Shown: piece after piece, positions 1 through 64,000 of the stretch
Numbering within the stretch: position 1 is the first letter of the stretch
Layout of the letters: every line of letters begins with the position of its first letter
Assembly (NCBI GenBank): GCA_964638585.1
Contig: CAZXAN010000001.1
Coordinates: 108,372-172,371, forward strand
From: an uncultured Candidatus Saccharibacteria bacterium
GTDB taxonomy: Bacteria > Patescibacteriota > Minisyncoccia > Phycocordibacterales > Phycocordibacteraceae
Direction of reading: 5' to 3'
DNA length: 64,000 nucleotides
The notes under the pieces: model-generated
Databases searched by the model: none
Told to the model about the DNA's origin: nothing
What the model saw: the letters and a program-made list of their open reading frames with translations, nothing else
Position numbers and translations under genes: made by a program

Positions 1-34
1 TTTCGTGTGCGCGCTTGCATTACTTCGGATGAAG

Positions 35-619
35 TCAGTGCCCATGGACTATTCCTTCGATGATTAGTCGATATTTTTTCGTTCTCCCTTCCAGTCGTTC
101 AACCACAATACCTTTTGCCGCAAGAGATGCAAGCCGATTACTCCATGCGGCAGACGATACGGGCGGTCTTTCTGGATATTGTTCTAATAGCTGACCAGCA
201 TCCGCCTCCTTTAGCTTCTCCAGCGCGGATAGTGTCTTTTCTTGTTTGTCATCTAATTTTCCCAAGAGGACCGGGGCTACAAGCTCTCCAGATTTAGTAA
301 GGGTTGCAAACACAAGTGTGTCATTTGCGCTTTCGACAAAGAACGCCGCTTCTTCTTTGGTGGCGGCATTGGCGTTTGCTATCACCGGATACAGGGATAT
401 AGCAGAGCGTACGTGATCCCGATACGCCATAAACGCGGCGCGGAAAAATGAAGCGGTTACGAGGTCGACCTTTCTCAGATCAAAAGCGACGACAGAATCA
501 CGGGAAACACCTGCGGTCGCCTCAAGCATCTTCGGGAAAAACGCAGCTCCGTTGATCGAGCCGGCTAGTGTTGCTTCGCCGTATAGGTCACGTACCTCAA
601 CTATCAAATTAGGTTTCAT
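35..619 (-). CDS. hypothetical protein, possible STAS-like (DUF4325-type) N-terminal domain with C-terminal winged-helix-like segment
   Basis: 194-aa ORF ending 100 nt before the recombinase promoter; domain call from weak motif memory only. Confidence 0.35.
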   Translation of the reverse strand: MKPNLIVEVRDLYGEATLAGSINGAAFFPKMLEATAGVSRDSVVAFDLRKVDLVTASFFRAAFMAYRDHVRSAISLYPVIANANAATKEEAAFFVESANDTLVFATLTKSGELVAPVLLGKLDDKQEKTLSALEKLKEADAGQLLEQYPERPPVSSAAWSNRLASLAAKGIVVERLEGRTKKYRLIIEGIVHGH

Positions 620-622
620 TTA

Positions 623-652
623 TTGACATCACGTAGTTCATGTGACTATAAT
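623..652 (+). promoter_or_regulatory. near-consensus sigma70 promoter (TTGACA-N18-TATAAT) upstream of serine recombinase
   Basis: TTGACA at 623-628 and TATAAT at 647-652 with 18-nt spacer, about 70 nt upstream of ATG at 723. Confidence 0.5.
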
Positions 653-722
653 AACTTAAGTCTTCAATCTGCGCAACAGGTTTTTAGACATGGGTTAGAA
701 AGGCTTTTGTAGAAAGGCAATT

Positions 723-2780
723 ATGGTACGCGCTAGCGATTCAAAACGTGTCGGTATCTGGATTCGGGTTTCAACCGAAGACCAGGTAAGGGGCGAAAGC
801 CCGGAAACCCATGAGCGCCGAGCTCGGCTCTACGCCGAAGCCAAGGGCTGGAATGTCATCGAGGTCTACCGCCTCGATGCTGTTTCCGGCAAGACGGTCA
901 AGGAGACGCCGGAAGCAAAGAAGATGCTTGCCGACATCAAGTCGGGGCACATCACAGGACTGATTTTCTCCAAGCTCGCCCGCCTTGCTCGGAACACCAA
1001 GGAACTGCTCGAATTTGCCGAGTTGTTCCGGGAATCCGATGCCGATCTCATCTCCCTCGCGGAATCGATTGACACCTCAACCCCCGCTGGCCGTCTCTTC
1101 TACACCATGATCGCGGCGATGGCTCAGTGGGAGCGTGAGGAGATTTCTGCGCGCGTTGCAGCATCTGTCCCCATCCGCGCAAACATGGGCAAACCAACGG
1201 GCGGTCAAGCGCCATACGGCTACCAGTGGAAGGACAAGAAACTTATCCCTGATGATAAGGAAGCACCAGTTCGCAAACTCATGTATGAACTATTCCGGGA
1301 GCACAAGCGGAAGAAGGCCGTTGCGCGCATCCTCAACGAGAAGGGTTATCGGACTCGGAACGGCTCGAAATTCTCGGACACCACCGTTGACCGTCTGCTC
1401 CGCGACTCCATCACGAAAGGCGTCCGCCGCGCGAACTACACCCGATCAAGCGACAGCAGCAAGGCCTGGGAGTTGAAGCCGGAGAGCGACTGGGTACTAC
1501 AGGAGGTTGAAGCTATCGTCCCGGAAGACCTCTGGAACGAGTGTAATGCGTTTCTGGACGCGCAGCGGGAGAAAGGGAAACGCACCACTCAGCCGACCCT
1601 CCATCTCTTCGCAGGGCTCACGTATTGCGCCTGCGGGCCGAAGATGTATGTCCCGTCGAAGAGCCCCAAGTACACCTGCCAGAAGTGCCGGAACAAGATT
1701 CCAAAGGACGACCTCGAAGCCGTCTTCATCGAACAGATCAAGCATTTCTCAGTTTCGCCGGACGAGATCAGCGCGCACTTGGAACGGGCGAACACCACGA
1801 TTCACACGAAGGCCGAACTTCTTAAGGTCCTCGAATCTGACCGCCAGAAGCTCACTGGCGAGATCGACAAACTTCACGACCTCTATCAGTCCGGGATGAT
1901 CGACAAGCACGGATTCGGTGCGAAATATCACCCCTGGGCTGACCGCCTCCGCCAGCTTGACGAAGAAATTCCTGCTGCCCAAGCCCAGCTCGATGTGATG
2001 AAGATCGGCCACCTTTCCGAAGAAGAAATCGTCTTCGGAGCGAGAGACCTCTATGAGCGGTGGCCCAAGCTCCCGGCCGAAGAAAAGCGTCGGATCATCG
2101 AGGCCATTACCGAGAAAATCATCGTCGGCAAGGACGAGGTTGAGATCAACCTCTACTATGCCCCTCCGCCTTCGGCGTCGGGGCATAGTGGCGGAAGCCC
2201 AAATAGATCAGGGGGTAGCGTTCCCCCTAATACCCCCTTAGATCGCAGCAAAAGAGCAATGAATACTCAGGGTTGCGTTGCTCTTTTGCAACGCGTGCCC
2301 GTTCGGCTTAAAGCATTGAAACCAAAGGAATTTGATTTTGAGCCCCAGACGATTGGGGATCATATCCGCAAACGCCGGCTCCTGCTCAAGCTCACCAAGA
2401 AAGCCGTAGCCGGCATTCTGAAGGTCTCCCAGTTCTCCATAATCAACTGGGAACTGGGGAGATTCCAACCATCGAACGTGTCCACGCTGCACCGCATCAT
2501 CAAGTTTCTCGGCTATGACCCCTTGCCCGTAGGCTGCACCATTCTGGAGCGGCTTCGCCAAAAGCGCCGGCAGATGGGCTGGGGTCAACGGGAGCTTGCC
2601 GAGCACTTTGGAGTGGACCGCTGCACGGTTACTGGGTGGGAACTCGGCGGCACGATCCTCAAGCGCTCGCACCGGTCGATGGTGGCCCGTTTCCTCGGCC
2701 TGGCTGAGGCTGATTTAATGGGCGAAATGGCAGACCGCTGGAACAAAAACCATGGCAAGCGCACTGTGCGTAAACCGTAG
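723..2780 (+). CDS. large serine recombinase (resolvase/invertase N-terminal domain, recombinase domain, zinc ribbon, C-terminal tandem XRE-like HTH)
   Basis: N-terminus VGIWIRVSTEDQ...SPETHE with catalytic Ser context, SKLARLARNTKELLEF resolvase motif, Cys-rich ribbon CACG...CQKC, C-terminal HTH-like repeats. Confidence 0.9.
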   Translation: MVRASDSKRVGIWIRVSTEDQVRGESPETHERRARLYAEAKGWNVIEVYRLDAVSGKTVKETPEAKKMLADIKSGHITGLIFSKLARLARNTKELLEFAELFRESDADLISLAESIDTSTPAGRLFYTMIAAMAQWEREEISARVAASVPIRANMGKPTGGQAPYGYQWKDKKLIPDDKEAPVRKLMYELFREHKRKKAVARILNEKGYRTRNGSKFSDTTVDRLLRDSITKGVRRANYTRSSDSSKAWELKPESDWVLQEVEAIVPEDLWNECNAFLDAQREKGKRTTQPTLHLFAGLTYCACGPKMYVPSKSPKYTCQKCRNKIPKDDLEAVFIEQIKHFSVSPDEISAHLERANTTIHTKAELLKVLESDRQKLTGEIDKLHDLYQSGMIDKHGFGAKYHPWADRLRQLDEEIPAAQAQLDVMKIGHLSEEEIVFGARDLYERWPKLPAEEKRRIIEAITEKIIVGKDEVEINLYYAPPPSASGHSGGSPNRSGGSVPPNTPLDRSKRAMNTQGCVALLQRVPVRLKALKPKEFDFEPQTIGDHIRKRRLLLKLTKKAVAGILKVSQFSIINWELGRFQPSNVSTLHRIIKFLGYDPLPVGCTILERLRQKRRQMGWGQRELAEHFGVDRCTVTGWELGGTILKRSHRSMVARFLGLAEADLMGEMADRWNKNHGKRTVRKP

Positions 2781-3030
2781 CCATTCCACGATTGGGTAAA
2801 TGTCGGTCTGTTATTGTGAACCATCAGCACGTCCTGACTGGGCGTTTCGGGATTAGCCAGTAATCATGGTCGGAATTCGCATTTTCGACTGGAAAGCTGC
2901 GCCCACCGGGATTACCATCCGGGTTGAAGAGTGAATATCGTAACTTCATCCAACATCGCGTTTGGAGAATACCGCTAGTTGGTAGGACACAAAACACCTG
3001 TCGGACACGTCAATGGAGTGAGAGCGCCAT

Positions 3031-4239
3031 TTGGGCGCTTACGCAAGTAATCCTCGGCGTTTCTGGCGCAACGAGTTAACTGCGGATGTGACTGCTATGA
3101 CACCAGAATTCGAAAAACACGTCTCGATGGTATTCGCATGGCTGCAAGCAAGGCCAGTTACACCGAAAAGCATCGTCCTCGATGGCCCGGAAGCGATAGC
3201 GATAGCTTCGGCGACCGGTATGCGCTCCGAAAATCAAGATCGAGTTGCTTTAGTTCGCGTAAGCAATCAAGCTTCTATCGGTGCGAATGTCCAGGCTGCA
3301 GTTCTATTAGACGGCATTGGAGGCATGGCGGATGGGGCCAGTGCCGCATCTCTGGCGTTAGCGTCATTCTCGATATACCTAGCGTTCGGTGATTGCGCGC
3401 GGGGACTAAAGAGCCTCATTATGGAGGCCGCTGAATTTGCTAACGACGTTGTTTATCAGCGCTATCGCGCCCGTGGGGGCACCACGCTAACGGCGGTACT
3501 TTTTGGCAGACAAGGCGCGGTAGGGCTGAGCGTGGGCGACAGTCGTGCCTACATTTGCTCAAAAGCTGGCCTCAGACAATTATCAGAAGACGATACGTTA
3601 TCTGGCCATCTGGGCAACGCGAGTAAAAAGCTGGATCCTTGGCGTTTCCCAGACTCGATTGATAACCGACTATCTCAATTTGTAGGCATGGGAGAAGGTA
3701 TCCAACCACATCTAATCGCCCTTCCGGCCTATGACAGCGCGGAAAGCGAAGCGACACTTCTCCTCATGACTGACGGCGCATATTTTGTGGGTCAGCAGAT
3801 TCTAGAGGTCTTGCTCAGACAAAAATCCGATCCTTCCGAGCTTGCGCAGCGGATTCTTACGATGGCCGAATGGCTGGGCGGCAATGATAACGCATCAATT
3901 GCTGTCGTCCCAGCGCGACCTCAGTTTATAGAAGAACGTTCTGATAGTTCGGCGACACGGCTATCGCTCAGCGCACGCGGTGATACGTTTGCTTTAGTTG
4001 CTTCCGGTAAGATCGAATGGGGCAAGTCGAATGAACATGATCAAGAAGGTGCCCCTCCCTCGAAACAATTAGAAGTAACACCAAGGGTCCGCGAGCAAAC
4101 ACCTTACAACGCAGCGAAGGCCAAGATTAACTATCAACCCGCCACGACTCGCAAAAAAAGCCATAGGAAGTCCGGGCGCACAAAACAAAAGCAACAGAAC
4201 GAAAGCTTGCTGCTGGAATTGGTTTCCGACAAAAAGTGA
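3031..4239 (+). CDS. PP2C-family Ser/Thr protein phosphatase with basic low-complexity C-terminal tail
   Basis: PPM motifs: RSENQDR, VLLDGIGGMADG (DGxGG), GDSRAY, NGGNDNASIAVV; stop overlaps start of next gene. Confidence 0.85.
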   Translation: MGAYASNPRRFWRNELTADVTAMTPEFEKHVSMVFAWLQARPVTPKSIVLDGPEAIAIASATGMRSENQDRVALVRVSNQASIGANVQAAVLLDGIGGMADGASAASLALASFSIYLAFGDCARGLKSLIMEAAEFANDVVYQRYRARGGTTLTAVLFGRQGAVGLSVGDSRAYICSKAGLRQLSEDDTLSGHLGNASKKLDPWRFPDSIDNRLSQFVGMGEGIQPHLIALPAYDSAESEATLLLMTDGAYFVGQQILEVLLRQKSDPSELAQRILTMAEWLGGNDNASIAVVPARPQFIEERSDSSATRLSLSARGDTFALVASGKIEWGKSNEHDQEGAPPSKQLEVTPRVREQTPYNAAKAKINYQPATTRKKSHRKSGRTKQKQQNESLLLELVSDKK

Positions 4240-5291
4240 ATTTTCCGCCGAGATATGTCGTAGAAAGTGGCCCCGTTAGCGGCGGTTTCGGCACTACCCA
4301 TATATGTAATGACTTGCATCTCGCTCGAAAGGTCGTGGTTAAGGAGATTTCAGACAAAACAGAGATGAAGCGGCTAATCGACGAAATCGTAGCACTACAG
4401 CAGGTAAAGTCACGTCATGTGGTTCAAATTTACGATTTGATTATTGATAATGCCAGTGGGAGCCTAGCCCTTGTCGAAGAATTTCTGCCAAATGATGACC
4501 TGATGCATTTTTCAATGTCGGGTTATTCGGTAAAGGGCTACTATGACGCGCTCTATCAAATCTCGTCTGGTGTTCGGGATATTCACGCTTGTGGCATCGT
4601 TCATAGGGATTTGAAGCCCAACAACATGAAGCGGGATCAGGATGGCGCAATAAAGATTTTTGATTTTGGTCTCGCGAAGATTGCACCACTCCCCAAGAGC
4701 ACATCTGTCTTAGTGGGGACGCCTGGGTTTATGGCCCCAGAGTTATTCGAAATGCCTCCAAAGATCGATTTTCCGGTGGACGCTTTTGCGTTTGGTGCGA
4801 CCGCGTTTTTTCTTGCATGTGGGACCTTATACGCAAACGCACCGAAGGGATTTAGCCCACCGCCGCCGCTTCCTGCGGGGGAATCTATCGCGAATCACGT
4901 TGCGGTAACACCAACCATTGCCGACCTGATCGACGGATGCCTTGCTTCTGACCCTAGCATTCGGCCAAAGCTCGCTGATCTTGCAACGGCGCTTAAGCGC
5001 GAATTGCTCGTGGATCGACACCGTGCGCTCGTGGCAGATGGCTCCAGTTCGCTGATCTTGGACAAGGACAGTAGAAAGGTCAGAGCTAGGCGTGGCAAAT
5101 CTGATTCCGTCGAGATTGAGTATGACGGTTATTATTTTAAGATTTCCGAAATTGTCGGTGCCGTTTCAATTAATAACAAGACGGCAACTATTGGCGATGT
5201 ACTTAGTGGATCCCACGTTATTGTACTTGGTGCTGCAGGCATTCGACGGTTTGTCACATTTGACGTTAGTCATCCTGAGGTCCTTGCATGA
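4236..5291 (+). CDS. Hanks-type Ser/Thr protein kinase with about 90-aa C-terminal extension
   Basis: VVVKEI (VAIK-like), HRDLKPNNM catalytic loop, DFGLAK, APE motif; GTG start overlapping upstream stop, ATGA overlap with next gene. Confidence 0.85.
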   Translation: MNFPPRYVVESGPVSGGFGTTHICNDLHLARKVVVKEISDKTEMKRLIDEIVALQQVKSRHVVQIYDLIIDNASGSLALVEEFLPNDDLMHFSMSGYSVKGYYDALYQISSGVRDIHACGIVHRDLKPNNMKRDQDGAIKIFDFGLAKIAPLPKSTSVLVGTPGFMAPELFEMPPKIDFPVDAFAFGATAFFLACGTLYANAPKGFSPPPPLPAGESIANHVAVTPTIADLIDGCLASDPSIRPKLADLATALKRELLVDRHRALVADGSSSLILDKDSRKVRARRGKSDSVEIEYDGYYFKISEIVGAVSINNKTATIGDVLSGSHVIVLGAAGIRRFVTFDVSHPEVLA

Positions 5292-6373
5292 GTCATTTGC
5301 TGCAGGACGGTCAAAAGCTAGGGGGCAGATATGAGATTGTCTCGTTTCTAGACGCAGGTGGAATGCAAGAAGTCTACGTCGCACTCGACCATCTTCTGAA
5401 TCGCCATGTAGCTCTGAAGACACCTTTCACCAAGTCGGGGGAGAAGCGATTTAAGAGGAGTGCCGTACTCGCAGCGCGCATCAATCACCCAAATGTCGCA
5501 AAAACACTTGACTATTTTGGCGGGGATGGGCCGGAAGTGTTAATCGAGGAACTTGTAAACGGTCGCAGTGTAGAGGCGTTGCTCACGGACAAATATCTTT
5601 ACTTTGATCCGTCCCTAGTCGCCCAATTCGGCCATCATTTCAGCAAGGCACTTCAGGCTTCTCATCACGTAGGTGTAGTTCATAGAGATTTAAAGCCCAG
5701 TAATATAATTGCTGAATCTATTGAAGGGAGCTACGAATTCAAAGTTACTGATTTTGGAATCGCTCGTCTGGTGGAACACGAACTGGAAGATTCAACCGAT
5801 GCTAATGAATCATTAGGAACGGCTGGATCGTCAACGATCGTCGGGGCATTACCGTATATGGCCCCTGAGATGATCGAGACACCCAAAAAGACCGATAAGC
5901 CGGTAGATATTTGGGCTTTTGGCGCGATTCTTTATCGCATCATGACTGGCAACTACCCCTTTGGAATTGGTTTGGCAGCGGTACCCAAGATTTACGAGGC
6001 GAAGCCACCGCCGAAGCCAGCTCTAATCAATCAGTTGCTCCAATTCCGCGTTTTGGGAAATACAATTTGGGATATCGCCATTCGGTGCATGTCGAAGGAT
6101 CCGGCCCAACGACCGGATGCCGATCATCTTGTGGAGCAATTTTCAAATCTTTCTTACAGCGATAAGCCCCGGATCAATGCGACTATCTCAAGTTTCAGGC
6201 CGAAGGGATATGCTTGGGGATATCTCAGCTCTGGCTTAGATGCTTACTTCTTTCACCGAGATAGCTTTTACGGCCCCCTAGATCTTATCCAGGTTGGAGC
6301 AAAAGTATCCTGTTGCATTAATCCCGGGGGAGGCAATGACCGTGCACACCCAGTGTTACCTCTTAAGAGCTAA
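5288..6373 (+). CDS. Hanks-type Ser/Thr protein kinase with C-terminal cold-shock-like (OB-fold) domain
   Basis: VALKTP, VVHRDLKPSNII, TDFGIARL, YMAPE; C-terminus KGYAWGYLSSGLDAYFFHRDSF...GAKVSCCINPGGGNDRAHPV resembles CspA-type CSD. Confidence 0.8.
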   Translation: MSHLLQDGQKLGGRYEIVSFLDAGGMQEVYVALDHLLNRHVALKTPFTKSGEKRFKRSAVLAARINHPNVAKTLDYFGGDGPEVLIEELVNGRSVEALLTDKYLYFDPSLVAQFGHHFSKALQASHHVGVVHRDLKPSNIIAESIEGSYEFKVTDFGIARLVEHELEDSTDANESLGTAGSSTIVGALPYMAPEMIETPKKTDKPVDIWAFGAILYRIMTGNYPFGIGLAAVPKIYEAKPPPKPALINQLLQFRVLGNTIWDIAIRCMSKDPAQRPDADHLVEQFSNLSYSDKPRINATISSFRPKGYAWGYLSSGLDAYFFHRDSFYGPLDLIQVGAKVSCCINPGGGNDRAHPVLPLKS

Positions 6374-6432
6374 CAAGAACCACCGACAAGTCTAAAGAGG
6401 GTCTTTTCTGTCACACCGTCGGCGGGCCCGAC

Positions 6433-6825
6433 ATGGTGAGCAACATGGATATATTCAATGACCTAAGGATTACCGGTCTCGATGAGGCGTCCTCACATAT
6501 CGAAGAGAAGGGAAACTCGGAATTTCACCTATCGCTTTCAACGCCGCCGCTAGGCGAATGGGTCATCTGCTTTCAGAACGCGTGGTCACACATCTTTTAC
6601 AATACCAAGGTCCGTGCCGATGTATCTGGTGGCAGTATCGTAGTCGAATGTCACCATTCAACTTTGAACGAACACATTCAATATCTCAAAGAAGCCATTG
6701 AGGAAGCGAATCGCTCATGCAGAGAGCAGCATGCTGCGTATATAAACCAGCAGTCCGCGGAAAATCGAGAAGAACAAAAGCGCCAGAAGATATTGGCTGA
6801 CGTGAAGAGGAATCTGAAACTATAG
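6433..6825 (+). CDS. hypothetical protein, last gene of phosphatase-kinase operon
   Basis: 130-aa ORF 60 nt after kinase 2, same strand; no recognisable motif. Confidence 0.4.
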   Translation: MVSNMDIFNDLRITGLDEASSHIEEKGNSEFHLSLSTPPLGEWVICFQNAWSHIFYNTKVRADVSGGSIVVECHHSTLNEHIQYLKEAIEEANRSCREQHAAYINQQSAENREEQKRQKILADVKRNLKL

Positions 6826-6970
6826 CAGCGACGATAGATTACTAACATTCGCCGTCGGTGAGAATTCCGCAGGCGAACGTTGTACTAGTACCAATGGTGT
6901 GAATACATATAACCTACCATAAGAATTGCGGCTGCCACCGTTTGAGCATGAATAATTATATACAGCGTAA

Positions 6971-9751
6971 TTAATCGTTTTTCTTTTGCTTCGTAAGCGA
7001 CCGTGCAATCACTTCCGCAATCGCCTGCCTTCGTGCGCCCGCATCCTTCGGATCTACCACCTGCTGCACAGTACGCACCTTGTACCCGCGAACGGTCTGC
7101 TCTGTAGGTGGCGGGGCTGCGCCCAATGAGTCGAGGTATTCGGTTAGGCTCTCCGGCACGATGTATCGCACCTTGCCCTGCTCGCGCTCGTCCAGATTCT
7201 CTTCGACGAACTTGGCAAGGGCTTTGATGTGCCGCTCATTGCTTCCGACCAACACAACCTCGGTGTAGCCGGCGGCCAGACACTTTTCGACATTGCCGAG
7301 CTCATGGTCCTGATTTGTCGTCACCGATATCTCGCAGGCGATTCGACTCGCGCCGCGGACGAGTGACACGTCAACACGGCCGGCGCCGTCAAGGATCGTT
7401 TCCTCGATCGATGCCCGGAATCCTCGCTCTTCCGCGAGCTGCTTAAAGAGATGCTGCAGGTACTTGTGCTGCTGACCGCCGCGTCCCGATTCCGGAATGG
7501 TCTTCTGGACCTTCGTCGTCTTGGCCTTTACTTCCGTCGTCGGCTTGGGCGCAACGGAAATGGTCACTTGCTCAGGTTCGGCAATGGACGGTGCCGGCTC
7601 CGGCGCGGTCAGTATCTCAGGCTCGTTTGTCGGCGCGGCTTCCTGAACACGCTTCGCTAAACCCTGAGCTACGGGTGCAGGTCGTGTCCCTCGAGGCGGC
7701 GTCGGCGAGGGAGTGTAGGAGGGTAACACTGGCGGCGCGCTGTACCGCTCTCGATTATCTTCAAGCAACGCTTCCTGCTCCCTAGCTTCGAGCGTCGGCA
7801 GTGCCTCGACAAAGCCAAGCGGTATCGTCACCGAAAGAGCCTTGTTCGTGTAGTTCTTCACGTGGCAGGCAAATTCGGTGTGATTCCGCTGTTTCTTTTG
7901 CGACAACAAGAACGCCGCATCGCAACGGAACTCCGAATCGAGCGCGCTGGCGTCCTTGGCACTCAGTCCTCCGGCAAACTTGATAGTAGTGCTTGCGAGC
8001 ACGCTTGAGCGCAGTCCCGCGCCGAGCTGGTCGAGGTTCTGGTGCGCAAAGATTAGACCGACGCGGTACTTCCTGGCTTGGTTGAGAAGATGAGAAATGT
8101 TCTCGTCAAAGTAATCCTGGGCTTCGTCGATGTACACGAAGCTCGACTGGCGCTTGTACGCGGGTATGGCGGCCCGCTGCACCGCCGCCTGGGCGATCAA
8201 GGCAATGAAGAAGCGGCCGAAGATGGCGGACCCTTCTTGTCCCAAGAGGTCTTTGGCCGTATTGATGAGGATGATCTTGCCTTCGTTCAATAGCTCGAAG
8301 ATATCGATCTTGTTTCGAGGGTGCGAAAACATCCGCTCAAGGGATGCGTTGGACAAGACACCCCATAGGCGCGTCAAAATTTGCTTCTTGGTCTCATTGA
8401 ACTGGCGATCAAAGAATCGTGTCTCAAAAAAGCTCCGAGCCGTTCCGGTGAGCTTCGCCATGTATGGTCGGAACCGCTCGCTGTCTTCCATGAGTTCCCG
8501 GAGCGTGTGAATGGTGGCATCCGGTATTTCAATCAGCAGGCGCGCCAGATACTTGAAGATGAGTCCCTGGCGTTGGGTAAGCTCGGCGCCGAGAAGCGCC
8601 CCGAAGAAGTATTCGTAGAGTTCAATCGTCGCGTTGAGTATCTTTTCCCGATCAACCGGGGCGTATCCCGAAAGACGGTCTCGGTTGAAGTCGAACATGT
8701 TGAGACATACGGGGTGCTCGACATCGTTCGGATCGACCAGGACGAAGCGGTCGGCAAGGCTGCGAGATGCGGACGGGCTGAAGTATGAAAGGCGGGAAAT
8801 GGTCCGGATGAGGTCGCCCTGGCTATCCATCACCACGACCGAGCGGTTGTCCTCCTGTGCCCGTACCAAGTCATGATTGATGAGAAACTGCATGAGCTGC
8901 GTCTTGCCGTGCCCGGTACCGCCAACGATGTGCGTGTGCTCGAAGCGCGCCGGAAACGGGATGGCGAACGGTAAGGGAGCATGGAAAAAGCGAATGAACG
9001 GCGTTGCTTGCAGGTATGCCTCAATGAGGAATTCGGGAGACTGGTTCTTCTGCTGCGAGGGCAGCTTGGCCTTTCCCGCTGCCTCATGAAATTTTTCTGG
9101 AGGAATGCCAGAGGCGTGCAGGGCATTCAGGTCGAATCGCTCGCGCAGCGTCTGAAACAGGTTGGCATTGGCCACGTCCTGATCGAAGAACGTGATCAGC
9201 AGCCGATCTATGACTTCAGGAATGTTGTCGCATAGGTCATACGCCTTTGCTTCCGGCAGCACCACTGAATCATCGGCGGCGACGCCCTTCTCATCGATGT
9301 CGGTGAAGGCGGAGAGCGGGAGGTATCCGAGAATGCCGGAAAACAGGTACACGAGCTTGTCGCGCCAGATGGTAAGGAGGCGCTGCTGATCGGCGATGAA
9401 GCGCAGGTGGCGGTTGAGGGTCTTGCGAAGTTCGACGCCCTCTTCCATGGTGAGGTGCTCAAGGGACGATTCCTCGGGAAGCTCGACCATGAACCCTTCA
9501 AGGTACAAGAGGCCGGTAATCGCCGACCATAATGCCTCACCGAGCGGAATGGAGGGCGTGACGCCCCGCATTTCGCAGATTTCGTGAATAAGGTCGAGCA
9601 GGAAATTGGCCCTCTTTTTGTCGCTGCCAAGAGGCGATGCGTCGCGCGCCTGTTTGACCCGCGCGTAGAGCTCGGCCATCTCCCGAAGCTCGCGTTCGCG
9701 AGCCGATCCGAGGAACGTGTCCTGAAACCAGTTCCAGGCGTTAGTGGACAC
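6971..9751 (-). CDS. TraD/VirD4-like (T4CP-type) P-loop NTPase with N-terminal extension and C-terminal nuclease-like domain
   Basis: Walker A HIVGGTGHGKTQ, MDSQGD (DPxG-like), Walker B FVYIDEAQ, AHQNLDQL; C-terminal RVDVSLV...ACEISVTT...GYTEVVLV reminiscent of restriction-endonuclease-like fold; paralogue of 10175..11377. Confidence 0.7.
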   Translation of the reverse strand: MSTNAWNWFQDTFLGSARERELREMAELYARVKQARDASPLGSDKKRANFLLDLIHEICEMRGVTPSIPLGEALWSAITGLLYLEGFMVELPEESSLEHLTMEEGVELRKTLNRHLRFIADQQRLLTIWRDKLVYLFSGILGYLPLSAFTDIDEKGVAADDSVVLPEAKAYDLCDNIPEVIDRLLITFFDQDVANANLFQTLRERFDLNALHASGIPPEKFHEAAGKAKLPSQQKNQSPEFLIEAYLQATPFIRFFHAPLPFAIPFPARFEHTHIVGGTGHGKTQLMQFLINHDLVRAQEDNRSVVVMDSQGDLIRTISRLSYFSPSASRSLADRFVLVDPNDVEHPVCLNMFDFNRDRLSGYAPVDREKILNATIELYEYFFGALLGAELTQRQGLIFKYLARLLIEIPDATIHTLRELMEDSERFRPYMAKLTGTARSFFETRFFDRQFNETKKQILTRLWGVLSNASLERMFSHPRNKIDIFELLNEGKIILINTAKDLLGQEGSAIFGRFFIALIAQAAVQRAAIPAYKRQSSFVYIDEAQDYFDENISHLLNQARKYRVGLIFAHQNLDQLGAGLRSSVLASTTIKFAGGLSAKDASALDSEFRCDAAFLLSQKKQRNHTEFACHVKNYTNKALSVTIPLGFVEALPTLEAREQEALLEDNRERYSAPPVLPSYTPSPTPPRGTRPAPVAQGLAKRVQEAAPTNEPEILTAPEPAPSIAEPEQVTISVAPKPTTEVKAKTTKVQKTIPESGRGGQQHKYLQHLFKQLAEERGFRASIEETILDGAGRVDVSLVRGASRIACEISVTTNQDHELGNVEKCLAAGYTEVVLVGSNERHIKALAKFVEENLDEREQGKVRYIVPESLTEYLDSLGAAPPPTEQTVRGYKVRTVQQVVDPKDAGARRQAIAEVIARSLTKQKKND

Positions 9752-9752
9752 G

Positions 9753-10139
9753 TTACTTCAGCTCGATCACTTCCTCGCCGCCAAAGGTGGCGGCTGCCTC
9801 CAGCACGTTCTTGAAGGTCTGGGCAGCTTCCTTGATCTGATCCTCGACCGCAAGCATTTCAACGATATCTTTGCAATCGATTTTCTTGCCTCCCTGCAAG
9901 TCATTGACCGACACCGAGATATTCATCATCTTGAAGGCAAGCCGTGAGGCGAGCCCCAATAGCCCGCTACCTTTATCGATAATCTTGTCACGCTCATAGA
10001 GCATCGTGTCGCCGAGCTTATATTTGCTGATATTGTTCTTTTCCTCGGGCGTAAGTTCGGAGCGGACCGTGAGCGTGAACGTGATTTTGCCAATGCCGAT
10101 AATTCCCGATTTCTGGTCCCGCCGTAGCAATAATTTCAT
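9753..10139 (-). CDS. hypothetical protein between the two ATPase paralogues
   Basis: 128-aa ORF; 3-nt spacing to downstream gene, operon context. Confidence 0.4.
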   Translation of the reverse strand: MKLLLRRDQKSGIIGIGKITFTLTVRSELTPEEKNNISKYKLGDTMLYERDKIIDKGSGLLGLASRLAFKMMNISVSVNDLQGGKKIDCKDIVEMLAVEDQIKEAAQTFKNVLEAAATFGGEEVIELK

Positions 10140-10174
10140 TGTTGCATCCCTGTGGGTTATGGACCGCCCGGTTA

Positions 10175-11377
10175 TTATGCTCCCGACATTCCCTGAATCT
10201 CAAGACCCATCGGGTGCAGCGTTGTTGCGCTAAAGGGCTTGCTCGGCGACCCATCAATCATGAGCTTCAGATAGATGTCATGGTTGGCCAGATTCACCAG
10301 GTCTTCGGGGACGAACACCGGCTCAAATTCCTGGGCGAAGATCCGCGCATCCTCGGGGCCAAGGCGGAAGGAAATAATGGTGCCGACGTTGCCGAGCACC
10401 GCATGCCGAACCTCGGGCTCCAATTGGTATAGATGCTGGTGAGCGAGAATCAATCCCACATGGAACTTGCGCAATTCCGACACCATGTTTGCTACCGACA
10501 AGGTGGTAAAGCTTTGGAATTCGTCGATCAATACTATGAAGTCCGGCCTACCTGATTCTTCAGTATCGGCCCGGCTGAAGGCCGCCAAACCCAGTGTCGT
10601 CACCAGAAGCGCACCCAAAAGGTTGGCACTGTCCTCGCCTAAGCGCCCTTTGGCCAGGTTGACGATGAGAATCTTCCCCTCGTCCATGATTTGCCGAAAA
10701 TGAAGGTCAACCGTTGGAGTGGTAAACATCCGGTAGAGGCGCGGGTCGGCAAGAAAGGCGCCGACCTTGTTTTGAATCGGGGCGATGGATTCCTGGCGAT
10801 ACCGAGGGTTATAGTTTGGGAATTCCTTGGCCCAGAACAGCCTCACCTGTTCGTTTTTGACGCGACCGAGCACCTGGTTTCGAAATGATTTGTCGGTGAG
10901 CATTCGCAAGATGTCTGGAAGCGTAGCATCGCCGGCTTCAATGAGTGCGAAAAGCGTGTTTCTTAGGATGTGCTCCATCCTCACTCCCCAGGCTTCATCC
11001 CACAGTTTTTTGAAAGCTTCCATGAGGCCGGACGCTGCGAGCGGTATTCTGTCCGTTTGCACGCGGCGCAATGGGTTGTATCCGAACCGCTGAGAAGTGT
11101 CCGGGGCATTCAGGTAGATGAGGTCGCGCTCGCGCCACCGGGGAACCTGCGCGACAAGCCGTTCGGCGAGATCCCCGTGGGGATCGATCACCGCCACTCC
11201 GCGCCCGCGCATCATGTCTTGCAAGGCGACAGTTTCTAGAAGCGTCGTTTTTCCTGTTCCGGTCTTGCCGATGGCGTACGTATGAAAAAGCCGGTCGGCC
11301 TGCTTTATGCCGAAGGTCCGGTGCGGGTTACGCGCGTTGGTTATTGCGAAGTATGAAATAGTTGGGTTCCTGAGCAT
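10175..11377 (-). CDS. TraD/VirD4-like (T4CP-type) P-loop NTPase, ATPase core only
   Basis: Walker A AIGKTGTGKTT, VIDPHGD, Walker B FIVLIDEFQ, LILAHQHLYQL; about 35-40 percent identical across the core to the 921-aa backbone protein at 55791..58556. Confidence 0.75.
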   Translation of the reverse strand: MLRNPTISYFAITNARNPHRTFGIKQADRLFHTYAIGKTGTGKTTLLETVALQDMMRGRGVAVIDPHGDLAERLVAQVPRWRERDLIYLNAPDTSQRFGYNPLRRVQTDRIPLAASGLMEAFKKLWDEAWGVRMEHILRNTLFALIEAGDATLPDILRMLTDKSFRNQVLGRVKNEQVRLFWAKEFPNYNPRYRQESIAPIQNKVGAFLADPRLYRMFTTPTVDLHFRQIMDEGKILIVNLAKGRLGEDSANLLGALLVTTLGLAAFSRADTEESGRPDFIVLIDEFQSFTTLSVANMVSELRKFHVGLILAHQHLYQLEPEVRHAVLGNVGTIISFRLGPEDARIFAQEFEPVFVPEDLVNLANHDIYLKLMIDGSPSKPFSATTLHPMGLEIQGMSGA

Positions 11378-11513
11378 TTACCCAGCATAGGTGCCGGTCG
11401 GGAAGGAAGCACGGCAGAGAAACGTGCCTCACGCGCACATTCTCGCGTCGTGTGCTCGTGAAGTGTGTGCGAAATGATGAATGTCGGATCGTTCTTTATG
11501 AAAGGAAGCCGAC

Positions 11514-12080
11514 ATGGATTACTTAGATCATTCAGATGTGAAATTATTGGGGGTGCTTGTAGGGGAAAAGACCGCTCAGCGGCTGTATCAGGGAAGCTTG
11601 GTATCGCTCTTTGCAACGGGATCGATTGGTCAGGAGATGCATCCGAGAATTGCAGCAGCTCGGGAACTGGTAAAGCGAGTGCTAAAGGAGGAGATGAAGC
11701 GTGGTGCCATGCTGTCGAGCCCGGCTGCCGTGAGGGAGTACCTTCGGCTTCTCTTGATCGGGAAGGAGTATGAGGTGTTCGTAGTGCTTTTTCTCGACGC
11801 GCAGAACCGTATGATTGAGGCTGAAGAACTATTCCGCGGGACACTCACGCAAACGTCGGTGTATCCCCGGGAGGTAGTGAAGCGCGCGCTCTATCACAAT
11901 GCGGGGGCGGTAATCTTCGGCCATAATCATCCCTCCGGCGTAGCGGAACCGAGTCATGCGGATGAAGCCCTGACACAAGCCCTCAAACAGGCGCTTGCTC
12001 TTGTTGATGTGCGGGTGCTCGACCATTTCATCGTGGCCGGCAACGGAGTGATGAGCTTCGCCGAAAGGGGGTCGATATAA
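11514..12080 (+). CDS. radC: RadC-family JAB/MPN domain protein
   Basis: N-terminal HhH-like region, JAMM motif [15 protein letters not shown]; divergent from ATPase operon. Confidence 0.9.
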   Translation: MDYLDHSDVKLLGVLVGEKTAQRLYQGSLVSLFATGSIGQEMHPRIAAARELVKRVLKEEMKRGAMLSSPAAVREYLRLLLIGKEYEVFVVLFLDAQNRMIEAEELFRGTLTQTSVYPREVVKRALYHNAGAVIFGHNHPSGVAEPSHADEALTQALKQALALVDVRVLDHFIVAGNGVMSFAERGSI

Positions 12081-12181
12081 CCTCAGTCGAGTGATCAAAG
12101 CTCTAGACCTACCTACCGGTAGGTCTCATTTTTTTGATACCTATCGCGGCCTTTTGTTTGAAGTACGCAAAGCGGCACACT

Positions 12182-13114
12182 CTAGACCATTGCCGCTTCT
12201 ATTTCGTTGAGGATAAGAAAAATATTTCTAAGAATCCCCCAGAAAAAGCCGGCAAGCCCGACTGTAAGGACACCAACAATCCCAAGAAGTGGGAAATATA
12301 TGAATCCCTCCCCAAATATCGCGGTTTCGTAGCCAATAATATTAAACGACACCGTACCTAATATCGCAATAAGCAGTGCAAGAGCAACACCTAGCAAGGT
12401 GGACCATTTCTGGTGACAACGTTCCAGTGCAGAAGCAGTCGGGTTTGTTCCGCTACCGGTCCTTGGGAGCACTGAAATTCGATGTAAGAAATCCATCAGC
12501 GTTAATAGCATCGCAAACAATACCCCAACACTTGCATAGAATTTAACGTTCTTGTGAGGCAGCTCTATTGCAAAAAGGATTGCAGCAAATGACAGCAGCA
12601 CCAGCAGAAAAATGGAGAAAAACCGTGCCAATATCCCCCTCCTAAAAAAAGTAGAAATGAGTGCAAGGGCAAAAATAGTCAACGCGCAAATCACCGCCGT
12701 AGCGTAGAAAAATTTGCGCGGCGATAAGTCTTGTGCTGCCTTCATTTTTTCAATGTAATCCAATGCTATGAGCCGCTTCTCCTTCAAGCGATCATAGAGA
12801 ACACTCGACGAGCATCCGATTCCTTCCGTTGACTGCTCCTTGGCAACTTGCCGGCTCGGGGGTTTGGTAGGCTCCTTGCGCATCGCTCGGATGTGTTCCG
12901 CACGGCACTCCGCCCTTTCAGCTTCAACAAAAGATTCTTTAAATTCCCGGATCACTAGGTGCCCCGCTGCCTCGGCCGCCTTAAACAAATCTTTGTTCTC
13001 CTGGTCGTACCAATAGGGAGCACCCATAAGTATGCAGAAGAATAGAGTGAACCATATGCACAGCGACATGGTGTAGCCCCCAGAGGTCGACTGCCGGTCG
13101 TACCAAGCGTTCAT
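12182..13114 (-). CDS. polytopic membrane protein, function unknown
   Basis: multiple hydrophobic helices; likely start MNAWYD at 13112-13114 overlapping stop of upstream DedA-like gene. Confidence 0.5.
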   Translation of the reverse strand: MNAWYDRQSTSGGYTMSLCIWFTLFFCILMGAPYWYDQENKDLFKAAEAAGHLVIREFKESFVEAERAECRAEHIRAMRKEPTKPPSRQVAKEQSTEGIGCSSSVLYDRLKEKRLIALDYIEKMKAAQDLSPRKFFYATAVICALTIFALALISTFFRRGILARFFSIFLLVLLSFAAILFAIELPHKNVKFYASVGVLFAMLLTLMDFLHRISVLPRTGSGTNPTASALERCHQKWSTLLGVALALLIAILGTVSFNIIGYETAIFGEGFIYFPLLGIVGVLTVGLAGFFWGILRNIFLILNEIEAAMV

Positions 13115-13779
13115 AGCTCCTCCGATCCCGAAAATATGTGTTTCGCAAAATAAAACAGAACTAGCGATACAGCGCCTACGGATACTGCCACCGCGATGGT
13201 GTATTGAAAGGCGAAATCTCCAAACAGATAACCGAGGCCGGTCCAAATCATCACCCAGATACTAATCCCGCATATGGAACTCGTAGAAAACGCGATATGG
13301 CTCATTCGACTACACCCAGCAGGGTAAGAAGCTATAGAGCGGGCTACAGGAACAAGTCTGATAAGTACAACCCGTAACCAACCTTGCTCTCTGAAAGACC
13401 TAACCAGAACAGGCATCCAGGCCGTATATGTATATGCGAAAATGTACCACCAACGCTCCCGATAGTTTTGCACTCTCTTCCAGATCGGCGTCATAGATGA
13501 TTTCGCATCGCGTAACCCTACCAAATACCAAAGAGTGGTACCTAGGTGATTTGAAATAATCGCTAAAGCGACAAACGTTGATGGATTAATGTCATGCGCG
13601 ACTGCGTACATTCCAGCGGCCACACAGATATATTCACTCGGCGGTATCATGATTGAAGAGTTCAAAAACATCAACACCACGACCAGTACGGCTACAAATA
13701 AGGGACTGGGGAGAGAGAATACTGTGCGGACTGTCCCCTCGATGTCCATCAGCCTGTATAGGTCAAGAACTACCTCCAT
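13111..13779 (-). CDS. DedA/VTT-family-like membrane protein
   Basis: hydrophobic profile and LIRLVPVARSIASYPAG segment resembling DedA R-x-x-P-x-x-R region; internal start MEVVLDLY chosen. Confidence 0.5.
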   Translation of the reverse strand: MEVVLDLYRLMDIEGTVRTVFSLPSPLFVAVLVVVLMFLNSSIMIPPSEYICVAAGMYAVAHDINPSTFVALAIISNHLGTTLWYLVGLRDAKSSMTPIWKRVQNYRERWWYIFAYTYTAWMPVLVRSFREQGWLRVVLIRLVPVARSIASYPAGCSRMSHIAFSTSSICGISIWVMIWTGLGYLFGDFAFQYTIAVAVSVGAVSLVLFYFAKHIFSGSEEL

Positions 13780-14477
13780 CCCGGCCTTCCAGCGGCAGGC
13801 ATTGCGACAAAGGCTATCGAGGCAAGGACGAACAGAATCAAGCCTAAGTATGATAAGGAGGAACCGATCGACACCGTACAGGCAGGAATAAGGAGCGAAA
13901 TTGGAATGATGCCCTTCCACTGCAAAGCCGCGCAGCTCCGTTTTACTAAAGATGACACCTTCGAAGAACAGTCTTGCGCAATGTTCCCATACGGGTCCAT
14001 GCATGGGGCTGGCATCCACTTGACTAGCGAGCGTTCATCTTCACGAATGCTTTTCGAATAGAGCATACTCGTGAGATATTTCCTTTCTTCCTTGGTGATA
14101 TGTTTCGCGGTCTTGTGCAGCACGATTTCAATAGCATTAAATTGGGGTCCAAAAAAATGGGATACAAAGGCCCTGCCAATCTCCAATTCCGCAAAAATGC
14201 GGTCCCTATAAAACCTGATGTGCACTTCATTGTTCCCGTCATATGGCAGCACCAATCCAGCAAGCTGAGAGTCATATATGTATTGCCAAGGGGTCTCTCT
14301 GAAACCTATTTGTTTTAGCTTTTCGTATAGTTTCAGAGAAATGGGATCTTTTAATAAACGACCAGCAACAATACGTGGTGAGAGAATGCCAAATGAGCGT
14401 AGGCGGCGTTTCATTGCCCGGACCTGTAATTTTCCGGTCGCATGGCGACTATCACTTAGTGCTGTTTGCATTAGCAT
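13770..14477 (-). CDS. hypothetical protein, first gene of membrane-protein operon
   Basis: 235-aa ORF whose stop overlaps DedA-like start; no recognisable motif. Confidence 0.35.
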   Translation of the reverse strand: MLMQTALSDSRHATGKLQVRAMKRRLRSFGILSPRIVAGRLLKDPISLKLYEKLKQIGFRETPWQYIYDSQLAGLVLPYDGNNEVHIRFYRDRIFAELEIGRAFVSHFFGPQFNAIEIVLHKTAKHITKEERKYLTSMLYSKSIREDERSLVKWMPAPCMDPYGNIAQDCSSKVSSLVKRSCAALQWKGIIPISLLIPACTVSIGSSLSYLGLILFVLASIAFVAMPAAGRPGWR

Positions 14478-14626
14478 GTCACGGTTGTGGAAGTATCGTA
14501 TTTTTCAGTATATGATCTAAGCATAAACAATACAATGGGTGTTTTTATTTCTGAGGTATGCGATCGCGTTTGCCATCTCTGCCGGGAACAGCGAGCTGCT
14601 GGAAAACGTCGAGGCGGAAGAATTCG

Positions 14627-14812
14627 ATGATTGCGCAAGAACTTATTGATCTGCGCGAACGAATGCATTGGTCGCAAATCGAAGCTGCGCACCAACTGGG
14701 CTGCTCTCGTCGTGCTATTGCCGATTGGGAAGGAGGCAATACGCCCATACCCAATAGCATCGCGCTCGTAGTTTCCACTGCCGTTTTGAACATTTGTTGG
14801 GACCGTCGATAG
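14627..14812 (+). CDS. small XRE-family HTH protein
   Basis: MIAQELIDLRERMHWSQIEAAHQLGCSRRAIADWEGG typical Cro/C1 HTH. Confidence 0.6.
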   Translation: MIAQELIDLRERMHWSQIEAAHQLGCSRRAIADWEGGNTPIPNSIALVVSTAVLNICWDRR

Positions 14813-14883
14813 CTGAATGCGAGGGCACCTCTTCATCTCGCTACGTACTGCACCGTATATGTGGTTCGACGGCCCCTCGCTCC

Positions 14884-15591
14884 CTACAGTACATTCAAAT
14901 CGTCGAAATCCGCAATTGCTGTGGTGTCCGGTACGCGCCTTGCGATAAAGAGGCCGACGACGGGGACGTTTGGATACCTGGTGTTCAGCACCCGTTTCAT
15001 TGCCGTGAAGTGACAGCCCGTCGTAAGGACGTCATCAAACAAAAAAATGGTTTGCGGGGCGGGTTCTGCCACCGATTCCTTTATTTCATAGTTAGCAACC
15101 AGGTCGTCCGGTCTTGGTCGAATGTCGGTGTCATGCGCAGGCTCGACTGATTTCGTTTGCACCACGAGTTCGCGGATATCTGCGTTGCGACCTCGCTCGA
15201 TTTGCTGGAGCATCTGCAACATCCGATTATCATATTCGGGATGATCGGTGGCCTTCGAAGGTGGAATGGGAACAAGGGTGATCTGGGGCAGCGCATCTTC
15301 GCGGATGGCGTCCCGAAATATGGACGCGGCGCGCGCAATCGCCTGCTCTTTGTAGCGCCACTCCGGTCGACCCCGCCGCATCGGACTTTTCTTGAAATTG
15401 ATGATTAGTCCGTTCGTTTCGCTAAACGCATAGCCTTTTCGGGCAGTGTACTCTCCCCAGTAGTAGCATGTGTCCTCTGGGCTCAGGTAGTAGTGATCTG
15501 GGCGGACGAGATCATCAATCAGTTGCAGTCGCGCCAAGATGTCCCCTGATATCGTCGTAGCCTTGGACCCGAATGGCCCCTTGTGCCTCAA
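14884..15591 (-). CDS. ComF/ComFC-like phosphoribosyltransferase-domain protein, no zinc finger
   Basis: PRTase type I motif IFLFDDVLTTGCHF near C-terminus; overlaps stop of dprA-like gene. Confidence 0.75.
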   Translation of the reverse strand: MRHKGPFGSKATTISGDILARLQLIDDLVRPDHYYLSPEDTCYYWGEYTARKGYAFSETNGLIINFKKSPMRRGRPEWRYKEQAIARAASIFRDAIREDALPQITLVPIPPSKATDHPEYDNRMLQMLQQIERGRNADIRELVVQTKSVEPAHDTDIRPRPDDLVANYEIKESVAEPAPQTIFLFDDVLTTGCHFTAMKRVLNTRYPNVPVVGLFIARRVPDTTAIADFDDLNVL

Positions 15592-16420
15592 AGCGCCGGG
15601 GCCAAGTCAATGCAGAGTTTCGGAAACAACTATCAAGGATGAAAAGTTTTCGTCCTTGGGCCAGTGCGGCACGGGCCTGAGTCAGCGTGCCCGAGGTCTC
15701 ACCGGCTTCAATAATAATCGTGGCTTCCGTGAGCGCAGACATCGTGATGTTACGTTCTGGGAAGAACAGCCGATTGCCCTTATACGTCTGCTGTGCGTAG
15801 CGGCATACCGGAACCTGACTTATTAGGAGATAGTTCTCAGCGATTTGCCGTTGAAGTTCGGCGTTCTCGGTCGGGTAGATCTTGTTTAGTGGCGTGCCGA
15901 TTACCGCGATGGTGAAGCCCTTGCTTTCAATTGCGGTCGTGTGAGCGACCGTATCGATCCCTTTCGCCAACCCAGAGACTATGCCGAATTTGTCTTTGAC
16001 TAATAACTTGACCATTTTTCGAGCACGGCGAATCCCGTCCTCGGACGGAGTACGTGTCCCGACTATGGCGACAAGTCGCGGGTGGTTCACCAAGTCCCAC
16101 CAACCTTGGTAATACAACATCTCAATGGGATGCCAGGCATCCCGCAGGCGTTCGGGATACTCGCCCGCACCGTGTACGCGAACGCCAAATTTGTGAATAC
16201 CTGCTTTCGCAAGGAACCTGAGAGTCTTTTCGGCGAAACTCTCTGCTTCTGCTCGGGGGACAAAATTTGATGGAACCGCATTCGCTTTCTTGCGAAACAT
16301 ATCGGCGATTGACTTGAAAGACGCACCGTTTCTGTCCCAGAGTGCTTCATATGCCCCCAACTCCCATAGCGGGGAGATCGGTGGTGATGTGAAACCGGCG
16401 TCAATCAGCGTATCAGTCAT
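15515..16420 (-). CDS. dprA: DprA/Smf-family (SLOG superfamily) Rossmann-fold protein
   Basis: VAIVGTRTPS, GIVSGLAKGIDTVAHTTAI, IAVIGTPLNKIYP, EAGETSGTLTQARAALAQGRKLFIL match DprA core. Confidence 0.85.
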   Translation of the reverse strand: MTDTLIDAGFTSPPISPLWELGAYEALWDRNGASFKSIADMFRKKANAVPSNFVPRAEAESFAEKTLRFLAKAGIHKFGVRVHGAGEYPERLRDAWHPIEMLYYQGWWDLVNHPRLVAIVGTRTPSEDGIRRARKMVKLLVKDKFGIVSGLAKGIDTVAHTTAIESKGFTIAVIGTPLNKIYPTENAELQRQIAENYLLISQVPVCRYAQQTYKGNRLFFPERNITMSALTEATIIIEAGETSGTLTQARAALAQGRKLFILDSCFRNSALTWPRRFEAQGAIRVQGYDDIRGHLGATATD

Positions 16421-16603
16421 CGTAATATCACCAAAGAGAGAGATTGCGAGCTATGCAGTTAGTCACGCGACTACCGCGATGAGGATCAGGAGTCAAGTCA
16501 GCAATGCGCTAAGAGGTTATACGCCACAACGCTCGCCCATTCCAGAAAGCTTTGCCCGCGATAGGATTCGAATCGGGAACGATTGATAAATGTACATAAT
16601 GCA

Positions 16604-16939
16604 TCACTTACTTGCTGAACCAAGCAGCCACATCAGTGCGGCCACGACACCTGCCCCGACGAGCAAATTCTTCACGTGTTCCCGTGCTGCCTCTTGCTGC
16701 TTGTCGGCGGTGGATTGGAACTGGCGCATAAGCGCGACTTGATACGCGCTCGGCTTAAGGACACCACGTTCCCATTTACTCACGGTCATGGCATGCGTGT
16801 CGAATAGTTGTCCAAATTCAACTTGTGACAACCCGAGGGCCCGGCGGAGCGTCGCGACATCAAATGCAATCATAAGCCTGATACTAACCCAATTCGTAAG
16901 CCTACGCTTAGCTCTTTTTCTCAGCAAGAGCGCGAACAA
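16604..16939 (-). CDS. XRE-family HTH protein with C-terminal transmembrane anchor
   Basis: LRRALGLSQVEFGQLFDTHAMTVSKWERG HTH plus C-terminal hydrophobic LLVGAGVVAALMWLLG. Confidence 0.6.
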   Translation of the reverse strand: MFALLLRKRAKRRLTNWVSIRLMIAFDVATLRRALGLSQVEFGQLFDTHAMTVSKWERGVLKPSAYQVALMRQFQSTADKQQEAAREHVKNLLVGAGVVAALMWLLGSASK

Positions 16940-17227
16940 TTTCCTAACGAGGCTTCTTCGCTCCAGACCGATGGGGCGAGCTAGGATGTCCGCCCGAATT
17001 TACCAATGTCAATGACACGCTGAGCGCCGCCACATTTGCTGCCCATCAACGAGACCGTGTACCAACAAACTCTAAGAATCTTTCAAATTGGCAGATTTGT
17101 CGCCGGCGAATACACCTGGAGCCTACCTTGCATCGCTGTTGAAGCGGTGCATGCCCGAACTGTCACGTCGCTCTTGGGCACGTTTTCACCTCTTTGATGT
17201 CACTTTCAGCGCTCCTACGCTCTCGCC

Positions 17228-17437
17228 ATGGACGACAAGGAAGCACAGCGCGTCCGGGAGGCTTATAAGCAAGAGTTTGGCGAAGACCTTACGGAAAAAG
17301 AAGCAAGTGTAATGCTCACGCAGCTGGTGCAGCTTTATCTTCACATCTCGCGCCAGTTGCCACCTGACACGTCCGGCAATACCGACACTCTCAAAAAATA
17401 CAGTCGCTTCTCTAATGGATCATTGATGGCGGAATAG
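17228..17437 (+). CDS. small conserved protein, repeated family A (MDDKEAQRVRE...LVQLYLHISR)
   Basis: one of 4-5 paralogous copies (also 20353, 36957, 41044, 48430) with conserved upstream DNA. Confidence 0.5.
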   Translation: MDDKEAQRVREAYKQEFGEDLTEKEASVMLTQLVQLYLHISRQLPPDTSGNTDTLKKYSRFSNGSLMAE

Positions 17438-17830
17438 GTTGATGAACCATCTCGCAATTTTCTGCCAAAGCCCGAAGTGCGTCGGCGTGTCGAAATATTG
17501 CTCTCGGGCGCGTTGGTCGCTAAGGCGACCAGCCTCAATTTCACTCTTCGACCATTGAGGCGCCCAGACTATATTGTCGCCCCGTATCAAGTAATGAGAT
17601 CGACATGGTAGATTCCAGTTGCCGATTGATGGGTGAAGCGTGACTGCGCCTCGCTTTGTCGTAAGTTGCCATCCACCTGGTTTGAGGGGCGTTACTACCT
17701 TGCTTCCGCAGCCACAGCAGCAAAGATGGGATGCCGTTTTGTACTTGTGGGAGATATAAAGGACGCCGTTCTCTAACGTCTTCGGAATGAATTCAACAAA
17801 CTCGCCCCAGACGTGCTCAACCCTGCTCAT
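17420..17830 (-). CDS. DUF6527-like small Cys/His protein (putative non-canonical E2-like component)
   Basis: CCCGCGSKV...HPSIGNW...CRSHYLIRGDNIVW; start 14 nt inside E1 stop; internal Met chosen over 206-aa ORF. Confidence 0.6.
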   Translation of the reverse strand: MSRVEHVWGEFVEFIPKTLENGVLYISHKYKTASHLCCCGCGSKVVTPLKPGGWQLTTKRGAVTLHPSIGNWNLPCRSHYLIRGDNIVWAPQWSKSEIEAGRLSDQRAREQYFDTPTHFGLWQKIARWFINLFRHQ

Positions 17831-19007
17831 GTAAGTCTTCGTTAAGGAGCCGACCCGTGCCGATCGTGTAACTATTGAAGCGCTCATGCGTAAAATCAAA
17901 GTAGAAGCCGCGCATCTTCTTCCAGCGTATGACTGCAAGGGTCGCGTTAAGAGCATTGAGGTCAGCAATCTGAATGTTCTTGTCGTATTCATTGTTGCCG
18001 TCTCCGTCGGCAAACGACAACCGGTTTCTAGCAATGGCACGACTATCCTTGTCGCTCGTGGTCACGCGCAGTATGCCACCGATAGTTTCGTTGGTGACGT
18101 ACAGGCCCATGCCCGTATCGATAAATGGAATGCCAAATTCCTCTAGCTTTTCGACTATCAACTTCTTAGCCAACCCGGCATCGATGCACAAAAACACACA
18201 CGTCATTTCGCGCAACTGCTCCACGTTTGAGCTATCTACGTGCTCTCCGTGGGCGACGACACCGCGGTGCAACTTGGAATATATCGCCTTGAAGTAGTCC
18301 ACCTTTAACGGCTGTTGATGCAGCTCGTCTTTGGATGCGGCCCCAGGCGCACGAAATGCGTTGTGGGACGAAAATTTGTCCCCATCAAACAAGTGAACCT
18401 CTCTTGCCGGCGTCTTGGCCAGGAGATCTAAGACATACGAGCCTGTGCCACCCAATCCAACTATCGCCAACTTCTCAACTGCAAGCTTGTTCGTGATCAT
18501 GTTGATATCCGCACGAGCGGATGCGGTGTCGAGATAGTTGAACGGTGAATTGTCGTCCTCAGGCTCAACTACCCGAAACGTCCTGGCGGTCGCAGACGGA
18601 TCGATATTGGCTGCGTGACCAGAAAGAATGGCCACATAGGTCTTGATTTTCTCGTGGTAGTCCTCGTAGTGGCCACGCAGCGGCTTGCTGGAAAAATGGA
18701 ACTGCGAACTTAATGTGTCGCTGAATCGAACCACCTCTTCGATCAGGCTTAATGCTTCTATCGGGTGGCCCTCACTTGTACACGGGCATTGACCGGCGAA
18801 CCTAATTTGATGGGTGTCAGGCCGATTCGCAACATCCCCATTGAGGTTCAGGCTGCTAATGAGGATGCCATCGTACTGCACCTTCCGCTTGTCATTGACA
18901 TACGGAATGTCCCGGATAACCAGGTTCGCTCCGTGGATGTAGACATTGTATCCTTCATCTCGGAGGCGCCGCAGGTCAGCATTAAGATCGAATAGTTTTG
19001 ACGACAT
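17817..19007 (-). CDS. ThiF/MoeB-family E1-like enzyme with N-terminal E2-like domain
   Basis: Rossmann motif LAIVGLGGTGSYVLDLLAKTPAREVHLFDGDKF; N-terminal 140 aa with HQIRFAGQCPC resembling UBC H-x-N...Cys spacing. Confidence 0.75.
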   Translation of the reverse strand: MSSKLFDLNADLRRLRDEGYNVYIHGANLVIRDIPYVNDKRKVQYDGILISSLNLNGDVANRPDTHQIRFAGQCPCTSEGHPIEALSLIEEVVRFSDTLSSQFHFSSKPLRGHYEDYHEKIKTYVAILSGHAANIDPSATARTFRVVEPEDDNSPFNYLDTASARADINMITNKLAVEKLAIVGLGGTGSYVLDLLAKTPAREVHLFDGDKFSSHNAFRAPGAASKDELHQQPLKVDYFKAIYSKLHRGVVAHGEHVDSSNVEQLREMTCVFLCIDAGLAKKLIVEKLEEFGIPFIDTGMGLYVTNETIGGILRVTTSDKDSRAIARNRLSFADGDGNNEYDKNIQIADLNALNATLAVIRWKKMRGFYFDFTHERFNSYTIGTGRLLNEDLHEQG

Positions 19008-19248
19008 CAAAGATGGTCCCGTGTTTTTTAACCTCGACGGACCCGGCGGCGGCAAGCGTGCCGTGGTGCGGCTTGCTCTGTGCATGTTCGAATGTGATCG
19101 AAAAAATCACGTTCGGGTCTTCAGGATGCCCTGGATACGCGATATCGATGAGGGAATTGAACGTCATCACCTCGGTCAAGACCAAGTGCGGTGTGCCATT
19201 CACAATGATTTCGTACTCTTTTTCATGTGCCATGATGATTTTCTCCAC
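18982..19248 (-). CDS. small beta-grasp ubiquitin-like protein
   Basis: 88 aa, predicted beta-alpha-beta pattern (YEIIVNGTPHLV...VIFSITFE...SVEVKKHGTIFDVV); 22 nt upstream of E1; ends KTIRS, not Gly-Gly. Confidence 0.5.
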   Translation of the reverse strand: MEKIIMAHEKEYEIIVNGTPHLVLTEVMTFNSLIDIAYPGHPEDPNVIFSITFEHAQSKPHHGTLAAAGSVEVKKHGTIFDVVKTIRS

Positions 19249-19395
19249 CAGCTTCTAGGGTAAGTGCGACGCTGGTATCGCATTAGAAATTTTACGCCTG
19301 CTGTTAATAACATCAAGGGAATTCAAGGTCACATATTGTTATTGTGAGTAACATATGGTATCGTTGACACCGTGCGGTATTTTGCATAACCTGTT

Positions 19396-19779
19396 TTGCA
19401 CACCAAGCTTAAATCGATGACGACCGCAAGCGCTAAAATTGAAAAGAGTGATAGCGATATTGAACAGGAAATACGAGAAGCGATCGGAGCTCGGATCGCT
19501 GAGATTCGGCGCAAGCGGAAGCTTAGCGCGCGCCTGGTCGGAGAGAAGCTCAAGATAACTCGTGAAGCGGTCACACACATTGAGACAGGAAGAAATAACG
19601 TTACCGCGCTTTCTCTATGGAAGCTCGCGACGCTATTTCATTGCGACATTAAGGACTTCTTCCCGGATGTGCCTGACGGTTACGGTCTTACCAAGATCGA
19701 TACCGAGAAGATCGCCCAGGAGGGCGGCCAAAAGGCGGCCAATTGGGCGAAAGAGCTTTTCGGTGCCAAATTAAAGTAA
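19396..19779 (+). CDS. XRE-family HTH transcriptional regulator (CapH-like)
   Basis: GARIAEIRRKRKLSARLVGEKLKITREAVTHIETGRNN HTH; divergent from Ubl operon. Confidence 0.75.
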   Translation: MHTKLKSMTTASAKIEKSDSDIEQEIREAIGARIAEIRRKRKLSARLVGEKLKITREAVTHIETGRNNVTALSLWKLATLFHCDIKDFFPDVPDGYGLTKIDTEKIAQEGGQKAANWAKELFGAKLK

Positions 19780-19785
19780 ATCCGT

Positions 19786-20286
19786 ATGATGATAGAAAAA
19801 ATTGAATCGGCCGCCGAGCAACTCCTTGCGAGGTTAAATATAAGAGGAGTGCCTATTCCAATTGAAGACATCGCCCGCTCTCTCGATATACGCATCAGCC
19901 GTGCACCGAGTGCAGACTTTTCGGGACTTCTAATAAGAAAAGACGGCCACGCGCTCATTGGCGTCAATAGCAGTGAGGCTCCCGTACGTCAGCGATTCAC
20001 TATCGCGCATGAAATTGCTCACTTTATCTTGCACCCACAGAAAGATGCCTTTGTCGATTACAGAAAGGAAAGAAGTGGGGGAGAAGCCAGGCCACTGCGT
20101 GAGCGCTACGCCGATATGTTTGCAGCAGCTCTCCTTATGCCGCGTAAGATCCTGTTGAAAGATTTTCGACGGCTAGCCAAGGATGGGTATACCGATCAGA
20201 TTACCGTGGCTCTTGCTAGACAATACGCAGTAAGTGAAGATGCTATGCGCTTTAGACTATTGAATCTCAATTCAATCGGAAATTGA
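19786..20286 (+). CDS. ImmA/IrrE-family zinc metallopeptidase (CapP-like)
   Basis: HEIAHFILH HExxH motif in ImmA-like context directly after HTH gene. Confidence 0.8.
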   Translation: MMIEKIESAAEQLLARLNIRGVPIPIEDIARSLDIRISRAPSADFSGLLIRKDGHALIGVNSSEAPVRQRFTIAHEIAHFILHPQKDAFVDYRKERSGGEARPLRERYADMFAAALLMPRKILLKDFRRLAKDGYTDQITVALARQYAVSEDAMRFRLLNLNSIGN

Positions 20287-20352
20287 GTTCTCGCCATACT
20301 GGGTTTGTTTTCACCTCTTTGACGCCCTGATCGCTACGCGTATCCTCTCACC

Positions 20353-20523
20353 ATGGACTTGAAAGAAGCACAGCGCTTACGGCAACAAGCGCTCACATCA
20401 AGGACCAGACGGAGTCGCGGAAGCTTGACAAATATCGCGGCATGTCCCAGCTTGTGTGATGACCTTCGGGAACCACATCTATGCCAGGCCGATGATGACG
20501 GTCAAAATCGCAAAGCACTTTAG
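20353..20523 (+). pseudogene. degenerate copy of small-protein family A (MDLKEAQRLRQ...)
   Basis: conserved upstream DNA tttcacctctttgacgc...ctctcaccATGGAC shared with other A copies; product diverges after 10 aa. Confidence 0.35.
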
Positions 20524-21061
20524 CTTCGCCCCCGAACCGCCATGGCCGGGCTTTCGGGCAGATGTGGAGAAGATGCTGCGCCTGGTTGAGGTCAGATTCG
20601 GGCGTACGCACGGAGATCGGACACTCGTTGCAGTAATCGCCGACGGCCATCAAGACTGTCATGTAAGCGAGAAACTAGATATTGTGATCCGCGTCCAGAA
20701 CTGGAATGCAGGTGATCCGCGACAGGCTCATTTTCAAGTGTCCCATGAGACGCTTCATGCTTTGTCCCAAATTCCCGAGGTGCGGCGAACCAATCTCGAA
20801 GAAGGACTTGCAACCGTATTCCAACAGGACTACGACGTTTGCTGTTACGGGTCACCGCCACTCCAGCCTCCTCCGAATTCCGATTACGAGTTGGCACGGA
20901 ATGATGTCCGTGAATTACTAAACCTTGACCCCAATGTTATTCGGAAAATCAGGATGGTGGAGCCCACGATAAGCCGCATTACGGCTGTTCACATTCGTGA
21001 TGCTTGCGCGTCCTGCAGCGAAGAGTTGGCCGACAGATTAGCCCGACCGTTCGACTCATGA
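20456..21061 (+). CDS. hypothetical protein with HExxH...E zincin-like motif
   Basis: QVSHETLHALSQIPEVRRTNLEEGLA; likely start MMTVKIAK near 20492. Confidence 0.45.
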   Translation: MMTFGNHIYARPMMTVKIAKHFSFAPEPPWPGFRADVEKMLRLVEVRFGRTHGDRTLVAVIADGHQDCHVSEKLDIVIRVQNWNAGDPRQAHFQVSHETLHALSQIPEVRRTNLEEGLATVFQQDYDVCCYGSPPLQPPPNSDYELARNDVRELLNLDPNVIRKIRMVEPTISRITAVHIRDACASCSEELADRLARPFDS

Positions 21062-21144
21062 GTGTAAAGCATGCTGCGGCGGCCGGCTTTAAGAATGTGA
21101 TACCGGACTAAGCAACCTCTGTTTGAATTTACCACCTTCGAATA

Positions 21145-21477
21145 ATGACAGTCGACGATTTTGATGGCAATTTAGCACCTGCCGGAAACTGCTTCGAGGC
21201 GGCGGTGAAGTTCGTTCAGGATGCAACTGTGTTGGAGTGGCCGGATGACTACCGCGTCGTGCACGGGAATGTGGCCGCATTACGGCAAGATGAGGCGGTG
21301 AACCATGCTTGGGTAGAAGAGGGTGACGTCGTGCATGAGCTAAGCAACGGACGTAATCTTGCATTCTTTAGGCATGCGTATTACGAACGACACCAAGTCA
21401 CGAACATTCGCAAATACACTGTTTCGGAAGCCTTGCGCCTTTGTGTTGAGCACGGGCATTCCGGACCGTGGGACTGA
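21145..21477 (+). CDS. hypothetical protein
   Basis: 110-aa ORF, no motif recognised. Confidence 0.4.
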   Translation: MTVDDFDGNLAPAGNCFEAAVKFVQDATVLEWPDDYRVVHGNVAALRQDEAVNHAWVEEGDVVHELSNGRNLAFFRHAYYERHQVTNIRKYTVSEALRLCVEHGHSGPWD

Positions 21478-21531
21478 GGGACGCTCGCAGAAATAATGGT
21501 CGGCCGGATCAGCATGAGTAGATGGTCGTGA

Positions 21532-21777
21532 TTGTTGCGGCGGCGACAAATAACCGCGACTACTGTAAAGCGCGCGCTCTATCACAATACTGGCGCCGTA
21601 ATCTTCGGCCACAATCACCTTTCGGGCGTAGCGGAACCGAGCCATGCCGACGAGACGCTCACGCAAGCCCTCAAACAGGCGCTTGCCATCGTAGATGTAC
21701 GGGTGCTTGATCACTTTGTAGTAGCGGGGAATGGGGTGATGAGCTTCGCTGAATGTGGACGACGCTGTCCTTATTGA
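21532..21777 (+). pseudogene. RadC C-terminal fragment (partial duplicate of 11514..12080)
   Basis: about 85 percent nt identity to 3' third of radC; lacks N-terminal half; JAMM His/Ser/Asp retained (HNHLSG...SHAD). Confidence 0.7.
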
Positions 21778-22423
21778 CCTTACATATCTGCCGGCCTGGA
21801 GAGCTTATTTCCGGCTAGCGCAAACGCCGTGCATGTTTCTCGAACTCGAGGAGTGATTGCGCCATCGCCTGCGGTTGCTTCACCTGAAACACTGGCGGCG
21901 GGGCACGACAGCATTTCAGGAGCTGCGGGCGCTGGGAGCGAATGTGGATCAGGCGGCTCGGGTGGCGGGCAATACCCGTCGCTGGTGGCACCACAGCCGC
22001 TTGGAACTGAACCGGCTCATGCCCCTTTCCCACCTCGACCGTCTTGGCGTAACTCGGCTCTCATGACCTAAACTTCTTGAATTGCATGGTGTGGATCGCA
22101 TGCCGGATGGCGTGGGAGGGGACCGGTCAGGTTTCTCGATCGCCCCTGTCCCGATTACACATCACCTCAACATCCAAATTGCGAGCAGGAATAGGAATTC
22201 GCGATAATTTCAACTAACTGCTATTATTCCCATCGAGATGGTAGCGTTATGGGGCTAGACGAAACCGATGGTGTGCTTTGTTCTTGTTACCTAAGACTTT
22301 CCATTACTAGATGACTCCTCCAATAATTGGAAGTGTTGCACGACCGTCCGTATCGCAGATGGGACCGGTCTCGCAGTGCTCAGATTCCACTGTAATCTCA
22401 GGTAGGCATGGCGCTTTCAGCAG

Positions 22424-23314
22424 ATGCCTTTGGCCGATTCCGTTTCATCAGATCTCTGGGCGGCTAGTGAATGCGCCCACGGATTCCGAGCAGGCATGAG
22501 CGCCTTACGGGAAGCTGCGTTCGATGTTTTTGCGTCCCTGCATCATGACTGGGATGCCCCGCAGTTTTTCCTCCCCCCAACCTCCGTGGGTATCTCGCCG
22601 GATATATTGGAAGCCAGAGCTATGGCGGACCAGTCGGGAGTTGCGCAACACGAGTTCTTCCGCATAGCGCAAAGTTCCCCGGACCTGCTCAGGCTTTGGA
22701 CGAGCCAAGAAGCGGTTGTCACCGGGCCGTTTTCGCAGATGCTTCTATTGCTCGCAAGCCGAATAAAGAACGTTCACAGCCGCGCGAAGTTTCTTGAAGT
22801 CATTGAAGGAGAGCACGGTAACGTGCGAGATGGTGTGGCCTATCATTCTCATCCTTGGTTGCTTTATCGCCTCTGTGTGTCCGTTGATCTAGACCTTGCG
22901 GCGGTACGTCCGCTTCAGCCGACTCTCAAATTCCTCGCCGCGCTTGCTGATTCCTTCGAACATATGGAGGTTGCACTTGGCGTATTGGGAATTGGGAATG
23001 AGCGAATGCTGTTGTCCGAGTATGCCACAGTGGAGCGTTGTTTCGACGCGTGTATGCCGAACGCGGAGTATCGAGCGTTTTTGAGGGCTAACGTCGACGA
23101 AGATGAAATGCATTCTGCAATCATTGAGGCAGTGGTCTCTACCTTCTCGTCTCCCGACGCCGTTCAGCAATACGTCGAGGGCGCGCGGCGCGGTGTCAAA
23201 GCAAGGCTCGTCTATTATGACGAGCTTCTCAAACATTGGATTGACAGAGGGTTGGAACCGGAGTGGCTACGACCTATGTATCCGGCAACCGCGACTCCGG
23301 GTGTGGTGAGTTGA
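22424..23314 (+). CDS. putative heme-oxygenase-like fold (TenA/PqqC/CADD-like) iron-containing redox protein
   Basis: all-helical; EGEHG...H.HP motif arrangement; low-confidence family call. Confidence 0.35.
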   Translation: MPLADSVSSDLWAASECAHGFRAGMSALREAAFDVFASLHHDWDAPQFFLPPTSVGISPDILEARAMADQSGVAQHEFFRIAQSSPDLLRLWTSQEAVVTGPFSQMLLLLASRIKNVHSRAKFLEVIEGEHGNVRDGVAYHSHPWLLYRLCVSVDLDLAAVRPLQPTLKFLAALADSFEHMEVALGVLGIGNERMLLSEYATVERCFDACMPNAEYRAFLRANVDEDEMHSAIIEAVVSTFSSPDAVQQYVEGARRGVKARLVYYDELLKHWIDRGLEPEWLRPMYPATATPGVVS

Positions 23315-23429
23315 GCAGTCGAAGAAGGCGGCAAAACGCAAAGATGCGAAGAGCGACCCAACGACAAGACAAGACCTGTACAGCTATGCGTACTTAGGTT
23401 CTTGGGAGAGAAATGGTAAACTAAACAAC

Positions 23430-24422
23430 ATGACAAACTTGGAGTCTAGCCCAATGGATGTAAAGGTTCTGGTTACTGGATCAAGCGTTGACGGTCGGTT
23501 TCTCGCGCACCTCAGCGATGCCGGCCTACGAGTTCACAATCCGACGCACCTTCTAACGGACGAAGAACTCAGGGTCGAGCTCTCTGATACTGTTGCCTAT
23601 CTCCTCGGGGGTGATGAGTACGCAAGTGGTGCCGCCATGGAGAGTGCGGAAGGCCTCAAGATTATTGCGTTTCTCGGAGTTGGTTACGAGTCATTCATCG
23701 ATGTGCAAGCTGCAAGTCGCCGAGGAATACTGGTGTCCAACACACCAGGAACTCTCACGAATTCTGTTGCTGAGTTTACGGTTGGCCAACTTCTCAACGC
23801 GAGGCGACGTCTCACCCAGTTCACAAATGCGTTCGTGCAAGGGCGGCCGGGGACTGAAACTAAACAGCGTGACTTAATTGGCACACGAGTAGGGATAGTC
23901 GGTCTTGGTACCAACGGGACTCGAATCGCGGAGATTCTTCGATTGGGTTTTGGGTGTCACGTGAATTACTTCAGTCGGACGCGTAAGTTTGACATCGAGG
24001 ATCGACTTGGTATTGCATACCAATCGCTGGACGAACTAATGGAATGGGCAGAAGCGTATGTCATCATGACGCCCGGAAACGACTCAACACGTGACCTCAT
24101 TGGCAAGCAGGAGTTTGCCCGGATACCGGCGAATAGTCAGCGCCTCCTCGTCAACACGGCCCGATCTAGCATTGTAAATCCTAAAGCGCTACTTGAAGCT
24201 CTTCGAAGCGAGCGTTTGTCCATCGCCGTATTCGATGGCTTTTACGACGATGATTGTGTCGAAAGGTCTACTCTCCTTGCGCTTGGCCAGGAGCGAATTC
24301 TCGTCACAGGACATATCGCGTCGCTAACTTCGGATGCGCGAGATGCGATGTCGGCTATGGCTGTAACTTCGATTCTCAATGTGTTGCGGACCGGCCGCGA
24401 TGATCACGTCGTGATCAAGTAA
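23430..24422 (+). CDS. D-isomer-specific 2-hydroxyacid dehydrogenase family, NAD-binding
   Basis: GIVGLGTNGTRIAEIL Rossmann motif and family-typical layout. Confidence 0.8.
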   Translation: MTNLESSPMDVKVLVTGSSVDGRFLAHLSDAGLRVHNPTHLLTDEELRVELSDTVAYLLGGDEYASGAAMESAEGLKIIAFLGVGYESFIDVQAASRRGILVSNTPGTLTNSVAEFTVGQLLNARRRLTQFTNAFVQGRPGTETKQRDLIGTRVGIVGLGTNGTRIAEILRLGFGCHVNYFSRTRKFDIEDRLGIAYQSLDELMEWAEAYVIMTPGNDSTRDLIGKQEFARIPANSQRLLVNTARSSIVNPKALLEALRSERLSIAVFDGFYDDDCVERSTLLALGQERILVTGHIASLTSDARDAMSAMAVTSILNVLRTGRDDHVVIK

Positions 24423-24436
24423 GTAGAGTCTGTCCT

Positions 24437-25033
24437 ATGGGCACCAAACCGAGCGATCGTGACTGGGCTCCACTCGTATGTGGACTTCTTGCCGCCCTCC
24501 TTGTTATTGTGTTGTCGCTTCAATGGTGGGACTTGCGAATATTTGGAACAGCAGTCGACTACCAGCACGCCGGGACTTGGTCTCAAATGCTATCTGGCGT
24601 TGGTACTACATGCGCGGTCGCTCTGACCCTCGCTGTCTTATGGCTTGAGCGAAGGCAGCGGCGCAAAGAGTTGGCCGAAACCCGAGATCGCGACCTTACA
24701 CGTGTGCATGCGTGGCTCACCCCCCATCAGTCTAAGAATGAGAACGAGCCCGAGTGGTTTCTTAACTTCCAAAACCACACCGCAGTTCCCATCTATAGAT
24801 GGCGAGTGCTGCTAGGCGGCAAGGACCTTCATCTTTGCAACGCGCTGTTTGGCCCTATCCGCCCCGACAGAAGCGAACTTCATCTCGCATCGCTTCGAGG
24901 CATGAACCATGCGGACTATCCGTCAACAACGTTCTACTTTACAACGGGCGATGGACGAGCGTGGGTTCTCGGTGCCGACGGAGGTGCGGTCGAAGTACTT
25001 GAGCAATGCGTGCAATGTGACAAAGAGCATTAG
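24437..25033 (+). CDS. membrane-anchored hypothetical protein upstream of NACHT gene
   Basis: two N-terminal hydrophobic helices; 24 nt before NACHT start. Confidence 0.4.
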   Translation: MGTKPSDRDWAPLVCGLLAALLVIVLSLQWWDLRIFGTAVDYQHAGTWSQMLSGVGTTCAVALTLAVLWLERRQRRKELAETRDRDLTRVHAWLTPHQSKNENEPEWFLNFQNHTAVPIYRWRVLLGGKDLHLCNALFGPIRPDRSELHLASLRGMNHADYPSTTFYFTTGDGRAWVLGADGGAVEVLEQCVQCDKEH

Positions 25034-25056
25034 GGATCGGCTCGTAGGTTCAAGAC

Positions 25057-27789
25057 GTGAAGGATAAGCGGGAGGCCAACAAGTGGGTGGATCCAAAGAG
25101 CCCGATAGCGGATACGGATACGCCCACGACGAGGAATCCAGAGGCATCGCCTCCAGATGACGAGGCTGCACTTCGCGTGTACTTGGACCTTCTTAACTCT
25201 AGGTTGAACTGCCTTGAGTTTGGAGATCCAAGTGAGCTTCTCCAGAGTTCGTATGGGCTGCGAGGCTCCATGAGCCGACTAGAGGATATTTGGGTCCCTC
25301 CGCTGCTGCGGGAAGTTCCCTTCGGCTATACTAATCCGCCAGACCAGCAGCAGGCTGCGCTTGAGGTCTCGCTAGATAGGGCGCTAGCGAAGCCAAGTAG
25401 AGTATACGTCTTCCTGGCTCAGCCAGGTGGAGGGAAGTCCACAGTATGCCGTTTCTTGGCATGTAAGATGTCGTCAGTGCTTCCTCGCTCAGAAGCTGAT
25501 CCTGTCCCAATATATCTCCCAGCGCGCTTCTTGCGTCTTGGGGAATCCGGAATCGATGACGCTGTGGTAAGCGCCGCGCTTGAGCAGCTTGGCAGCAGTG
25601 CCAATTCTGAGCCCGTGCGTTCCGCAGTTCGGCGTTCGCTTCCGCGAGCATTCGTGATCATTGACGGATTGGATGAAGTGCCCATAGGCCCCGATGGCCA
25701 GGTTGGTATCGAAACTACACGAGCTCGAGTGGTCCAAGTCGTTCGTTATCTATTTGCAACATACAAAGCGCTGCGTTGCCTCATTACCTGCCGTGAGGCG
25801 GATTACGTTCTCGATCGACAATCAATTCTCAGCGAGGCCAACCATTTCAGTATAGGTGGGTTATCCCCGGTTCAAGTGCAGACTGCCATCACGCGTTGGC
25901 ATACTGCTGCGGAAATTGCTGCAAGGCACGTGGCGTCCGCACCGGCGATCGACTGGCAGCAGCGAGCAATGGAGGTCCGAGAACTCATTCGGGCGGATGC
26001 GGAGATTGGGGCTATCGCTTCCGTTCCGTTGTTTCTCAATATGCTACAAGTCGTCTATTCCCCGGCGAAGGAGGCACCGCGCTCGATCAGTCAGCTGTGT
26101 GACAGGGCAATTCGCTTCCTCCTCTATGAGAAGCCGCGTCTTCGTAGTGACAGGGCAAAAGCGCCGGCCGGAGGTGGCGCTCGAATTGAGTTTCTCTGGC
26201 ATCCTCAATCAAGTGAATGGCTCTCTAGGATTCTCCAAGAGCTTGCCTACCAAATTCAGAAACGTTCCTTAGAGGGCGGTAGCCGCGGTGTTACATTACA
26301 GGAAATCCATGCTGTAGCCCTTACAGTAGTTGACGTAAAGGCGAGGGACATTAGTGAGTCGGGTCACCTTGCTTTGTCTGCTGTCGAGCATGTTGTTCAG
26401 GGTAATGGAGTACTCGCTGAAGAATCAGGGAGGTGGGATTTCACTCATAACATCTTTCGAGAAGTGTTGGCTGGGCAAGCGCTCCAGAGATACGACATTA
26501 CGCAAAGAGTAACCCTTGCTAAGACGCACGGCTGGCTTCTGCCTCTGCGCTATTGGGCTGGATATGTCGCTCTCTCGGAGGCTGGCATCGGCGAAATCTT
26601 TGTAATGGCGGCGGAGTTACGTCAGCGCGCACTTAGGAGCAAGAGGGATCGCGTAAATTACATATTGGCCGCTGCCGAGATTATGTGTGAAGTGAACTCC
26701 GTCAGCGAAACAGTCGAAGTTTTGTCGAAACTCAAGGAAAAGGTCCGACGTGACCTAATTAGACTGCTCGAAAACCGCAAACTGCCGTTGGCGCTTCGTG
26801 TACGCGCTGGCGATCTTCTCGGTTCTCTCGGCGACCCCCGCCTAGGGAAGTCATTTGTTGAAGCAGAGTTTGTTCGCATCCCGTCTCGCACATATACGGT
26901 AGGGCGCAACACGCCTCACACCGTATTAAATAAGAAATATGATGAGTGTCCCGCATCGCCCTGCGTTGTCGGCGACATGAGAGATTTCCGTATTGCATTA
27001 TTTCCCGTCACCAACCGTGACTACGCCGCGTTCATAGCAGATGGGGGTTACGAGGATTCCAGATACTATTGTTCGAAGGACTCGGCCCATTGGTTTCGCG
27101 GAGATGCCGGCTTTATGCAAGAATTGGCATCTCGTGTAGATCAGACTGCCCTAAAGCACTTCATGACTGAGTTGACTGCGGGTCGAGTGTCCGATCTAGA
27201 GTTGGTCGAGCTGCGGGACCGGATTCTCAAGCGAAATGCACCGCTCTATTGGTACGACCCGCGTTTTAATAGACCAAATCAACCTGTCGTCGGAATAAAC
27301 TGGTGGGAAGCGATGGCATTCTGTAGGTGGGCTGAAACAAAACTGCGAGCCGTGGGCGTCCTTCAAACAGGCGAGTCTGTGACGTTACCAACGGAGGTGC
27401 AGTGGGAGTGTGCCGCGAAGGGGCCTGATGATTCGGCTCCGCATCCGTGGGGAACTGCCGGCCCTGAGGATAATGCGCACGTTCGGACATCCAAGAGCAT
27501 CGCGCGGACCTGTGGAGTCGGATTGTTCCCGTGGGCGAGGTGCGCGGGTGGACCTCTAGATATTGTGGGGAACGTCTGGGAGTGGACCCGCTCGGTACCG
27601 GGGGTTCTCAAGGGCGCTTCATTTAGGAACGTTCCATCCACTGACGGTAATAGTGATCGTGTCGTGAGAGGCTCGTCTTGGCTGTCCACCGAGCCGGAGT
27701 CTGCGAGCATTACTTTCCGGTCCTTTGATCCACCCTGTAACGCCTACGAGGATCTCGGCTTCAGGATCGCAATCGTCGCACAGGAGTAG
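25057..27789 (+). CDS. STAND NTPase (NACHT-like) with HEAT/PBS-lyase-like repeat and C-terminal FGE-sulfatase (formylglycine-generating-enzyme-like) domain
   Basis: Walker A LAQPGGGKST, Walker B AFVIIDGLDEV; LGSLGDPR repeat; C-terminal RIALFPVTNRDYAAF...INWWEAMAFCRW...GNVWEWT...RVVRGSSW. Confidence 0.8.
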   Translation: MKDKREANKWVDPKSPIADTDTPTTRNPEASPPDDEAALRVYLDLLNSRLNCLEFGDPSELLQSSYGLRGSMSRLEDIWVPPLLREVPFGYTNPPDQQQAALEVSLDRALAKPSRVYVFLAQPGGGKSTVCRFLACKMSSVLPRSEADPVPIYLPARFLRLGESGIDDAVVSAALEQLGSSANSEPVRSAVRRSLPRAFVIIDGLDEVPIGPDGQVGIETTRARVVQVVRYLFATYKALRCLITCREADYVLDRQSILSEANHFSIGGLSPVQVQTAITRWHTAAEIAARHVASAPAIDWQQRAMEVRELIRADAEIGAIASVPLFLNMLQVVYSPAKEAPRSISQLCDRAIRFLLYEKPRLRSDRAKAPAGGGARIEFLWHPQSSEWLSRILQELAYQIQKRSLEGGSRGVTLQEIHAVALTVVDVKARDISESGHLALSAVEHVVQGNGVLAEESGRWDFTHNIFREVLAGQALQRYDITQRVTLAKTHGWLLPLRYWAGYVALSEAGIGEIFVMAAELRQRALRSKRDRVNYILAAAEIMCEVNSVSETVEVLSKLKEKVRRDLIRLLENRKLPLALRVRAGDLLGSLGDPRLGKSFVEAEFVRIPSRTYTVGRNTPHTVLNKKYDECPASPCVVGDMRDFRIALFPVTNRDYAAFIADGGYEDSRYYCSKDSAHWFRGDAGFMQELASRVDQTALKHFMTELTAGRVSDLELVELRDRILKRNAPLYWYDPRFNRPNQPVVGINWWEAMAFCRWAETKLRAVGVLQTGESVTLPTEVQWECAAKGPDDSAPHPWGTAGPEDNAHVRTSKSIARTCGVGLFPWARCAGGPLDIVGNVWEWTRSVPGVLKGASFRNVPSTDGNSDRVVRGSSWLSTEPESASITFRSFDPPCNAYEDLGFRIAIVAQE

Positions 27790-27793
27790 TACT

Positions 27794-28543
27794 GTGTCGC
27801 AGGAGAATGGCACACTTTCCCTAGAAGATGCCCGGCTGGAGATTGGTAATGCTTGGCGCGTGCTTGGCCATTACGGTGTCGTTGACACTATTTTTAACCA
27901 CATCTCCCTGGCTTGCATGTCACCAGGCGGTCAATCTAACTGCTTCGCGATTAATCCACTAGGGGTGTTGCCGACCATACTCAAGGCTCATGAGGTACTG
28001 GTGCTCGACGTTTCAACTCCAGACGCGAAAGACTCAATGCGAGTTAATCCTGATGGACTCGCGCTTCACTCAGCGATTCATAGACGACGTGAGGGCAAGG
28101 CTACCGCCATTGTGCATCTTCATTCGCCTTATGCGGTTGCTGTAGGCTCATCAATGAATGGATTGCTACCACTTTCGCAGACGGCTCTGGAGTTCGTGGA
28201 TGAAGTTAAGTACTTCCCTTATCGCGGACTCTTCGGTATGCCTGGAGGTATCGACGAAGATTTGATCGAACATGCCGCCGTTGGATGCGTTGCGCTCCTT
28301 AGGAACCACGGGACCCTTGTAGTAGCGGACTCAGTGGCAGAGGCGGTATATGTCGCATACTATCTTGAAGAAGCTTGCCGACTCCAGGTGCTCGCGCTCA
28401 CTGCCGTCGCCGGCAAGGGCGCAATGCTCGTCGCACAGGACGTTATTGGTCAAACGGGCCAGCGTCTCCGCGAAACGCGTACGATGGTAGCTAAGGAATT
28501 CTTCCGTGCTTCTGTAGCGATGCTTGAGGAATTGGGTCGATGA
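27794..28543 (+). CDS. class II aldolase/adducin-family protein
   Basis: AIVHLHSPYAVAV metal-binding region; GTG start immediately after NACHT stop. Confidence 0.7.
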   Translation: MSQENGTLSLEDARLEIGNAWRVLGHYGVVDTIFNHISLACMSPGGQSNCFAINPLGVLPTILKAHEVLVLDVSTPDAKDSMRVNPDGLALHSAIHRRREGKATAIVHLHSPYAVAVGSSMNGLLPLSQTALEFVDEVKYFPYRGLFGMPGGIDEDLIEHAAVGCVALLRNHGTLVVADSVAEAVYVAYYLEEACRLQVLALTAVAGKGAMLVAQDVIGQTGQRLRETRTMVAKEFFRASVAMLEELGR

Positions 28544-29508
28544 AGAGCGTGGCGGTAGTCGGATCAGGTGTCATTGGTCTTACGACTGCGATTGAGCTTG
28601 CGCGAAGCTTTCAGGTGGTAGTGTTTTCCCACCAGCCTCTTCTTTCGACGACATCGGCGATAGCAACGGCAATGTGGCACGTATATTTGGTCGATCCAAA
28701 TGCGCCTGTTGTACTGAAATGGGCGCAGGCGTCCCTCAACAAGTTTTTGGCATTGGCCAAAACTACACCTGAGTCCGGTTTGACCGTGATTCGCGGAATT
28801 GAGTTATTCCGGAAGTCACCGTGCAAGGTACCGCCTTGGAGAGACATTCCACCCCAATTTCGAATGCTGAATAGCGATGATCTCCAGGCGTTCCCCGGCA
28901 TTACGTGGGGCTATGAGATTTCTGCGCCTCTCGCCGAGATGCGGCGATATCTTCCTTGGCTGAAAGGAACCGCGGAGAAAGCTGGCGTGAGTTTTGTGGC
29001 TCGCAAGCTAGCATCGTTGGAGGATGTTGGGAGGACATTCGATGTTGTGGTGAACTGTGCTGGGCTTGGCGCTCGGGAGCTCATTGAAGATATGACGCTC
29101 CGTCCAGTTCGTGGTCAGTATGTGATTCTCGAAAGAGGCGTGGATTGCCCTGATACCTACGTTGGCGATGACGAGAATCCTGGGGGTATGAGCTACGCGA
29201 TTCCCCGCGAGTTTGACGTTTGCGTCGGTGGCACGGAAGAATACGATGTCGAACAGCTCGTTTTCGACGTAGACGAGAACGCGATGCTGCGCCGCGCGTC
29301 GAAGTTTTTCCCGTGGATCTTTGGGGCAAAGCCGAGAATTCTTGAACGCGTTGTCGGCCTGAGACCGTTTCGGCAAGGAGGGGTTTGCCTTGAAATCGGC
29401 ACGCTCGCGGACGGGCGTCCTCTTATACATAACTACGGCCACGGTGGGTCCGGCTTCAGTCTTTCGTGGGGGTGCGCCTACGATGTCGTGCGGTTGGCTG
29501 TCGGCTGA
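28540..29508 (+). CDS. FAD-dependent oxidoreductase, D-amino-acid-oxidase-like
   Basis: N-terminal VAVVGSGVIGLTTAIELA dinucleotide-binding motif; C-terminal HNYGHGGSGFSLSWG. Confidence 0.75.
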   Translation: MKSVAVVGSGVIGLTTAIELARSFQVVVFSHQPLLSTTSAIATAMWHVYLVDPNAPVVLKWAQASLNKFLALAKTTPESGLTVIRGIELFRKSPCKVPPWRDIPPQFRMLNSDDLQAFPGITWGYEISAPLAEMRRYLPWLKGTAEKAGVSFVARKLASLEDVGRTFDVVVNCAGLGARELIEDMTLRPVRGQYVILERGVDCPDTYVGDDENPGGMSYAIPREFDVCVGGTEEYDVEQLVFDVDENAMLRRASKFFPWIFGAKPRILERVVGLRPFRQGGVCLEIGTLADGRPLIHNYGHGGSGFSLSWGCAYDVVRLAVG

Positions 29509-29812
29509 AGACTGGCTCGTAAGCTACAGGTAACTTAATCTTGTGCTACTGGCACATTATCCGGTCTTCGTACATTTGCATTCGGTCGCTAGATTTCGTG
29601 GATGCAGATTTCCAACGACGATCTCAATGAATTTATGGTGCTGTACCGGGCTGCGTTCCGGAAAGACATTTCTCAGCTGGAGGCTTGAGATGGCAACGCG
29701 CCTGATCCACCTCTACCTACTTGTCTACCGCCCTATACCCGGCGAGCACAGTGACCGCCCTACGCTGCCTTCGGAAGATCTTCGTGACCCTGATGCTTCT
29801 TTTCCAAATGCC

Positions 29813-29820
29813 GAATAATT
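29813..29820. repeat. 8-bp target-site duplication GAATAATT, left copy, IS66 element
   Basis: identical 8-mer at 32753-32760 immediately outside the IS66 inverted repeats. Confidence 0.7.
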
Positions 29821-29900
29821 GTAAGTGTCCCCAAATCCCCGCACTACCGCAGTTAATCTGAATATGTCAGCGTTCGTCCTTTTGACTGGGGAGGCGGACG

Positions 29901-30221
29901 ATGGGCGAAGGGGAACAATCTGGGCGGGTCGCGGCTGCGACGAAGCGTGCGTACTGGGGGCAACGCATCACCGAGTGGGAGCGGTCTGGGCAATCGCAAA
30001 AGGCATTCTGCGCCAAACACGGCCTGGTACTCTCGACGTTTCAGTGGTGGTGTGCGCAGCGCAAGCGGCGGGCGGCGGCAAGGCCGGTGACGCCATTTTT
30101 GCCGATCGCGATGCATTCGGTGAGCGTGGTGGAAGTGGAGTTGCGCTCGCGCACACGCATACGTTTTGAGGGTGAAGCGGCGCTGCAGGCGGTAGCGCAG
30201 TTGACGGCGCGGGTAAAGTGA
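29901..30221 (+). CDS. IS66 family accessory protein TnpA (orf1)
   Basis: small HTH-like ORF preceding TnpB; WERSGQSQKAFCAKHGL typical. Confidence 0.8.
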   Translation: MGEGEQSGRVAAATKRAYWGQRITEWERSGQSQKAFCAKHGLVLSTFQWWCAQRKRRAAARPVTPFLPIAMHSVSVVEVELRSRTRIRFEGEAALQAVAQLTARVK

Positions 30222-30565
30222 TCCTCGGTGGCGGAGTCAAGGCGTATGTGTGCACGGAGCCCGTTGATATGCGTAAATCGATCGATGGCCTATCGCAACT
30301 GGTGGCGCCGCTGCTCTCAGGCGATGCATTCTCTGGCAGCGTGTTCGTGTTCATGTCGCGTCGGCGCGAGAAGGTAAAGCTCTTGTGGTGGGATCGACAC
30401 GGATTCTGGCTCGCGTATAAGCGTCTTGAGCGAGGGCGCTTTCCGCGGCCTGAGGAACTGGCGCGCCGGGGGCTTTCGTTGGCCGAACTCACAGCGTTTC
30501 TTGAGGGGATCGATCTCACGCGCACGCGACGTCTTGCGAGCGTGTCGGCGATGCGAATTTCATAG
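30218..30565 (+). CDS. IS66 family TnpB (orf2)
   Basis: KAYVCTEPVDMRKSIDGLSQLV...LWWDRHGFWLAYKRLE hallmark. Confidence 0.85.
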   Translation: MILGGGVKAYVCTEPVDMRKSIDGLSQLVAPLLSGDAFSGSVFVFMSRRREKVKLLWWDRHGFWLAYKRLERGRFPRPEELARRGLSLAELTAFLEGIDLTRTRRLASVSAMRIS

Positions 30566-30607
30566 ACGATTTTGTCAACGGTAAAGGGCGTGAATCGTTA
30601 GCTATGC

Positions 30608-32143
30608 ATGCCCGCGCTTACCCTAAACGACATTGATTTAATCAGCGACATCGATGTGCTGAAAGGGCTCATCACCGAGCGCGATTCAGTGATCGCGAAT
30701 TTGAGCGCACAGATTGAATCGCTCAAACAACAATTCCTCAATTTGCGGCGCATGCACTTCGGTGCGACGAGCGAGAAGTTCTCCGGACAGACCGAGCTGT
30801 TCACCGAGAAGGTGGACCTGCCCATTCCACCGGAACCAGACAAGCTGACCGTTCCAGAGCATCAGCGCCGCAAGGGCCGTCCGGCCTTGCCCGATGATCT
30901 TCCGCGTGAACGGCGCGAGTACGATCTGTCTGAGGCCGAGAAGGCCGAATTCGATTCGATCAAACGCATCGGCGAGGAAGTCTCCAGCAGCATCGAGTAC
31001 ACACCCGCCCGCGTGATCGTGCTCGAACATGCGCGCGCCAAGTACGCCTGCATCAAGGATGGCGAGTCGACCATCCGCACCGCCCATGCCGAGCCTTCCC
31101 CGCTGCCGAAGTCCAATGCCGGCGCGAGCCTACTGGCCCAGATCCTGACGGCGACCTTTGCCGACCATTTGCCGCTGAACCGGCAGGAAGGGATCTTCAA
31201 GCGCCACGGCGTCAATCTGCACCGCTCGACCCTGTGCGAGTACAAGCTGGGCGCGGGCGAACTGCTGGCGGTCCTGCGCGCCCCGCTGATCGCCCACGTC
31301 CTGGCAGCGCCCCGCGTTCACAGCGACGACACCACCCTGCCGCTGCTGGAGAAGGGGCGGGGTAGCACCAAGACCGCTCGGCTGTGGGGCTATCTCGGTG
31401 CCGGGTGCAGGCAGACGCCCGAGGGCGCCTGGGTCGAGCATGCGCCGGCGGCGGTGTTCGAGTTCACCGAGTCGCGCGAAGCAATCCATCCGTCGCGTTT
31501 CCTCAATAATTACAGCGGTTATCTCCAAGTCGACGCCTATTCCGGATACGAAGCGATCTTCAAGACCGGTCGCGTGATCGAAGTCGGATGTCTCGCCCAT
31601 TCGAGGCGACGTTTCTTCGAGATCGCCAAGACCCAGAAGCCCCCTGGCCTGGCGGCCGACGCGATTGCTTGGTTCGCGAAGCTCTACGAGATCGAATCCC
31701 GGATCAAGGAGGAACTGCCGGACAAGAAATTGCAGGTCCGACAGGAAGAGTCGGTGCCGCTCTTGTCGGAGTTCAAGCGCTGGCTCGACGGCCACTATGG
31801 CACTCTCCTGCCGCAGAGCCCGCTGGGCCAGGCGTTCGGTTATGCGATCCGCCAGTGGCAGGCGTTGACGCGCTATGCCGAGAACGGCATCCTGATGCCG
31901 GACAACAACCTGCTGGAGCGGCAGATGAGACCGATCGCCATGGGTAGAAAAGCGTACTTGTTCGCCGCCTCGGAGCGCGGCGGCGAGGTGGCGGCCACGA
32001 TGTACTCGCTGGTGGCGACCTGCAAGCTGAACCGGATCGAACCCTTTGCCTATCTGAAGGATGTCTTGGGGCGCATCCGCAGCCACCGGGTCGATCGGCT
32101 GGCCGAGTTGCTGCCCTTCAACTGGTCGCCAGCGAACGCATGA
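30608..32143 (+). CDS. IS66 family transposase TnpC
   Basis: 511 aa, leucine-zipper N-terminus, CxxH zinc motif and DDE region typical of IS66 transposases. Confidence 0.9.
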   Translation: MPALTLNDIDLISDIDVLKGLITERDSVIANLSAQIESLKQQFLNLRRMHFGATSEKFSGQTELFTEKVDLPIPPEPDKLTVPEHQRRKGRPALPDDLPRERREYDLSEAEKAEFDSIKRIGEEVSSSIEYTPARVIVLEHARAKYACIKDGESTIRTAHAEPSPLPKSNAGASLLAQILTATFADHLPLNRQEGIFKRHGVNLHRSTLCEYKLGAGELLAVLRAPLIAHVLAAPRVHSDDTTLPLLEKGRGSTKTARLWGYLGAGCRQTPEGAWVEHAPAAVFEFTESREAIHPSRFLNNYSGYLQVDAYSGYEAIFKTGRVIEVGCLAHSRRRFFEIAKTQKPPGLAADAIAWFAKLYEIESRIKEELPDKKLQVRQEESVPLLSEFKRWLDGHYGTLLPQSPLGQAFGYAIRQWQALTRYAENGILMPDNNLLERQMRPIAMGRKAYLFAASERGGEVAATMYSLVATCKLNRIEPFAYLKDVLGRIRSHRVDRLAELLPFNWSPANA

Positions 32144-32667
32144 CCCCGGAAGAACTGGCAGCCCTGGTCAGGAATCTTCCGCAGGCGGAGTCCCTGGACC
32201 TGTATCGTCTGGAGTACGTCATCCGGGCGCTGTACTCCGAACCTAAGCGCATTCTTGCCATTCGCGTTCACCTGCGCCTTGGCATGATGGTCCGGTTCTT
32301 CGGCCGCAATACCGGCGCCTTCCATTCCGGGCGCATCGTGGCGATGAACGATCACGGGGTGACAATCGACGAGCCGACGCTCAACCTGCGCCACAAAAAT
32401 CTGCCCTACGCCGCGATCGATCTGAAGACGCCGGCGCAGCCCGAGGTCGAGTTCGTCGCCGCCGCGTCGCCACGGCCCGCCGCCAAAGCAGCCTCCCGCC
32501 CCGACTTCAAGGTCGGCGACCGCGTTACCTTCCAGGATCGCAACAACATTCTAGTAACGGGAACGGTCAGGCGCATCAATCAGAAGACAGTGACGGTGGC
32601 CCCGGACAATAAGGACGGTCACTGGCGCGTCTCGGCCGCGTTACTGAACCACCTCGTCGATATCTGA
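32140..32667 (+). CDS. IS66-associated fourth ORF, function unknown
   Basis: overlaps tnpC stop, lies inside the IS66 inverted repeats. Confidence 0.4.
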   Translation: MTPEELAALVRNLPQAESLDLYRLEYVIRALYSEPKRILAIRVHLRLGMMVRFFGRNTGAFHSGRIVAMNDHGVTIDEPTLNLRHKNLPYAAIDLKTPAQPEVEFVAAASPRPAAKAASRPDFKVGDRVTFQDRNNILVTGTVRRINQKTVTVAPDNKDGHWRVSAALLNHLVDI

Positions 32668-32752
32668 CATCGGCGGCGTTCCGCCGCGACCGGCGCAATT
32701 CCGTCGCTATCGAAATCCCAAACGTCAAGGACGGGGATTTGGCGACGGATAC

Positions 32753-32760
32753 GAATAATT
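32753..32760. repeat. 8-bp target-site duplication GAATAATT, right copy, IS66 element
   Basis: matches 29813-29820. Confidence 0.7.
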
Positions 32761-32925
32761 GATAATGTCTCCAGTAGCTCTGGGTCGCGGGCGTTGTATA
32801 AAGTTCTAATTCTGTCCAAGGCTCCGCGCCTTTCTCGATCCCTCTTGCACTCAAAGGTCCGCACGTCGGTCGCCAGTCAGGAGGTCATGCCACGATCGAC
32901 AAAAGGTTATAGAGACGTTCGATCG

Positions 32926-33629
32926 TCATTCGTGCGCGGCTTGTATTGCTTTATCTGATAGGCTATGTCGGAAGAAGTTTTTCTTTTTCTTAATATCGCG
33001 GCCAAAAAACCGCTGGTAGTTCCTGTAGGCATATTCAGTATCTTGCTTTGATCCTCCCGTGATCACCACAAATTCCGGTCGCTTTGATCGTGAGAGCTCC
33101 ACACGCTTCAAAAGGTGCTTAAATTCGTAATCAGCGGCAGGCAGTGAATATCCGATAAAGACCCATTTGCGGGCCTGCCGCAAGAGGCCTTCCGCCAAGA
33201 ACCAGGATTTCTCGAACATCGGAAAGTCAAGCGCTTTTAGGAAACTGAAGGTGGCAATGCGCGTCGTCAGGGGAACACTAGTGCAACTTAGGCAGTGCCA
33301 TTTCTCACAATCATCTACCTGTGTCACCCTTAGATCTCTTCCCTCGCGGTGGGTGAGAAGCTGCATGGCAACCGAGACCGCGTCATCCGCGGGGAACCAG
33401 TAAAGTTGGCGACAGTTGTCGCAGTAGAGCCAATTCACGGACCCGTGGATTTTAACCAGTGGTAACCTATTCGAGTCATCAGGCAGGTCTCGCGTCGCAA
33501 CGCTGGTGCGACCCGGTGGGAACTTGGCAGGGATGGCTCCGCAACCGTACTCAAACTGTTGCACATTCCGCAATGCAGTGAGCCTCCGTTCAATAACCGT
33601 GTCCCAGTTGTGGACGGCGTCAAGCAGGA
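32926..33629 (-). pseudogene. SIR2-like (SIR2_2 family) protein, C-terminal fragment, separated from N-terminus by IS21 insertion
   Basis: LVKIHGSVNW, CDNCRQ...CLSC zinc ribbon, KWVFIGYSLPAADYEF; apparent start MIVVRP is encoded by the IS21 terminal repeat. Confidence 0.7.
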
Positions 33630-33845
33630 TGGCCGGTCGAACGACAATCATCTTGGCCGGTCGGCCGGGGATGATTGTCGTCGGTTAGCCGTTTGTTGAG
33701 ATTCGACTCATTTGGGTTGCGTGGCAATATTTCGACCTCATAAGACGCGCTATAAGCGATTCTCTTGTGGCCGGTGGGGGTAGGACATGGCCGGAATTGC
33801 ATGTTTTAAGAGCATCGGTTCGTTTTTTGACAGACGGTTGAGAAT

Positions 33846-34688
33846 TCATGGACGTCGCTCCGGTGGTAGGTTGTCGCTGTTTTCGGATGTTTGACGCCGG
33901 CGCTGCGCTTTCGCGACGTCGTGCCGGGTCTGTTTGTCGCTCGTGGCCGTCTTGCGGCGGTAGCTTTCAACGTTGAGTTCGAAGATCGTCGAGTGGTGCA
34001 CCAGGCGGTCGATGGCGGCGACGGTCATGCCGGGGTCGGGGAACACGTTATCCCACCCGGAGAAGGCCTGATTGGCAGTAATGAGGATGCTACGTCTCTC
34101 GTAGCGCTCGGCGATCAGCTCGAACAGCACGCTGGTTTCGGCCTGATCCTTTCTGACATACGAGATGTCGTCCAGAATGAGCAAATCGAAGCGGTCGAGC
34201 TTGGCGAGCATCGACGGTAACTGCAAGCTTTGGCGAGCGGCCTGAAGCCGCTGCACCATTTCGCTGGTGCGCATGAATAGCACACGATAGCCGGTCTCAA
34301 TCAGTGCGTGCCCGATACCGGAGCCGAGATGACTCTTGCCGACACCCGGTGGACCGAAGATCAGGATCGTGGCGCCTTTTTCTAGCCAGGAATCCCCAGT
34401 TGCCAGTGCCGTGACATGGGCTTTGGAGAGCATCGGCACAGAACCGAAGTCGAAGGTATCGAGTGTCTTGGTGGGGTCCAGATGCGACTCGTCACGATGA
34501 CGCCCGATACGTCGCTTGGCGCGCTCGGCAAGCTCGTGTTCCAGCAGTGCGCCCAGGAAACGTGTGGCCTGCCAGCCTTCCTTGTCGGAGCGCTGGGCGA
34601 ACTCGGGCCACAATCGCGAGATCGTTGGTAGCCGCAGTTCGTTGAGCATCAAGGCGAGCCGGCCGGGCTCATAGGTGGGCGCGTTCAT
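33846..34688 (-). CDS. istB: IS21 helper ATPase IstB
   Basis: Walker A GPPGVGKSHLG, Walker B LLILDDISY. Confidence 0.9.
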   Translation of the reverse strand: MNAPTYEPGRLALMLNELRLPTISRLWPEFAQRSDKEGWQATRFLGALLEHELAERAKRRIGRHRDESHLDPTKTLDTFDFGSVPMLSKAHVTALATGDSWLEKGATILIFGPPGVGKSHLGSGIGHALIETGYRVLFMRTSEMVQRLQAARQSLQLPSMLAKLDRFDLLILDDISYVRKDQAETSVLFELIAERYERRSILITANQAFSGWDNVFPDPGMTVAAIDRLVHHSTIFELNVESYRRKTATSDKQTRHDVAKAQRRRQTSENSDNLPPERRP

Positions 34689-36190
34689 GCCGGCACCGCT
34701 TCACCGAGCAGCAGCGCATCGTAGCTGCTGGCCGCCGGGATCTTGACCGCGACCTGCGGCAACTCGGTCTGGCGTGGCGCGAACTCTTCGCGCAGTCCCC
34801 TGAGGTTGGGCAACTCGCCGGCGACAGTCAGTGCTTCAAGCCGCTGGGCGAGCACGGCTTCAATGCCGTCCATCGCAGCAAGTTCGAGCAACCCGACCAT
34901 GCTCTGGCAGGCTTGGCGTTGCGTGAGCTTCTCAGCGAGCTGCTCCCAGGTCCGGCGATACGCCTCGCGTGGGAACAGCGCGTCGCGGAATGCCAGGCCT
35001 TTGAACGCCTGGGGTTTGCGTTTTAAGGCATCAATGAAGTGACGGTAGTCGATCATCCGACCGCGGCCGCCAATCGGTGAACGCACCCCGCGCGCAAGCG
35101 TGAGTACGAGTGCGCCGGACAGATAGCAATCGAGCCGGTCACTATAGAGCCGCACCTTTAGACGGTGGCCAATCAACCGTGACGGCGCGCTATACAGGAT
35201 GGCGCGCACGGTGAAGGTGCCGCAGCGGGTGACGCGTGCTTCTTCCTCGACGAAGTCCGTGGTGCGTCGTACGGGCAGCTCCTGCAGTTGCTCGCGCTCG
35301 ATGCGAAACGCCGCCGCGTTGCGGCGATTCCTGCGCATCACGGCTTCACGCACAAACGTTTCGTAGGCGGTGCGGTTCTCGAAATCGCGATGACCGCGCA
35401 GCAGCAATGCCTGATCCACCGCCTGCTTCAGATACCGGTGCGAGGATTCCACGCTGCCGTTCTCGTGGCTCTGGCCACGGTTGTTGCGCGTGCCCGCCAT
35501 GCCGTAGTGATCGAGCAGTGCGGTGTAGCGGACCGTGAAGTCCTCTTCGTCCTTCAGGTTCTTGAAGGCCGCCGACAGGCTGTCGGTGCGGTGCTCGCGC
35601 GGGGCACCGCCGGCCTGCCACAGCGCGTTCTGCAGCCCCTTGGAAAGCGCCTCGAAGCTCTCACCACCATCGATCACCTCGGCATACTCCCAGCGCGAGA
35701 AGGCAAACACGAAGTGATAGAGCCGATGCGCAAACGCCACCCCGGCGATGACGACGTTCAGTTCACCCATGTCGGTAAAGTCCGACAGCCCACGCTCGCC
35801 TGGGGCATGCTCCTGTGGGAAGAACACTTCCTTGGACGGGCCTTCCAGCGCACGCCAATGACGGATGCGCCGCTGCAGCGTACGGATCACCCCGTCAGGG
35901 AAACCTTCGAGGTGATCTTCCTGCAACTTCCTCAGAATCGTGATCGCCATCAACTGCGGCGCATTCTTCAACAGCGGCACGACCTCAGTCTCCCAGACCC
36001 CGGCAAACGGATCGCGGCGCGAGCGCCAATAGCGGCGCAGCCGCTGTGACGGTAGCGTTACATCCTCTTCAACACGGCGTGCACTGCGTACGCTCATTCC
36101 TGCTTTGGCAGCAGCGAGTTCTTGCGTTTGGTGCTTGCGGTAGCTCATATATAGACGAACCTGTTGGTCAGTAATTCGGGTTCCTGGCAC
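34685..36190 (-). CDS. istA: IS21 family transposase IstA
   Basis: N-terminal HTH, DDE integrase core, overlaps istB start. Confidence 0.9.
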   Translation of the reverse strand: MPGTRITDQQVRLYMSYRKHQTQELAAAKAGMSVRSARRVEEDVTLPSQRLRRYWRSRRDPFAGVWETEVVPLLKNAPQLMAITILRKLQEDHLEGFPDGVIRTLQRRIRHWRALEGPSKEVFFPQEHAPGERGLSDFTDMGELNVVIAGVAFAHRLYHFVFAFSRWEYAEVIDGGESFEALSKGLQNALWQAGGAPREHRTDSLSAAFKNLKDEEDFTVRYTALLDHYGMAGTRNNRGQSHENGSVESSHRYLKQAVDQALLLRGHRDFENRTAYETFVREAVMRRNRRNAAAFRIEREQLQELPVRRTTDFVEEEARVTRCGTFTVRAILYSAPSRLIGHRLKVRLYSDRLDCYLSGALVLTLARGVRSPIGGRGRMIDYRHFIDALKRKPQAFKGLAFRDALFPREAYRRTWEQLAEKLTQRQACQSMVGLLELAAMDGIEAVLAQRLEALTVAGELPNLRGLREEFAPRQTELPQVAVKIPAASSYDALLLGEAVPA

Positions 36191-36352
36191 GGGGCCGGCC
36201 TCTTCTTCAGACTTGGGCCGACCATCCTAAACCCCGACCAACTTGGTGCCGCCGGTGGTTCGTCGTCTGCGGCGGCTACGCCGCCTTCGACTCCTCACCA
36301 CCGGCCAGGATGATTGTCGCTAGACCGGACAAGATGATTGTCGCCGACTACA

Positions 36353-36787
36353 GTTGATAGATATGAATGAGCTGTGCCCAATATCCAATTGGTTGAAGAA
36401 GTTGTCCAGCCTAATCCAATCGTCTCCTTTGGCCGCATCCGCCTTGGTAAACCGCTCATCCAACATGCACATCATTCTGGTCAGAAGTACACGACGTGCC
36501 GTCCTTAGCTTGGATGGTGCATGAGTCGGGCCGAGATAATGTCCAGTGTTCGCCGCGAGGTCGATGTTGGTGAATACATCTTCCAAGTTCGGCCAAAACT
36601 TTGCGTTCGCCAATTTGTGGTGATCAAAAACATCATGAACGAAGGTGCCCAGATGTTCGATCAAAGGTTGGAAATTAGTAGATGGTTCAAGGAGCGCCGC
36701 GGTAAAATCGGCTTGAAGCGGAAGGCCAGCGTGATGCGAAAACCCCGCTCCGACAATGTAAACATGCGTGCGACCCAAAGTACTCAT
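36353..36787 (-). pseudogene. SIR2-like protein, N-terminal fragment
   Basis: MSTLGRTHVYIVGAGFSHHAGLPLQADF nucleotide-binding motif of SIR2_2 family; reading frame runs into IS21 end. Confidence 0.7.
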
Positions 36788-36956
36788 CTCTCATCCAGCC
36801 TGACCAATGACGACCCGTCCATACCCGGCGATGTTACTCGCCTAGTGGATAACGCGCATCAAATCTTACCGGCATCACCAAGACGGATCAAAGCCGTGCC
36901 CCGTAGACACGTTTCCACCCCTTTGACGCTTTGCTCGTTACACCTAAGCTCTCGCA

Positions 36957-37142
36957 ATGGATGACAAAGAAGCACGGCGCGTCCAGGAGTTTCAGGAGGC
37001 ATATGAGCAAGAGTTCGGCGAAGAGCTTACGACAGGAGAAGCGGGCGTGATGCTTACGCAGCTGGTGCAATTATATTTGCACATCTCCCGCCCGTCACCA
37101 CGGGACACGCCTGGGGTTAGCGATGACGTGACACAGAACTAA
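36957..37142 (+). CDS. small conserved protein, family A
   Basis: MDDKEARRVQEF...MLTQLVQLYLHISR; stop overlaps stop of convergent family-B ORF (CTAA). Confidence 0.5.
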   Translation: MDDKEARRVQEFQEAYEQEFGEELTTGEAGVMLTQLVQLYLHISRPSPRDTPGVSDDVTQN

Positions 37143-37269
37143 GCTGCCTTCTTGAATTCGTCACCTTCGAAGCGCTTCTTAAGCGCGCGGATATTTTCTA
37201 TGGTACGTTTAACTTCATCGTCGTCGCGGCTTAAAAAGGTGCGAACGTCGTTGACGAACGCCAGCTGAA
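37139..37269 (-). CDS. small conserved ORF, family B (…LAFVNDVRTFLSRDDDEVK...IRALKKRFEGDEFKKAA), no ATG start in this copy
   Basis: four copies differ mostly at synonymous positions, implying a coding constraint; first in-frame codon CTG after TGA. Confidence 0.4.
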
Positions 37270-37277
37270 GTCACACT

Positions 37278-37296
37278 TAGTCATACGCAGTAGTAC
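37278..37296. promoter_or_regulatory. imperfect palindrome AGTCATACGCAGTAGTACT upstream of RHH gene, candidate operator
   Basis: perfect version AGTCATACGCAGTATGACT recurs at 47188-47206 in the same context. Confidence 0.3.
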
Positions 37297-37399
37297 TGGT
37301 ACTAACACCCTCAAAAGTACCTAACTGAGCCATTTGTTGCCATCTAGGCACGTTGTCTCCTCTTTAGCAGCTCACCACGGCTGGAGACAATATCCACGT

Positions 37400-37558
37400 A
37401 TGGCGCGCACCACCATTACCTTTACGATCTCACTTCCTCCAGAAATGGCAGAGGAGCTTGAAGAAATAATGAAGAAAGAGCATCGCACGCGCTCCGAACT
37501 CATTCGGGAAGCACTGCGTCGATATGTCGCCGCTGTCGCTGAAGGTCGCCGTGAGTGA
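37400..37558 (+). CDS. ribbon-helix-helix (CopG/Arc-like) DNA-binding protein
   Basis: MARTTITFTISLPPEMAEELEEIMKKEHRTRSELIREALRRY. Confidence 0.7.
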   Translation: MARTTITFTISLPPEMAEELEEIMKKEHRTRSELIREALRRYVAAVAEGRRE

Positions 37559-37766
37559 GGAAGGAGCACTGCAACTGCACTTGACAAGTTTCCGAAAACG
37601 CTTAAGGTATCCAGGTGCGTTATTGTCCCACATTCGGTGCTCACAATTAGCCATACGTCAAGGGCCATTGGGTATCTCTAGATTAGAGGGTGAGGAATAG
37701 TTCTCCGATTGGTCATAGCAAGAACTTTATTTGCTAAACAAACTAAGTTCTACCCTGTGACCAATC

Positions 37767-38069
37767 ATGGAGAAGAAAATGTCCTTTCCGCAAGAACTTG
37801 ACCCTTACAAGAAATCCGTGGCAAACATCGTTCTCGCCATTGAGTCGAGCTGGAGTGATTGCCACATGCTTGACCCTCAAACAAGATTGCCTTTAGCCAG
37901 TCCAAATTACTACGAATATCTTTCTGAGCAACTGGTTAGGGCTGCCATCTCTAATCCGACGCTGTTCTTACGCGCCTTACCAAAGTTACTCTGCTTCGTC
38001 GAACAATCTCCGAGCTTCCGAATTGCGTCGTGCAGCAATGAGACATTAGCGAGGGATAAAACATTGTGA
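37767..38069 (+). CDS. hypothetical protein
   Basis: 100-aa ORF, no motif. Confidence 0.35.
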   Translation: MEKKMSFPQELDPYKKSVANIVLAIESSWSDCHMLDPQTRLPLASPNYYEYLSEQLVRAAISNPTLFLRALPKLLCFVEQSPSFRIASCSNETLARDKTL

Positions 38070-38224
38070 CGTGGATGCATTCAGCCGCCCTAGGGCGGCT
38101 TTGTTTTGACCACCATACGCGTCTCGCAGTGGCTTCCTGTGGCCAGGACAAGGTTACTTGTACGTCACGTCTCTCTGTCGACTGGCCAGCCGAGAACCTC
38201 GTGCTAAAGCGATCGACGAATGGC

Positions 38225-40999
38225 TTATCTCATTTCCTGATGGACCATGGCTTCGCAATTAGCGAGGGTGTGCTCAGGCCAAAAGAATTTTGATTTCAGT
38301 GCCTCGACACGGATCACTGCTTCCTTGGCCAGCTTTAACGCTTCACTAAGAGCTTCCGGCTTTTTCTTTCCCTGCAACACGTCATCTATAATCAGTAGTG
38401 CGATATTGTTGAGGATCAGAGGATGCCGACTAAGTCGCTTATTGGTATGATCGTCAGCTTTTCGCAGCGCAATTCTATAGTATTTGTCCGCGTCGATACT
38501 GTCCTTACGCATCTCCTTGCGAAAAGTGCCGTACCAACAATAAGAAAAAGGATTCTGCGGATCGAGGTTCATACTTTCTTTAAACAATGTTTCAATCTCT
38601 TCAGGATTATGGTGGGTTCCATTGTGATACCAATCCAAGTATTTCGAACGAGCAATATTGCTCGCCACTAATGCCCTAATTCGCTTATCCGATTTGTAAT
38701 CAACACCGGCGATTAGCTCATGGACATTCCGTTCGTCCTCGCTTACATCTTCCTGCATGTAAAAAAGGTCACCCCACAATTTCATCTTTACACTCTTGTG
38801 GTTCGGCCCGAGCATTCCTTTAAGAGATGCTAAGCTAGGACGAAGGTCCTTGATTACATAGTCTGGTAATAGATGATCGTTCTTCAGATCTCTTAGGGCC
38901 GGGACGACATGCTGGACTATGGCATCATATTTCTCTTTAGCCTCGGCAGCTTTTTCATCGTGAGGTGCAAGAGCCTGCGCGCGTTCATAATAGTGGCCGG
39001 CGCGTTTAAAGTTTTCGAACGTATTCAGCTCCAAGATGCGAGCGCATTGTAGTTGCGTCTGTGGATCGTCCGGATCACACTTAGCGGCCTCTTCGGCTAG
39101 GCGTCCCGCGTCCGCAAGATTTCCCTGAGAGTGTTCCAGCCAGGCCAGTTGACGAAGCGCAAAAATATACCGAGGGTCACAGGCTAGCGAGTTTCGGAAG
39201 GCCTCGCGCGCCCTGGAGATATCGCCAAGGACTCGGAGAGCCATTCCGTGTGCGGAGTAGACGAACTTGCTTAGATATCGTATCAGTCTCGGACGGCCGG
39301 CGATAATTCCGCCGTAGAGATCGTCGATTAGGGTTTTGCTGTAATCGCAATCGTTAAGGATTCGCCGATATCTTCCCGGGGCCGACATTAGGTCAACAAA
39401 AACGCCTTGTTCCTCTTGCTCGTTCAGATCGAGAGTCATGAGCATTGACTTCAACGCGCGATGCCTTGCCTCGGCAGACGTGTAAGCGTAGTTCACAATC
39501 TCCCAGGCAATCCTTTGGTGGCGTGCGACGAAACCATCAGCCTTACGAATGATCAGCTCTGCCGTTTCCCTTTGGAAGCGGCTTATCTCAATTGAGGCAG
39601 ACAAACCAAGCATTTTCCACAAAACTCTCTGCGGCAGTAGAACGTTGAGCGATTGAAAATAGCAAGTTAGTGCATATGCTTCTTGGATACTGGAATCGTG
39701 TCCTAGGCGGTCAAACTCTTTGTGAATGATCTCCCTAAAGCCTTCGCCGTGTCTAATCTGTAACATGGCGACCAATAGTTGTCGCTCCGCACGAGTAACA
39801 CATAAACGTAGGCGTACCTCGCGGTCAAGGCTCGCTCCGCCCTTTGGCGTGAGTTGTCCAGTAGTCTCGAGGGAAATTATTTTGTCAACGAGGCCCTTGC
39901 ACTCGGCATCGTTCAAGTGAGAAACGCAGATGCATGAAATGGCACAATTGGGATGTTTCCCAAACGATGTGCGCTCAATCCGACTCCAGTGATGTGGCTC
40001 CTCCGCTACCAATAGTACGACTGGAGCGCCACAGGATGATACGATCGTGTCAATGCCGTCAAATGTTAGCGGGGATAGCGAAAAGAATGCGGCCGCATCG
40101 TCTATTAGCACGAGTGTTGGAGCTGGATTGTGTTGAATAAAGAATTGAATCTGCGAATATGGCGAGTTTCCGGATTGTTTCCAATTGTCTTTTAGGCGAA
40201 GAACTTGAATTCCTTCTGACCGCATGTCAAATGCGGCACGTCGCAAAAGTGTCGTCTTCCCGGATCCGGAAACACCAACGACTGAGACGATGCTTAAAGT
40301 TCTGTCGCCCTTCAGGCGGCTTCTGATCGTCTCTTGAATTCCGTTCGGCGCAGAATAGATAAAACGCGGCAAATCAAATTGCGCCGTTAAGTCCGCCCAG
40401 TCAGGTGCAAATCCGTTAAAGAACCAGTCTGCTGAAGTAGCCGCTATACAAGTCGATAGGTCGACGACTTCGAAGGATGAAATGTTGGATGTGTAAGCTG
40501 TTGGAGCAAGGGATGTGGCGAGATCTCGAAATCGGTGCAAAAGCAAATGGGAACTCTTTCGAACCAGTGTCTCTGCGAGACCGCGCCCCGTCCAAGGTGC
40601 GAAAGGGTATAAAATAGTCGAATTGCCCTCAAGCTCCTTTACACGATCTTGCGCTGGACCGGTGAGACCGAGTGTAGAGACTAAAACGGCTTGCTGTGCT
40701 CGCCTTCTGACAGCGGCACTAGCGAGTCCATCAATCTCTGCTGCACCTATTCTTTGGCTCCAGCGCTTACAGGAGAAAACGGTTCGCTCAGTTGCACCGG
40801 TTGGAGACATGTGCGCTACTTCGATATCAACACCACCGTCGGATCCTTTTATGGGTCCGGGGTCCACAGAAATAAACTCCCTGCTGCGAAATTTAAGATG
40901 TTCGATCAGAAGGTCTTGGAACTCCTCCCCCGTGAGGGATTGTAGGCGCGTGATTACTAGATCTAGTAGATGATTTGGTAAAGGAGGGCAAGTGTCCAT
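38225..40999 (-). CDS. Avs-like antiviral STAND protein: N-terminal Mrr-type restriction-endonuclease domain, central P-loop NTPase, C-terminal TPR repeats
   Basis: Mrr_cat-like GSDGGVDIEV...VFSCKRW; Walker A VVGVSGSGKTTLL, Walker B LVLIDDAA; C-terminal TPR-like repeats (ALRQLAWLEHSQGNLADAGRLAEEAAKCDP...). Confidence 0.8.
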   Translation of the reverse strand: MDTCPPLPNHLLDLVITRLQSLTGEEFQDLLIEHLKFRSREFISVDPGPIKGSDGGVDIEVAHMSPTGATERTVFSCKRWSQRIGAAEIDGLASAAVRRRAQQAVLVSTLGLTGPAQDRVKELEGNSTILYPFAPWTGRGLAETLVRKSSHLLLHRFRDLATSLAPTAYTSNISSFEVVDLSTCIAATSADWFFNGFAPDWADLTAQFDLPRFIYSAPNGIQETIRSRLKGDRTLSIVSVVGVSGSGKTTLLRRAAFDMRSEGIQVLRLKDNWKQSGNSPYSQIQFFIQHNPAPTLVLIDDAAAFFSLSPLTFDGIDTIVSSCGAPVVLLVAEEPHHWSRIERTSFGKHPNCAISCICVSHLNDAECKGLVDKIISLETTGQLTPKGGASLDREVRLRLCVTRAERQLLVAMLQIRHGEGFREIIHKEFDRLGHDSSIQEAYALTCYFQSLNVLLPQRVLWKMLGLSASIEISRFQRETAELIIRKADGFVARHQRIAWEIVNYAYTSAEARHRALKSMLMTLDLNEQEEQGVFVDLMSAPGRYRRILNDCDYSKTLIDDLYGGIIAGRPRLIRYLSKFVYSAHGMALRVLGDISRAREAFRNSLACDPRYIFALRQLAWLEHSQGNLADAGRLAEEAAKCDPDDPQTQLQCARILELNTFENFKRAGHYYERAQALAPHDEKAAEAKEKYDAIVQHVVPALRDLKNDHLLPDYVIKDLRPSLASLKGMLGPNHKSVKMKLWGDLFYMQEDVSEDERNVHELIAGVDYKSDKRIRALVASNIARSKYLDWYHNGTHHNPEEIETLFKESMNLDPQNPFSYCWYGTFRKEMRKDSIDADKYYRIALRKADDHTNKRLSRHPLILNNIALLIIDDVLQGKKKPEALSEALKLAKEAVIRVEALKSKFFWPEHTLANCEAMVHQEMR

Positions 41000-41043
41000 T
41001 TATTTCTCCAAGTCGCTGAGTAACCTATCGCAATATTCCTCCC

Positions 41044-41289
41044 TTGTCTACTTCAATCGTTATAGCGCACAACCTTTATGAATTCATGCTGGCGGCTTAC
41101 CGCATGTACCTCCGGCTCGAGTTCGAATGGAAACTGGGGAGCCTGGGGAAGGAACAGGAGGCTAGTCTCACGCGAGAGACTGGAGACGCAAGGTTAATGC
41201 TCCTACAGTTGGTTCAGTTGTACTTGCTCATCTCTCGTCGGCTACCGCCTGAACCGCCTGACACAAGCGACGCTCGACAAAAAGGCTAG
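41044..41289 (+). CDS. small protein, family A, N-terminally diverged copy
   Basis: C-terminal half ...LMLLQLVQLYLLISRRLPP matches family; N-terminus unrelated. Confidence 0.4.
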   Translation: MSTSIVIAHNLYEFMLAAYRMYLRLEFEWKLGSLGKEQEASLTRETGDARLMLLQLVQLYLLISRRLPPEPPDTSDARQKG

Positions 41290-41299
41290 GCAGCCTGTT

Positions 41300-41413
41300 T
41301 CAGATCGCAACTTCGAAGCGCTTTTTCAAAGCGCGTATGTTTGCTACAGTATCTTTAACTTCATCATCGTCCCTACTCAAAAAGGTGCGAACATCGTTGA
41401 TGAACGCCAGCAT
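41300..41413 (-). CDS. small ORF, family B, only copy with ATG start (MLAFINDVRTFLSRDDDEVKDTVANIRALKKRFEVAI)
   Basis: ATG CTG GCG TTC; other copies have CAG/TAG in place of ATG. Confidence 0.45.
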   Translation of the reverse strand: MLAFINDVRTFLSRDDDEVKDTVANIRALKKRFEVAI

Positions 41414-41498
41414 GGCTAGAAAATGTGCCATCCAGGCACGCAATCAATTCGTGACAAACCTTAGTTGCAACCTGGTCTATGGGGCATAGAATAGGGCT

Positions 41499-44417
41499 GT
41501 GAGCCATTTTGAAGATAGCTATGATGCGTTTCGATATCCTTTAAATTCTGAAGGAACCCCCGGATTTCGCCTCGCTCAACTAGGGGCGCTACATGCCGCC
41601 GCCTCTCACTTTGCCAATCGAAGCGAGCCGGGCATTGTGACAATGCCGACTGGATCAGGTAAGACCGCGGTATTGATTGCAGCGGCGTACGTACTTCGTT
41701 CGAAACGGGCTCTCGTCATTACACCGAGCAGACTTGTCCGTGAGCAAATTGCCGAGGAGATCGCAAACCTTAGAACCTTAAAAGAAGCCGGAGCTTTGCC
41801 ACAAGATCACCCGACGCCCAGAGTAATGAGTACTCGTAATAAGGTCCGGAGCACGGCGGAATGGGAGGACATGCGCAATTACGATGTAGTTGTTGCCACT
41901 GTACAAAGCATCAGCCCGGAATTTGAGGGCATACCTGAACCACCCCCAGATTTGTTTGATCTTGTTTTGGTAGATGAAGCACATCACAGTCCCGCACGCA
42001 CTTGGCAAGCAGTCTTGGATCATTTTGACTCAGCAAAGCGACTTTTGTTCACAGCAACCCCCTTTCGACAAGATCAAAAGGAAATTAAGGGACGCTTCAT
42101 TTTTACATATGATCTTCGGGCTGCTTACAACGATGGTGTTTTCGGCGAAATTTCATATCACCCCGTTACGCCGCAGGCTAATGAGAGTCACGATGAAGCT
42201 ATTGCTGAGGCGGCCGAAGCACAATTCAGGGCGGATGAACAAGCCGGATATCGACATCGGGTTATGGTTAGAACTGATGGACTCAAAAGAGCGCAAGACC
42301 TACTTGCGGTATATGAACGAACAACGGATTTACGGCTCAAGCTAGTTACTGGCAATAACTCTCTACGATATGTAAAGCAGGTAATCAGGCAGCTTGGCGA
42401 CGGTGAGCTTGACGGTATAGTGTGCGTCAATATGCTCGGGGAAGGATTCAACTTTCCCGCCTTAAAAATCGCAGCGATTCACGCACCACATAAGTCGCTT
42501 AGCGTCACACTGCAGTTTGTGGGACGGTTTGCACGTACGGTAGGGGAAAACTTAGGTCCAGCCACGTTTCTAGCAGTTCCATCGGACGTCGAAATAGAAG
42601 CCGAGCGCTTGTACGATACAAGAGCTGTGTGGCAAGAGATTATACAAAATCTCGCGGCTCTTCGTGTCGGCCAGGAAGCAGATGTTCGTGAAGTTCTCCA
42701 GTCTTTTGCCGCCATAGACTCTGCACCCGATCTCTCAGACCTGTCTCTTTATGTTCTTGAGCCCTACTATCATGTAAAGGTGTATCAACTCGAAGAAGAT
42801 ATTGATATTGAGGACCAGATCGGATTTCCATCTAGATTTCAAATCGTATTTCACGCAGTTAGCGTTCCTCACAACGCCGCAATTTATATCACACGAGAGA
42901 TAAGTCAGCCTAGATGGACGGCCGATGACAGGCTTTCAAATGTTGAATCAGACTTATTCATTTTTTATTACGATACCGCCACAAAACTGTTATTCGTTTG
43001 TGCATCTAAAAGGACGGCGGGCCTTTACGACGAAATAATCGAGGCGTTTGCAGATGCCGATCCGCGACCTCTGCCACTTGTACGCTTGAACAAAGCACTA
43101 AACGACCTTACGGCACCCGAGTTCTTCAATGTGGGCATGAGAAATCGTGTTTCTTCAAATACAACTGAGTCGTATCGCATCATTACCGGATCAAATGCCG
43201 ACAAGTCTGTTTTGAAAAGTGATGGACGTCTCTACCATCGAGGACACGTATTTGGGCGTGCCACAGAGGAAGGCAACGCCGTCACAATTGGTCTTAGTAG
43301 TGCTTCAAAAATATGGAGTAATAGGAGTTCTAAGCTCCCGGAGCTAATAGCATGGTGTTCAAAACTCGCCCAAAAGATAAGCAGCGATCGGATTCCCATT
43401 ACGAACTCGGGCCTGGATTATTTGGATGCAGGTCAGCAACTAGAAGTGTTGCCTGAGGATATTATCGCTGTCGATTGGCCGACCAATGTTTATCGCAGCT
43501 CCATTTCGGCTCGCTTTATTAATTCTGCTGGAACCGAAGTACGCGCTCCTCTCGTTGATTTCAGCCTCTTGATCGATAAACCCGCATCTACTGCGGAAGC
43601 AATCATGATTGAGTTGAAGTATGACGACACCGCGTATCGTTTTACATTCTCTTTTAATACAGATCGGTTTTTTGAGCTAGCGGACCCGGGACAACCGGAG
43701 ATAAGTGTCGAACACAATCGAACTCTCGTTCCTTTAATAGACTTCGTAAACGAAGAAATGTTGCTCTTCTATACAGCCGATCTTTCCTTGGTTGATGGAT
43801 ACAACATATTCCGAGCTCCAGTGGAACCACCACCACCGCTCAATGACGCTGCAATCGAAGTAATCGACTGGGCCGCCGGAAACGTCAACATTCAACGGGA
43901 ATTCGGTGATGCTGGAGCGGGAAGGCATTCAATCCACGAGCACATGGAGTCGGTAGTCAATTCTGGGGAATCGACTGTTGCATATTATGACCATGGAACT
44001 GGAGAAATTGCGGACTTTGTTACCTTCAAGGAAGATGATGGACGAATTCTCGTACAGTTCTATCACTGCAAAGGAGCTACGGGCGCAGCTCCAGGACATC
44101 GATTAGCCGATATTGCTGAGGTCACAAGTCAGGTTGTTAAGTCTGTAACCTGGGCTCGGAAGCAAAGAATCATGAGTAGTATTCGGCGCAGATTTACCAA
44201 AAATATAGGGAGTCACCGGTTCTTGCGAGGCGATCTCGGCACCTTGGAGCAACTATTGGCCCCCGCGGCTCCTGCGTCAGTGGATTTTGAGTTTATTGCT
44301 GTGCAGCCAGGACTTCGAAAAGAAGGTCTTACAAATGAGATATCGAACATGCTGGCAGCAGCCAGCGACTACCTCGTAAGAGCGGGGTTTAAACCACTTC
44401 GGATTTTTTCGTCATAA
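41499..44417 (+). CDS. SF2 DEAD/DEAH-box helicase (type III restriction Res-like core) with about 590-aa uncharacterised C-terminal domain
   Basis: motif I MPTGSGKT, II LVLVDEAHH, III TATP, VI QFVGRFAR; C-terminal region has no recognised motifs except a possible D...QFYHCK nuclease-like segment. Confidence 0.85.
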   Translation: MSHFEDSYDAFRYPLNSEGTPGFRLAQLGALHAAASHFANRSEPGIVTMPTGSGKTAVLIAAAYVLRSKRALVITPSRLVREQIAEEIANLRTLKEAGALPQDHPTPRVMSTRNKVRSTAEWEDMRNYDVVVATVQSISPEFEGIPEPPPDLFDLVLVDEAHHSPARTWQAVLDHFDSAKRLLFTATPFRQDQKEIKGRFIFTYDLRAAYNDGVFGEISYHPVTPQANESHDEAIAEAAEAQFRADEQAGYRHRVMVRTDGLKRAQDLLAVYERTTDLRLKLVTGNNSLRYVKQVIRQLGDGELDGIVCVNMLGEGFNFPALKIAAIHAPHKSLSVTLQFVGRFARTVGENLGPATFLAVPSDVEIEAERLYDTRAVWQEIIQNLAALRVGQEADVREVLQSFAAIDSAPDLSDLSLYVLEPYYHVKVYQLEEDIDIEDQIGFPSRFQIVFHAVSVPHNAAIYITREISQPRWTADDRLSNVESDLFIFYYDTATKLLFVCASKRTAGLYDEIIEAFADADPRPLPLVRLNKALNDLTAPEFFNVGMRNRVSSNTTESYRIITGSNADKSVLKSDGRLYHRGHVFGRATEEGNAVTIGLSSASKIWSNRSSKLPELIAWCSKLAQKISSDRIPITNSGLDYLDAGQQLEVLPEDIIAVDWPTNVYRSSISARFINSAGTEVRAPLVDFSLLIDKPASTAEAIMIELKYDDTAYRFTFSFNTDRFFELADPGQPEISVEHNRTLVPLIDFVNEEMLLFYTADLSLVDGYNIFRAPVEPPPPLNDAAIEVIDWAAGNVNIQREFGDAGAGRHSIHEHMESVVNSGESTVAYYDHGTGEIADFVTFKEDDGRILVQFYHCKGATGAAPGHRLADIAEVTSQVVKSVTWARKQRIMSSIRRRFTKNIGSHRFLRGDLGTLEQLLAPAAPASVDFEFIAVQPGLRKEGLTNEISNMLAAASDYLVRAGFKPLRIFSS

Positions 44418-44477
44418 AACCTAGGCTTGGCTGGCGGCTTCACTGCGCTCCCAGATTGTAGATATTTTGAGAGAAGC

Positions 44478-46380
44478 CCAGAATCGGGTAGGAGGCGGGG
44501 TCACCCCCGCCGTCCTCCCACACCACCGGACGTGCGGTTCCGCATCCGGCGGTTCATTGAACACACTGGAGTCGTCGCATCGTATCGAGCAGCGACACCA
44601 GACCGGAACGATCGAAGAAGGACTTCGGGAATGCCTGGTTCATGTGGCTTGCGCCACTGTTCCACCACGGCCCACGTTGGTTGAAGGCCGAGCGAAACGC
44701 CCGTTCTTCCGTCAGTCCCGCCTTCATCAGGTTCATGGCGCGAGTATAAGGGCGTTTCCACTGTCGCCACAGAATGCAGCGCAATTTGTGCCGGATCCAG
44801 CCATCCAACTCTTCCAGCGCCCGCTTGGTCTCGGTCAGCCGAAAGTAGGCCATCCAGCCGCGAAGGATCGGGTTGAGTTCGGTGATGACCTTGGTCAGGC
44901 TGCGACCTCTCGCGCCCTTGAGTACTTCCCGAATTTTGTCTTCCAGCCGCTGCAGGCTGGTCGGCGCAATCCGCAGTTTCGGGGTCTTATGCCACGTCAG
45001 GCTGTAACCCAGAAACTTCCTCGTCCACGGACGCGCCACCGCGCTCTTGGCCGCATTGACCGTGAGCTTGAGCGTGTCCGCCAGAAACTGAGTGATGCTC
45101 GCCATCACCCGCTCTCCCGCCTGTTGGCTTCTGACGTAGATGTTGCAGTCGTCCGCATACCGGCAGAAGGCATGGCCCCGGCGTTCCAGTTCCCGATCCA
45201 GTTCCGTCAGCAGAATGTTCGATAGCAGCGGACTGAGCGGCCCGCCTTGCGGCGTGCCTTCCGTCCTCGGGGAGACGATCCCCTCTGCCATCATGCCCGC
45301 TTCGAGATACCGGCGAATGAGGCGCAGCACTCGTGCGTCACCGATCTTCTTCGAGAGCTTCTCCATCAGTAAATCGTGATTGACGCGGTCGAAGAATTTC
45401 TCCAAGTCCACGTCCACCACAATCCTGCGACCTTCGGCGACATACTGCTTGGCCGCCTTGAGCGCTTGATGCGCGTTCCTCCCCGGTCGAAAGCCGTAAC
45501 TCGATTCGGAGAAGTCAGCCTCGAAGATCGGCGAGAGCGCCTGATGCAACGCTTGCTGGATCATCCGATCCGTCAGCGTCGGAATGCCGAGTGTCCTGAC
45601 TCCACCTTGCGGTTTCTGTATATCCACCCGGCGTACCGCTGAGGGCCTGTATTCCCCCGTCAGCAGTTTGGCTTTGATCCTCGGCCAGTGTTGCTTGAGG
45701 TGGTCTTTGAACTCGGCAACGCCAATGTCGTCGACTCCGGCTGCGCCTTTGTTCTCGACCACCCTCTGATAGGCGAGCTTCAGGTTGCCGCGCTCACACA
45801 CGACCTCCATCAGCCCGCTTTCCCGCTTCAACTCCGCTTTCGTCCGCAGACGGTTCGTCACGTCAGCCTCAGCGCCCAGCGCGGCTGCCTCGGCGTTGCG
45901 CGCCAACGCTTCCGTTCGGGTATCCACTTGCCGTGGGTCTTCTGCCTTCATCGACTGTCCATGTGTTCCCGCCGCCTACTTGCGGCATTCCCTGTTCGGC
46001 CCTTCGGTTCATGCAGACACCTAATATGGCCTCTGCTGACTTCTGCATGAGCCTCCCCGCACCTTTCGACGCCGGTAGCACAGAGGTTGCCCTCGGCACC
46101 CATGCAGATCTCCCCGGGTATGACGCACCCACCTTCACGCTTATACCTGTCGGATATACGTCACGGCGTTCCGTGCAAGTTCCGGGCTTCGACGATAATT
46201 GCCGTCTTACCCCACCGTGCCGCCTCGTATCCGCTTCCTATTCGTCAGGCCAGCGCTTTGCCTTCGGCTTCCTCCAGATCCGTGGTCGCCCACGACACCC
46301 TTGCCGTTCAGCTAACTCTTCCCCTTGCCGGGCGAGTAAAGGACTTCCACCTCCAAGTGAGTGCGCCCTGCCGGGCGCAC
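44478..46380 (-). mobile_element. group II intron (likely class C) with intron-encoded reverse transcriptase
   Basis: 5' GTGCGCCC at 46380 (minus strand) directly after a GGCGCC-N6-GGCGCC hairpin plus TTTGTCATT; RT ORF; domain V-like hairpin 44521-44554 and domain VI-like hairpin 44485-44518; 3' boundary approximate. Confidence 0.75.
44554..45951 (-). CDS. group II intron reverse transcriptase/maturase
   Basis: RT motifs including [11 protein letters not shown] (YADD), maturase X region. Confidence 0.9.
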
Positions 46381-46389
46381 AATGACAAA

Positions 46390-46407
46390 GGCGCCATTTC
46401 TGGCGCC
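46390..46407 (-). terminator. rho-independent terminator hairpin downstream of mazF-like gene; intron insertion point
   Basis: minus-strand GGCGCCAGAAATGGCGCC followed by TTTGTCATT, then intron 5' end. Confidence 0.5.
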
Positions 46408-46500
46408 TTATTCTGAAGCGGTAGCGGGCTTGTCATCACCCATTTGCCACCGCTTGCTTCCTTTCGGAAGTCTTACCGGCCCCTTTCGGGAACAAGTACA

Positions 46501-46905
46501 TTATCTCTCCACAGGGGTGTCTTTGTCAATATGCAGGGCAATCCCCACACAATGGCGGATTGCCGCAAGCTCATCGGCTGGAATGCTCGGAACAACGTAC
46601 TCCCGCTTTGCCACTTTATACCGATCCAGCCGGGCAAGCGACACCGTCACCACCATGTCGCACTTTGCCCATGTCACCAGGTCTTTCGGCTTATCCGGAA
46701 GCGGGTTTTCCTTCAGCATATGGTGATACGGAGCAACCGGCTTTGGCTGCTTCGTTGAGAGCGGTACAACCGTTACCAACTGTGCATTGCTTTTGTGCTT
46801 CGCAATGATCACGACCGGCCGCTTCTTCACCATCTCGGGGACGACGAAGCCGTGGAAATCGCAGATGACGACGCTACCGGCTTTGGGTTGGAATTTGAGT
46901 GGCAT
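46501..46905 (-). CDS. PemK/MazF-family toxin-like protein
   Basis: KAGSVVICDF, KRPVVIIA, LVTVVPLST spacing typical of MazF/Kid fold; good RBS GAGGAAAAATCATG. Confidence 0.65.
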   Translation of the reverse strand: MPLKFQPKAGSVVICDFHGFVVPEMVKKRPVVIIAKHKSNAQLVTVVPLSTKQPKPVAPYHHMLKENPLPDKPKDLVTWAKCDMVVTVSLARLDRYKVAKREYVVPSIPADELAAIRHCVGIALHIDKDTPVER

Positions 46906-47034
46906 GATTTTTCCTCATTGTTACGGGTAACGATACATCAGTCAATGTGCATTACTTCTCCCTTCACCGTATGCGCCACGAGGTCGCGCAAAAAGACGTG
47001 AGAATTTTCTTGTGCGGCACGTTCTCACGCCTTC

Positions 47035-47173
47035 GTGATTAGATCCGACGCGTTTATTTTGTCCTGATGCGCACGGTCGTCATTTTCGAAGCGTTTTTTA
47101 AGCTCGCGGATGTTTGCTATAGTATCCTTAGCTTCATCGTCGTCTCGACTTAAAAAGGTGCGAACGTCGTTGA
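47035..47173 (-). CDS. small ORF, family B, longer C-terminal variant, upstream of mazF-like gene, no ATG
   Basis: …LAFINDVRTFLSRDDDEAKDTIANIRELKKRFENDDRAHQDKINASDLITKA; 130 nt upstream of and co-directional with the toxin-like gene. Confidence 0.4.
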
Positions 47174-47187
47174 TGAACGCCAGCTAA

Positions 47188-47206
47188 AGTAATACCTAGT
47201 CATACG
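47188..47206. promoter_or_regulatory. perfect 19-bp palindrome AGTCATACGCAGTATGACT upstream of RHH gene
   Basis: 7-bp arms AGTCATA/TATGACT around CGCAG; conserved with 37278-37296. Confidence 0.35.
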
Positions 47207-47306
47207 CAGTATGACTCAGCTAAAACGGCTGAATTACGTACTTTGTTGCCGCCTTGGCACATTCACACGTCTTGTTCGCGCCTGCCTATCGGAAGAGACT
47301 GGTCGC

Positions 47307-47444
47307 ATGCCACGTATAACCGTTACGTTCTCGATCTCCCTCCCTCCAGAAATGGCTGTTGAGCTGGAAGAGACAATGAAAAGGGAGCATCGCACGCGCT
47401 CCGAACTCATTCGTGAAGCGCTGCGTCGGTATTTTTCGCAATAA
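47307..47444 (+). CDS. ribbon-helix-helix (CopG/Arc-like) protein, second copy
   Basis: MPRITVTFSISLPPEMAVELEETMKREHRTRSELIREALRRYFSQ. Confidence 0.7.
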   Translation: MPRITVTFSISLPPEMAVELEETMKREHRTRSELIREALRRYFSQ

Positions 47445-47452
47445 AACAAGAA

Positions 47453-47475
47453 CCCGCGTCTTCTTAGACGCGGGG
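47453..47475. terminator. bidirectional terminator hairpin between convergent genes
   Basis: CCCGCGTC-TTCTTAG-ACGCGGG; T-rich run on the minus-strand side. Confidence 0.45.
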
Positions 47476-47491
47476 TTCAGGACAAACGAAT

Positions 47492-48253
47492 CTACACCTT
47501 GCGAAGGTGGAACACGATCCGAGAGCTGGAATCCAGTGCATCCTTGATGTCGGTGTTGTGTGCGCTCAGCTCGCCCAGCATGCTGCCTTTGTTCTCCAGC
47601 ACGAACACTCGTGGATCGCCCTCGGAATCGATTATCCGTTTCATTGCAATCCAGAGAACTTCACCTTTCGGCTGATCCTTGTATTGCTCGCGGATATGCG
47701 GACCAGCTTCAGCAGGAAGTAATTCGATGCTGTAGCCATCTGGAAGACGATGTGCATTGCGCATGTTCCATTGAGCGAGACATCCTGGATGAAGCAATTC
47801 CCTTATGCTCGGAATGCGTTTGTAACCAAGACCAGCTGGTGAAAGCATGATTGTTTCAATCCTCTTTTCTGGACGATGGGTGGTAAACGGCCTTTGCGCC
47901 ATCAAGTTTCTGGCCCAGTATTCGATGGAGAATCCGACGTCGATTCTCGCAAGAAGAGTATTCTTATTCACTCCGCCGATGAGAAAACTACGCCACCTGA
48001 TGAACTTCTTTAGAGCGGCGCGAACGGCATCCCGGTCAATATTCCACAAATCGACATCCAGTATGTCTGAAAGGATCCCAGACTCGTAGAGCGCTGCAAG
48101 TTGCTCGCTAGTCGGATCCTTAGCCTTGATGAGATTAAGCGCGTGAAGTGCTTGGCCAAAACTTGGTTTGCTCATAGGTTTCTCCCTATTAAGCGCTACT
48201 CCTAATTTGGGTAGCGATGCTAATCGGCACTTCGGAGGATTCCGGTTTGCCAT
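47492..48253 (-). CDS. hypothetical protein
   Basis: 253-aa ORF (possibly starting MSKPSFGQ), no motif recognised. Confidence 0.45.
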   Translation of the reverse strand: MANRNPPKCRLASLPKLGVALNREKPMSKPSFGQALHALNLIKAKDPTSEQLAALYESGILSDILDVDLWNIDRDAVRAALKKFIRWRSFLIGGVNKNTLLARIDVGFSIEYWARNLMAQRPFTTHRPEKRIETIMLSPAGLGYKRIPSIRELLHPGCLAQWNMRNAHRLPDGYSIELLPAEAGPHIREQYKDQPKGEVLWIAMKRIIDSEGDPRVFVLENKGSMLGELSAHNTDIKDALDSSSRIVFHLRKV

Positions 48254-48429
48254 AGCGGAGAATGGCTTAACGAGTAAGCCGCTTTCTGCTATGGCAAATG
48301 CAAATTGAACCTATCAAAGAACTCGAATAACAGTAGCAAAGAAATTCAATCAGTCAAGGTGGGTTGAGAGAACAATGTGGCACGTTCTCCATCCTTGTAC
48401 GTACGAGAGCGGTACGCGATGCTGTATGT

Positions 48430-48585
48430 ATGGACAACAAAGAATCACAACGTGTTCGAGAATTCCAGGAGGCAGTCAGGGAAGAGTTCGTGGAGGATCT
48501 TCCAGAGAAGGATGCAAGGATAATGCTCCAGCAACTGGTTCAGTTGTACTTGCTCATCTCGCGTCCTTTACCGGAGAAAAGCTAA
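48430..48585 (+). CDS. small conserved protein, family A (MDNKESQRVREF...LVQLYLLISR)
   Basis: fourth full copy; stop overlaps convergent B ORF. Confidence 0.5.
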   Translation: MDNKESQRVREFQEAVREEFVEDLPEKDARIMLQQLVQLYLLISRPLPEKS

Positions 48586-48710
48586 GCCGCCTTCTTGAAT
48601 TCACCACCTTCAAACCGCTTCTTGAGTGCGCGAATGTTTGCTACAGTATCTTTGACTTCATCGTCGTCGCGGCTCAAAAAGGTGCGAACGTCGTTGATGA
48701 ACGCCAGCTG
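48582..48710 (-). CDS. small ORF, family B, copy at the accessory-region/backbone junction, no ATG
   Basis: …LAFINDVRTFLSRDDDEVKDTVANIRALKKRFEGGEFKKAA; ends 15-20 nt from rdgB start. Confidence 0.35.
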   Translation of the reverse strand, partial: QLAFINDVRTFLSRDDDEVKDTVANIRALKKRFEGGEFKKAA

Positions 48711-48731
48711 TGAGCATGAAATTTAAAAATC

Positions 48732-49277
48732 ATGCAAAAACTCACCTTCATCACCGGCAATGCCGCCAAAGCAAAATATTTGAGCGATTATTTTCATGCG
48801 CCCGTTGAGCACATGAAGCTCGACCTGCACGAGATTCAATCACTCGATTTAAAAGAAGTGGTTGAAGATAAGGCGCGCCGCGCATACGCGGTGGCTAAAA
48901 GCCCTGTGCTTGTAGAGGATACGTCTCTCATTTTTAACAGTCTGAAAAAACTTCCAGGTCCACTTATCAAGTGGTTTTTAGAAACACTCGGAAATGATGG
49001 CTTGTGCCGACTGCTCGATGGCGTTGATGACAGAAGTGCATTCGCAGAAATTGAATTCGCTATTTGTGACGAGCAAGGAGTTCATACGTTTCGAGGCTCC
49101 GCTGAGGGCACAATTGCAGAGACTCCTCGCGGTGAGACAGGCTTCGGTTGGGACCCTATTTTTATTCCGAAGGGGTACACAAAGACGTGGGCGGAGATGA
49201 CGGGCGACGAGAAGCACGCGACCTCAATGCGTAAAATCGCGTTGGAGAAGATGTCAACTTTTTTAAATCAAAAATGA
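48732..49277 (+). CDS. rdgB: non-canonical purine NTP pyrophosphatase (Ham1/RdgB family)
   Basis: ITGNAAK N-terminus, FGWDPIF motif, family-typical length. Confidence 0.85.
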   Translation: MQKLTFITGNAAKAKYLSDYFHAPVEHMKLDLHEIQSLDLKEVVEDKARRAYAVAKSPVLVEDTSLIFNSLKKLPGPLIKWFLETLGNDGLCRLLDGVDDRSAFAEIEFAICDEQGVHTFRGSAEGTIAETPRGETGFGWDPIFIPKGYTKTWAEMTGDEKHATSMRKIALEKMSTFLNQK

Positions 49278-49612
49278 TTACATACGACGATTTTACAAAG
49301 GTAGATATACGGGCGGGGAAGATTGTAGAGATACAGGATTTCCCCGAGGCGCGAAAGCCTGCTTATAAATTGAAAATAGATTTTGGCCCTGAAATTGGAA
49401 TCAAACAGTCCAGTGTGCAGGCGGTTGGTGCGCACACCAAAGAAGAATTACTAAACTCGCTTGTGTGTTGTGTCGTCAACTTCCCGCCTAAGCAGGTCGG
49501 CCCATTCGCTTCAGAAGTGCTCACACTCGGCTTCCGTAACGCCTCTGGCGAAGGTTGGGTGCTCATAGAGCCGAAAAAGGATTCAGTAGATCTTGGGAGC
49601 AGATTGAGTTAG
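49274..49612 (+). CDS. tRNA-binding (CsaA/EMAP-like OB-fold) protein
   Basis: FTKVDIRAGKIVE...ARKPAYKLKIDFG typical tRNA-binding domain. Confidence 0.8.
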   Translation: MITYDDFTKVDIRAGKIVEIQDFPEARKPAYKLKIDFGPEIGIKQSSVQAVGAHTKEELLNSLVCCVVNFPPKQVGPFASEVLTLGFRNASGEGWVLIEPKKDSVDLGSRLS

Positions 49613-49662
49613 TAAAGATAAAAGGGACAAACGGTTAACCGAGTGGTCACTGTTTGTCCCTT

Positions 49663-50040
49663 TCAGAATGGAATGTCGTCGGACTCTTCTCCGTAATCTT
49701 GTGACGACACCGGCTTCAGCACCCACTCTGGTTCAAAGCGAGTCTCTGTCTTTCCGTCAATCAAGACCCGCATCACCGACTTCAGCTCCATGACGAGTGC
49801 CAGCGAGACGGTTTGTTCGACAGGCATTTCTTGTGGCACTCCCATGAACCTCTCTTCGGGACAGTCTGGGTCTAAATGCCTGTTCATAACATAAAACCGG
49901 CCACGCTGAGGGACCCATACATGGCGTTCGTACAGTTCGCCAGGTTGAATCCACTCACAGCACCATTCGCAGAAGTGTTCTTTGCGTGCTTTCTGGGTTG
50001 ATTCCCAAAAAATCTCTCGACTCATAACCGACCCTTTCAA
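49663..50040 (-). CDS. hypothetical Cys-containing protein
   Basis: 125-aa ORF; CEWCCEW and CPEE segments; no family recognised. Confidence 0.4.
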   Translation of the reverse strand: MKGSVMSREIFWESTQKARKEHFCEWCCEWIQPGELYERHVWVPQRGRFYVMNRHLDPDCPEERFMGVPQEMPVEQTVSLALVMELKSVMRVLIDGKTETRFEPEWVLKPVSSQDYGEESDDIPF

Positions 50041-50104
50041 AAGTTGTTTCTGAGGCCATTATAAAGCAATATAATAGAATTGGAAGTCGGACTTCCAAAC
50101 CTAA

Positions 50105-50347
50105 ATGACACACTACGTTTACATACTTGAATGCGCGGATGGGACGTTGTATGTGGGATGCACGAATAATTTAGAGAAGAGATTGCGAGAGCACAATCAT
50201 GCGAAAAGTGGCGCGCACTATACGAAGATACGCAGGCCGGTTTTTTTGAAGTATTCTGAAACATTTAAAAATATAGCAGAGGCGCGCGCCCGTGAGGGCG
50301 CGCTTAAACGCCTAACCCGTGAGCAGAAGCTAGCTCTGATTGTTTGA
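50105..50347 (+). CDS. GIY-YIG nuclease-family protein (UPF0213-like)
   Basis: HYVYILECADGTLYVGCTNNLEKRLREHN. Confidence 0.8.
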   Translation: MTHYVYILECADGTLYVGCTNNLEKRLREHNHAKSGAHYTKIRRPVFLKYSETFKNIAEARAREGALKRLTREQKLALIV

Positions 50348-50533
50348 TATAATATCTATATGAAAAACTTAAAATTCGGGACGAATTTTGCAGTGTTCGT
50401 AATATTATTTGGAGTGGCCCTCTTAGACGCGATTCAGGTACAAAGCTGGGCACGAATTGCAGTGTTTGTGGCACTTGCTGTCCTGTTTCTCTGGGCAGAT
50501 ACAAAAGGGAACTAACTTTGGTATTGTGTAGAC

Positions 50534-51601
50534 ATGTTTTATAAAAAAGTACTGCGACCGTTATTCTTTAAGTGTAACCCGGAGTGGGCACATGACTTTA
50601 TGGTCTTCTGGGGCGAGGTGTTTGGTGCTATTCCTCCTATGCGCTGGCTCATCTCTGCGGTATGGGGCTACAGAGGGAGAGATATTTCAAAAGTTGTTGA
50701 TGGAGTGCGCTACGAACGACCAGTGCTTCTCTCTGCCGGCTTTGACACCGACGGTCGCCTTTCGCGTATTCTCCCGTGCATCTCGCTTGGTGGTGAAGAA
50801 GTTGGTTCAGTAACGGCGCGTCCCTGTGAAGGGAACGCGCCGCCAAGGCTCACTCGCCTGATTCGCAACAAAAGTTTAATAGTGTGGAAGGGCCTGCGGA
50901 ATCACGGAGCAAAAGTAATTGCAGAAAGACTGAAAAACAAAATGGATTCGACAAGCTCACCACAAGAAACCCGGGGCAGATTTGTTGTCGGCATTTCTGT
51001 TGCACAAACAAATGATGAGAATGTTCGCAATGCAGAGACTGGTATTGAAGATTACTACGAGACGTTCAGGATTATGAACGAGATGGGAGTCGGCGACTAC
51101 TACACTATTAACATCTCCTGTCCGAATACGTTTGGTGGCGAGACTTTCGCAACGCCAGAGTTGCTCACGCGACTGCTCACGAAGCTCTCGACAGTTCAGT
51201 GCAATAAACCACGTTATATTAAAATGCCGATAAATCTAGAGTGGGAAGCGTTTAATGAATTGTTAAAAATTATTGATACCTTTGGCTATAGTGGCGTAGT
51301 TATCGGAAACCTGAATAAGAAATATGCAGATCTAGATTTCCCAGAGGACGCACCTAAAGAGTGGCGCGGTGGCCTCTCTGGCAAGCCTTGTTTTGAATTA
51401 TCTAACGAGTTGATACGCAAGACACGCGAGACGTATGGCACGCGCTTCACAATCATCGGCGTCGGCGGAATCATGTCGGCAGAAGATGCTATGACCAAGT
51501 TTCGCGCCGGCGCCGATCTCGTACAGCTCATCACAGGCATAATTTTTGAAGGTCCAGGTTTGGTAGGAAGGATTTGCGAAGCATATGCAAAAGAATTTTA
51601 A
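50534..51601 (+). CDS. pyrD: dihydroorotate dehydrogenase (quinone), class 2
   Basis: N-terminal membrane-association helix, NLSCPNT and GIGG(I)...GA.LVQ motifs of DHODH. Confidence 0.85.
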   Translation: MFYKKVLRPLFFKCNPEWAHDFMVFWGEVFGAIPPMRWLISAVWGYRGRDISKVVDGVRYERPVLLSAGFDTDGRLSRILPCISLGGEEVGSVTARPCEGNAPPRLTRLIRNKSLIVWKGLRNHGAKVIAERLKNKMDSTSSPQETRGRFVVGISVAQTNDENVRNAETGIEDYYETFRIMNEMGVGDYYTINISCPNTFGGETFATPELLTRLLTKLSTVQCNKPRYIKMPINLEWEAFNELLKIIDTFGYSGVVIGNLNKKYADLDFPEDAPKEWRGGLSGKPCFELSNELIRKTRETYGTRFTIIGVGGIMSAEDAMTKFRAGADLVQLITGIIFEGPGLVGRICEAYAKEF

Positions 51602-51620
51602 TACATTAGAATAATTCGCA

Positions 51621-52709
51621 ATGTCACTACTTATTATTAGAGGAGCGACTGTATGTGTCGCTGTGCTCGCGCTTGTGTACACATTTGGATTCTCTCCGCT
51701 CGCGTCTAGCGAGTATCGCTCTGACCTCGTAGAGAAGTTTATCCCTCTACCAGAGATAGACAAGGCTGACTACAATGCACGACTGATTGCTCTTGCGCAC
51801 ATTGGCTCAACCACCCCAGTTAGATTCACAGCTTCTACCTCTATAGAGATAGCTACAACGGCTTCGACAAGCTCACCGCAAGCAACCAAGCTTATGTGGC
51901 CAGTTAAAACTGCATATCCAAAGGCAGGCGCGATTCTGCCATTCAAACGCATTGTTGCCTACTACGGCAACTTCTATTCTAAACAGATGGGGGTGCTTGG
52001 TGAGTATTCTGAAGAAACCGTGTTAGCGATGTTGGCCAGCACAACCAAAATGTGGACAGAGGCTGATCCTACGACTCCTGCCGTGCCAGCGATACAGTAC
52101 ATTGCAGTCGTTGCACAGGCAGGTGCCGGCAAAGATGGGAAGTATATATTGCGTATGCCAGACAACCAGATAGATCACGCGATTGAGATGGCAGAAAAGA
52201 TTAATGGAATAGTATTTCTCGATGTGCAAGTCGGCTTAAGCACTGTAGAGAGCGAGATCCCGAGACTTGAGAAGTATCTAATGATGCCAAAGGTACATCT
52301 CGCGATTGACCCAGAGTTCTCAATGAAGTCCGGCAACAGACCCGGCACTGTTATCGGCACATTTGACGCTGCAGACATCAACTACTCTGCACAGTATCTT
52401 GCGGGTTTAGTTAATAAATATGGTTTGCCACCAAAGGTTCTCGTTGTGCATCGCTTTACGCAGAAGATGATAACCAATTATAAAAATATACAGCCACTGC
52501 CAGAGGTGCAGATAGTTATAGACATGGATGGCTTCGGCTCAAAAGATTTGAAGAGAGGTACGTACACAAGAGTCATATATCCAGAGCCAGTGCAATTTAC
52601 TGGTGTCAAACTGTTTTATAAAAATGATGCCAGATCTTCTTCTGGGATGTTCACACCTGCCGAAGTACTCAAACTCACCCCTTCTCCTATCTATATTCAG
52701 TATCAATAG
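51621..52709 (+). CDS. hypothetical protein with N-terminal membrane anchor
   Basis: 362 aa, signal-anchor then soluble domain; no motif recognised. Confidence 0.4.
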   Translation: MSLLIIRGATVCVAVLALVYTFGFSPLASSEYRSDLVEKFIPLPEIDKADYNARLIALAHIGSTTPVRFTASTSIEIATTASTSSPQATKLMWPVKTAYPKAGAILPFKRIVAYYGNFYSKQMGVLGEYSEETVLAMLASTTKMWTEADPTTPAVPAIQYIAVVAQAGAGKDGKYILRMPDNQIDHAIEMAEKINGIVFLDVQVGLSTVESEIPRLEKYLMMPKVHLAIDPEFSMKSGNRPGTVIGTFDAADINYSAQYLAGLVNKYGLPPKVLVVHRFTQKMITNYKNIQPLPEVQIVIDMDGFGSKDLKRGTYTRVIYPEPVQFTGVKLFYKNDARSSSGMFTPAEVLKLTPSPIYIQYQ

Positions 52710-52752
52710 TTATTTGTTGCGCAGAGAATGGATGTGGTAGTATTATCCGCAT

Positions 52753-53478
52753 ATGAACAATGAAACAAACAAATACTTTTTACCAGCAGCAGTGATAGTC
52801 GCGGGGCTCTTTATAGCCGGAGCAGTGATGTGGAATGGCTCTCAGCCTTCTGGCACACAGCCAGTTGGGCAAGGAGATGCGCCAAAGGCAGACATTAAGG
52901 ATGTTAAGACAGACGGAGTGCCATTTATCGGCCAAGCTAATGCGCCAGTCACTATCGCATTCTGGAGCGACTTCCAGTGTCCGTACTGCAAGGCGTTTGA
53001 AGTTGGCCACCAACAGATCCCTACACCGGCGGCTCTACCAGAAATCATTAAAGATTATGTTGACAGCGGAAAAGTGAAGGTCGTATTTAAAGATGTGGTA
53101 TTCCTCAGTCCGCGAATGGGAATGGATTCTCTGACAGCAGTACTCTACAGTCAGTCGGTGTGGAAGTTGTATCCAGATCAGTACTTTGCGTGGCGCACAG
53201 CAATGTTTGAAAAGCAGGACGAGGAAGGTGCAGGATTCGGCGATGCGGCTAGCATTGATAAAATGAATGCCACCATTGCCGGCATTGATGCCGCAAAAGT
53301 CTCAGCCGATGTTAAAGCCAATACAGATGCATACACGCAGGTTGCGAGTGCCACAACTGCAGAAGCGCAGAAGCTTGGGGTTAACTCAACACCGTCATCT
53401 ATAATTGGCACACAGCTTATTGTCGGCGCGCTCCCATACGCCAGCTTCAAAACAGCCATTGATTCACTGTTGAAGTAA
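52753..53478 (+). CDS. DsbA-like thiol:disulfide oxidoreductase (thioredoxin fold)
   Basis: N-terminal anchor, CPYC active-site motif, DsbA-like length. Confidence 0.75.
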   Translation: MNNETNKYFLPAAVIVAGLFIAGAVMWNGSQPSGTQPVGQGDAPKADIKDVKTDGVPFIGQANAPVTIAFWSDFQCPYCKAFEVGHQQIPTPAALPEIIKDYVDSGKVKVVFKDVVFLSPRMGMDSLTAVLYSQSVWKLYPDQYFAWRTAMFEKQDEEGAGFGDAASIDKMNATIAGIDAAKVSADVKANTDAYTQVASATTAEAQKLGVNSTPSSIIGTQLIVGALPYASFKTAIDSLLK

Positions 53479-53520
53479 TCAAGTTCGTTAAGACGCGCGG
53501 AGGACTCCGTCCTCCGCGCG

Positions 53521-54252
53521 TTGGTGTATTATGGCGATATGAACGTCATACTTATCGCTCTTGCTGCATCTGTCGCCACTTTTATTGGCGGATGGTTCGC
53601 ACTTCGCTTCAGAGATAAGTTACATCTCATACTCGGCTTTTCGGCTGGGGCAGTGGCGGGTGTCGCCCTGTTTGACTTATTGCCCGAGGCTATTGAGCTA
53701 GGCACTAAGTATCACTCGGCTTCAACTATTGCGCTTTTTGTCGCACTCGGACTGTTCGGCTATTTAGTTCTGGACAGACTTGTTCTTCTGCATACGCACG
53801 ACGATGACGAAGAGACAAATGCGCCTCGCGGAGCATTTGGCGCGCTGACGCTCTCGGCGCACAGCTTCTTTGACGGCATGGCTATCGGAGTCGGCTTCCA
53901 AGTTTCTCCTGTAGTTGGAGTTGTTGTTGCAGTAGCAGTGCTTACACATGATTTTTCAGACGGCATAAACACAGTAAATCTTATTTTAAAAAATGGCGGG
54001 ACATGGAAACAGGCATTTAAGTGGCTTCTCGCAGATGCTGTCGCTCCATTACTCGGTGCAGTAACAACTCTATTCTTCACAATCCAAGAATCAGCGATAG
54101 GATTAGTTTTGGCAATCTTTGTCGGCACTTTTCTCTATCTCTCAGCGAGTGACTTGATACCTGAGAGTCATCACAGACACCCGCGCGCGCTCACTACTAT
54201 TATGACCCTTCTTGGAGCACTAGTGCTCTATACAGTTGTTAATTTGGTATAA
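53521..54252 (+). CDS. ZIP-family metal cation transporter (ZupT-like)
   Basis: HSFFDGMAIG and HDFSDGIN signature motifs in TM helices. Confidence 0.8.
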   Translation: MVYYGDMNVILIALAASVATFIGGWFALRFRDKLHLILGFSAGAVAGVALFDLLPEAIELGTKYHSASTIALFVALGLFGYLVLDRLVLLHTHDDDEETNAPRGAFGALTLSAHSFFDGMAIGVGFQVSPVVGVVVAVAVLTHDFSDGINTVNLILKNGGTWKQAFKWLLADAVAPLLGAVTTLFFTIQESAIGLVLAIFVGTFLYLSASDLIPESHHRHPRALTTIMTLLGALVLYTVVNLV

Positions 54253-54260
54253 TACTCTCT

Positions 54261-54596
54261 ATGAAAATACTTTTACATTGGCTCATCGCCGCAGTAGCTA
54301 TAGGTATCGCGGCTTATATAGTACCTGGCGTTACTATCACACCAATCGCCGCACTTATTGCTGCTGTTGTCTTAGGCGCTCTAAACCTATTTATCCGCCC
54401 GATCATTGTTATCCTCACTCTACCTATAAACGTAATAACGCTTGGGCTCTTCTCACTAGTTATCAACGCATTTCTGGTTCTTCTCGTGACCTACGTCGTG
54501 AAGGGATTTACGATCCCGGATTTTTGGTCGGCACTACTCTTTGCTCTTGTACTAGCGATTGTTAACTGGGTCTTCCACTTCTGGAGTAGAGACTAG
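54261..54596 (+). CDS. phage-holin-like DUF360-family small membrane protein
   Basis: 111 aa, three TM helices, IPGVTI motif. Confidence 0.55.
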   Translation: MKILLHWLIAAVAIGIAAYIVPGVTITPIAALIAAVVLGALNLFIRPIIVILTLPINVITLGLFSLVINAFLVLLVTYVVKGFTIPDFWSALLFALVLAIVNWVFHFWSRD

Positions 54597-55210
54597 ACTG
54601 CACGCTTGCCTCGGATGACGTTGATAAGTATAGGCAAGAAAGAGAACATGATAATAACGAGCGAGATGGGCAATATGTAATGCTCACTGTTTGGTATAAT
54701 AGAGCCGAGAGAGTAGCCGAGCGTAGTCATTCCGATGCCCCATGCGCATCCGCCGATAATATTGTAACGAAGAAACGTAGAGTATTTCATTGACCCAACA
54801 CCTGCAAGAATAGGCGCTAACGTGCGCACTATCGGCACAAAGCGTGCGAGTATCACCGCGCGCCCGCCGTATTTTTGATAGAAGAGTTCTGTGCGTTTAA
54901 GATACTCCTGTTTAAAGAAGAGGGAGTCTTTACGTTTGAAGAGAGGCGTACCGACATTTTTCCCGAACCAATACCCGACAGAGTCGCCCAGTATTGCAGC
55001 GATAGTTATAGAGAAGACAAGAGGCCAGAAGTGTAAGAAGCCTGCGGCAGAGAGTAGACCAGCGGCGAATAGTAGAGAATCGCCGGGGAGGAATATACCA
55101 ACAAGTAATCCGCTCTCAGAGAATACGATTATTGCTAATCCTAGATAACTACCAGTCTTTACCATCTCAATGGGATCTAGATTTATGCACGCTGAAAGAA
55201 AATCAAGCAT
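54593..55210 (-). CDS. DedA/VTT-family membrane protein
   Basis: GLLVGIFLPGDSLLFAAG and ARFVPIVRTLAPILAG signature. Confidence 0.8.
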   Translation of the reverse strand: MLDFLSACINLDPIEMVKTGSYLGLAIIVFSESGLLVGIFLPGDSLLFAAGLLSAAGFLHFWPLVFSITIAAILGDSVGYWFGKNVGTPLFKRKDSLFFKQEYLKRTELFYQKYGGRAVILARFVPIVRTLAPILAGVGSMKYSTFLRYNIIGGCAWGIGMTTLGYSLGSIIPNSEHYILPISLVIIMFSFLPILINVIRGKRAV

Positions 55211-55288
55211 TCATTTTATTCTATCAGAAAACAAAAACGAGCATTGGCTTATCACCAATGCCCGTTTCAACCTCATCCGCGCAGAGCA

Positions 55289-55672
55289 CTAGTCGCCCGG
55301 GTAGTTCATAATTGTGCCGCAAGTACAGTTTCGGCCATGTTCGCGAAAATTGTAATGGCTGTGGTCGCAGAGCCGATTTTCTGCGTTATGTCCAGCACCC
55401 ACGAATTTCTGGTCATAATCTGCCGCGCTTAGCGGGCGTGGCGGCAAGAATGAATCCAGCAATGTATCGAGCTCGTCTCTTTTTGCCGTGACTTGCCTAA
55501 GAGCCTTGTACAAAGACTCTTTGTGCGTAGAGTTTTGGGTGACCGCATGCGCCGTGCTGGTCATTGTTGCGAGTACTCGTGTTAATTGTACATGGGCGTT
55601 AAAGAACTTCTGCGCTGCATCGAGACGTGCTTCTTCAAAAATGTTTTTCTCGGGTACGGTATTCGCCTTCAC
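55289..55672 (-). CDS. hypothetical protein with C-terminal Cys/His cluster
   Basis: HNAENRLCDHSHYNFREHGRNCTCG; no family recognised. Confidence 0.35.
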   Translation of the reverse strand: MKANTVPEKNIFEEARLDAAQKFFNAHVQLTRVLATMTSTAHAVTQNSTHKESLYKALRQVTAKRDELDTLLDSFLPPRPLSAADYDQKFVGAGHNAENRLCDHSHYNFREHGRNCTCGTIMNYPGD

Positions 55673-55790
55673 GTTTATCTCCTTTTATTAACTGGGAACC
55701 CCATTGCAGATTATAGGAACAGTAGAACAAACGCAACTTGATGCACAACTTCTAACTTTTTGATGGCGGGTATGCCTTATACTGTATGAA

Positions 55791-58556
55791 ATGGAATCTA
55801 CACCGAAGTTGTCCACGCCTGAAGAAGAACTCGCGTATTTGCGCGAGCAGGTCGCTATCAAAGAGGCAGAGCTCTCCGAGAACGCGAGTCCTGACGAGCG
55901 CGTGCGAATTGTTTCTGAAACGATTCACGAACATCACGCAGCTCCCTCCGAGGTTCTTGCAAAAGAATATAAAATGAGCGAAGCGACTATGAACGACGAG
56001 GCTGGCGGTATATTGGCCGAGCTCAACTTGGGTAAGAACGCAGACGCGATAAAGAACCTGCAACAAACAATGGAGACAAAAGGTATCAAGAACGCGCTCT
56101 CGGTGGTGGAGAAGCTTAACAATCCGCATATTGCAGACGACTTCCATAGATTTCTTGTGCGTTATGTGGCATCTGGCTTGCCAGCGCTTGGCATTGATGA
56201 AAAGGTTCCACGATTTCAGGCACTACATATGACGCTGTATGAAATCGCGTTGCCGGAACCAAAGAACGACGAGCCAAACTCTCGTCAGAAAACGCTCAAA
56301 GAGCTCATATCGGGGATGGAACAATTCTATTCTGGGTTAATGTCGGTTGGAGAAGCGACTGTGGGCGAACCGAACTATTACGCGCTTGAGCTTGCGGTTC
56401 CAGCCAACAGTCCAGAACTGCAGTTCTATTCAGCCGTCCCGAACAGTAAAAAGGATCTATTTGAAAAACAGATCTTGGCTGTATTCCCAAACGCGCATCT
56501 GACAGAACAGCCATATGACTACAATATTTTCGCTGAATCCACTGGCGCGTCGCTCGCCTCGGTTGCAAAGTTTGCCGAAAATCCTGCACTCCCATTAAAA
56601 GACTATACCGACTTTGACTACGATCCTCTTAACGCGATAACGAACGCATTTGCAAAAATAGAAAAGATTGGAGAGGGCGCTGCGCTTCAGATAATTATTG
56701 AACCGCGCGCCGAGCGACACGTAAAGCATTACAAAAAGATTTTGCAGGCTCTGCGCAAGGGAGAAAAACACTCATCAGCTTTTAGTATTCCAGAAACAAT
56801 GCTTGGGACAATCGCGCGCGACATTAGCAAAACTCTCTTCTCAAATAAGCCAAAGGACGAGCAGAAGGCCAAAGAGGCAGAGACTCGCCAAATAGAAGCG
56901 AACAAGGCGTACATTGAACAGATTGAGAAAAAAATATCAACTCCTATTGCCGGTGTCACTATTCGTCTCGCAACATCTTCAGGTGACGAAGGCAGAGCGG
57001 GGCAGATACTCGGTGAGCTTGAGTCGGCATTCAATCAGTTTGCGAATACACAAGGAAACAGACTTAAATTTGAGCGACCAACAGGACGCGAGCTAGTGCG
57101 TACGTTTGACGAATTTTCTTTCCGCATGCCGAGCTCTTCTGCGTTACCTCTCTCTCTACGTGAGCTCACGACTATGTACCACTTCCCGCCATCTGGGATT
57201 GAGAGCTCTCCACACTTAAAGCAGTCTCGCATTACTCATGCGCCATCACCAATAGATTTGCCTAGTGCGGGAGTTCTAATTGGAGTCAACAATTATCGCG
57301 GGCACCAGACAGAGATTCGTCTAGCGCCAGAAGACAGACTTAGACATCTCTATGTTATCGGCCAAACTGGCACTGGTAAGACAGGATTGATGAAGTCAAT
57401 GATTATTCAAGACATAATAAACGGAGAAGGTTGTTGCTTTATAGACCCACACGGCTCTGACATCTTGGATATTCTCGCCGCGATACCGCCAGAACGTTAT
57501 AAAGACGTGATTTATTTTGACCCTGCAGATCTATCGCGTCCGTTCTCGCTTAACTTCTTAGAATATGATGCTTCGCGTCCAGAGCAAAAGACTTTTATTG
57601 TAAATGAGTTGTTAATGATTTTTAAAAGGCTCTACGGAGACGTTCCAGAAAGTATGGGTCCGGCGTTTGAACAATACTTCCGCAATGCAACACAGCTAGT
57701 TATGGAGGACCCGAGTAGCGGATCAACCATTCTAGATATCGCGCGCGTGCTCGCCAACAGCGAGTTCCGCAGAGAGAAGCTTGCAAAGAGTATGAATCCA
57801 ATCGTCAATCAGTTCTGGAATGAGATCGCGACAAAGGCGGGCGGAGAAGCGTCCCTGGAGAATATAGTGCCCTATATCACGAACAAGTTTGACGACTTCA
57901 CAGCGAACGACTTTATTCGTCCGATTATCGGCCAACAGGAGTCGTCATTTAAGTTTAGAGAAGTGATGGATACGAAGAAAATTCTGCTCATAAATCTTTC
58001 AAAGGGTCGTTTGGGCGAGAAGAATGCGAACCTGCTCGGCCTAATAATAGTCGGCAAACTCTTTATGGCGGCACTCTCGCGCGCGGATTCGCCAAAGGCT
58101 ATTCATCCTTCGTTCTACCTCTACATAGACGAGTTCCAGAATGTTACGACTGACTCTATTCCCGGGATTCTCTCGGAGGCGCGCAAGTACAAGCTCTCGC
58201 TCTCTGTGGCACACCAATTCCTCTCGCAGATAGAAGAGAAGACTAGGGATGCTGTCTTTGGCAATGTGGGCAATATGGCAGTATTCCGCGTTGGAGAAGA
58301 AGATGCAGAATTCTTTGCGAAGCAATTCACGCCGGTTTTTCAAGCGTTAGACTTTGTGAATATTGAAAACAGGAATGCGTATATGAAGATTCTTGCGAAT
58401 GGTATCCCGCAAAAACCATTTGATATGAGGACGCCTGACCTGCCGAAGATAAATCAGGCGCAAGTAGACGATCTAATACACCTTTCGTCACTAACTTATG
58501 GTCGCGACCGTGCTACAGTTGAAAACACCATCCGCGAGCGCTATCTAAATAAATAA
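55791..58556 (+). CDS. TraD/VirD4-like (T4CP-type) P-loop NTPase with about 470-aa N-terminal extension
   Basis: Walker A VIGQTGTGKTG, FIDPHGSD, Walker B YLYIDEFQ, VAHQFLSQIE; homologous to 10175..11377 and 6971..9751. Confidence 0.7.
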   Translation: MESTPKLSTPEEELAYLREQVAIKEAELSENASPDERVRIVSETIHEHHAAPSEVLAKEYKMSEATMNDEAGGILAELNLGKNADAIKNLQQTMETKGIKNALSVVEKLNNPHIADDFHRFLVRYVASGLPALGIDEKVPRFQALHMTLYEIALPEPKNDEPNSRQKTLKELISGMEQFYSGLMSVGEATVGEPNYYALELAVPANSPELQFYSAVPNSKKDLFEKQILAVFPNAHLTEQPYDYNIFAESTGASLASVAKFAENPALPLKDYTDFDYDPLNAITNAFAKIEKIGEGAALQIIIEPRAERHVKHYKKILQALRKGEKHSSAFSIPETMLGTIARDISKTLFSNKPKDEQKAKEAETRQIEANKAYIEQIEKKISTPIAGVTIRLATSSGDEGRAGQILGELESAFNQFANTQGNRLKFERPTGRELVRTFDEFSFRMPSSSALPLSLRELTTMYHFPPSGIESSPHLKQSRITHAPSPIDLPSAGVLIGVNNYRGHQTEIRLAPEDRLRHLYVIGQTGTGKTGLMKSMIIQDIINGEGCCFIDPHGSDILDILAAIPPERYKDVIYFDPADLSRPFSLNFLEYDASRPEQKTFIVNELLMIFKRLYGDVPESMGPAFEQYFRNATQLVMEDPSSGSTILDIARVLANSEFRREKLAKSMNPIVNQFWNEIATKAGGEASLENIVPYITNKFDDFTANDFIRPIIGQQESSFKFREVMDTKKILLINLSKGRLGEKNANLLGLIIVGKLFMAALSRADSPKAIHPSFYLYIDEFQNVTTDSIPGILSEARKYKLSLSVAHQFLSQIEEKTRDAVFGNVGNMAVFRVGEEDAEFFAKQFTPVFQALDFVNIENRNAYMKILANGIPQKPFDMRTPDLPKINQAQVDDLIHLSSLTYGRDRATVENTIRERYLNK

Positions 58557-58731
58557 TATGTCTGAAAGAATGCCAAAAGAAAGTAATATAAAACCACAGG
58601 AGACCGATCAGGGAGATACCCACTTGCAATTGGTTGAAAAATTGCGGAAAATTCTCTCTGAGTTTCCAGACCGCTTGCCAGAATAATTCGTGTTATGCTA
58701 CTACCTGTACACTGATTATAATTTATAAATT

Positions 58732-59250
58732 ATGAAGCCAACACAAACAGCCATAGCGGTAGCACTCGCAGTCGGAGTTGTAGCATTCTTTTTCATGTTT
58801 AACGGGCTTTCGTTCTTTGAGGGTCAACAACAGCAACCATCCTCGGTTGATCAGGCACAAATATTACAAACAGAAACAACCCAAACAACTATGCCAGCAA
58901 ATGATGTTACGCAGTTACAAGTTACTGACGAAGTTGTCGGCACAGGTGCTACTGCAGTTGCTGGAAACAGCGTAACTGTAAATTATGTGGGATCGTTTAC
59001 TAATGGAACAGTCTTTGACGCGTCAGCGAGCCATCCAGAGACTGCAAACGGCTTTACGTTTGTTCTTGGGGCAGGGCAGGTTATAAAGGGCTGGGACGAC
59101 GGTGTTGCTGGTATGAAGGTGGGAGGCAAGCGCAAGCTAGTTGTACCCGCGTCTCTTGGTTACGGACCAAATGACTACGGACCGATCCCAGGCAATTCAA
59201 CGCTCGTTTTTGAAGTTGAGCTATTGAAGGTGCAAAAGGCAGGACAGTAA
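58732..59250 (+). CDS. FKBP-type peptidyl-prolyl cis-trans isomerase with N-terminal anchor
   Basis: VTVNYVGSFTNGTVFD...VIKGWDDGVAGMKVGGKRKLVVPASLGYG. Confidence 0.85.
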   Translation: MKPTQTAIAVALAVGVVAFFFMFNGLSFFEGQQQQPSSVDQAQILQTETTQTTMPANDVTQLQVTDEVVGTGATAVAGNSVTVNYVGSFTNGTVFDASASHPETANGFTFVLGAGQVIKGWDDGVAGMKVGGKRKLVVPASLGYGPNDYGPIPGNSTLVFEVELLKVQKAGQ

Positions 59251-59264
59251 TGTAGAAATAGGGG

Positions 59265-60536
59265 ATGGGAGCATTCTCATTCAAGATAGAAAGCACGGCC
59301 GCTAAAAGCGGTCGTGCTGGCTTATTGGTTACGCCGCACGGCGATATCCGTACGCCTGCGTTCTCACCAGTCGGCACGAAGGCTTCTGTGAAGGGGATTC
59401 TGCCCGAGCAGTTGAAGGCACTCGGCGCTGAAGTTGTGCTAGCGAATACATATCACCTGTATCTCCAGCCAGGCGAGGATATAGTGCGCGAGGCCGGAGG
59501 ACTCGCGAAGTTTATGGGCTGGAAAGGCTTGCCCCGCGAAGGTTTACCGGAGTGGGGGCCCACGATTACTGATTCGGGCGGCTTCCAGGTCTTCTCGCTT
59601 GGCGCAGGTTTCGGCAAAAAAGTCTCAAAATTTGATGTCGGGACGTACGACGTCCCGACATCTGACGGGCTTGCGGTATTTGATGAAGAATTTGCGACTT
59701 CTCATGGTAAGTTAGCAATAATAGACGACGAAGGCGTCTCATTTACTTCTCACTTGGACGGCTCGCTTCACCGCTTCACTCCAGAACGCTCTGTAGAGAT
59801 TCAGCATGCGCTCGGCGCGGACATCTTCTTCGCTTTTGACGAGTGCACTGCTCCGACGGAGACGTATGAATACCAGAAGGAAGCGATGGAGCGCACGCAC
59901 CGCTGGGCCGAGAGAAGTCTGAAAGCTCATCGACAGAAACTGCCTACTGCTAACTGCCTACCGCAAGCTATCTTCGGTATTGCACAAGGAGGTCAATTTG
60001 ACGACTTGCGCAAGCTGAGCGCGAAAGCCATTTCTGAAATGGGCTTTGACGGCTTCGGCCTCGGCGGTTCTTTTTCAAAAAAATATGGCGACGACTCTCT
60101 AGAATCTGCCCTCGAGATGCTAAAAGAGTTGCCGCCCGAGATGCCCGTACACGGCCTCGGCATCGGCGAGCCCGGCGACATTCTCGCGGCCATCGCCGCG
60201 GGCGTTGACATCTTTGACTGCGTCGCGCCCACTCGCCTCGGACGTCATGGCTCTATTTACACCCCCCACGGCCTCTTGCATCTCAAAAACGAGAAATACC
60301 ACTCCGACTTCACGCTACTTTCTAATGTAGGACGTACTACGTCCTACATGGGCGGAGAATTCACATTGGCGTATGTGTCGCATCTCTTGCGTTCAGGCGA
60401 AATGCTTGGCGCCATCATCGCCTCCATGCACAATCTAAAATTTATCTTGGACCTCGTCTCCGGCGCCCGCGCCGCAATCTTGGATGGACGTTTTGAACAA
60501 TATCGTGCAGACTTTGTAGGCGAATACTATGGCTAA
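59265..60536 (+). CDS. tgt: queuine tRNA-ribosyltransferase (tRNA-guanine transglycosylase)
   Basis: TPAFSPVGT, LANTYHL, FAFDECT (catalytic Asp region), C-terminal zinc-site region. Confidence 0.9.
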   Translation: MGAFSFKIESTAAKSGRAGLLVTPHGDIRTPAFSPVGTKASVKGILPEQLKALGAEVVLANTYHLYLQPGEDIVREAGGLAKFMGWKGLPREGLPEWGPTITDSGGFQVFSLGAGFGKKVSKFDVGTYDVPTSDGLAVFDEEFATSHGKLAIIDDEGVSFTSHLDGSLHRFTPERSVEIQHALGADIFFAFDECTAPTETYEYQKEAMERTHRWAERSLKAHRQKLPTANCLPQAIFGIAQGGQFDDLRKLSAKAISEMGFDGFGLGGSFSKKYGDDSLESALEMLKELPPEMPVHGLGIGEPGDILAAIAAGVDIFDCVAPTRLGRHGSIYTPHGLLHLKNEKYHSDFTLLSNVGRTTSYMGGEFTLAYVSHLLRSGEMLGAIIASMHNLKFILDLVSGARAAILDGRFEQYRADFVGEYYG

Positions 60537-62631
60537 TTTCAAACTACATTTACCGTTCCAGCCCGCAGGCGACCAGCCGGTGGCTATTAAGAAGCTGGAA
60601 GAGGGATTGGAAAAGGGAATGCGTCATCAGACGCTTTTTGGCGTGACTGGCTCTGGCAAGACGTTTACCGTGGCGAATGTCATAGCGAAAAACGATAAAC
60701 CGACACTAGTGCTTGCGCACAACAAAACACTCGCCGCCCAGCTCGCACAAGAGTACAGAGAATTCTTCCCCGAGAATGCCGTGCACTATTTCGTCTCGTA
60801 CTACGACTACTACCAGCCCGAAGCGTATATCGCACACTCTGACACTTATATAGAGAAAGAGGCGATGATAAATGCCGAGATAGATAGACTTCGTCATGCG
60901 GCGACGCAGGCTTTGCTCACACGCAAAGACGTAATAATAGTCGCATCGGTGTCTGCTATCTACGGCCTCGGTTCGCCAGAAGAATATCAGAAAGTGCATG
61001 TCAAGATTGAGGTGGGTGCAAAAGAAGATAGAGCTGCACTTATCAGAAAGCTCGTTAATATCTATTTCGAGCGGACAATCGCAGACTTGAATCCGGGTCA
61101 ACTTCGCGCTATCGGCAACTCGCTAGAGTTTATGCCGGTAAACGAACGGGTTATATATCGCGTCGTTTTTTCTGGCGACGTTGTTTCTGCAATAGAAAAA
61201 TTAGATCCAGTGTCGCGAGCCAGACAAGCAGAACCAAAAAACGTTTTCGTATTCCCGGCGAAGCACTTTATTACAAGCGAAGAAGAGAGAGACAGAGCTA
61301 TAGCAGATATTAAACTAGAGCTAGAAGAACAGCTCGCGAAGTTTAAGAGAGAAGAGAAGCCATTGGAAGCAGAGAGGTTAAAGAGACGCACGATGCACGA
61401 CATGGCGCTTATTAAAGAACTTGGCTACACAAGTGGTATCGAGAATTATTCGAGACACTTCGACGGGCGTGCCCCGGGACAGCCGCCTCATACGCTCCTC
61501 TCTTATTTCCCCCATAAACGCGACGGCTCTGCTGATTTTCTTACCGTGATAGACGAATCGCACGTCACCGTGCCGCAGATCGGTGGCATGTATGCAGGAG
61601 ATAAATCGAGAAAAGACGTGCTCGTCGAATACGGCTTCCGTCTACCTTCTGCACGAGACAACCGACCCCTAAGGTTTGAAGAATTTGAGGAACGAGTTGG
61701 GCAGGTGCTCTACACGAGCGCGACACCAGGGCCGTATGAGAAGTCGCATTCAGAGCAGATTGTAGAGCAAGTTATTCGTCCGACCGGTCTCATAGACCCC
61801 GAGCTTGTTGTCCGTCCTGTATCTGATGAGAGTTCGTTAAGTCCAACGGTCGTGAGAGATAACGAACATGCAGGTTACAAAGGCCAGATCGCAGATTTTA
61901 TAGCTGAGGCAGAGAAGACTATTAAGGGCGGCGGTAGAGTGCTCGCGACGACACTCACTAAACAGATGTCTGAAGATTTGTCATCGTTTCTGAAAGAGAA
62001 AGGAATTAAGGCAGAATATTTACATTCTGATGTTAAGACGATAGATCGCATTGATATCCTCACCAACTTTAGAAAGGGTGAGTTTGATATTCTTGTAGGC
62101 GTGAACCTGCTTCGAGAGGGTCTAGATCTGCCGGAAGTTGAGTTGATAGGCATACTAGATGCTGATAAAGAAGGCTTTTTACGCAGCGAGACTTCGCTTA
62201 TACAAACTATTGGCCGTGCGGCGAGAAACGTGCTGGGCAGAGTGATTCTCTACGCAGATGTTATGACCGGCTCTCTAGAACGCGCGATATCAGAAACAAA
62301 TAGACGCAGGTCTCTCCAAGTCGCATATAACACGAAGCATGGCATTACGCCGATGACGATTAAAAAAGAAATTCACGACATCGCGGCAAGCATGCGGACG
62401 GAGCATCAAAGGACTATAGACGAGCTACTCGTCCTGGATACTATTGCATATAAAGACGATCCTGCAGTATTTATAAAGAGAAAGAGGGAAGAGATGGCAG
62501 AGGCGGTTGAGCAACTGGACTTTGAAACCGCAGCCCTCATCCGCGACGAGATCTATAAACTAGAAGGTCCGCCAGCTGGCGGACGGCCCTATAGAAAACC
62601 CCGCACTCGCAAACCGCTTTCAGGTTCGTAA
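60529..62631 (+). CDS. uvrB: excinuclease ABC subunit B
   Basis: FGVTGSGKTFT Walker A, YYDYYQPEAY beta-hairpin, helicase motifs, C-terminal UVR domain. Confidence 0.95.
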   Translation: MANFKLHLPFQPAGDQPVAIKKLEEGLEKGMRHQTLFGVTGSGKTFTVANVIAKNDKPTLVLAHNKTLAAQLAQEYREFFPENAVHYFVSYYDYYQPEAYIAHSDTYIEKEAMINAEIDRLRHAATQALLTRKDVIIVASVSAIYGLGSPEEYQKVHVKIEVGAKEDRAALIRKLVNIYFERTIADLNPGQLRAIGNSLEFMPVNERVIYRVVFSGDVVSAIEKLDPVSRARQAEPKNVFVFPAKHFITSEEERDRAIADIKLELEEQLAKFKREEKPLEAERLKRRTMHDMALIKELGYTSGIENYSRHFDGRAPGQPPHTLLSYFPHKRDGSADFLTVIDESHVTVPQIGGMYAGDKSRKDVLVEYGFRLPSARDNRPLRFEEFEERVGQVLYTSATPGPYEKSHSEQIVEQVIRPTGLIDPELVVRPVSDESSLSPTVVRDNEHAGYKGQIADFIAEAEKTIKGGGRVLATTLTKQMSEDLSSFLKEKGIKAEYLHSDVKTIDRIDILTNFRKGEFDILVGVNLLREGLDLPEVELIGILDADKEGFLRSETSLIQTIGRAARNVLGRVILYADVMTGSLERAISETNRRRSLQVAYNTKHGITPMTIKKEIHDIAASMRTEHQRTIDELLVLDTIAYKDDPAVFIKRKREEMAEAVEQLDFETAALIRDEIYKLEGPPAGGRPYRKPRTRKPLSGS

Positions 62632-62723
62632 TTAGAGTGATATAATCACACCGTACCTGCCCCGCCACGGGCAGGAGGTCGCGTTTCAATCGACGTCAAC
62701 GCGACACGATTTCGCAAAATCGC

Positions 62724-64000
62724 ATGCAAAAGAAAACACAAACAGCGAAAGAGCATCACCATAAACACGGGAGTGACTGGCTCACCGTGAAGGGTGCGCG
62801 CACCCATAATTTAAAAAATATAGATGTCGCGATGCCGCGCGGAGCGATGACGGTGATTACTGGATTGTCAGGAAGCGGGAAGTCGTCCTTAGCTTTTGAC
62901 ACTATCTTCGCCGAGGGTCAGAGGCGTTATGTTGAGTCTCTATCTGCGTATGCAAGACAATTTCTGAATCAAATGGCGAAGCCGGACGTCGACGAGATAA
63001 GCGGCCTCTCGCCGGCCATTTCAATTGATCAAAAGAGCCGCTCTAATAATCCGCGCTCTACAGTCGCAACTGTTACTGAAATTTACGATTATTTGCGTGT
63101 GCTCTACGCGCGCGCGGGACAGCCGTATTGTATTCACCATGATGTGCCGATAGTGCGGCTGTCTAAAGAGGAGATGATCAAGATGGTGTTTGAACGTGTT
63201 GAAGCGCGCCGTGCCGGGCGAGGAGTCACCTCGCAACGAGGAGACACCTCACAAGTCATGGGGGTCGCTGTTGATAAGACAGCGGTAACTATTTATGCGC
63301 CGGTCGTGGTGGGCAGAAAGGGCGAATATTATCAGATGCTCTATGACCTGTTGGGTAAGGGGTACGATAGGGTCGTTGTAGACGGCAAGACGCAGTCGCT
63401 CCGTGAGAAGATAGTGCTGGATAGAAATAAGAGACACGATATTGATGCAGTTGTTGATACTATTTTTGTATCAGAATTTATACGGACCACACAGGGAGCG
63501 CGCGAGCGCTTATCAGAGGCTCTGGAGCTTGCTCTTAAAGAGTCAGGAGGGCTTGTGAAGATCAAACATGCTGATGGCACGACAGAAACGCTGTCGTCAA
63601 AGTTTATTTGCCCCGACGACGGCTCGTCCTTCCCCGAAGTAGAGCCGCGTCTTTTCTCGTTTAACTCTCCCTACGGTGCATGTCCAAATTGTCACGGTCT
63701 AGGCACAGAGTCGCTCTTCTCTGAAGAAATTTGTCCCGTCTGCGAAGGAAAAAGATTAAGGCCAGAAGCGTTGCGCGTGTTTTTAAAGTCAAAGAAAGAT
63801 AAAACATTAGGTAAAAGCATAGTGGACTTCACCAACATGTCTATCAGAGAAGCAAAAGATTTTGTGGATTCTATAGAGCTGTCAGAAATGAAATACGATA
63901 TCGCGATGCCTATTCTTAAGGAAATAGATGCTCGGCTTACTTTTATGCTGAACGTCGGTTTGGATTACTTAACTCTTAACCGCTCGGCCGCAACTCTTTC
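62724..64000 (+). CDS. uvrA: excinuclease ABC subunit A, 5' partial (runs off window end)
   Basis: [49 protein letters not shown]; no stop before position 64000. Confidence 0.9.

Follow-up and report, generated by a model that had tools for sequence, protein, structure and literature searches.

Organisation of the locus

The ORF list and domain searches place three adjacent genes on the + strand, at 3031/3097-6373 of the window (the whole 64,000-nucleotide stretch of DNA analysed), encoding a PP2C phosphatase, a Hanks-type kinase with an FHA-fold domain and a second Hanks-type kinase with a cold-shock domain (Table 1). The gene calls of four public contigs start the phosphatase at ATG 3097, giving 380 aa, and the three gene lengths are 1143-1209, 1056 and 1086 bp. 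The first-pass annotation had described four genes coupled by overlapping stop and start codons. Read from the sequence, this holds for the phosphatase and kinase 1, which share a GTGA at 4236-4239, and for the two kinases, which share an ATGA at 5288-5291, but not for the 130-aa gene, which is set apart by a gap of 59 nt (6373 to 6433). The four-nucleotide overlap between the kinase genes is kept in all five of the other loci for which gene calls or annotation exist. Chance ORFs are excluded because the reading frames are long, the domain matches strong and the full-length homologues number in the hundreds.

Table 1 Features of the locus, in window coordinates
Feature	Position	Strand	Remarks
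Large serine recombinase	723-2780	+	685 aa; two C-terminal XRE-type HTH domains; directly upstream of the module
PfpC-like PP2C (PPM) Ser/Thr phosphatase, predicted antitoxin	3031-4239	+	402 aa from TTG 3031
PfkB-like Hanks Ser/Thr kinase (kinase 1)	4236-5291	+	351 aa; GTG start
FHA-fold domain of kinase 1 (predicted fold)	5007-5288	+	residues 258-351
PfkA-like Hanks Ser/Thr kinase (kinase 2)	5288-6373	+	361 aa; ATG start
Cold-shock domain of kinase 2	6161-6370	+	residues 292-361
130-aa gene, no assigned family	6433-6825	+	co-directional; 59 nt 3' of kinase 2

A PP2C phosphatase and two Hanks-type kinases

The description of the products as a PPM phosphatase and two eukaryotic-like Ser/Thr kinases was borne out. 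The phosphatase matches the NCBIfam Stp1/IreP PP2C model (Stp1_PP2C_phos) with an E-value of 3.9e-26 over model positions 7-231 of 232. It also matches the solved PstP, MspP and Stp1 phosphatases in the PDB (E 3.5e-12 to 1e-7), with the DGxGG, TDG and DNxS motifs aligned to those of PstP (2cm1/1txo, E 3.5e-12). In Pfam it stays below threshold for PP2C_2 (PF13672; E 0.019, 15 bits vs 24), and PF13672 is recorded for phosphatase homologues at three loci (L007, L009 and L010). The domain covers approximately residues 45-271 of the 380-aa form and is followed by a basic, poorly conserved C-terminal tail of about 100 aa. By its sequence, the first gene of the module codes for a phosphatase of the PP2C type (PF13672/COG0631) that retains the catalytic motifs.

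Both kinases match Pfam Pkinase at E-values of about 6e-37 (6.6e-37 for kinase 2), the kinase domain spanning approximately residues 15-250 in kinase 1 and 13-290 in kinase 2. The catalytic motifs are GGF16, VVVK33-36, HRD123 and DFG143 in kinase 1, where GGF and GGM are equally common among homologues, and GGM24, VALK41-44, HRD132 (HRDLKP), DFG155 and APE in kinase 2. Alignments show these motifs to be conserved in nearly all of 120 homologues of each kinase. Judged by motif, both kinases are predicted to be catalytically competent.

Stk2 of staphylococci and PD-T4-6 of E. coli are single-kinase defence systems in which the kinase phosphorylates host proteins promiscuously and thereby arrests the infected cell. 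They share a Hanks-type kinase domain with the window proteins, and the similarity is limited to that domain: the PADLOC PD-T4-6 models match the kinase domains only, with E-values down to 1e-49. Stk2 and PD-T4-6 have no partner kinase, PP2C antitoxin, FHA or cold-shock domain, whereas the window holds a three-gene cassette, which is kept in 20 of 20 relatives. A stand-alone-kinase defence was therefore rejected.

The kinase C-termini carry a cold-shock domain and an FHA fold

The first-pass annotation had read the C-terminus of kinase 2 as a cold-shock domain and had proposed profile searches and structure prediction of both kinase C-termini; these yielded a cold-shock fold for kinase 2, upholding that call, and an FHA fold for kinase 1. 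A family profile of the kinase-2 C-terminus gave 35 matches in the PDB, almost all of them cold-shock domains (best E 4.5e-10). Its AF2 model has a pLDDT of 96.2, and each of the 50 Foldseek matches listed is a cold-shock domain or a protein that includes one (RNase II in two cases), with TM-scores of 0.76-0.81 for the top ones. PF00313 is precomputed for some kinase-2 homologues.

The cold-shock motif of kinase 2 reads W-G-Y-L, with G-Y-L at residues 311-313, where most relatives have W-G-F-I. In an alignment of 120 sequences (119 homologues and the window), GFI far outnumbers every other variant and GYL occurs in two, the window included; all variants keep the Gly, and an aromatic residue usually fills the middle position. 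On this alignment, G-Y-L is a conservative substitution for GFI/GFA.

In kinase 1, the structure prediction points to a C-terminal FHA-fold domain that the first-pass annotation had overlooked and that is detectable by fold only. The protein ends in an FDVSHPEV tail conserved across the family. Pfam detects no FHA domain in kinase 1 or in 30 relatives, and by eye kinase 1 shows no evident canonical FHA signature (GR...SxxH...NG); for these two reasons, phosphothreonine binding by this domain is putative.

The operon as a KKP module

The first-pass annotation had mentioned a kinase-kinase-phosphatase antiphage trio. That trio is the published KKP, a tripartite kinase/phosphatase toxin-antitoxin that stops lytic phages and controls prophages (Guo et al., Nat Commun 2024, PMC11341870). 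In the Pseudomonas aeruginosa Pf6 prophage and in P2-, P4- and Mu-like prophages it consists of the phosphatase PfpC, the kinase-FHA protein PfkB and the kinase-CSD protein PfkA, and a kinase with a C-terminal cold-shock domain (PfkA) is called its defining feature (PMC11341870). The published search definition is the order PP2C-kinase-kinase with each gene of 900-1300 bp (PMC11341870), and the three adjacent, co-directional window genes have this order and these sizes. The window also resembles KKP in its three domain architectures, its intact catalytic motifs, its coupled kinase genes and its location on a mobile element. Full-length homology extends to catalogued species: the supplementary KKP list includes Nitrosospira briensis Nsp8, Methylicorpusculum oleiharenae and Desulfobacula phenolica (PMC11341870), and the named relatives of the window genes come from these same three species. 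The closest named relative is the N. briensis triplet, at 50/68/73% identity (phosphatase/kinase 1/kinase 2), and the triplet of an E. coli P2 prophage is 32/35/46% identical, with both kinases aligned end to end; these values compare the window with catalogued species and P2 copies, and the proteins studied by experiment are those of P. aeruginosa MPAO1, E. coli 15EC039, Shewanella W3-18-1 and S. Typhi CT18.

Three differences stand beside the likeness. Unlike the catalogued modules, more than 90% of which lie in prophages (PMC11341870), the window module sits on a non-phage island with a serine recombinase and TraD-like ATPases. Its cold-shock motif is G-Y-L in place of GFI/GFA. Finally, in contrast to published PfkB, its FHA domain is detectable by fold only. 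Compared with the enterobacterial KKP copies, the module is 35-50% identical, and any toxicity, antitoxin activity or phage defence at the locus would be extrapolated from homologues at that distance. We conclude that the operon is very probably a KKP module of the PfpC-PfkB-PfkA type, carried as cargo of a non-phage mobile island. The conflict role that the first-pass annotation had considered plausible accordingly corresponds to a published anti-phage module, of which the locus is a further example, the system itself being already known.

Genomic settings of the relatives

A colinear PP2C, kinase-1 and kinase-2 triplet is present in 20 of 20 other loci with a full-length kinase-2 relative. 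Eleven of the 20 lie in the P2 prophage hotspot, beside the P2 portal and terminase genes and with a match to the P2 gpA replication gene on the other side, in agreement with the published description of KKP (PMC11341870). The distribution is patchy, covering Beta-, Gamma- and Alphaproteobacteria and Desulfobacterota, and the triplet is also found on conjugative plasmids, where it adjoins a Shedu gene, and on IMG/VR viral contigs. A survey of homologue neighbourhoods for an association with defence and mobile elements was thus positive for the P2 hotspot, the plasmids and the viral contigs, and negative for the closest relatives, those of N. briensis and Sulfuricella, which have housekeeping genes around them and, within 10 kb, nothing that is obviously a mobile-element gene.

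These two relatives, with metabolic genes around them, are what would favour a housekeeping Ser/Thr kinase/phosphatase operon of the PknB/PstP or Stk1/Stp1 type, regulating growth or the cell envelope. Operons of a PP2C phosphatase and a Hanks kinase are common housekeeping regulators, and as in Stk1/Stp1 (PknB/PstP) the PP2C gene lies just upstream of a Hanks kinase gene and the Stp1/PstP folds are matched. However, the window proteins have no transmembrane segment or membrane anchor, PASTA domain or other sensor domain; instead both kinases are cytoplasmic, one with an FHA tail and the other with a cold-shock tail. Their scores lie far below the NCBIfam equivalog cut-offs, the kinases reaching 74.4 and 160.6 bits against 450 for PknB_PASTA_kin, over the kinase domain only. 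The compact cassette, its patchy and mobile spread through the P2 hotspot, conjugative plasmids and viral contigs, and the N. briensis triplet itself, which looks as if its three genes had been inserted as a block between ubiD and a dehydrogenase gene, also speak against this reading, which we find hardly credible.

The module lies on a mobile island

The surroundings of the module are mobile and defence-rich, as the first pass had proposed: besides the serine recombinase, the island carries IS66, a Mu-like transposase, a group II intron reverse transcriptase, TraD-like ATPases and STAND/NACHT proteins, together with RadC and DprA-like genes. The location is a mobile island and not a prophage. 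The recombinase matches Pfam Resolvase (E 4.7e-32), Recombinase (E 2e-17) and HTH_19/HTH_3/HTH_31, while its matches to the NCBIfam CcrB, CcrC and XisF-like models all fall below the cut-offs. It is likely the integrase of the island or of a sub-element carrying the module.

The 130-aa gene belongs to no Pfam, NCBIfam or PADLOC family. Its own family has 135 representatives, most of about 125-135 aa, and at one homologue locus (L170) there is no kinase or phosphatase nearby. Given the intergenic gap, its absence from 20 of 20 other KKP loci and the occurrence of homologues without kinases, it was rejected as a KKP component and we judge it to be separate island cargo.

PADLOC results raise the idea of a MADS-like (methylation-associated defence) system formed by the kinases and neighbouring ATPases. 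PADLOC matches mad6 to the two kinases (E 3.8e-37 and 1.5e-49) and mad8 to two downstream ATPases (E 5e-18 and 4.5e-20), a likeness to MAD6 and MAD8 that amounts to generic kinase and P-loop ATPase similarity. The mad6 matches cover the generic kinase domain only, and NCBIfam antiphage_MADS6 scores 72.4 and 99.9 bits against a cut-off of 460. The ATPases match no NCBIfam MADS8 model, look like TraD/VirD4-type coupling proteins and are on the opposite strand, and the genes examined include neither a methyltransferase nor any further MADS gene. With the NCBIfam cut-offs missed, a MADS identity is effectively refuted and almost certainly wrong.

The setting also bears on whether the main role of the module here might be control and stabilisation of the mobile element rather than phage defence. 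An H-NS/MvaT-like silencer or an element regulator would then be phosphorylated, setting excision or transfer of the island, and the toxin-antitoxin would serve as an addiction module. The module directly follows a recombinase fused to two XRE-type HTH domains, the island has TraD-like ATPases, RadC and DprA-like genes, and the P. aeruginosa KKP controls Pf4/Pf6 production via phosphorylation of MvaU (PMC11341870). Against this, none of the 20 other loci has the recombinase conserved next to KKP, and four heterologous KKP modules from unrelated prophages defended E. coli against phages without their native elements (PMC11341870). The two roles are not mutually exclusive in published KKP (PMC11341870), and we regard element control as the main role as possible but doubtful.

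Proposed mechanism

By analogy with the homologues of Guo et al. 2024, the two kinases of the KKP module would act jointly, their N- and C-terminal domains probably joining them into a heterodimer. When active, they would phosphorylate many essential host proteins of replication, translation and division, leading to growth arrest, while the phosphatase, as antitoxin, would continually undo this phosphorylation. The balance would tip once a phage protein, T4 Gp59 in the case examined, bound the phosphatase and inhibited it; the infected cell would cease to grow and phage production would be blocked. Through phosphorylation of a nucleoid-silencing protein, this kinase/phosphatase balance may in addition govern the resident mobile element.

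The first-pass annotation had suggested a different trigger, the sensing of nucleic acid; in this reading the kinase-2 cold-shock domain would bind phage single-stranded DNA or RNA and so switch the kinases on. The domain has a bona fide cold-shock fold, it keeps aromatic residues at the positions where cold-shock proteins have their nucleic-acid-binding motifs (W-G-Y-L and Y-F-F-H), and in the tested KKPs both toxicity and defence are lost when the equivalent GFI/GFA motif is mutated (PMC11341870). However, the sole trigger identified to date, T4 Gp59, is a protein that inhibits the phosphatase, and modelling puts the C-terminal domains in the kinase-kinase interface (PMC11341870). Moreover, the two kinases are jointly toxic in uninfected cells, a toxicity for which the PfkA cold-shock domain is needed (PMC11341870), and phage nucleic acid is therefore not required. 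Taken as the trigger, nucleic-acid sensing appears unlikely.

Still less probable, in our estimate, is that a KKP captured by a non-phage integrative element has been wired to the life cycle of that element, by phosphorylation of the HTH-bearing recombinase or of a nucleoid silencer, with the Tyr-containing cold-shock domain sensing, for example, transferred single-stranded DNA. If true, this would be a phosphorylation switch joining the activity of a conjugative or integrative element to abortive-infection-like growth arrest.

Implications

The value of the finding lies mainly in annotation, and it opens no new question. In public records the three genes are unnamed or carry the generic label ‘serine/threonine protein kinase’, which can be replaced by that of a KKP toxin-antitoxin/antiphage module. 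In the PfkB-like kinases of this clade the FHA domain is invisible to Pfam, so that searches requiring PF00498 would miss such modules. Within the KKP family, the locus is an additional case that is Betaproteobacteria-like, lies outside a prophage and has G-Y-L as its form of the cold-shock motif, which is critical for function.

The operon has the layout and catalytic domains of a kinase-kinase-phosphatase module

In published kinase-kinase-phosphatase (KKP) modules, the gene for a PP2C phosphatase (PfpC) comes first, that for an FHA-domain kinase (PfkB) second and that for a kinase whose cold-shock domain bears a GFI/GFA motif (PfkA) third; the genes measure 900-1300 bp each (Guo et al. 2024, PMC11341870). 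The first-pass annotation had mentioned an antiphage trio of this composition; the system exists, and the operon studied here fits its architectural criteria, with G-Y-L at the place of the motif. The operon is very probably a member of the KKP family. KKP itself is an already described, experimentally validated system, and the operon, as a member, is a new and uncharacterised one.

All four + strand ORFs that had been placed between 3031 and 6825 are present exactly as described. Overlapping stop and start codons, claimed for the whole set, were read in the sequence at the phosphatase/kinase-1 junction (GTGA, 4236-4239) and at the kinase-1/kinase-2 junction (ATGA, 5288-5291), but not at the 130-aa gene, which follows kinase 2 after a 59-nt spacer. 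Gene calls for four public contigs with an identical locus start the phosphatase at the ATG at 3097, giving 380 aa. A scan of positions 2700-7100 for promoters and terminators found no more sites than in shuffled sequence.

Coordinates of the features in and around the operon
Feature	Position	Strand	Length	Remark
Large serine recombinase (Resolvase + Recombinase + zinc ribbon)	723-2780		685 aa	directly upstream of the operon
Phosphatase ORF	3031-4239	+	402 aa	from TTG start
Kinase 1 ORF	4236-5291	+	351 aa	
Kinase 2 ORF	5288-6373	+	361 aa	
130-aa gene ORF	6433-6825	+	130 aa	
Two paralogous TraD/VirD4/HerA-like P-loop ATPases	6971-11377	-	926 aa and 400 aa	downstream of the operon
RadC-like JAB	11514-12080			downstream of the operon
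DprA/SLOG-like gene	15515-16420			
ThiF/DUF6791 E1-like gene	17817-19085			NCBIfam PRK06153 family, 513 bits
NACHT NTPase + C-terminal FGE-sulfatase/EgtB-like domain	25057-27789		910 aa	
IS66-family transposase	30608-32143			
Mu-like/rve transposase	34685-36190	-		in a block of about 62% GC
N-terminal Mrr_cat restriction endonuclease + nSTAND_NTPase5 + TPR repeats	38225-40999	-	924 aa	
ResIII/SNF2-type helicase	41499-44417			
Group II intron reverse transcriptase/maturase	44554-45951	-		adjoins ResIII helicase
Third TraD-like ATPase	55791-58556		921 aa	

Pfam Pkinase recognises both kinases (E about 6e-37); they are canonical Hanks kinases in which the glycine loop, catalytic lysine, HRDLKP, DFG and APE are intact. 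The phosphatase stays below the Pfam thresholds (PP2C_2, E 0.019); it covers the whole length of the NCBIfam Stp1/IreP PP2C model (E 3.9e-26). Among solved phosphatases it matches PstP, MspP and Stp1 (E 3.5e-12 to 1e-7), with which its metal-site motifs DGxGG, TDG and DNxS align. Housekeeping signalling, which had been put forward as the alternative, is unlikely: the operon has no membrane or PASTA sensor, its scores lie far below the PknB cut-off, and its distribution is patchy and mobile.

The kinase tails are predicted to adopt cold-shock and FHA folds

Neither tail matched a Pfam family on its own, and Pfam scans of 31 family members gave no FHA or cold-shock match in the tails. Family alignments of the kinase-2 tail (A1, residues 292-361) and of the kinase-1 tail (A2, residues 258-351) were built from homologues found by searches with the operon proteins. 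Used as a profile against PDB sequences, A1 gave 35 matches, almost all to cold-shock domains, including those of Unr/CSDE1, CspB, CspA and YB-1 (best E 4.5e-10). AlphaFold2 folds this tail into a five-stranded barrel (mean pLDDT 96.2), and each of the 50 PDB matches listed by Foldseek is a cold-shock domain or a protein that contains one, RNase II in two cases; the best reach TM 0.76-0.81. Because profile, predicted barrel and fold matches agree, the CspA-type domain suspected at the C-terminus of kinase 2 is confirmed. At the position of the experimentally tested GFI motif, kinase 2 has G-Y-L, seen in 2 sequences of a 120-sequence alignment, the window itself counted. The domain could conceivably serve as a nucleic-acid sensor, although sensing of this kind differs from the published trigger mechanism.

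As a profile against PDB sequences, A2 returned noise and no significant match. AlphaFold2 models the kinase-1 tail as a confident all-beta sandwich (pLDDT 91.5), and on the basis of this model kinase 1 is a predicted kinase-FHA fusion, whose FHA domain is recognisable through structure alone and does not appear in the first-pass annotation. Inspection of the tail sequence by eye did not find the canonical phosphothreonine-binding signature. The best-conserved part of the tail is the kinase-1 C-terminus, R-x-F-V-T-F-D-V-S-H-P-E-V (window 5244-5288, residues about 337-351): SHPEV/SHPEI is present in 86 of 120 kinase-1 homologues, and the D, P and E of the stretch are invariant in A2. The last residues of the tail are low-confidence in the isolated-domain model. 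This C-terminus may be a peptide on which the partner kinase or the phosphatase docks, or a pseudosubstrate for either of them.

Homologous loci carry the same triplet

More than 1200 KKP clusters have been reported in Gram-negative bacteria, over 90% of them within prophages of the P2, P4, Mu-like or Pf6-like kind; the remainder mostly adjoin integrases, transposases, toxin-antitoxin or restriction-modification genes (PMC11341870). With the full-length kinase-2 alignment as query, full-length relatives were found on 14 IMG/VR viral contigs; the cold-shock-domain alignment alone gave nothing confirmable on viral contigs. The genome-contig search with the full-length alignment used generic kinase motifs (HRDLKP, DFG); among the matches listed, housekeeping kinases from Actinomycetota, Bacillota and other phyla prevail, and a Carnimonas locus is the sole true relative. 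The window's proteins were compared by tblastn with each of the 20 loci holding a full-length kinase-2 relative. Phosphatase, kinase 1 and kinase 2 are colinear in every one of the 20, and 11 of these loci have a P2 prophage setting: portal and terminase genes of P2 lie to one side and a match to P2 gpA to the other.

In an E. coli circular record, evidently a P2-type phage, the triplet adjoins the phage portal gene, and the kinases align end to end with those of the window, both tails included (35% and 46% identity). In a Rahnella P2-like prophage it is flanked by gpA, the replication gene, and by the portal gene, and on a conjugative Rhizobium plasmid it adjoins a Shedu gene and an SbcCD-like pair. 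Of the named relatives, the triplet of Nitrosospira briensis is the closest (50/68/73% identity). The window's named relatives belong to N. briensis, Methylicorpusculum oleiharenae and Desulfobacula phenolica, and N. briensis Nsp8 and the latter two are named in the supplementary KKP catalogue of PMC11341870. All five other loci that have gene calls or annotation retain the 4-nt overlap between kinase 1 and kinase 2, in line with the published finding that toxicity depends on the dose of one kinase relative to the other. In the N. briensis locus (FOVJ01000002.1, 7777-11101) the three KKP genes form a bare insertion, with ubiA-ubiD on one side and the gene of a short-chain dehydrogenase on the other; within 10 kb of the triplet there is neither an integrase gene nor any other gene of a mobile element. 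The Sulfuricella setting resembles it.

The window's module differs from the published ones in lying on a non-phage island, in having G-Y-L rather than GFI, and in an FHA domain recognisable by structure only. None of these differences puts the locus outside the published family, and KKP clusters beside integrases and transposons are already described (PMC11341870).

The 130-aa gene is independent cargo

The first-pass annotation had counted the 130-aa gene into the coupled operon, an assignment contradicted by the spacer and by tblastn, in which the gene is missing from all 20 other KKP loci. Its product has no family in Pfam, NCBIfam or PADLOC, a weak Pfam EMP24/GOLD match (E 0.0012) lying below the cut-off. 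A word-indexed search returned only the protein itself; an exhaustive HMMER search gave 135 representatives, most of about 125-135 aa, and the protein is thus a member of an uncharacterised small-protein family. Its nearest homologue adjoins an HTH-peptidase M78 (ImmA/IrrE-like) gene among small unknown genes, with no kinase nearby. Given its absence from the other loci and this neighbourhood, the gene was rejected as a fourth KKP component, and we conclude that it is independent cargo.

The operon lies in a mobile, defence-rich island

The description of the region as mobile and defence-rich is fair, because the gene inventory from 11514 to 58556 includes transposases, a group II intron reverse transcriptase, a TraD-like ATPase and STAND/NACHT proteins. 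Core genes (FKBP, tgt, uvrB) follow from about 58.7 kb on; the tgt-like gene at 59265-60536, considered as DpdA, proved to be an ordinary housekeeping Tgt.

Two XRE-type HTH domains are fused to the C-terminus of the serine recombinase (residues about 545-600 and 609-660). Such a fusion is unusual and might link DNA binding of a repressor-like kind to integration or excision. The RadC, DprA-like and ThiF genes (11514-19085) form a cluster typical of integrative-element accessory regions. A 206-aa ORF (17420-18040) overlaps the ThiF/DUF6791 gene, and the cluster may be a ubiquitin-like conjugation cassette. The NACHT-FGE-sulfatase protein is a candidate for a bacterial defence protein of the NLR type whose effector or sensor domain is unusual, and the Mrr_cat-STAND-TPR order is an Avs-like antiviral STAND architecture.

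Between the two ATPases downstream of the operon lies a 128-aa gene without a family; inspected by eye, the larger ATPase shows a long linker rich in Pro and Ala and, at its C-terminus, a segment resembling a PD-(D/E)xK nuclease. PADLOC matches to mad6 and mad8 among the kinases and ATPases (mad8 E 5e-18 and 4.5e-20 for the two ATPases) would make these genes a MADS system. This reading fails on the NCBIfam cut-offs and gene context: NCBIfam MAD6 gives 72-100 bits against a cut-off of 460, and the ATPases match no NCBIfam MADS model, only TraD-type models.

Mode of action

In the published system, PfkA or PfkB alone is non-toxic; when both are present, they phosphorylate themselves and a large number of essential proteins, among them PolA, TopA, DnaG, InfB, FtsZ and MinCE, and division arrests (PMC11341870). 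This toxicity needs both C-terminal domains and the GFI motif, and its neutralisation needs the catalytic motifs of the phosphatase (PMC11341870), which makes KKP a tripartite toxin-antitoxin system. Protection against lytic phages is reported for modules from Pseudomonas, Shewanella, Vibrio, E. coli and Salmonella; Gp59 of phage T4 binds to the phosphatase and inhibits it in part, releasing kinase toxicity (PMC11341870). KKP in P. aeruginosa additionally tunes Pf prophage production, by way of MvaU phosphorylation (PMC11341870).

For the window's operon, the analysis shows the architecture, the integrity of the catalytic motifs, the predicted fold of each tail, the homology and the mobile context. 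The published mode of action is the most likely one for it, each functional detail being held with less confidence than family membership. The two kinases would together phosphorylate many essential proteins and arrest division, the phosphatase would neutralise them as the antitoxin, and a phage protein inhibiting the phosphatase, as T4 Gp59 does in the homologous case, would release their toxicity. A role of the module in element regulation or addiction would agree with the published dual function of KKP.

Follow-up and report, generated by a model that had tools for sequence, protein, structure and literature searches.

Two T4CP-like ATPases and a nuclease-like tail in a conserved operon: a candidate mobilisation core of serine-recombinase islands

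What do two ATPases of the coupling-protein (T4CP) type do on a genomic island that carries no mating-pore genes, and what is the role of the nuclease-like domain in which one of them ends? The question is raised by the minus strand of a 64-kb window (the whole stretch of DNA that was analysed), where A400 (10175..11377, 400 aa) is a stand-alone T4CP-like ATPase domain and B926 (6971..9751, 926 aa, GTG start) is predicted from its ORF and translation to be a soluble T4CP-like ATPase. A sequence-only reading had given exact coordinates for both ORFs and had correctly put them on the minus strand, but had called them adjacent. Between them lies S128 (9753..10139, minus strand), an ORF for a small conserved protein of 128 aa whose stop overlaps the B926 start. 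The three genes form an operon on the minus strand in the order A400, S128, B926. That reading had missed S128, as well as a divergent gene on the plus strand (11514..12080) encoding a RadC-like JAB-domain protein (Pfam RadC, 3e-44). The RadC gene is the true upstream neighbour of the operon, and a 167-aa antisense ORF at 11341..11844 is probably spurious. An imperfect 18-bp inverted repeat (11411..11451, minus strand) spans positions -75 to -35 relative to the A400 start. On the plus strand, 723..2780 encodes a large serine recombinase of 685 aa with a C-terminal double HTH, which is CcrB/CcrC/XisF-like by NCBIfam, has the Pfam Resolvase and Recombinase domains, and is probably the integrase of the island.

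HMM assignment had been proposed as a check on the ATPases, and the Pfam family TrwB_AAD_bind was matched by both A400 (32.3 bits, residues 32-335) and B926 (26.5 bits) above the gathering cutoff of 20.5; both also matched DUF87/HerA. A profile of the A400 family searched against the PDB ranked TrwB (3e-9) and DotL/IcmO (9e-9) at the top and HerA fourth (3e-4). By these matches, A400 and B926 are classed as TrwB/VirD4-type P-loop ATPases. A third such protein, C921 (55791..58556, plus strand, 921 aa), is encoded in the chromosomal backbone outside the operon. In translation, A400 carries the motifs GKTGTGKT, DPHGD, IDEFQ and AHQHL, and C921 carries GQTGTGKT, DPHGS, IDEFQ and AHQFL; those of B926 deviate slightly (Walker A GGTGHGKT, DSQGD, IDEAQ and AHQNL). 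The P-loop core that had been said to be common to all three was borne out by BLASTP at 25-38% identity: A400 and B926 share 28% over 355 aa (E 1e-30), A400 and C921 38% over 384 aa (E 2e-82), and B926 and C921 25% (E 2e-27). The similarity is well above chance, and judged by these alignments the three are paralogues, with C921 nearer to A400 than to B926. No transmembrane segment was found in A400 or B926, so that neither has a membrane anchor, and the curated NCBIfam T4CP models gave only 20-46 bits against cut-offs of 250-650.

Four parts can be distinguished in B926, all given here by minus-strand coordinates. Residues 1-260 (8972..9751) form a helical N-terminal domain of unassigned family, which is conserved in 23 homologues and had no match in Pfam even at E 10; the N-terminal addition noticed earlier exists, but is ~260 rather than 300 aa long. 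The ATPase core (7757..8968, residues ~262-665) shows long invariant runs in our alignment A1. It is followed by a Pro/Ala-rich, low-complexity linker of 85-90 aa (7487..7756, residues ~666-755), with gap-rich, weakly conserved columns in A1 and low pLDDT where the structural model begins. The C-terminal ~170 aa (6974..7486, residues 756-926) had been suspected of a restriction-endonuclease-like fold, with structure prediction set as the test. The AlphaFold (AF2) model of residues 738-926 (pLDDT 85) has an alpha-beta-beta-beta-alpha-beta core, and in a Foldseek search of the PDB all top matches were PD-(D/E)xK proteins (E from 2e-4), with the Holliday-junction resolvases RecU and Hjc among the matches. 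A nuclease-like fold was thus returned rather than a non-nuclease one, and assignment of the tail as a predicted PD-(D/E)xK-like domain is supported.

The conserved residues of the tail are H762, Y764, Q766, E783, D794, E807-x-S809, E817, K823 and C824, and E783, D794, E807, E817 and K823 are each kept in 137-147 of 147 family representatives. Ser809 occupies the position of the (D/E)xK lysine, and Gln is found at 807 in one sub-clade. The family comprises 2062 clusters at 50% identity, and nearly all of the 150 matches listed have the domain at their C terminus. S128 has 1542 homologues; the 120 matches listed are 79-92% identical, and none of these 120 has a Pfam domain. Its fold is unassigned, the AF2 model being unreliable (pLDDT 47).

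The RadC gene and the operon recur together in 13 loci from Acidobacteria, Gammaproteobacteria, Nitrosomonas, Nitrotoga, Lysobacterales and Hyphomicrobiales, with B926 homologues at 54-89% identity and A400 homologues at 64-76%; homologues over the full length of B926 were found at 63-89% identity. S128 is present in all 13 and the RadC gene adjoins A400 in 10. That the DNA-handling machine is lineage-specific, as had been suggested, is wrong, since the module is spread over several phyla. Related loci were inspected over +/-10 kb, and the cargo varies on both sides of the module. In 9 of the 13 loci a serine recombinase (a full-length homologue) or an HTH-only relative follows B926 at a distance of 1-8 kb, and in 6 a C-terminal fragment of comM (Mg_chelatase) lies downstream; besides these and RadC, A400, S128 and B926, no gene is conserved across the loci. 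Because the module is kept while both flanks vary, with a recombinase or HTH gene nearby, gene-order comparison identifies the operon as the conserved core shared by a family of serine-recombinase islands, an element backbone and not cargo. The inverted repeat occupies the same position upstream of A400 in 9/13 loci, where 78.5% of cells are paired vs 35-47% in slid controls, 9 pairs are changed on both sides, and the covariation score was reached by 0/500 shuffles. It is a candidate operator or oriT-like site.

A second group of elements carries a shorter form of B926. These short-B proteins (691-699 aa, 42-47% identity) are without the tail and without residues 1 to ~180 of B926, and on plasmids and integrative mobilisable elements (IMEs) their genes stand beside that of a relaxase. 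A Replic_Relax gene directly follows short-B in six loci (L016, L017, L018, L026, L029 and L030) and is linked to it without adjoining it in L019 and L025; a Replic_Relax homologue was found in 0/13 of the loci with long B. The same short-B elements carry an S-like gene of 119 aa and, beside a serine recombinase of 513 aa, an A-like ATPase. The 119-aa gene upstream of short-B is a probable homologue of S128 (hhalign E 3e-4 to 1e-3, colinear). According to PMC5357655, Replic_Relax (PF13814) corresponds to MOB_C, and class 8 of the streptococcal IMEs joins such a relaxase to a serine integrase and a VirD4 coupling protein; MOB_C is also what IMEs and mobilisable plasmids carry when they encode a VirD4 coupling protein of their own (PMC5704250). 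The tail of B926 showed no similarity to Replic_Relax/MOB_C by HMMER, and profiles of 147 and 126 sequences gave an hhalign probability of <=2%; where we speak of replacement, we therefore refer to gene position and shared superfold only.

A Pfam scan of 70 ORFs, nearly all of those in the window with at least 120 aa and not inside a larger ORF, returned no relaxase, VirB4 or pilus family, in agreement with the sequence-only reading. Families of VirB4, VirB6, VirB8-11, pilins and classical relaxases were likewise absent from the 64-kb window, from the ~5 kb that adjoin it on the left (L001) and from ~20 related loci. Since no T4SS or classical relaxase is linked to them, A400 and B926 are very probably something other than the usual T4CP genes of conjugative elements. 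The doubt that was cast on a conjugative coupling role is another matter, because the comparative context of recombinase islands and of short-B with a MOB_C relaxase points in the opposite direction.

With a probability of about one half, we hypothesize that A400-S128-B926 and the divergent RadC gene are the DNA-processing and mobilisation core of serine-recombinase islands (IMEs) without mating-pore genes, with the B926 nuclease tail in place of the relaxase. The serine recombinase would excise the island, the tail, possibly assisted by S128, would recognise a site on the element and nick or cut it, and the two ATPases would couple this DNA to the type IV secretion system that a conjugative element in the same cell provides, either in place of the coupling protein of that helper or in addition to it. 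The tail would thereby hold the place of the separately encoded MOB_C (Replic_Relax) relaxase of the sister elements. The nicking activity and the site it targets are our inference, as are an interaction with the T4SS of a helper and a division of labour between A400 and B926. RadC, DUF3768 and KlcB-like genes are associated with transferred-DNA regions of plasmids and ICEs, and the RadC gene of the long-B loci and the DUF3768 and KlcB-like neighbours of short-B fit such regions. Further arguments for mobilisation are the TrwB/VirD4 clade indicated by Pfam and PDB ranking, the fold of the tail with its conserved acidic and Lys residues, the absence of T4SS families from the window and related loci, the complementarity of short B with Replic_Relax and long B without it, and the published make-up of elements with a coupling protein, MOB_C and a serine integrase but no T4SS (PMC5357655, PMC5704250). 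Against it stand the missing membrane anchors, unlike typical coupling proteins, the low scores of the curated T4CP models, the presence of two T4CP-like ATPases, the need for which is not explained, and the substitutions at Ser809 and 807. The position of the inverted repeat is one that would suit a promoter operator, the ends of the element were sought in the window and none was delimited, the islands are full of defence genes, and the best PADLOC match is to a defence-system component.

The main rival, which we consider possible but rather doubtful, is anti-phage or anti-plasmid defence, in which a pair of HerA/FtsK-superfamily motors would load onto invader DNA and the fused PD-(D/E)xK domain would degrade it, in the manner of HerA-nuclease systems or DndFGH/MADS-type motors; the operon would then be cargo of a defence island. 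The combination of ATPase and nuclease is an architecture of defence systems, neither ATPase has a membrane anchor, and conflict genes abound in the window island and related loci (NACHT, STAND-Mrr, SIR2-like, TIR with caspase, E1/E2-like modules and R-M). The best PADLOC match for A400, B926 and C921 was mad8 of MADS (42-70 bits, A400 70 bits), with weak matches to HerA and DndH; the mad8 match, however, is confined to the generic ATPase domain, and the MADS methylase and specificity subunit are absent beside the operon. Defence genes usually diversify faster than B926 and S128, which are unusually conserved across phyla, and true cargo varies around a module whose relation to RadC, the recombinase/HTH gene and the element end is fixed. 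Tail-less relatives, moreover, adjoin a relaxase gene. The ATPase-nuclease conflict system that had been proposed remains a live rival with less support than mobilisation.

Maintenance of the island rather than its transfer is unlikely. The operon would then initiate replication, resolve or segregate the circle formed on excision, or process incoming DNA, with the tail as initiator or resolvase. Motors of the FtsK/HerA superfamily take part in DNA segregation, the inverted repeat before A400 might serve as an origin-like site, RecU and Hjc are among the fold matches, and the Pfam family beside short-B is named 'Replication-relaxation'. Set against this, conservation across the loci does not extend to any replication initiator, partition protein or plasmid-like module, the ATPases are closest to T4CPs and not to FtsK or ParA, and the literature places PF13814 proteins among the MOB_C relaxases (PMC5357655). 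That A400 and B926 are ordinary coupling proteins of a complete, unrecognised conjugation system elsewhere on a self-transmissible ICE or outside the window is very improbable, for although several island ORFs are without family assignment (e.g. 12182..13246, 13770..14477, 14884..15591 and 47492..48253) and related loci were viewed over +/-10 kb only, the T4SS families are absent, few genes are conserved across loci, short-B elements are too small for a T4SS (~10 kb from recombinase to relaxase in L030), and both ATPases are without an anchor.

Among known systems, the operon most resembles IME class 8 and other VirD4 + MOB_C mobilisation modules in its T4CP-family ATPase, restriction-endonuclease-superfold function, serine recombinase and lack of a T4SS (PMC5704250, PMC5357655), and the short-B sister elements have exactly their gene set. 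It differs in that B926 unites ATPase and nuclease in one protein, the nuclease having no detectable membership of PF13814, in the second T4CP-like ATPase, the conserved 128-aa partner and the lack of anchors, and in its hosts, which are Proteobacteria and Acidobacteria and not streptococci. MOB_C relaxases (TraX of pAD1, MobC of CloDF13), whose gene in sister elements comes straight after that of the B-type ATPase, where B926 has its tail, are described in PMC6499999 (citing Francia 2013) as related to restriction endonucleases; the tail has no counterpart of the first ~100 Replic_Relax residues and has its own motif set, H-x-Y-x-Q ... E ... D ... E-x-S ... E ... K. TrwB (R388), VirD4, TraD and DotL share the nucleotide-binding domain with Walker A and B and include the nearest solved structures by profile, but have an N-terminal transmembrane domain and a linked T4SS, and are without the extra N-terminal domain and nuclease tail of B926. 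HerA-NurA, defence HerA-nuclease pairs, DndH and mad8 likewise join a nuclease to an ASCE P-loop motor from the superfamily of these ATPases, although matches to them are weaker than to T4CPs and limited to the ATPase core, their partner genes are absent, and the operon is element backbone and not a stand-alone cassette. Streptomyces TraB, an FtsK-like conjugative dsDNA translocase that moves an integrative element without a T4SS, also has its own C-terminal DNA-recognition domain; TraB is membrane-anchored, of the FtsK clade and with a winged-helix domain, whereas B926 is of the T4CP clade with a nuclease fold.

The paralogue C921 combines an N-terminal region of ~500 aa without known family with an A400-type ATPase. 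TraG-D_C (Pfam) was found in C921 and in the long forms, phrog_5156 covers residues 203-917 of C921, and the gene is flanked by the housekeeping genes FKBP, TGT, UvrB and DedA.

The sequence-only reading placed two adjacent minus-strand ATPase genes at 6971-11377. The minus-strand ATPase pair is indeed present, but the two genes are not directly adjacent; open reading frames and their translations give three genes, A400 (10175..11377; 400 aa), S128 (9753..10139; 128 aa) and B926 (6971..9751; 926 aa, GTG start), with the small S128 gene between the ATPase genes. The A400-S128 gap is 35 nt, the S128 stop overlaps the GTG start of B926, and by this spacing the three genes look like one operon. 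A RadC-like JAB gene (11514..12080; Pfam RadC 3e-44) lies upstream of and divergent from the operon, and an antisense 167-aa ORF in the RadC area is probably spurious. A promoter and terminator scan of the operon found sites no more numerous than in shuffled sequence. Present annotation labels members only as 'type IV secretion system DNA-binding domain-containing protein' or 'hypothetical protein', and no earlier description of the operon was found in open-access papers and preprints. The AlphaFold2 model of S128 was rejected as unusable (pLDDT 47).

The shared P-loop core reported for A400, B926 and C921, a 921-aa paralogue in the chromosomal backbone (55791..58556), was confirmed by pairwise BLASTP (A400 vs B926, 28% identity, E 1e-30; A400 vs C921, 38%, E 2e-82; B926 vs C921, 25%, E 2e-27). 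The motifs listed for this core are present, with the variants DSQGD and IDEAQ in B926. In the HMM assignment proposed at that stage, both A400 (32.3 bits) and B926 (26.5 bits) passed the gathering cutoff of 20.5 for PF10412 (TrwB_AAD_bind); both also matched the DUF87/HerA Pfam profiles, and C921 matched TraG-D_C and DUF87. Against the PDB, the A400-family profile matched TrwB (3e-9) and DotL/IcmO (9e-9), then HerA (3e-4). The B926 profile matched only NLRP5, a low-complexity artefact. None of the ATPases passed the curated NCBIfam models of type IV coupling proteins (T4CPs), and the margin was wide (SXT_TraD, 22-46 bits vs a cutoff of 366; conj_TOL_TraD, 19-34 vs 648; conju_CD1115, 30-38 vs 250). 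A400 and B926 share with VirD4, TraD and TrwB the TrwB-type nucleotide-binding domain with Walker A and B motifs, but T4CPs have an N-terminal transmembrane anchor and are linked genetically to a type IV secretion system (T4SS; VirB4 and others), whereas A400 and B926 have neither the anchor nor such linkage. In a Kyte-Doolittle scan with a 19-residue window, no transmembrane-like segment was found in A400, S128, B926 or C921; the top window (1.36-1.57) lay within the ATPase core, and the DedA control reached 2.5. Judged by these profiles and hydropathy plots, A400, B926 and C921 are putatively soluble, divergent members of the coupling-protein clade, and A400 and B926 are not ordinary T4CPs. 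C921 itself consists of a 500-aa N-terminal region without a family, followed by an A400-type ATPase; phrog_5156 (function unknown) matches its residues 203-917. Its neighbours are housekeeping genes, and C921 may therefore be the same motor in a domesticated or host form.

In B926, the N-terminal domain is followed by the ATPase core (residues about 262-665), a Pro/Ala-rich linker with poor conservation (about 666-755) and a C-terminal domain that is well conserved (756-926), for which a nuclease-like fold had been proposed. An AlphaFold2 model of this tail, built with a 50-sequence alignment, has a pLDDT of 85 overall and 93-97 across a core with the order alpha-beta-beta-beta-alpha-beta (DSSP elements H20-38, E42-49, E54-62, E65-72, H77-89 and E94-99). 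In the PDB, every one of the best Foldseek matches is a PD-(D/E)xK protein (E from 2e-4, TM 0.39-0.45); among them are AF1548, the R2 retrotransposon endonuclease domain, EcoT38I, Can2, R.BspD6I, Bax1, RecU, Hjc and Cas4. Searching the PDB by sequence with only the tail gave nothing meaningful. Over 147 representatives, the conserved residues of the tail are H762 (142/144), E783 (145/147), D794 (147/147), E807 (137/147), S809 (127/147), E817 (147/147) and K823 (141/147). The model, its PDB matches and this conservation together therefore confirm the proposed fold. D794 and E807 are in the strands expected for PD-(D/E)xK catalytic residues, Ser809 is at x+2, where the lysine of (D/E)xK is expected, and E817 and K823 are on the helix that follows; one sub-clade has Gln at position 807. 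The predicted active site is thus non-canonical, and residue conservation suggests that the tail is an active enzyme. Searched with a profile, 1.84 billion representative proteins yielded 2062 clusters with the domain, which was C-terminal in nearly all of the 150 listed hits. Pfam identified eight of ten scanned hits as T4CP-like ATPases, including forms of 1000-1250 aa; one of the others was fused to an excisionase-type HTH, and one was short and without a Pfam match. C921-related forms of 1000-1250 aa also bear a B926-type nuclease tail.

B926 has thousands of homologues, and the 120 listed share 63-89% identity with it over nearly the whole length; S128 homologues among the matches listed share 79-92%. 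When one genome per species was scanned, members of the family turned up in Acidobacteria, several Gammaproteobacteria, Nitrosomonas, Nitrotoga, Lysobacterales and Hyphomicrobiales. We compared related loci with the window. The A400-S128-B926 block is intact in 13 loci that have a B with the nuclease tail (long-B), and RadC precedes it in 10 of them. On both sides, the flanking DNA varies, with metal efflux genes, E1/E2-like modules, TIR with caspase, methyltransferases and transporters. In 9 of the 13 loci, a serine recombinase or a stand-alone HTH protein is encoded 1-8 kb downstream of B926; the HTH proteins match the C-terminal part of the recombinase in the window, L010 has a full serine recombinase with 62% identity to it, and L024 one of the same architecture (682 aa). 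Beyond this gene, six loci (L007, L009, L011, L013, L014 and L023) have the C-terminal fragment of a Mg-chelatase/ComM gene, which adjoins the HTH gene akin to the tail of the recombinase (locus coordinates about 15-21 kb). The element end looks to be inside comM in these six loci, which suggests that the islands insert into comM. With its constant core and variable cargo at a fixed distance from an integrase and an element end, the operon looks like element backbone and not a roaming defence cassette. E1/E2/multiubiquitin-type cargo recurs near the operon in L004, L007/L022, L013 and L014.

Megablast found no plasmid or phage match to the region, and the family alignment had no relatives among 2.9 million viral contigs scanned in IMG/VR; the latter result argues against an origin from a phage or satellite. 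A tblastn search against phages gave three remote hits only. A 22-kb record deposited as Microcystis phage Mwe-JY31 (PP438423.1) encodes a B-like 620-aa protein followed by a 299-aa one (10786..13562), with a ParA-like gene nearby, and may be plasmid-like rather than viral.

Tail-less relatives of B926 (short-B; 691-699 aa) align to its residues about 180-715 with 42-47% identity. A Replic_Relax (PF13814) gene directly follows short-B in six loci (L016, L017, L018, L029, L030 and L026, a Sulfitobacter plasmid) and is linked but non-adjacent in L019 and L025, a Methylomagnum plasmid; no Replic_Relax homologue was found in the long-B loci. The Methylomagnum plasmid also carries an E1/E2/multiubiquitin-type module. 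A 119-aa gene upstream of short-B aligns with S128 along its whole length (hhalign E 3e-4 to 1e-3; the probability is low because the profiles are shallow), and these elements have an A400 homologue (44-47% identity) beside a 513-aa serine recombinase. The L030 set, with recombinase, A-like, DUF3768, KlcB-like, HTH, S-like, short-B and Replic_Relax genes, is packed into about 10 kb, which leaves no space for a T4SS. Going by the gene order, A, S and B move as a set in both variants, and where the separate endonuclease-type relaxase is missing, B has the endonuclease-fold tail. PF13814 is the MOB_C relaxase family, and in class 8 of the streptococcal integrative mobilisable elements (IMEs), MOB_C is combined with a coupling protein and a serine integrase (PMC5357655). 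Where mobilisable plasmids or IMEs have a VirD4 of their own, they also carry MOB_C, and this VirD4 probably substitutes as coupling protein in the T4SS of a helper (PMC5704250).

The tail of B926 showed no match to the Replic_Relax/MOB_C family: Pfam gave no PF13814 hit in it at E up to 10, and hhalign was negative with shallow and deep profiles (probability <=2% against a 126-sequence Replic_Relax alignment). No solved structure in the PDB matched the Replic_Relax protein. PMC6499999, citing Francia et al. 2013, relates MOB_C relaxases to restriction endonucleases, a fold that the predicted model of the tail shares. By position and superfold, the tail is a functional analogue of MOB_C, not a demonstrated family member. 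The comparison with CloDF13 MobB showed similarity in the Walker region only, and that record is poorly annotated and apparently frameshifted.

The sequence-only reading also held that no relaxase or T4SS is nearby and that a conjugative role is doubtful. The first statement was borne out, as no relaxase, VirB4, pilin or other T4SS Pfam family matched among 70 scanned ORFs of the window, and the called genes of the related loci likewise matched none of the T4SS Pfam families. The second was not, since the pairing of short-B with MOB_C and the backbone position of the operon favour a mobilisation role rather than no conjugative function. As in IMEs, which have their own integrase and no mating-pore genes, the window has a serine recombinase (723..2780) and no T4SS family among the ORFs scanned. 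We rate the operon as a putative IME-type module with its own coupling protein and endonuclease-type DNA processing, the latter fused into B926 and accompanied by a small partner and another soluble T4CP paralogue. Known VirD4 and MOB_C modules have a separate relaxase, whereas here the endonuclease fold is fused to the ATPase. It is only from the sister elements with short-B and MOB_C that we infer a relaxase-type function and transfer by a helper. A broader proposal, to which we would give perhaps three chances in ten, is that the B926 family (~2000 clusters at 50% identity) is an undescribed class of conjugative enzyme, a coupling-type motor fused to its own PD-(D/E)xK 'relaxase', which, assisted by a small adaptor and another soluble T4CP-like ATPase, would let islands of Proteobacteria and Acidobacteria hijack foreign T4SSs. 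In a more radical form, the B926 machine might move double-stranded DNA without a dedicated T4SS, like Streptomyces TraB.

The main alternative is a defence system against invaders. The combination of ATPase and nuclease fits it, the islands are full of defence genes, and the best PADLOC hit is mad8 of MADS, an eight-gene operon (mad1-8) with methylase, specificity subunit and kinase (10.1101/2023.03.30.534895). However, the mad8 match is limited to the ATPase core and the rest of MADS is absent, no methylase or specificity subunit adjoining the operon; HerA-nuclease pairs have a HerA-clade ATPase, whereas PADLOC HerA matches here have E 3e-4 or weaker. The very high conservation and backbone-like position of the operon, and the linkage of the sister elements to a relaxase gene, also speak against defence. 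A role in maintenance or replication and a complete conjugation system that has gone unrecognised are both less likely. A self-contained mobilisation module would explain how a widespread island family, members of which carry defence systems and related ones metal-resistance genes, spreads between phyla; it would put a fused motor-nuclease on the short list of non-HUH relaxase solutions and make the operon a marker for annotation pipelines. If the operon is instead defensive, it would be a new ATPase-nuclease family of about 2000 clusters.

The only candidate oriT-like site found is an imperfect 18-bp inverted repeat at 11411..11451 (-75 to -35 from the A400 start). It keeps this position in 9 of the 13 loci, 78.5% of cells pair vs 35-47% in slid controls, and both sides have changed at nine positions. 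Since the repeat overlaps the likely promoter, it has as good a chance of being an operator as of being an oriT. Another conserved inverted repeat, GTCGG...N21...CCGAC (11481..11515), is present in most loci; it covers the ribosome-binding site and start codon of RadC and could be a translational control hairpin.

The window from ~0.7 to 48 kb is a compositionally foreign island, with a right border at ~48 kb suggested by the composition shift; housekeeping genes (Ham1, DHODH, DsbA, ZIP, DedA, C921, FKBP, TGT and UvrB) follow from ~48.7 kb. A comparison of the left end of the island with the rest of the window yielded no convincing att-like repeats. The recombinase at 723..2780 ends in two XRE-type HTH domains (residues about 525-680), which are stand-alone genes in other loci; this suggests that the integrase and its regulator have been fused or split in evolution. 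Between it and B926 (3031..6825) lie genes for a PP2C phosphatase, two Ser/Thr kinases and a 130-aa GOLD-like protein. The kinases match the PADLOC PD-T4-6 and mad6 models (up to 1e-49) and generic kinase models equally well. This block may be a kinase-based defence or signalling module, and is found only in the window's copies of the island, so we regard it as cargo; a link of the PP2C and kinase genes to the operon, suggested by the mad6 hits, was rejected because these genes are absent from all other loci. In addition to the operon and RadC, the island contains a DprA-like gene, an MqsA-like HTH gene, DUF6527 and a ThiF-DUF6791 E1-like protein (15515..19085), as well as ImmA/IrrE, a SIR2-like gene and MazF. 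Large conflict-type proteins are encoded at 25057..27789 and 38225..44417: a 910-aa fusion of NACHT with an FGE-sulfatase domain, a 924-aa Mrr_cat-STAND-TPR protein and a 972-aa ResIII/SNF2-like helicase. High-GC insertions of IS66 and IS21 (IstA/IstB), together with a group II intron that has its own reverse transcriptase (Rfam RF02001, RF01998 and RF00029), lie at 30608..36190 and 44483..46295, and the island as a whole is a mosaic, its mobile elements nested in one another.

Follow-up and report, generated by a model that had tools for sequence, protein, structure and literature searches.

Overlapping dprA-like and phosphoribosyltransferase genes in a mobile defence island probably form a short-form ShosTA system

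Two overlapping genes, one encoding a DprA-like protein and the other a phosphoribosyltransferase (PRTase), raise the question of whether they serve natural transformation or conflict. The original prediction for this DNA, a stretch of 64,000 nucleotides that we refer to as the window, held a competence role to be plausible and offered as an alternative a SLOG plus PRTase conflict or signalling module. We put the probability at roughly 85% that the two genes are a ShosTA type IV toxin-antitoxin/abortive-infection system in its short-ShosT form, part of the cargo of a mobile defence island in the chromosome. What stands of the predicted alternative is therefore the conflict module in a defence island; what changes is that the module is not merely a computational prediction, but a named and experimentally studied system. 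The pair is a new member of the already described ShosTA and nothing beyond the ordinary. Labelling it correctly, as a defence toxin-antitoxin rather than as dprA/comF competence genes, has little importance beyond annotation.

Layout of the locus

All four predicted open reading frames (ORFs) are present where they had been placed, and the locus also holds a pseudogene remnant. The features are as follows:

14627-14812 (+): small XRE helix-turn-helix protein, 61 aa, HTH_3 match; a neighbour, not part of the core
14884-15537 (−): shosT, 217 aa, TTG start, short-form PRTase and putative toxin; PADLOC ShosT match
15515-16420 (−): shosA, 301 aa, DprA-like putative antitoxin; Pfam DNA_processg_A and PADLOC ShosA matches
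16520-16597 (−): remnant of an LRAT/NlpC-like gene, now a pseudogene; first 26 codons, then a stop; found by tblastn
16604-16873 (−): XRE/MqsA-like helix-turn-helix protein, 89 aa, HTH_3 and MqsA-family matches; a neighbour, not part of the core

The dprA-like and PRTase genes do overlap, as predicted. The overlap measures 23 nt because shosT starts at TTG 15537, a position supported by gene callers on identical contigs and by the alignment of homologues; a Shine-Dalgarno-like AGGGGA lies upstream of it. Taking the longest shosT ORF instead (14884-15591, minus strand) would extend the overlap to 77 nt. The flanking genes also have longer possible frames: 16604-16939 (−) for the upstream XRE gene, which is 89 aa long both as called and in homologues, and 14558-14812 (+) for the small XRE gene, called as 61 aa from 14627. 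The small XRE gene points towards shosT and away from a membrane-protein operon at 12182-14477 (−).

A promoter and terminator scan of 14300-17300 returned nothing above the shuffled expectation, and the shosAT promoter was not located. The repeat search at the locus gave short chance matches only, Rfam placed no RNA family nearby, and no E. coli genome or plasmid matched the locus in DNA searches at near identity.

ShosTA family membership and the competence reading

Profile searches gave E-values far beyond chance for the proteins of the locus. ShosA matches the PADLOC ShosA model PDLC03961 at 2.7e-101 (residues 22-296 on profile positions 23-294 of 303) and Pfam DNA_processg_A at 2.3e-56, while the E. 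coli-specific PADLOC model PDLC02997 reaches only 1.2e-21. ShosT matches the PADLOC ShosT model PDLC03962 at 5.1e-49 (profile positions 3-215 of 237) and has no Pfam match. This general model also recovers the characterised long ShosT of E. coli (1.8e-53) and other short forms.

Our comparison system was E. coli ShosTA (APEC O1, KTE181 and the P2-like prophage hotspot; PDB 8zva-8zvd and 9vzo). Both systems are two-gene operons with the gene for the DprA-like antitoxin first and that for the PRTase toxin second, both belong to the PADLOC ShosA and ShosT families, and both sit in a mobile or defence context. As in E. coli, the AF2 model of our ShosA (pLDDT 87.1) consists of an N-terminal helical, SAM-like domain followed by the DprA Rossmann fold. 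Foldseek aligns it over its full length with S. pneumoniae DprA (3uqz, 1.8e-19) and with E. coli ShosA (8zva, 4.8e-18); in sequence its E-value to the E. coli protein (1.2e-19) makes it no closer to that ShosA than to S. pneumoniae DprA (3.9e-26). Three arginines, R123 (GTR), R223 (ERN) and R250 (QAR), align with the ssDNA-binding R139, R234 and R261 of E. coli ShosA and are invariant or nearly so across 25 homologues. Unlike E. coli ShosA, the 301-aa window protein has no long disordered C-terminal tail, the feature to which the instability of the E. coli protein has been linked.

ShosT differs more. The E. coli protein has 424 aa, with a pyrophosphatase domain at residues 1-164 in addition to the PRTase (PMC11961720), whereas the 217-aa window protein has no such N-terminal domain and its AF2 model (pLDDT 86.9) contains the PRTase fold only. 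Sequence similarity to E. coli ShosT is confined to the PRPP loop, FLFDDVLTTG in our protein, the one segment that hhalign could align. Within it, D168 and D169, invariant among 22 homologues, correspond to D331 and D332 of E. coli ShosT, whose mutation abolishes toxicity (PMC11961720; PMC12961424). The PDB was searched by sequence with ShosT singly and with a profile of 22 sequences; no true match emerged, and the only hit was a spurious cytochrome. In Foldseek the best match is H. pylori ComF (7p0h, 4.3e-5), and the E. coli ShosT structures 8zvd, 8zvc and 8zvb follow at 9e-5 to 6e-4.

Could the two nevertheless be genuine competence genes, with DprA loading RecA onto the ssDNA that enters and a ComFC-like partner aiding uptake during natural transformation? 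The DprA fold, family domain and ssDNA-binding residues of ShosA would fit, as would the ComF-like PRTase fold of ShosT, its best structural match and a faint hit to the comF model TIGR00201 (E 0.006). However, scores against the curated NCBIfam cut-offs, our test for DprA and ComF, fall well short: ShosA scores 158 bits against TIGR00732 dprA (cut-off 191.15) and 129.7 bits against NF008007 (cut-off 495), and ShosT 16.5 bits against TIGR00201 (cut-off 233.55). The models made for ShosA and ShosT give a far better fit. Nor do the domains agree with DprA and ComFC. A comparison with the DprA C-terminus, which had been suggested as a check, finds no winged-helix domain in ShosA by AF2 model or Foldseek. 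The PRTase had been said to lack the ComFC zinc finger, and it does: the sole cysteines of ShosT are C24 and C175 (numbered in the 217-aa form), of which C24 alone is invariant in the family, so the protein can hold no Cys4 motif. Neither comFA nor comEA nor comEC adjoins the pair. Competence genes would be core genes passed on vertically, whereas this pair lies in a mobile defence island, has copies on plasmids and phages, and belongs to the accessory genome of E. coli. With a two-gene synteny that extends across phyla, these results leave the competence role unsupported, and we regard it as very improbable.

Two other known systems were considered. PsyrTA/RqlHI resembles the window pair in having a DprA-like antitoxin. 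The toxin of PsyrTA is a RecQ-like helicase. No helicase gene adjoins our pair, whose neighbours are the PRTase and XRE genes, and the PsyrA model matches ShosA weakly (1.5e-22), about 80 orders of magnitude worse than the ShosA model; we rejected this assignment. A retron with a PRTase effector was likewise rejected: there is no reverse transcriptase within the locus, and the only one detected belongs to a group II intron at 44.5-46.3 kb.

Spread, mobility and neighbouring genes

Among the best 80 genome matches, 79 loci have a ShosA-like gene immediately 5' of the ShosT-like gene in the same orientation, and the two genes overlap in 77 of these. The 80 span Proteobacteria, Acidobacteriota, Chloroflexota, Binatia, Nitrospira and others, with no Patescibacteria genome among them. 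Homologous pairs occur on conjugative plasmids and on P2-like Burkholderia and Ralstonia phages, and a long-type ShosTA in a P2-like phage keeps the same order, shosA then shosT. Only 38 of 5,426 E. coli genomes carry the pair at full length. Given this distribution and the plasmid and phage copies, the pair is best described as mobile accessory cargo. No DprA gene turned up in the Shewanella sp. ANA-3 plasmid, of which the first 50 kb were scanned.

Short-form pairs most like ours are found on E. coli M11 plasmid B, Burkholderia phage Mana, Ralstonia phage YO009_3 and rhizobial plasmids. Each combines a DprA-like gene of about 300 aa with an overlapping PRTase gene of about 210-220 aa and matches the same PADLOC models; their ShosT proteins differ from that of the window, with 31-55% identity to it. 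In their records the DprA-like gene is named 'DprA' and the PRTase gene 'hypothetical protein' or 'phosphoribosyltransferase', and we found no experimental tests of them. Homologue records in public databases use names such as 'DNA-processing protein DprA' and add a transformation GO term, a labelling that misleads inference of competence in uncultured lineages.

The view that the surroundings are a defence island is borne out by Pfam and PADLOC matches, which identify the window neighbours as defence or mobile genes; the flanks of related loci are variable and defence-rich. The island includes a serine recombinase, TrwB/HerA-like ATPases and RadC. GC content in the window ranges from 46 to 62%, and neither this nor the best 80 genome matches give any sign of a Patescibacteria host.

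The pair had also been described as an operon bracketed by two XRE regulators. Both XRE genes exist, but the bracketing is incidental, and the two belong to neighbouring modules. The upstream protein combines an HTH_3/MqsA-like domain with a conserved hydrophobic C-terminal tail and has 252 homologues; in 10 loci, a gene for an LRAT-like protein of about 126 aa lies directly 3' of the homologue. The remnant at 16520-16597 (−) aligns by tblastn with one such LRAT-like partner, from locus L094, at 54% identity over 26 aa (E 1.2e-4), and its translation stops after ...GERCGV. The membrane-anchored XRE gene is thus the orphaned first gene of a degraded two-gene module of XRE and LRAT/NlpC-like proteins. 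Homologues of it at 65-67% identity stand upstream of ShosTA in two loci, L089 and L093. For the small XRE protein (HTH_3, 1.8e-5), 13 loci were searched and no counterpart lies beside ShosT outside the identical element; the sole match is marginal (E 9.7e-4), to a 170-aa helix-turn-helix protein upstream of ShosA in L089. Any XRE ORF within 800 bp was seen in about 8 of 79 related loci. On these grounds we rejected the XRE genes as ShosTA components.

It might still be argued that the pair serves chiefly for addiction and so keeps the island or element that carries it in place, that phage defence is a minor role or none at all, and that the neighbouring XRE proteins regulate its transcription. 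ShosTA was, after all, first described as a toxin-antitoxin pair, the island carries the recombinase, ATPase and RadC genes named above, copies reside on conjugative plasmids, and in the closest relatives XRE plus M78 (CapH/CapP-like) genes lie directly upstream of the pair in the same orientation. However, the two XRE genes of the window are not conserved partners, and E. coli ShosTA protects about 10^6-fold against T7 (PMC11961720). Addiction and defence are also compatible rather than mutually exclusive. We consider stabilisation as the main role unlikely.

Proposed mode of action and the short ShosT

By analogy with E. coli, the window copy of ShosTA would act as follows. ShosT would bind PRPP as a phosphoribosyltransferase, poison nucleotide (purine) metabolism and damage replicating DNA. 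ShosA, predicted to be a dimeric DprA-like ssDNA-binding protein, would not sequester the toxin, but would rely on RecA and recombination functions to counter the damage. Infection by a phage may free the toxicity, either because host gene expression is shut off or because ssDNA replication intermediates divert ShosA, and replication in the infected cell would then stop. Toxicity, its neutralisation, the trigger and phage defence would all carry over to the window copy from the studied system.

The missing pyrophosphatase domain is a trait of the studied E. coli ShosT that the general PADLOC profile does not require. Mutating it in E. coli reduces toxicity only marginally, and the Asp-Asp motif of the PRTase is decisive (PMC11961720). 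The absence of the domain may alter the chemistry of the window protein. Short forms are abundant, with about 1,600 clusters, and the literature searched contained no experimental study of one; they would therefore offer a simple test case for the parts of ShosT that are needed for toxicity.

A related but distinct mode of action is conceivable, in which the short, ComF-like ShosT works jointly with ShosA on or with ssDNA and does not poison purine metabolism. In keeping with this, the short form has no pyrophosphatase domain, its model is equally close to ComF (4.3e-5) and E. coli ShosT (9.3e-5), and nothing beyond the PRPP loop links short to long ShosT at the sequence level. Set against these points are the decisive role of the Asp-Asp motif in E. 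coli, the invariance of that motif in the short ShosT family, and the single general PADLOC model that covers both short and long forms. We consider a separate mode quite unlikely, and purine poisoning by ShosT the preferred reading.

It is tempting to speculate, at long odds, that the short ShosT may act on or sense ssDNA with its DprA-like partner, which would make ShosTA an immune offshoot of the ComFC-DprA machinery. A hint that the two forms are not redundant comes from four rhizobial plasmids, on which short and long ShosTA systems lie tail to tail; such pairing could, on the same doubtful footing, reflect complementary specificities.

The DprA-like and PRTase gene pair

The segment from 14558 to 16939 holds four ORFs, as the original prediction described, in which a dprA-like and a PRTase gene lie between two XRE genes; the remnant of a fifth gene is listed with them (window coordinates).

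14627-14812, plus strand: small XRE gene, convergent with the PRTase gene
14884-15591, minus strand: PRTase ORF (shosT) in its longest reading (start placed at TTG 15537, see below); directly downstream of the DprA-like ORF
15515-16420, minus strand: DprA-like ORF (shosA), 301 aa; Pfam DNA_processg_A, 2.3e-56; weak match to SLOG LDcluster4
16597-16520, minus strand: stub of an LRAT/NlpC-like gene; the first 26 codons survive, with a stop at the end
16604-16873 (longest ORF to 16939), minus strand: XRE/MqsA-like HTH protein with a hydrophobic C-terminal tail, 89 aa; upstream of shosA

We placed the PRTase start at TTG 15537, where it is called on three identical metagenome contigs and where an alignment of 22 homologues also puts it. 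From this start the protein has 217 aa (N-terminus MARLQ, AGGGGA upstream) and its gene overlaps the DprA-like gene by 23 nt. The NCBI annotation of the 185-kb source contig appears instead to give a 165-aa ShosT (P0122) that begins well within the conserved N-terminal region, probably a mis-called start.

Among PADLOC defence-system profiles, the DprA-like protein matched ShosA (PDLC03961, E 2.7e-101) over nearly its whole length and the PRTase matched ShosT (PDLC03962, E 5.1e-49). Judged by these profiles, we identify the pair as ShosTA, a described toxin-antitoxin pair that was found to protect E. coli from phages (Millman 2022 preprint; Rousset 2022, PMC9122126), whose structure and mechanism are the subject of two studies (PMC11961720; PMC12961424). 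A conflict module had been offered as an alternative to competence: the kind of system was right, but it is not merely a predicted module, since it is already named. The window pair adds a new, uncharacterised copy to the ShosTA family of the short form, and with the system known by name the finding is an ordinary one.

Competence genes or mobile cargo

The competence role first considered was not borne out. The DprA-like protein scored 158 bits against an NCBIfam cut-off of 191 for dprA and 130 against 495 for the enterobacterial DprA model, while the PRTase reached 16.5 against 234 for comF. The PRTase has only two cysteines and therefore no ComF-type zinc finger, as had been noticed.

The protein collection contains 1,586 ShosT-like and more than 6,600 ShosA-like relatives. 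Among the best 80 genome loci, retrieved through the ShosT alignment, 79 have a ShosA-like gene immediately upstream and co-oriented, and in 77 it overlaps the ShosT-like gene; the one remaining locus is truncated at the end of its contig. Hosts of these 80 include Alpha-, Beta- and Gammaproteobacteria, Acidobacteriota, Chloroflexota, Binatia, Nitrospira and others, with no Patescibacteria genome among them. Flanking genes differ and are unrelated between loci, many having defence or mobility functions (GmrSD, MmeI/Eco57I methylases, TIR, DarT-associated NADAR, integrases). Homologous pairs are carried by conjugative plasmids and by P2-like Burkholderia and Ralstonia phages, and in E. coli only 38 of 5,426 complete genomes have the whole short-form pair. 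Such a distribution marks the pair as mobile accessory cargo and not as core competence genes.

On four Rhizobiaceae plasmids (LR723680.1 93361-97133, locus L106; CP021375.1; NZ_CP034911.1; NZ_CP071629.1), short- and long-form operons stand tail to tail. The two are 20 bp apart on the NT-25 plasmid, alongside a CBASS-like nucleotidyltransferase-patatin cluster, and its long ShosT is annotated 'pyrE / orotate phosphoribosyltransferase'. In six other homologous loci (L004, L005, L006, L009, L014, L017; Ralstonia, Dyella, Nevskia, Dechloromonas and Lysobacter; ~55-62% ShosT identity), a conserved ~379-aa protein without a Pfam match follows ShosT by ~25 bp on the same strand. Three of them (L004, L005, L017) also have an HTH-M78 fusion upstream of ShosA, overlapping its gene, and the combination may be a four-gene variant.

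The two XRE genes had been read as bracketing the operon. As ShosTA components they were rejected: any XRE-type ORF occurs within 800 bp in only ~8 of 79 related loci. The small convergent XRE had no homologue adjoining ShosT in any other relative searched, and it is divergent from a membrane-protein operon (12182-14477). The membrane-anchored XRE belongs to a family of 252 proteins of near-identical length; in 10 loci (three look-ups) its homologue is directly followed by a ~126-aa tail-anchored LRAT/NlpC-like gene. This partner is reduced to a stub in the window, so a decayed neighbouring module adjoins ShosTA. At locus L089 both genes are still intact upstream of ShosTA, and at L093 a C-terminal remnant is left. 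The conserved two-gene module (window 16520-16873, minus strand; L089, L093-L103) encodes an 88-aa XRE/MqsA-like and a ~126-aa LRAT/NlpC-like protein, both hydrophobic-tailed, often close to integrases or DUF2958 genes. In the closest ShosTA relatives (L086, 80% identity; L091 and L092, 66%), shosA is directly preceded, in the same orientation, by a CapH/CapP-like XRE and M78 peptidase pair; such pairs, like the HTH-M78 fusions above, are a recurrent, not universal, regulatory add-on.

Comparison with E. coli ShosTA

The AF2 model of ShosT (pLDDT 86.9) best matches H. pylori ComF (4.3e-5), followed by E. coli ShosT (9e-5 to 6e-4), whose structures outrank ordinary PRTases. The PRPP loop FLFDDVLTTG is invariant across the family in the 22-homologue alignment, and D168/D169 align with E. 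coli D331/D332, mutation of which abolishes toxicity (PMC11961720; PMC12961424). The ShosA model (pLDDT 87.1) could be aligned end to end with both S. pneumoniae DprA and E. coli ShosA. A helical N-terminal domain precedes the DprA Rossmann fold; the comparison with DprA C-terminal domains proposed earlier finds the winged helix absent. R123, R223 and R250 are conserved counterparts of three E. coli ShosA arginines required for ssDNA binding (PMC12961424).

E. coli ShosT (424 aa) joins an N-terminal pyrophosphatase domain to a C-terminal PRTase (PMC11961720; PMC12961424), whereas the window ShosT is the PRTase alone. Sequence searches found no connection between the two forms, and hhalign aligned only the PRPP loop. 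Two pairs of PADLOC models exist, one specific to E. coli (PDLC02997/PDLC03012) and one general (PDLC03961/PDLC03962). The ShosT model of the general pair scores both forms similarly, so existing tools already class the short form as ShosTA. A pyrophosphatase mutant of E. coli ShosT is only marginally less toxic (PMC11961720), and it is plausible that the short form has kept the essential activity. Our literature search found no experimental study of it; the chemistry of this pyrophosphatase-less, ComF-like enzyme could differ from that of the E. coli enzyme. The window ShosA is also without the long disordered C-terminal tail to which the instability of E. coli ShosA has been linked (PMC11961720), so the details of its trigger may not be the same.

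The surrounding island

The window is a chromosomal island, and the defence-island setting proposed earlier holds: defence and mobility genes surround ShosTA. It carries a large serine recombinase, two TrwB/HerA-like ATPases and radC, two Ser/Thr kinases, IS66 and IS21-type elements and the following features, with housekeeping genes (DHODH, Ham1, tgt, uvrB) at its right end. GC ranges from 46 to 62%, and the mobile genes have their nearest relatives in Proteobacteria.

11514-12080: intact radC
17420-19248, minus strand: multi-ubiquitin (PF14452), E1-like ThiF+DUF6791 and DUF6527 cassette
19396-20286, plus strand: XRE gene and M78 peptidase (PADLOC CapP, 2.8e-32), divergent from the adjoining ubiquitin cassette
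~21532-21777: radC fragment
25057-27789, plus strand: NACHT NTPase fused to an FGE-sulfatase-type domain
38225-40999, minus strand: Mrr nuclease fused to STAND NTPase and TPR repeats
44483-46295, minus strand: complete group II intron (Rfam D1-D4 and D5/6), downstream of a ResIII helicase gene; RT/maturase ORF 44554-45951

The cassette has the look of a bacterial system for ubiquitin-like conjugation with control of the CapH/CapP type, and L086 likewise has a Multi_ubiq/ThiF cassette beside XRE-M78-ShosA-ShosT. The 3' end of radC recurs as a direct repeat of 194 nt (81% identity; 11877-12070 and 21565-21758). Gene and fragment enclose a 9.7-kb block that includes ShosTA together with the ubiquitin-like cassette and the XRE-M78 pair; an insertion or recombination event at radC may have left this repeat behind. 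The ubiquitin-like/XRE-M78 block is also flanked by two small ORFs (MDDKEAQRV... and MDLKEAQRL...), whose initial codons and upstream sequence are covered by a second direct repeat, of 83 nt (71% identity; 17175-17257 and 20300-20382).

The NACHT-FGE and Mrr-STAND-TPR proteins look like Avs/NLR-type sensors. The kinases and TrwB/HerA-like ATPases occupy 3031-6373 (plus strand) and 6971-11377 (minus strand). The two tandem kinase genes resemble PADLOC mad6 and PD-T4-6 and are preceded by a 402-aa ORF without a Pfam match; the nearby ATPases resemble mad8, and all of these genes may belong to one MADS-like defence cluster.

Follow-up and report, generated by a model that had tools for sequence, protein, structure and literature searches.

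The repeated small units in this 64,000-nucleotide stretch of DNA (the window) are probably the right-end modules of elements and cassettes that a single family of large serine recombinases (LSRs) mobilises. The units contain two convergent frames, A and B. Judged by homology, B is the last 41-42 codons of an LSR gene and not an independent small gene. The original prediction was of small-gene pairs that mark module boundaries, evolve under selection and might be recombination hotspots. Those parts agree with our results, but an independent, CTG-initiated gene B and a toxin-antitoxin-type pairing do not.

With the fullest copy (36900-37560) as the query, nhmmer recovered six copies, all direct repeats on the + strand (Table 1), and thus the repeated units are real. 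The A and B peptides given earlier are the translations obtained here. The units are 60-90% identical over ~300 bp, and the window copies differ from one another by 15-40%, each in unique flanks. They sit at module boundaries, as predicted, and appear to be recombination sites. Overlapping stop codons (CTAA) had been described for the convergent frames; this is right for c36 and c48, but in c41 there is a 10-nt gap. A cassette typically starts with pal2 and an RHH gene, or with pal1, continues with one or more defence genes, and closes with convergent A and B and the junction. Left-hand breakpoints vary among c17, c20, c41, and c47. Both c17, which adjoins an inverted Bub (ubiquitin-like) module, and c20 lack B and have irregular breakpoints, suggesting that some boundaries came from ordinary rearrangement. 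Short-read contigs tend to break within the conserved core (28 nt).

Table 1. Coordinates of the repeat copies, their A and B frames, half-sites, and neighbouring motifs in the window
Feature	Positions	Strand	Description
c17, nhmmer match	17174-17398	+	upstream motif and A
c17, unit	17174-17437	+	pal1 right arm and promoter-like region (17174-17227), then A; no B
c17 A	17228-17437	+	69 aa; C-terminus replaced
c20, nhmmer match	20305-20382	+	upstream motif and ~10 codons of A
c20, unit	20300-20382	+	remnant: pal1 right arm, promoter-like region, first ~10 A codons only
c36, nhmmer match	36900-37560	+	A, B, palindrome, RHH; fullest copy, used as query
c36, upstream region and A	36889-37142	+	pal1, -35 TTGACG / -10 TAAGCT, then A; -10 six nt before ATG
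c36 A	36957-37142	+	intact, 61 aa, identical to P0005
c36 B	37139-37264	-	LSR 3' tail, 41 codons and stop, no start codon
c36 half-site	37238-37264		junction 37264/37265
Next-cassette left end	37279-37558	+	pal2, pal1-like motif, RHH/CopG gene
pal2 near c36	37279-37297		degenerate AGTCATACGCAGTAGTACT
pal1-like motif	37347-37360		between pal2 and RHH gene
RHH/CopG gene	37400-37558	+	in next-cassette left end
c41, nhmmer match	41172-41412	+	A 3' half and B
c41 A'	41172-41289	+	only 3' half of A left
c41 B	41300-41413	-	LSR tail; ATG directly before LAFIND; 3' end divergent
c41 half-site	41384-41410		junction 41410/41411
pal1 after c41 B	41419-41445		
PemK/MazF-like cassette	46381-47023	-	gene 46501-46905
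Degenerate pal1 at c47	47010-47036		
c47, nhmmer match	47076-47434	+	B, palindrome, RHH
c47 B	47025-47183	-	LSR tail; start codon absent; 3' end replaced; A lost
c47 half-site	47157-47183		junction 47183/47184
Last-cassette left end	47198-47444	+	pal2 and RHH/CopG gene
pal2 near c47	47198-47216		perfect AGTCATAC-GCA-GTATGACT
RHH/CopG gene	47307-47444	+	last cassette
c48, nhmmer match	48382-48712	+	A and B
c48, upstream region and A	48382-48585	+	promoter-like region, then A (48430-48585, 51 aa)
c48 B	48582-48709	-	proposed displaced tail of own LSR P0021, forming attR
c48 half-site	48681-48707		junction 48707/48708; core CAGCTG 48704-48709

At locus L007, a 531-aa protein that has Resolvase, Recombinase, and Zn_ribbon_recom domains ends with the B homologue as its final 42 residues, and B is contiguous with the LSR in the same way at L024. 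The LSRs of L007, L022, and P0019-P0138 carry PF00239, PF07508, and PF13408. Relatives of this family number at least thousands, and the tail IEAKKPF-x14-LAxIxDVRT...NIRxLKxRF..KAA is found in almost all of the 120 best listed. The window holds tails of this LSR and not its body; a 685-aa LSR encoded at 723-2780 is unrelated. Among the window copies of B only c41 has an ATG, as had been stated, and copies with an ATG also occur at L007 5328, L010 10308, and L021. In c36, c47, and c48, the stretch from the preceding stop to the conserved block contains no ATG, GTG, or TTG. Translation from CTG had been proposed, but these copies are displaced LSR 3' ends. Their frame would have stayed intact without a start codon because it belonged to a functional recombinase gene that integration later split.

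The position of the split is shared and precise. Eighteen B copies from nine sources are conserved up to ...GATGAACGCCAG/C and divergent beyond it. The 27-nt B core (GGTGCGAACGTCGTTGATGAACGCCAG) has four occurrences with at most one mismatch, all on the + strand (chance expectation 0), and all four half-sites share the strand of the LSR gene. From the last junction to the start of HAM1/RdgB (48732) there are 24 nt, and the backbone begins at c48 B. The 33 nt preceding the junction are nearly invariant, synonymous sites included, the pattern to be expected if they form a recombinase half-site. B codons 1-11 have a synonymous divergence of 0.13, 4.5-fold lower than the 0.59 of codons 12-33, and thus a DNA site overlaps the coding sequence.

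Intact and partitioned LSR genes both exist. In L023, the LSR is cut at the junction nucleotide and fused to tRNA-Gln(ctg) (...CCCGCAG/CAGTCGTGAATTACT), and its B tail is 9.85 kb from the LSR body in the same orientation. L025, with a distant LSR (33% identity), is arranged likewise, its far end carrying A and a B-like tail. The C-terminal peptides of P0021, P0023, and P0126 are read from antisense tRNA. These three and the L025 LSR are partitioned, while intact genes are those of L007, L024, and almost all of the 120 best clusters listed. The attL sites (tRNA-Gln/LSR) of L023, L025, and L108 have only CAGCA or CCAGCTG in common with attR (B/flank). Sharp hybrid junctions that share a short core fit, on sequence evidence, an LSR integration system. 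LSR att sites are ~40-50 bp long, with imperfect dyad symmetry about a central dinucleotide. A dyad surrounds the core in L007 and L024 (GACTGC-CA-GCAGTC, 11/17 arm positions symmetric by eye), and the symmetry is weak in the window's own sites and the reconstructed attP.

The genome's own LSR, P0021, is located ~16-17 kb left of the window and is fused to tRNA-Gln(ttg); contig ERR3094302_15494 joins P0021/tRNA-Gln(ttg) to window positions 1-4312 with 100% identity. Its attL (...CCCCCAGCTG/AAGTGAAT) and c48 (...ACGCCAGCTG/TGAGCATG) have the common core CCAGCTG, and an in-frame join of P0021 (...NSLQL) to c48 (QLAFINDVR...) restores the family tail. We therefore propose that the P0021 body and c48 B delimit an ICE-like element of ~66 kb, whose host backbone is that of Patescibacteria (a candidate-phyla-radiation, CPR, bacterium). 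No circular or excised form of the element and no island-free HAM1 locus were found, and attB here is a reconstruction. L023 and L025 have an extra partial tRNA-Gln 3' end ~200 nt past the proposed attR, followed in L025 by the remnant of an older LSR, and these ends are only partly explained by the simple model.

In the proposed mechanism, the LSR attachment site would be inside its own gene, ~42 codons before the stop, with the core CAGC(A/T)G. The first ~11 B codons would be the left half-site and the preceding LSR codons the right half-site. Since the site is within the gene, integration at the tRNA-Gln 3' end would split it. The LSR body would stay by the tRNA at attL, with a short new tail from the tRNA antisense strand, and the last 42 codons (B) and the convergent A would be carried to the far end as attR. 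The c48 B by HAM1 would then be the displaced tail of P0021, and the internal copies c36, c41, and c47 would mark further cassettes inserted at, or exchanged between, B sites. We infer LSR catalysis of these events, the order of insertions, and the state of the truncated LSR ('gene capture' if inactive). The palindrome pal1 (AAAGCCGTGCC-CCGT-AGACACGTTTCC in c36) follows 'class 1' B sites, and in L010 it is the sequence immediately after tRNA-Gln, suggesting that B/pal1 is a canonical attR. Thus c41 B, followed by pal1, is likely to be an attR-type site (B next to a tRNA-terminator-like arm).

For one cassette, both a filled and an empty form were seen, and they differ exactly at the junction. 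In L021, the c36 left flank (97.2% identity) is joined directly to the c41 right flank (94.6%), and B is c36-like (93% vs 81% to c41) until ~11 nt from the junction. The 4.1-kb cassette is thus present or absent precisely at GCCAGC, as read from a 1.3-kb metagenomic contig of a related strain in which chimeric assembly across the repeat is possible. The PemK/MazF-like cassette has a 90% identical counterpart at L007 10064-10705, directly downstream of the intact LSR gene; c47 B is upstream of the PemK/MazF-like gene and co-directional with it, as predicted.

Classical LSRs recombine attP with attB only. The arrays require recombination at sites sharing the left half, and thus either a non-canonical LSR activity or homologous recombination in the ~300-bp A-B homology. 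RecA-dependent homologous recombination on blocks of the LSR 3' end and its neighbour, with internal copies that are not site-specific, is improbable as the general explanation. It would suit the identity among direct repeats, the variable left breakpoints, and the internally mosaic unit of L021, and two sites sharing one half are no canonical LSR substrates. However, all 18 copies share a right boundary to the nucleotide, the switch in L021 is inside the last ~11 nt, and the half-site is constrained at synonymous positions. Moreover, the outer ends (tRNA-Gln/LSR and B/HAM1) have only the 7-bp core in common, much too little for homologous recombination.

It is very unlikely that A and B are a duplicated selfish or regulatory small-gene pair, such as a toxin/antitoxin-like pair, with B translated from CTG. 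Both frames are under purifying selection, as such a pair would be: differences at codon positions 1/2/3 are 16/12/59 among the window B copies and 11/9/27 between A of c36 and c48, and the median pN/pS values over all loci are 0.29 (A) and 0.24 (B). The earlier observation that copies differ mainly at synonymous sites therefore holds as a signature of protein-level selection (pN/pS ~0.25-0.3), but the pattern is partly DNA-level. Some B copies do have an ATG, and an RHH gene and the PemK toxin are nearby. The palindrome and RHH gene described for two cassettes were recovered in c36 and c47 (Pfam RHH_1, E=2.8e-13); we would guess that RHH and pal2 are a cassette-borne repressor and operator. 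Against a gene pair, B is homologous to the recombinase C-terminus and contiguous with it in L007 and L024, three of the four window B copies lack a standard start codon, and the homology ends at a shared DNA junction that tRNA-LSR fusions have as well. A and B are convergent and form no operon, and neither matches a Pfam or NCBIfam family, those of toxin-antitoxin systems and regulators included. A type II toxin-antitoxin pair was rejected for this arrangement, for the start-less B, and because no toxin or antitoxin fold was seen.

A itself is a 61-aa helical hairpin (two helices) of an uncharacterised family with ~510 clusters, and it has no PHROGs match and no significant structural match. 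In c41, its 5' half is replaced by the upstream region of an Mrr-nSTAND gene, and thus A' is probably a pseudogene. Elsewhere A is the conserved convergent neighbour of the LSR tail, and it pairs with B-like tails in the distant L025, L115, and L121. Our guess is that A is a partner of the LSR tail, perhaps a directionality factor or a regulator.

The contig breaks in the core and the pal1 palindromes flanking the units would fit repeats that arose as an assembly or collapse artefact, or that are structured and non-coding, like integron attC or REP elements, but this reading is effectively refuted by the third-codon-position excess and by several independent metagenome assemblies in which the arrangement is the same, with 100% identity, and the divergent copies in unique flanks, the lack of an integron integrase among the ORFs examined, and an Rfam search that matched only a group II intron, with no attC-type or other RNA, agree with this.

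Right-end modules of an LSR family would account for the assembly of a ~66-kb mobile element with stacked defence cassettes, and would give each cassette an exact boundary. The host genome is probably only ~1 Mb, as is typical of CPR. A more speculative reading, which we hold to be possible but doubtful, is that self-partitioning is a built-in switch. Naive integration at tRNA-Gln would strip the 42-residue tail and lock the element in ('gene capture'), while integration beside a resident B site would give the incoming recombinase a new tail and keep it competent. The helical protein A might bind the tail and set directionality, and the whole might be a serine-recombinase, integron-like platform for stacking defence cassettes in tiny CPR genomes. 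The model would carry the 'attP inside integrase gene' principle from archaeal tyrosine recombinases to bacterial serine recombinases. Pipelines for LSR att sites and element boundaries, and the choice of LSRs for genome engineering, would need to search inside the recombinase ORF, and truncated tRNA-fused LSR genes would need to be recognised as integrated forms. A would be a candidate new family of LSR accessory proteins.

Several known systems resemble this one in part. In SCCmec, the CcrAB LSRs act at the rlmH/orfX 3' end and elements accrete in tandem at one chromosomal site; SCC arrays have a gene-3'-end direct repeat at every junction and recombinase-less members, possibly mobilised in trans. 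The array here would likewise be LSR-driven, with junctions marked by a repeat from a gene 3' end. However, this 3' end is the recombinase gene's own and not a host gene's, the repeats are 125-450 bp and coding (B and A) instead of ~15-bp direct repeats, and the primary target is tRNA-Gln. In the integration-dependent immunity of mycobacteriophages, attP is in the repressor gene and integration alters the protein C-terminus; there the integrase is tyrosine-type, whereas here the recombinase gene itself is affected. As in integron arrays, the cassettes are one-directional, promoter-poor, and individually present or absent, each closed by a conserved recombination element. An integron was nevertheless rejected: the ORFs examined include no IntI, there is no attI or folded single-stranded attC, the recombinase class is different, and the repeats, 3-4 times longer, encode protein.

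In tycheposons, successive integrations by a tRNA push older elements inward and leave degraded integrases, repeated att scars, and adaptive or defence cargo (bioRxiv 10.1101/2020.12.28.424599). Their scars are partial tRNAs and their integrases mostly tyrosine-type, whereas the scars here consist of recombinase tails and a conserved gene that accompanies them. The SSV-type 'suicidal' tyrosine integrases, which a 2021 review described as exclusive to archaea, are the nearest known parallel. Their attP is in the integrase ORF, and integration into a tRNA gene partitions the gene, so that integrase fragments are left at both element ends, the element is captured, and fragments are scattered in chromosomes (PMC8371274; PMC7253208). 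We found no serine, bacterial counterpart in the searchable literature. Here too the attachment site would be in the integrase ORF and the gene partitioned on integration. Unlike the SSV type, this is a serine recombinase in a bacterial host (Patescibacteria), so it would be an analogue and not a member, and the split removes no more than the final ~42 residues, leaving the catalytic, recombinase, and zinc-ribbon domains intact.

A scan of the window with its fullest repeat unit (nhmmer, together with repeat finding) recovered six copies, all in direct orientation and named here by their approximate position in kb (c17 to c48, see table). The original prediction of repeated units, in which a small gene (A) converges with a reading frame (B), was thus borne out. 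The A and B peptides and two RHH/CopG genes were reproduced on translation, the latter with a Pfam RHH_1 match. The differences between copies, predicted to be mainly synonymous, were indeed dominated by third codon positions (16/12/59 at the three positions for B in the window; 11/9/27 for A between c36 and c48). Across all related loci, the median pN/pS was 0.29 for A, which is under purifying selection, and 0.24 for B. As had been noted, an ATG is found in a single B copy (c41); in the remaining three, neither ATG, GTG nor TTG follows the preceding stop. An assembly artefact is ruled out, since 100% identical sequence was recovered from several independent assemblies. Neither the A-B unit nor the backbone gave BLAST matches among plasmids or in the E. 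coli genome, and a profile scan of genome contigs with the A alignment gave none either.

The earlier interpretation was only partly right, because B is not an independent small gene. Neither A nor B matched a Pfam or NCBIfam family, and a word-indexed search of 5.8 billion proteins returned only 14 clusters resembling A and 4 resembling B; all were short, and most came from metagenomes of groundwater or Patescibacteria. Every B match was extended upstream in frame. On the related contig L007, B makes up the final 42 residues of a large serine recombinase (LSR) of 531 aa with Resolvase, Recombinase and Zn_ribbon_recom domains, ending ...NIEAKKPFRRWPTTGSNSRLLAVINDVRTFLSRDDDEVKDTVANIRALKKRFEGGELKQAA, and on L024 it is likewise the C-terminal end of an intact LSR. 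A search with the L007 LSR found at least 7,885 relatives. The tail IEAKKPF-x14-L(A/G)xIxDVRT...NIRxLKxRF...KAA is common to nearly all of the best 120 relatives listed; B is thus an integral part of the C-terminus in a widespread family of LSRs. No LSR body was found inside the window by tblastn. A frameshifted LSR at 17420-19085 was considered and rejected, as this region is a Bub E1/BubE module.

The separation of tail and body can be seen on L023. Its LSR (388-1917, minus strand) matches the family as far as ...SNSRLL, after which comes RVRDSNPNTILQRDVSYH, a peptide encoded by the antisense strand of tRNA-Gln(ctg) at 377-448. At the join of tRNA and LSR, the DNA reads ...CCCTGACCCGCAG/CAGTCGTGAATTACT (the slash marks the junction). 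The missing tail lies 9.85 kb off in the same orientation, as B/CAAAAAGTGCG..., and between LSR and tail there are two further junctions of A-B with a palindrome (pal2) and RHH. L025 has the same layout, tRNA-Gln joined to an LSR and, further on, A convergent with a B-like tail, with an LSR only 33% identical. Three of the best 120 LSR clusters (P0021, P0023, and P0126) end at the same position in antisense-tRNA peptides. On the simplest reading, attP would be located within the LSR's own ORF, and integration into the 3' end of tRNA-Gln would partition the gene. Partial second tRNA-Gln 3' ends occur ~200 nt past the proposed attR on L023 (10532-10546) and L025 (10558-10573), and on L025 a decayed older LSR 3' end follows. 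These extra copies suggest repeated use and decay of the site, which the simple model does not explain.

The LSR of this genome itself, P0021, lies to the left of the window and is 90% identical to the L007 LSR. P0021 and the window's A protein are both listed on one 185,431-nt contig. Because a 21.5-kb Logan contig carries P0021 together with window positions 1-4312 at 100% identity, the gene maps to the minus strand at -17178 to -15589 (window coordinates) and shares its orientation with every B copy. It ends ...ERNSLQL/GDLESNQN, overlapping tRNA-Gln(ttg). In window orientation, attL reads ...GGTTCGATTCCAAGTCCCCCAGCTG/AAGTGAATTTC, and c48 reads ...GATGAACGCCAGCTG/TGAGCATGAAATTTAAAAATC followed by the ATG of HAM1 (HAM1/RdgB), the first backbone gene right of the island (start 48732). 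The two have only CCAGCTG in common. When c48 (QLAFINDVR...) is joined to P0021 (...NSLQL), the frame is kept and the family tail restored. By these ends, the element spans ~66 kb, from tRNA-Gln to 48,708. Its predicted circular junction is ...GATGAACGCCAGCTGAAGTGAATTTC..., with an intact LSR ORF of ~560 aa, and the predicted empty tRNA-Gln(ttg)/HAM1 site is ...TCCCCCAGCTGTGAGCATGAAATTT.... Neither a free circle nor an empty attB of this genome was found. The genes around HAM1 show that the host belongs to the Patescibacteria (Paceibacterota-like). No HAM1 contig was island-free; all matches were occupied or broken inside the repeat. A tRNA-Gln lay within 1.5 kb upstream of HAM1 in 1 of 40 loci checked (80 fetched), and synteny was too poor for the comparison of HAM1 loci to reveal an empty attB. 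The window was also searched for a second 3' end of tRNA-Gln(ttg), which could mark an alternative right border; none was found.

The right end of B is sharp. In an alignment of 18 copies (+ strand) from the window and eight other contigs, all were conserved to ...AAAAAGGTGCGAACGTCGTTGATGAACGCCAG/C and diverged completely after it. The window has four occurrences of a 27-nt core, each on the + strand, where chance would give 0. Synonymous divergence was 0.13 in codons 1-11 of B versus 0.59 in codons 12-33, so that the first ~33 nt are under constraint at the DNA level, as a recombinase half-site would be. On L007 and L024, where the junction lies within an intact LSR gene, it reads GACTGC-CA-GCAGTC, a small dyad. 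Position 1 of two independent short-read contigs (L117 and L119) falls exactly inside the 28-nt conserved half-site; the repeat thus breaks up assemblies, and MAGs probably under-represent islands of this kind.

There is evidence that the internal copies may be recombination points too. Related contigs carry the same A-B units with differing contents between them. In L021, a contig of a related strain, the first 565 nt are 97.2% identical to window positions 36361-36925 and the last 407 nt are 94.6% identical to 41412-41818, with a single A-B unit between the c36-side and c41-side flanks. The 5' 105 nt of its B are 93.3% identical to c36 versus 80.8% to c41. This part of B is c36-like, also at the diagnostic positions, which are 12 and 21 nt away from the junction, and the c41 flank starts directly after GCCAGC. 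The two sequences therefore differ by a 4.1-kb cassette (pal2-RHH-100aa-Mrr/nSTAND-A'-B) whose presence or absence coincides exactly with the junction. A switch at this exact point is not what a crossover within the B homology would predict. In L019, A-B directly follows the helicase, where the window has a group II intron. The PemK cassette is found again in L007, where it comes immediately downstream of the intact LSR gene, and L010 has a PemK-family gene at the equivalent position. Canonical LSRs recombine attP with attB only; for arrays to form at sites sharing the B half, specificity would have to be relaxed or homologous recombination would have to assist.

Two palindromes flank the units. 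At class 1 sites (c41, L021, L007 5328 and 7204, L010 10308, and L019), pal1 (GAAAACGTGCC-N4-GGCACGTTTTC) lies 6-8 nt past the junction. In L010 it directly follows the tRNA-Gln 3' end; B/pal1 thus resembles a canonical attR in which pal1 would be the terminator of the tRNA or the b' arm. A role of pal1 as the true crossover site was rejected, since the outer junctions tRNA/LSR and B/HAM1 lack it. It fits better as a tRNA-Gln terminator (b' arm) that also serves as operator/terminator upstream of A. A pal1 copy immediately precedes the -35 box of A (TTGACG-N16/17-TAtGCT-6 nt-ATG, a spacing that suggests a leaderless mRNA), and a motif related to pal1 precedes RHH. At class 2 sites (c36, c47, and two in L023), B is followed by sequence resembling the LSR-side arm (CTGAAGTcac, CTAAAGTaat, and CACGAGTaat versus CTGAAGTGAAT and CAGTCGTGAAT), then pal2, then RHH. 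The pal2 arms co-vary between loci, with symmetry kept by compensatory changes (AGTCATAC...GTATGACT versus AGTCGTAC...GTACGACT), and we infer that pal2 may be the RHH operator.

The A family comprises 510 clusters in a profile search (E<=1e-3), and all those listed are short proteins; the sequences inspected share the pattern ...EFxEAYkEEFgEE...EA..mL.rLv.lY.ll.RPLP.... The distant relatives belong to no Pfam or PHROGs family. A is predicted to fold into a hairpin of two helices (H3-20 and H26-43, pLDDT 84) and to have a disordered tail rich in Pro, and Foldseek found no significant structural match in the PDB. Even in distant relatives (L025, L115, and L121), A-like genes converge on LSR tails or on remnants of them. 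A does not adjoin every family LSR; none lies beside that of L114. A is a plausible candidate for a recombination directionality factor or a tail-binding regulator.

The element carries genes for ArdC, a methyltransferase (N6/N4 type), a second unrelated LSR, two protein kinases, two TrwB/VirD4-like ATPases, RadC, and DprA. These genes lie in window 1-16500 and the ~17 kb to its left (L106, L110). The whole is an ICE-like element of ~66 kb, of which the island forms the distal part, and L114 and L115 have similar gene sets alongside related LSRs. The defence-type cassettes are Bub E1/BubE, NACHT-FGE, a SIR2-like gene, Mrr-nSTAND, a ResIII helicase, and PemK. The Bub module (ubiquitin-like, E1, BubE, M78 peptidase, and HTH; 17440-20290) is inverted relative to the A-B orientation when compared with L008 348-3148, and it is bracketed by c17 (A with a replaced C-terminus) and c20 (an A stump). 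These two copies, both without B, arose by other rearrangements. The neighbours of the NACHT-FGE gene look metabolic (haem-oxygenase-like, 2-hydroxyacid dehydrogenase, aldolase II, and DAO). IS66 and IS21 elements interrupt the island between c20 and c36, and inverted repeats at 33609-33685 and 36300-36352 look like IS21 ends. The group II intron sits between the helicase gene and the PemK cassette. PemK/MazF-like toxin genes (window 46501-46905, minus strand; L007 10190-10588; L010 10465-10851) lie directly downstream of the LSR tail and co-directional with it at three independent loci, without a recognisable antitoxin.

Repeat copies and other features, in window coordinates unless a contig is named
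Feature	Position	Strand	Details
Second, unrelated LSR	723-2780	+	685 aa; Resolvase and Recombinase domains, three C-terminal HTH domains
Two Ser/Thr kinases	4236-6373		
Two TrwB/VirD4-like ATPases	6971-9751 and 10175-11377		
RadC	11514-12080		
DprA	15515-16420		
c17	17174-17398	+	
c20	20305-20382	+	
NACHT NTPase fused to FGE-sulfatase-like domain	25057-27789	+	910 aa
IS66-family genes	29800-32667		TnpB_IS66 and DDE transposase 30608-32143
IS21-family element	33600-36352		genes 34685-36190 and 33846-34688
c36	36900-37560	+	fullest copy, nhmmer query
pal2	37279-37297 and 47198-47216; L023 ~7430 and ~8800		first in c36, degenerate
c41	41172-41412	+	
Group II intron	44483-46295	-	Rfam D1-D4 and D5/6 models; RT ORF 44554-45951
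c47	47076-47434	+	
c48	48382-48712	+	

In archaea, the SSV-type "suicidal" tyrosine integrases have attP inside int and target tRNA genes, which partitions the integrase gene and allows gene capture (PMC8371274; PMC7253208). A 2021 review regarded suicidal integrases as exclusive to archaea (PMC8371274). A full-text literature search with partial coverage returned no description of a serine recombinase with attP in its own ORF, or of such self-partitioning elements in CPR. Self-partitioning LSR elements would be of considerable interest for research on mobile elements and defence islands. The SSV-type integrases follow the same logic as the element described here, but they are tyrosine enzymes and archaeal, whereas the enzyme here is a serine recombinase. 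The building of arrays is similar to that of SCCmec composite islands and of tycheposons (bioRxiv 10.1101/2020.12.28.424599). The system thus combines known kinds, LSR integration and self-partitioning integrases, in a new form.
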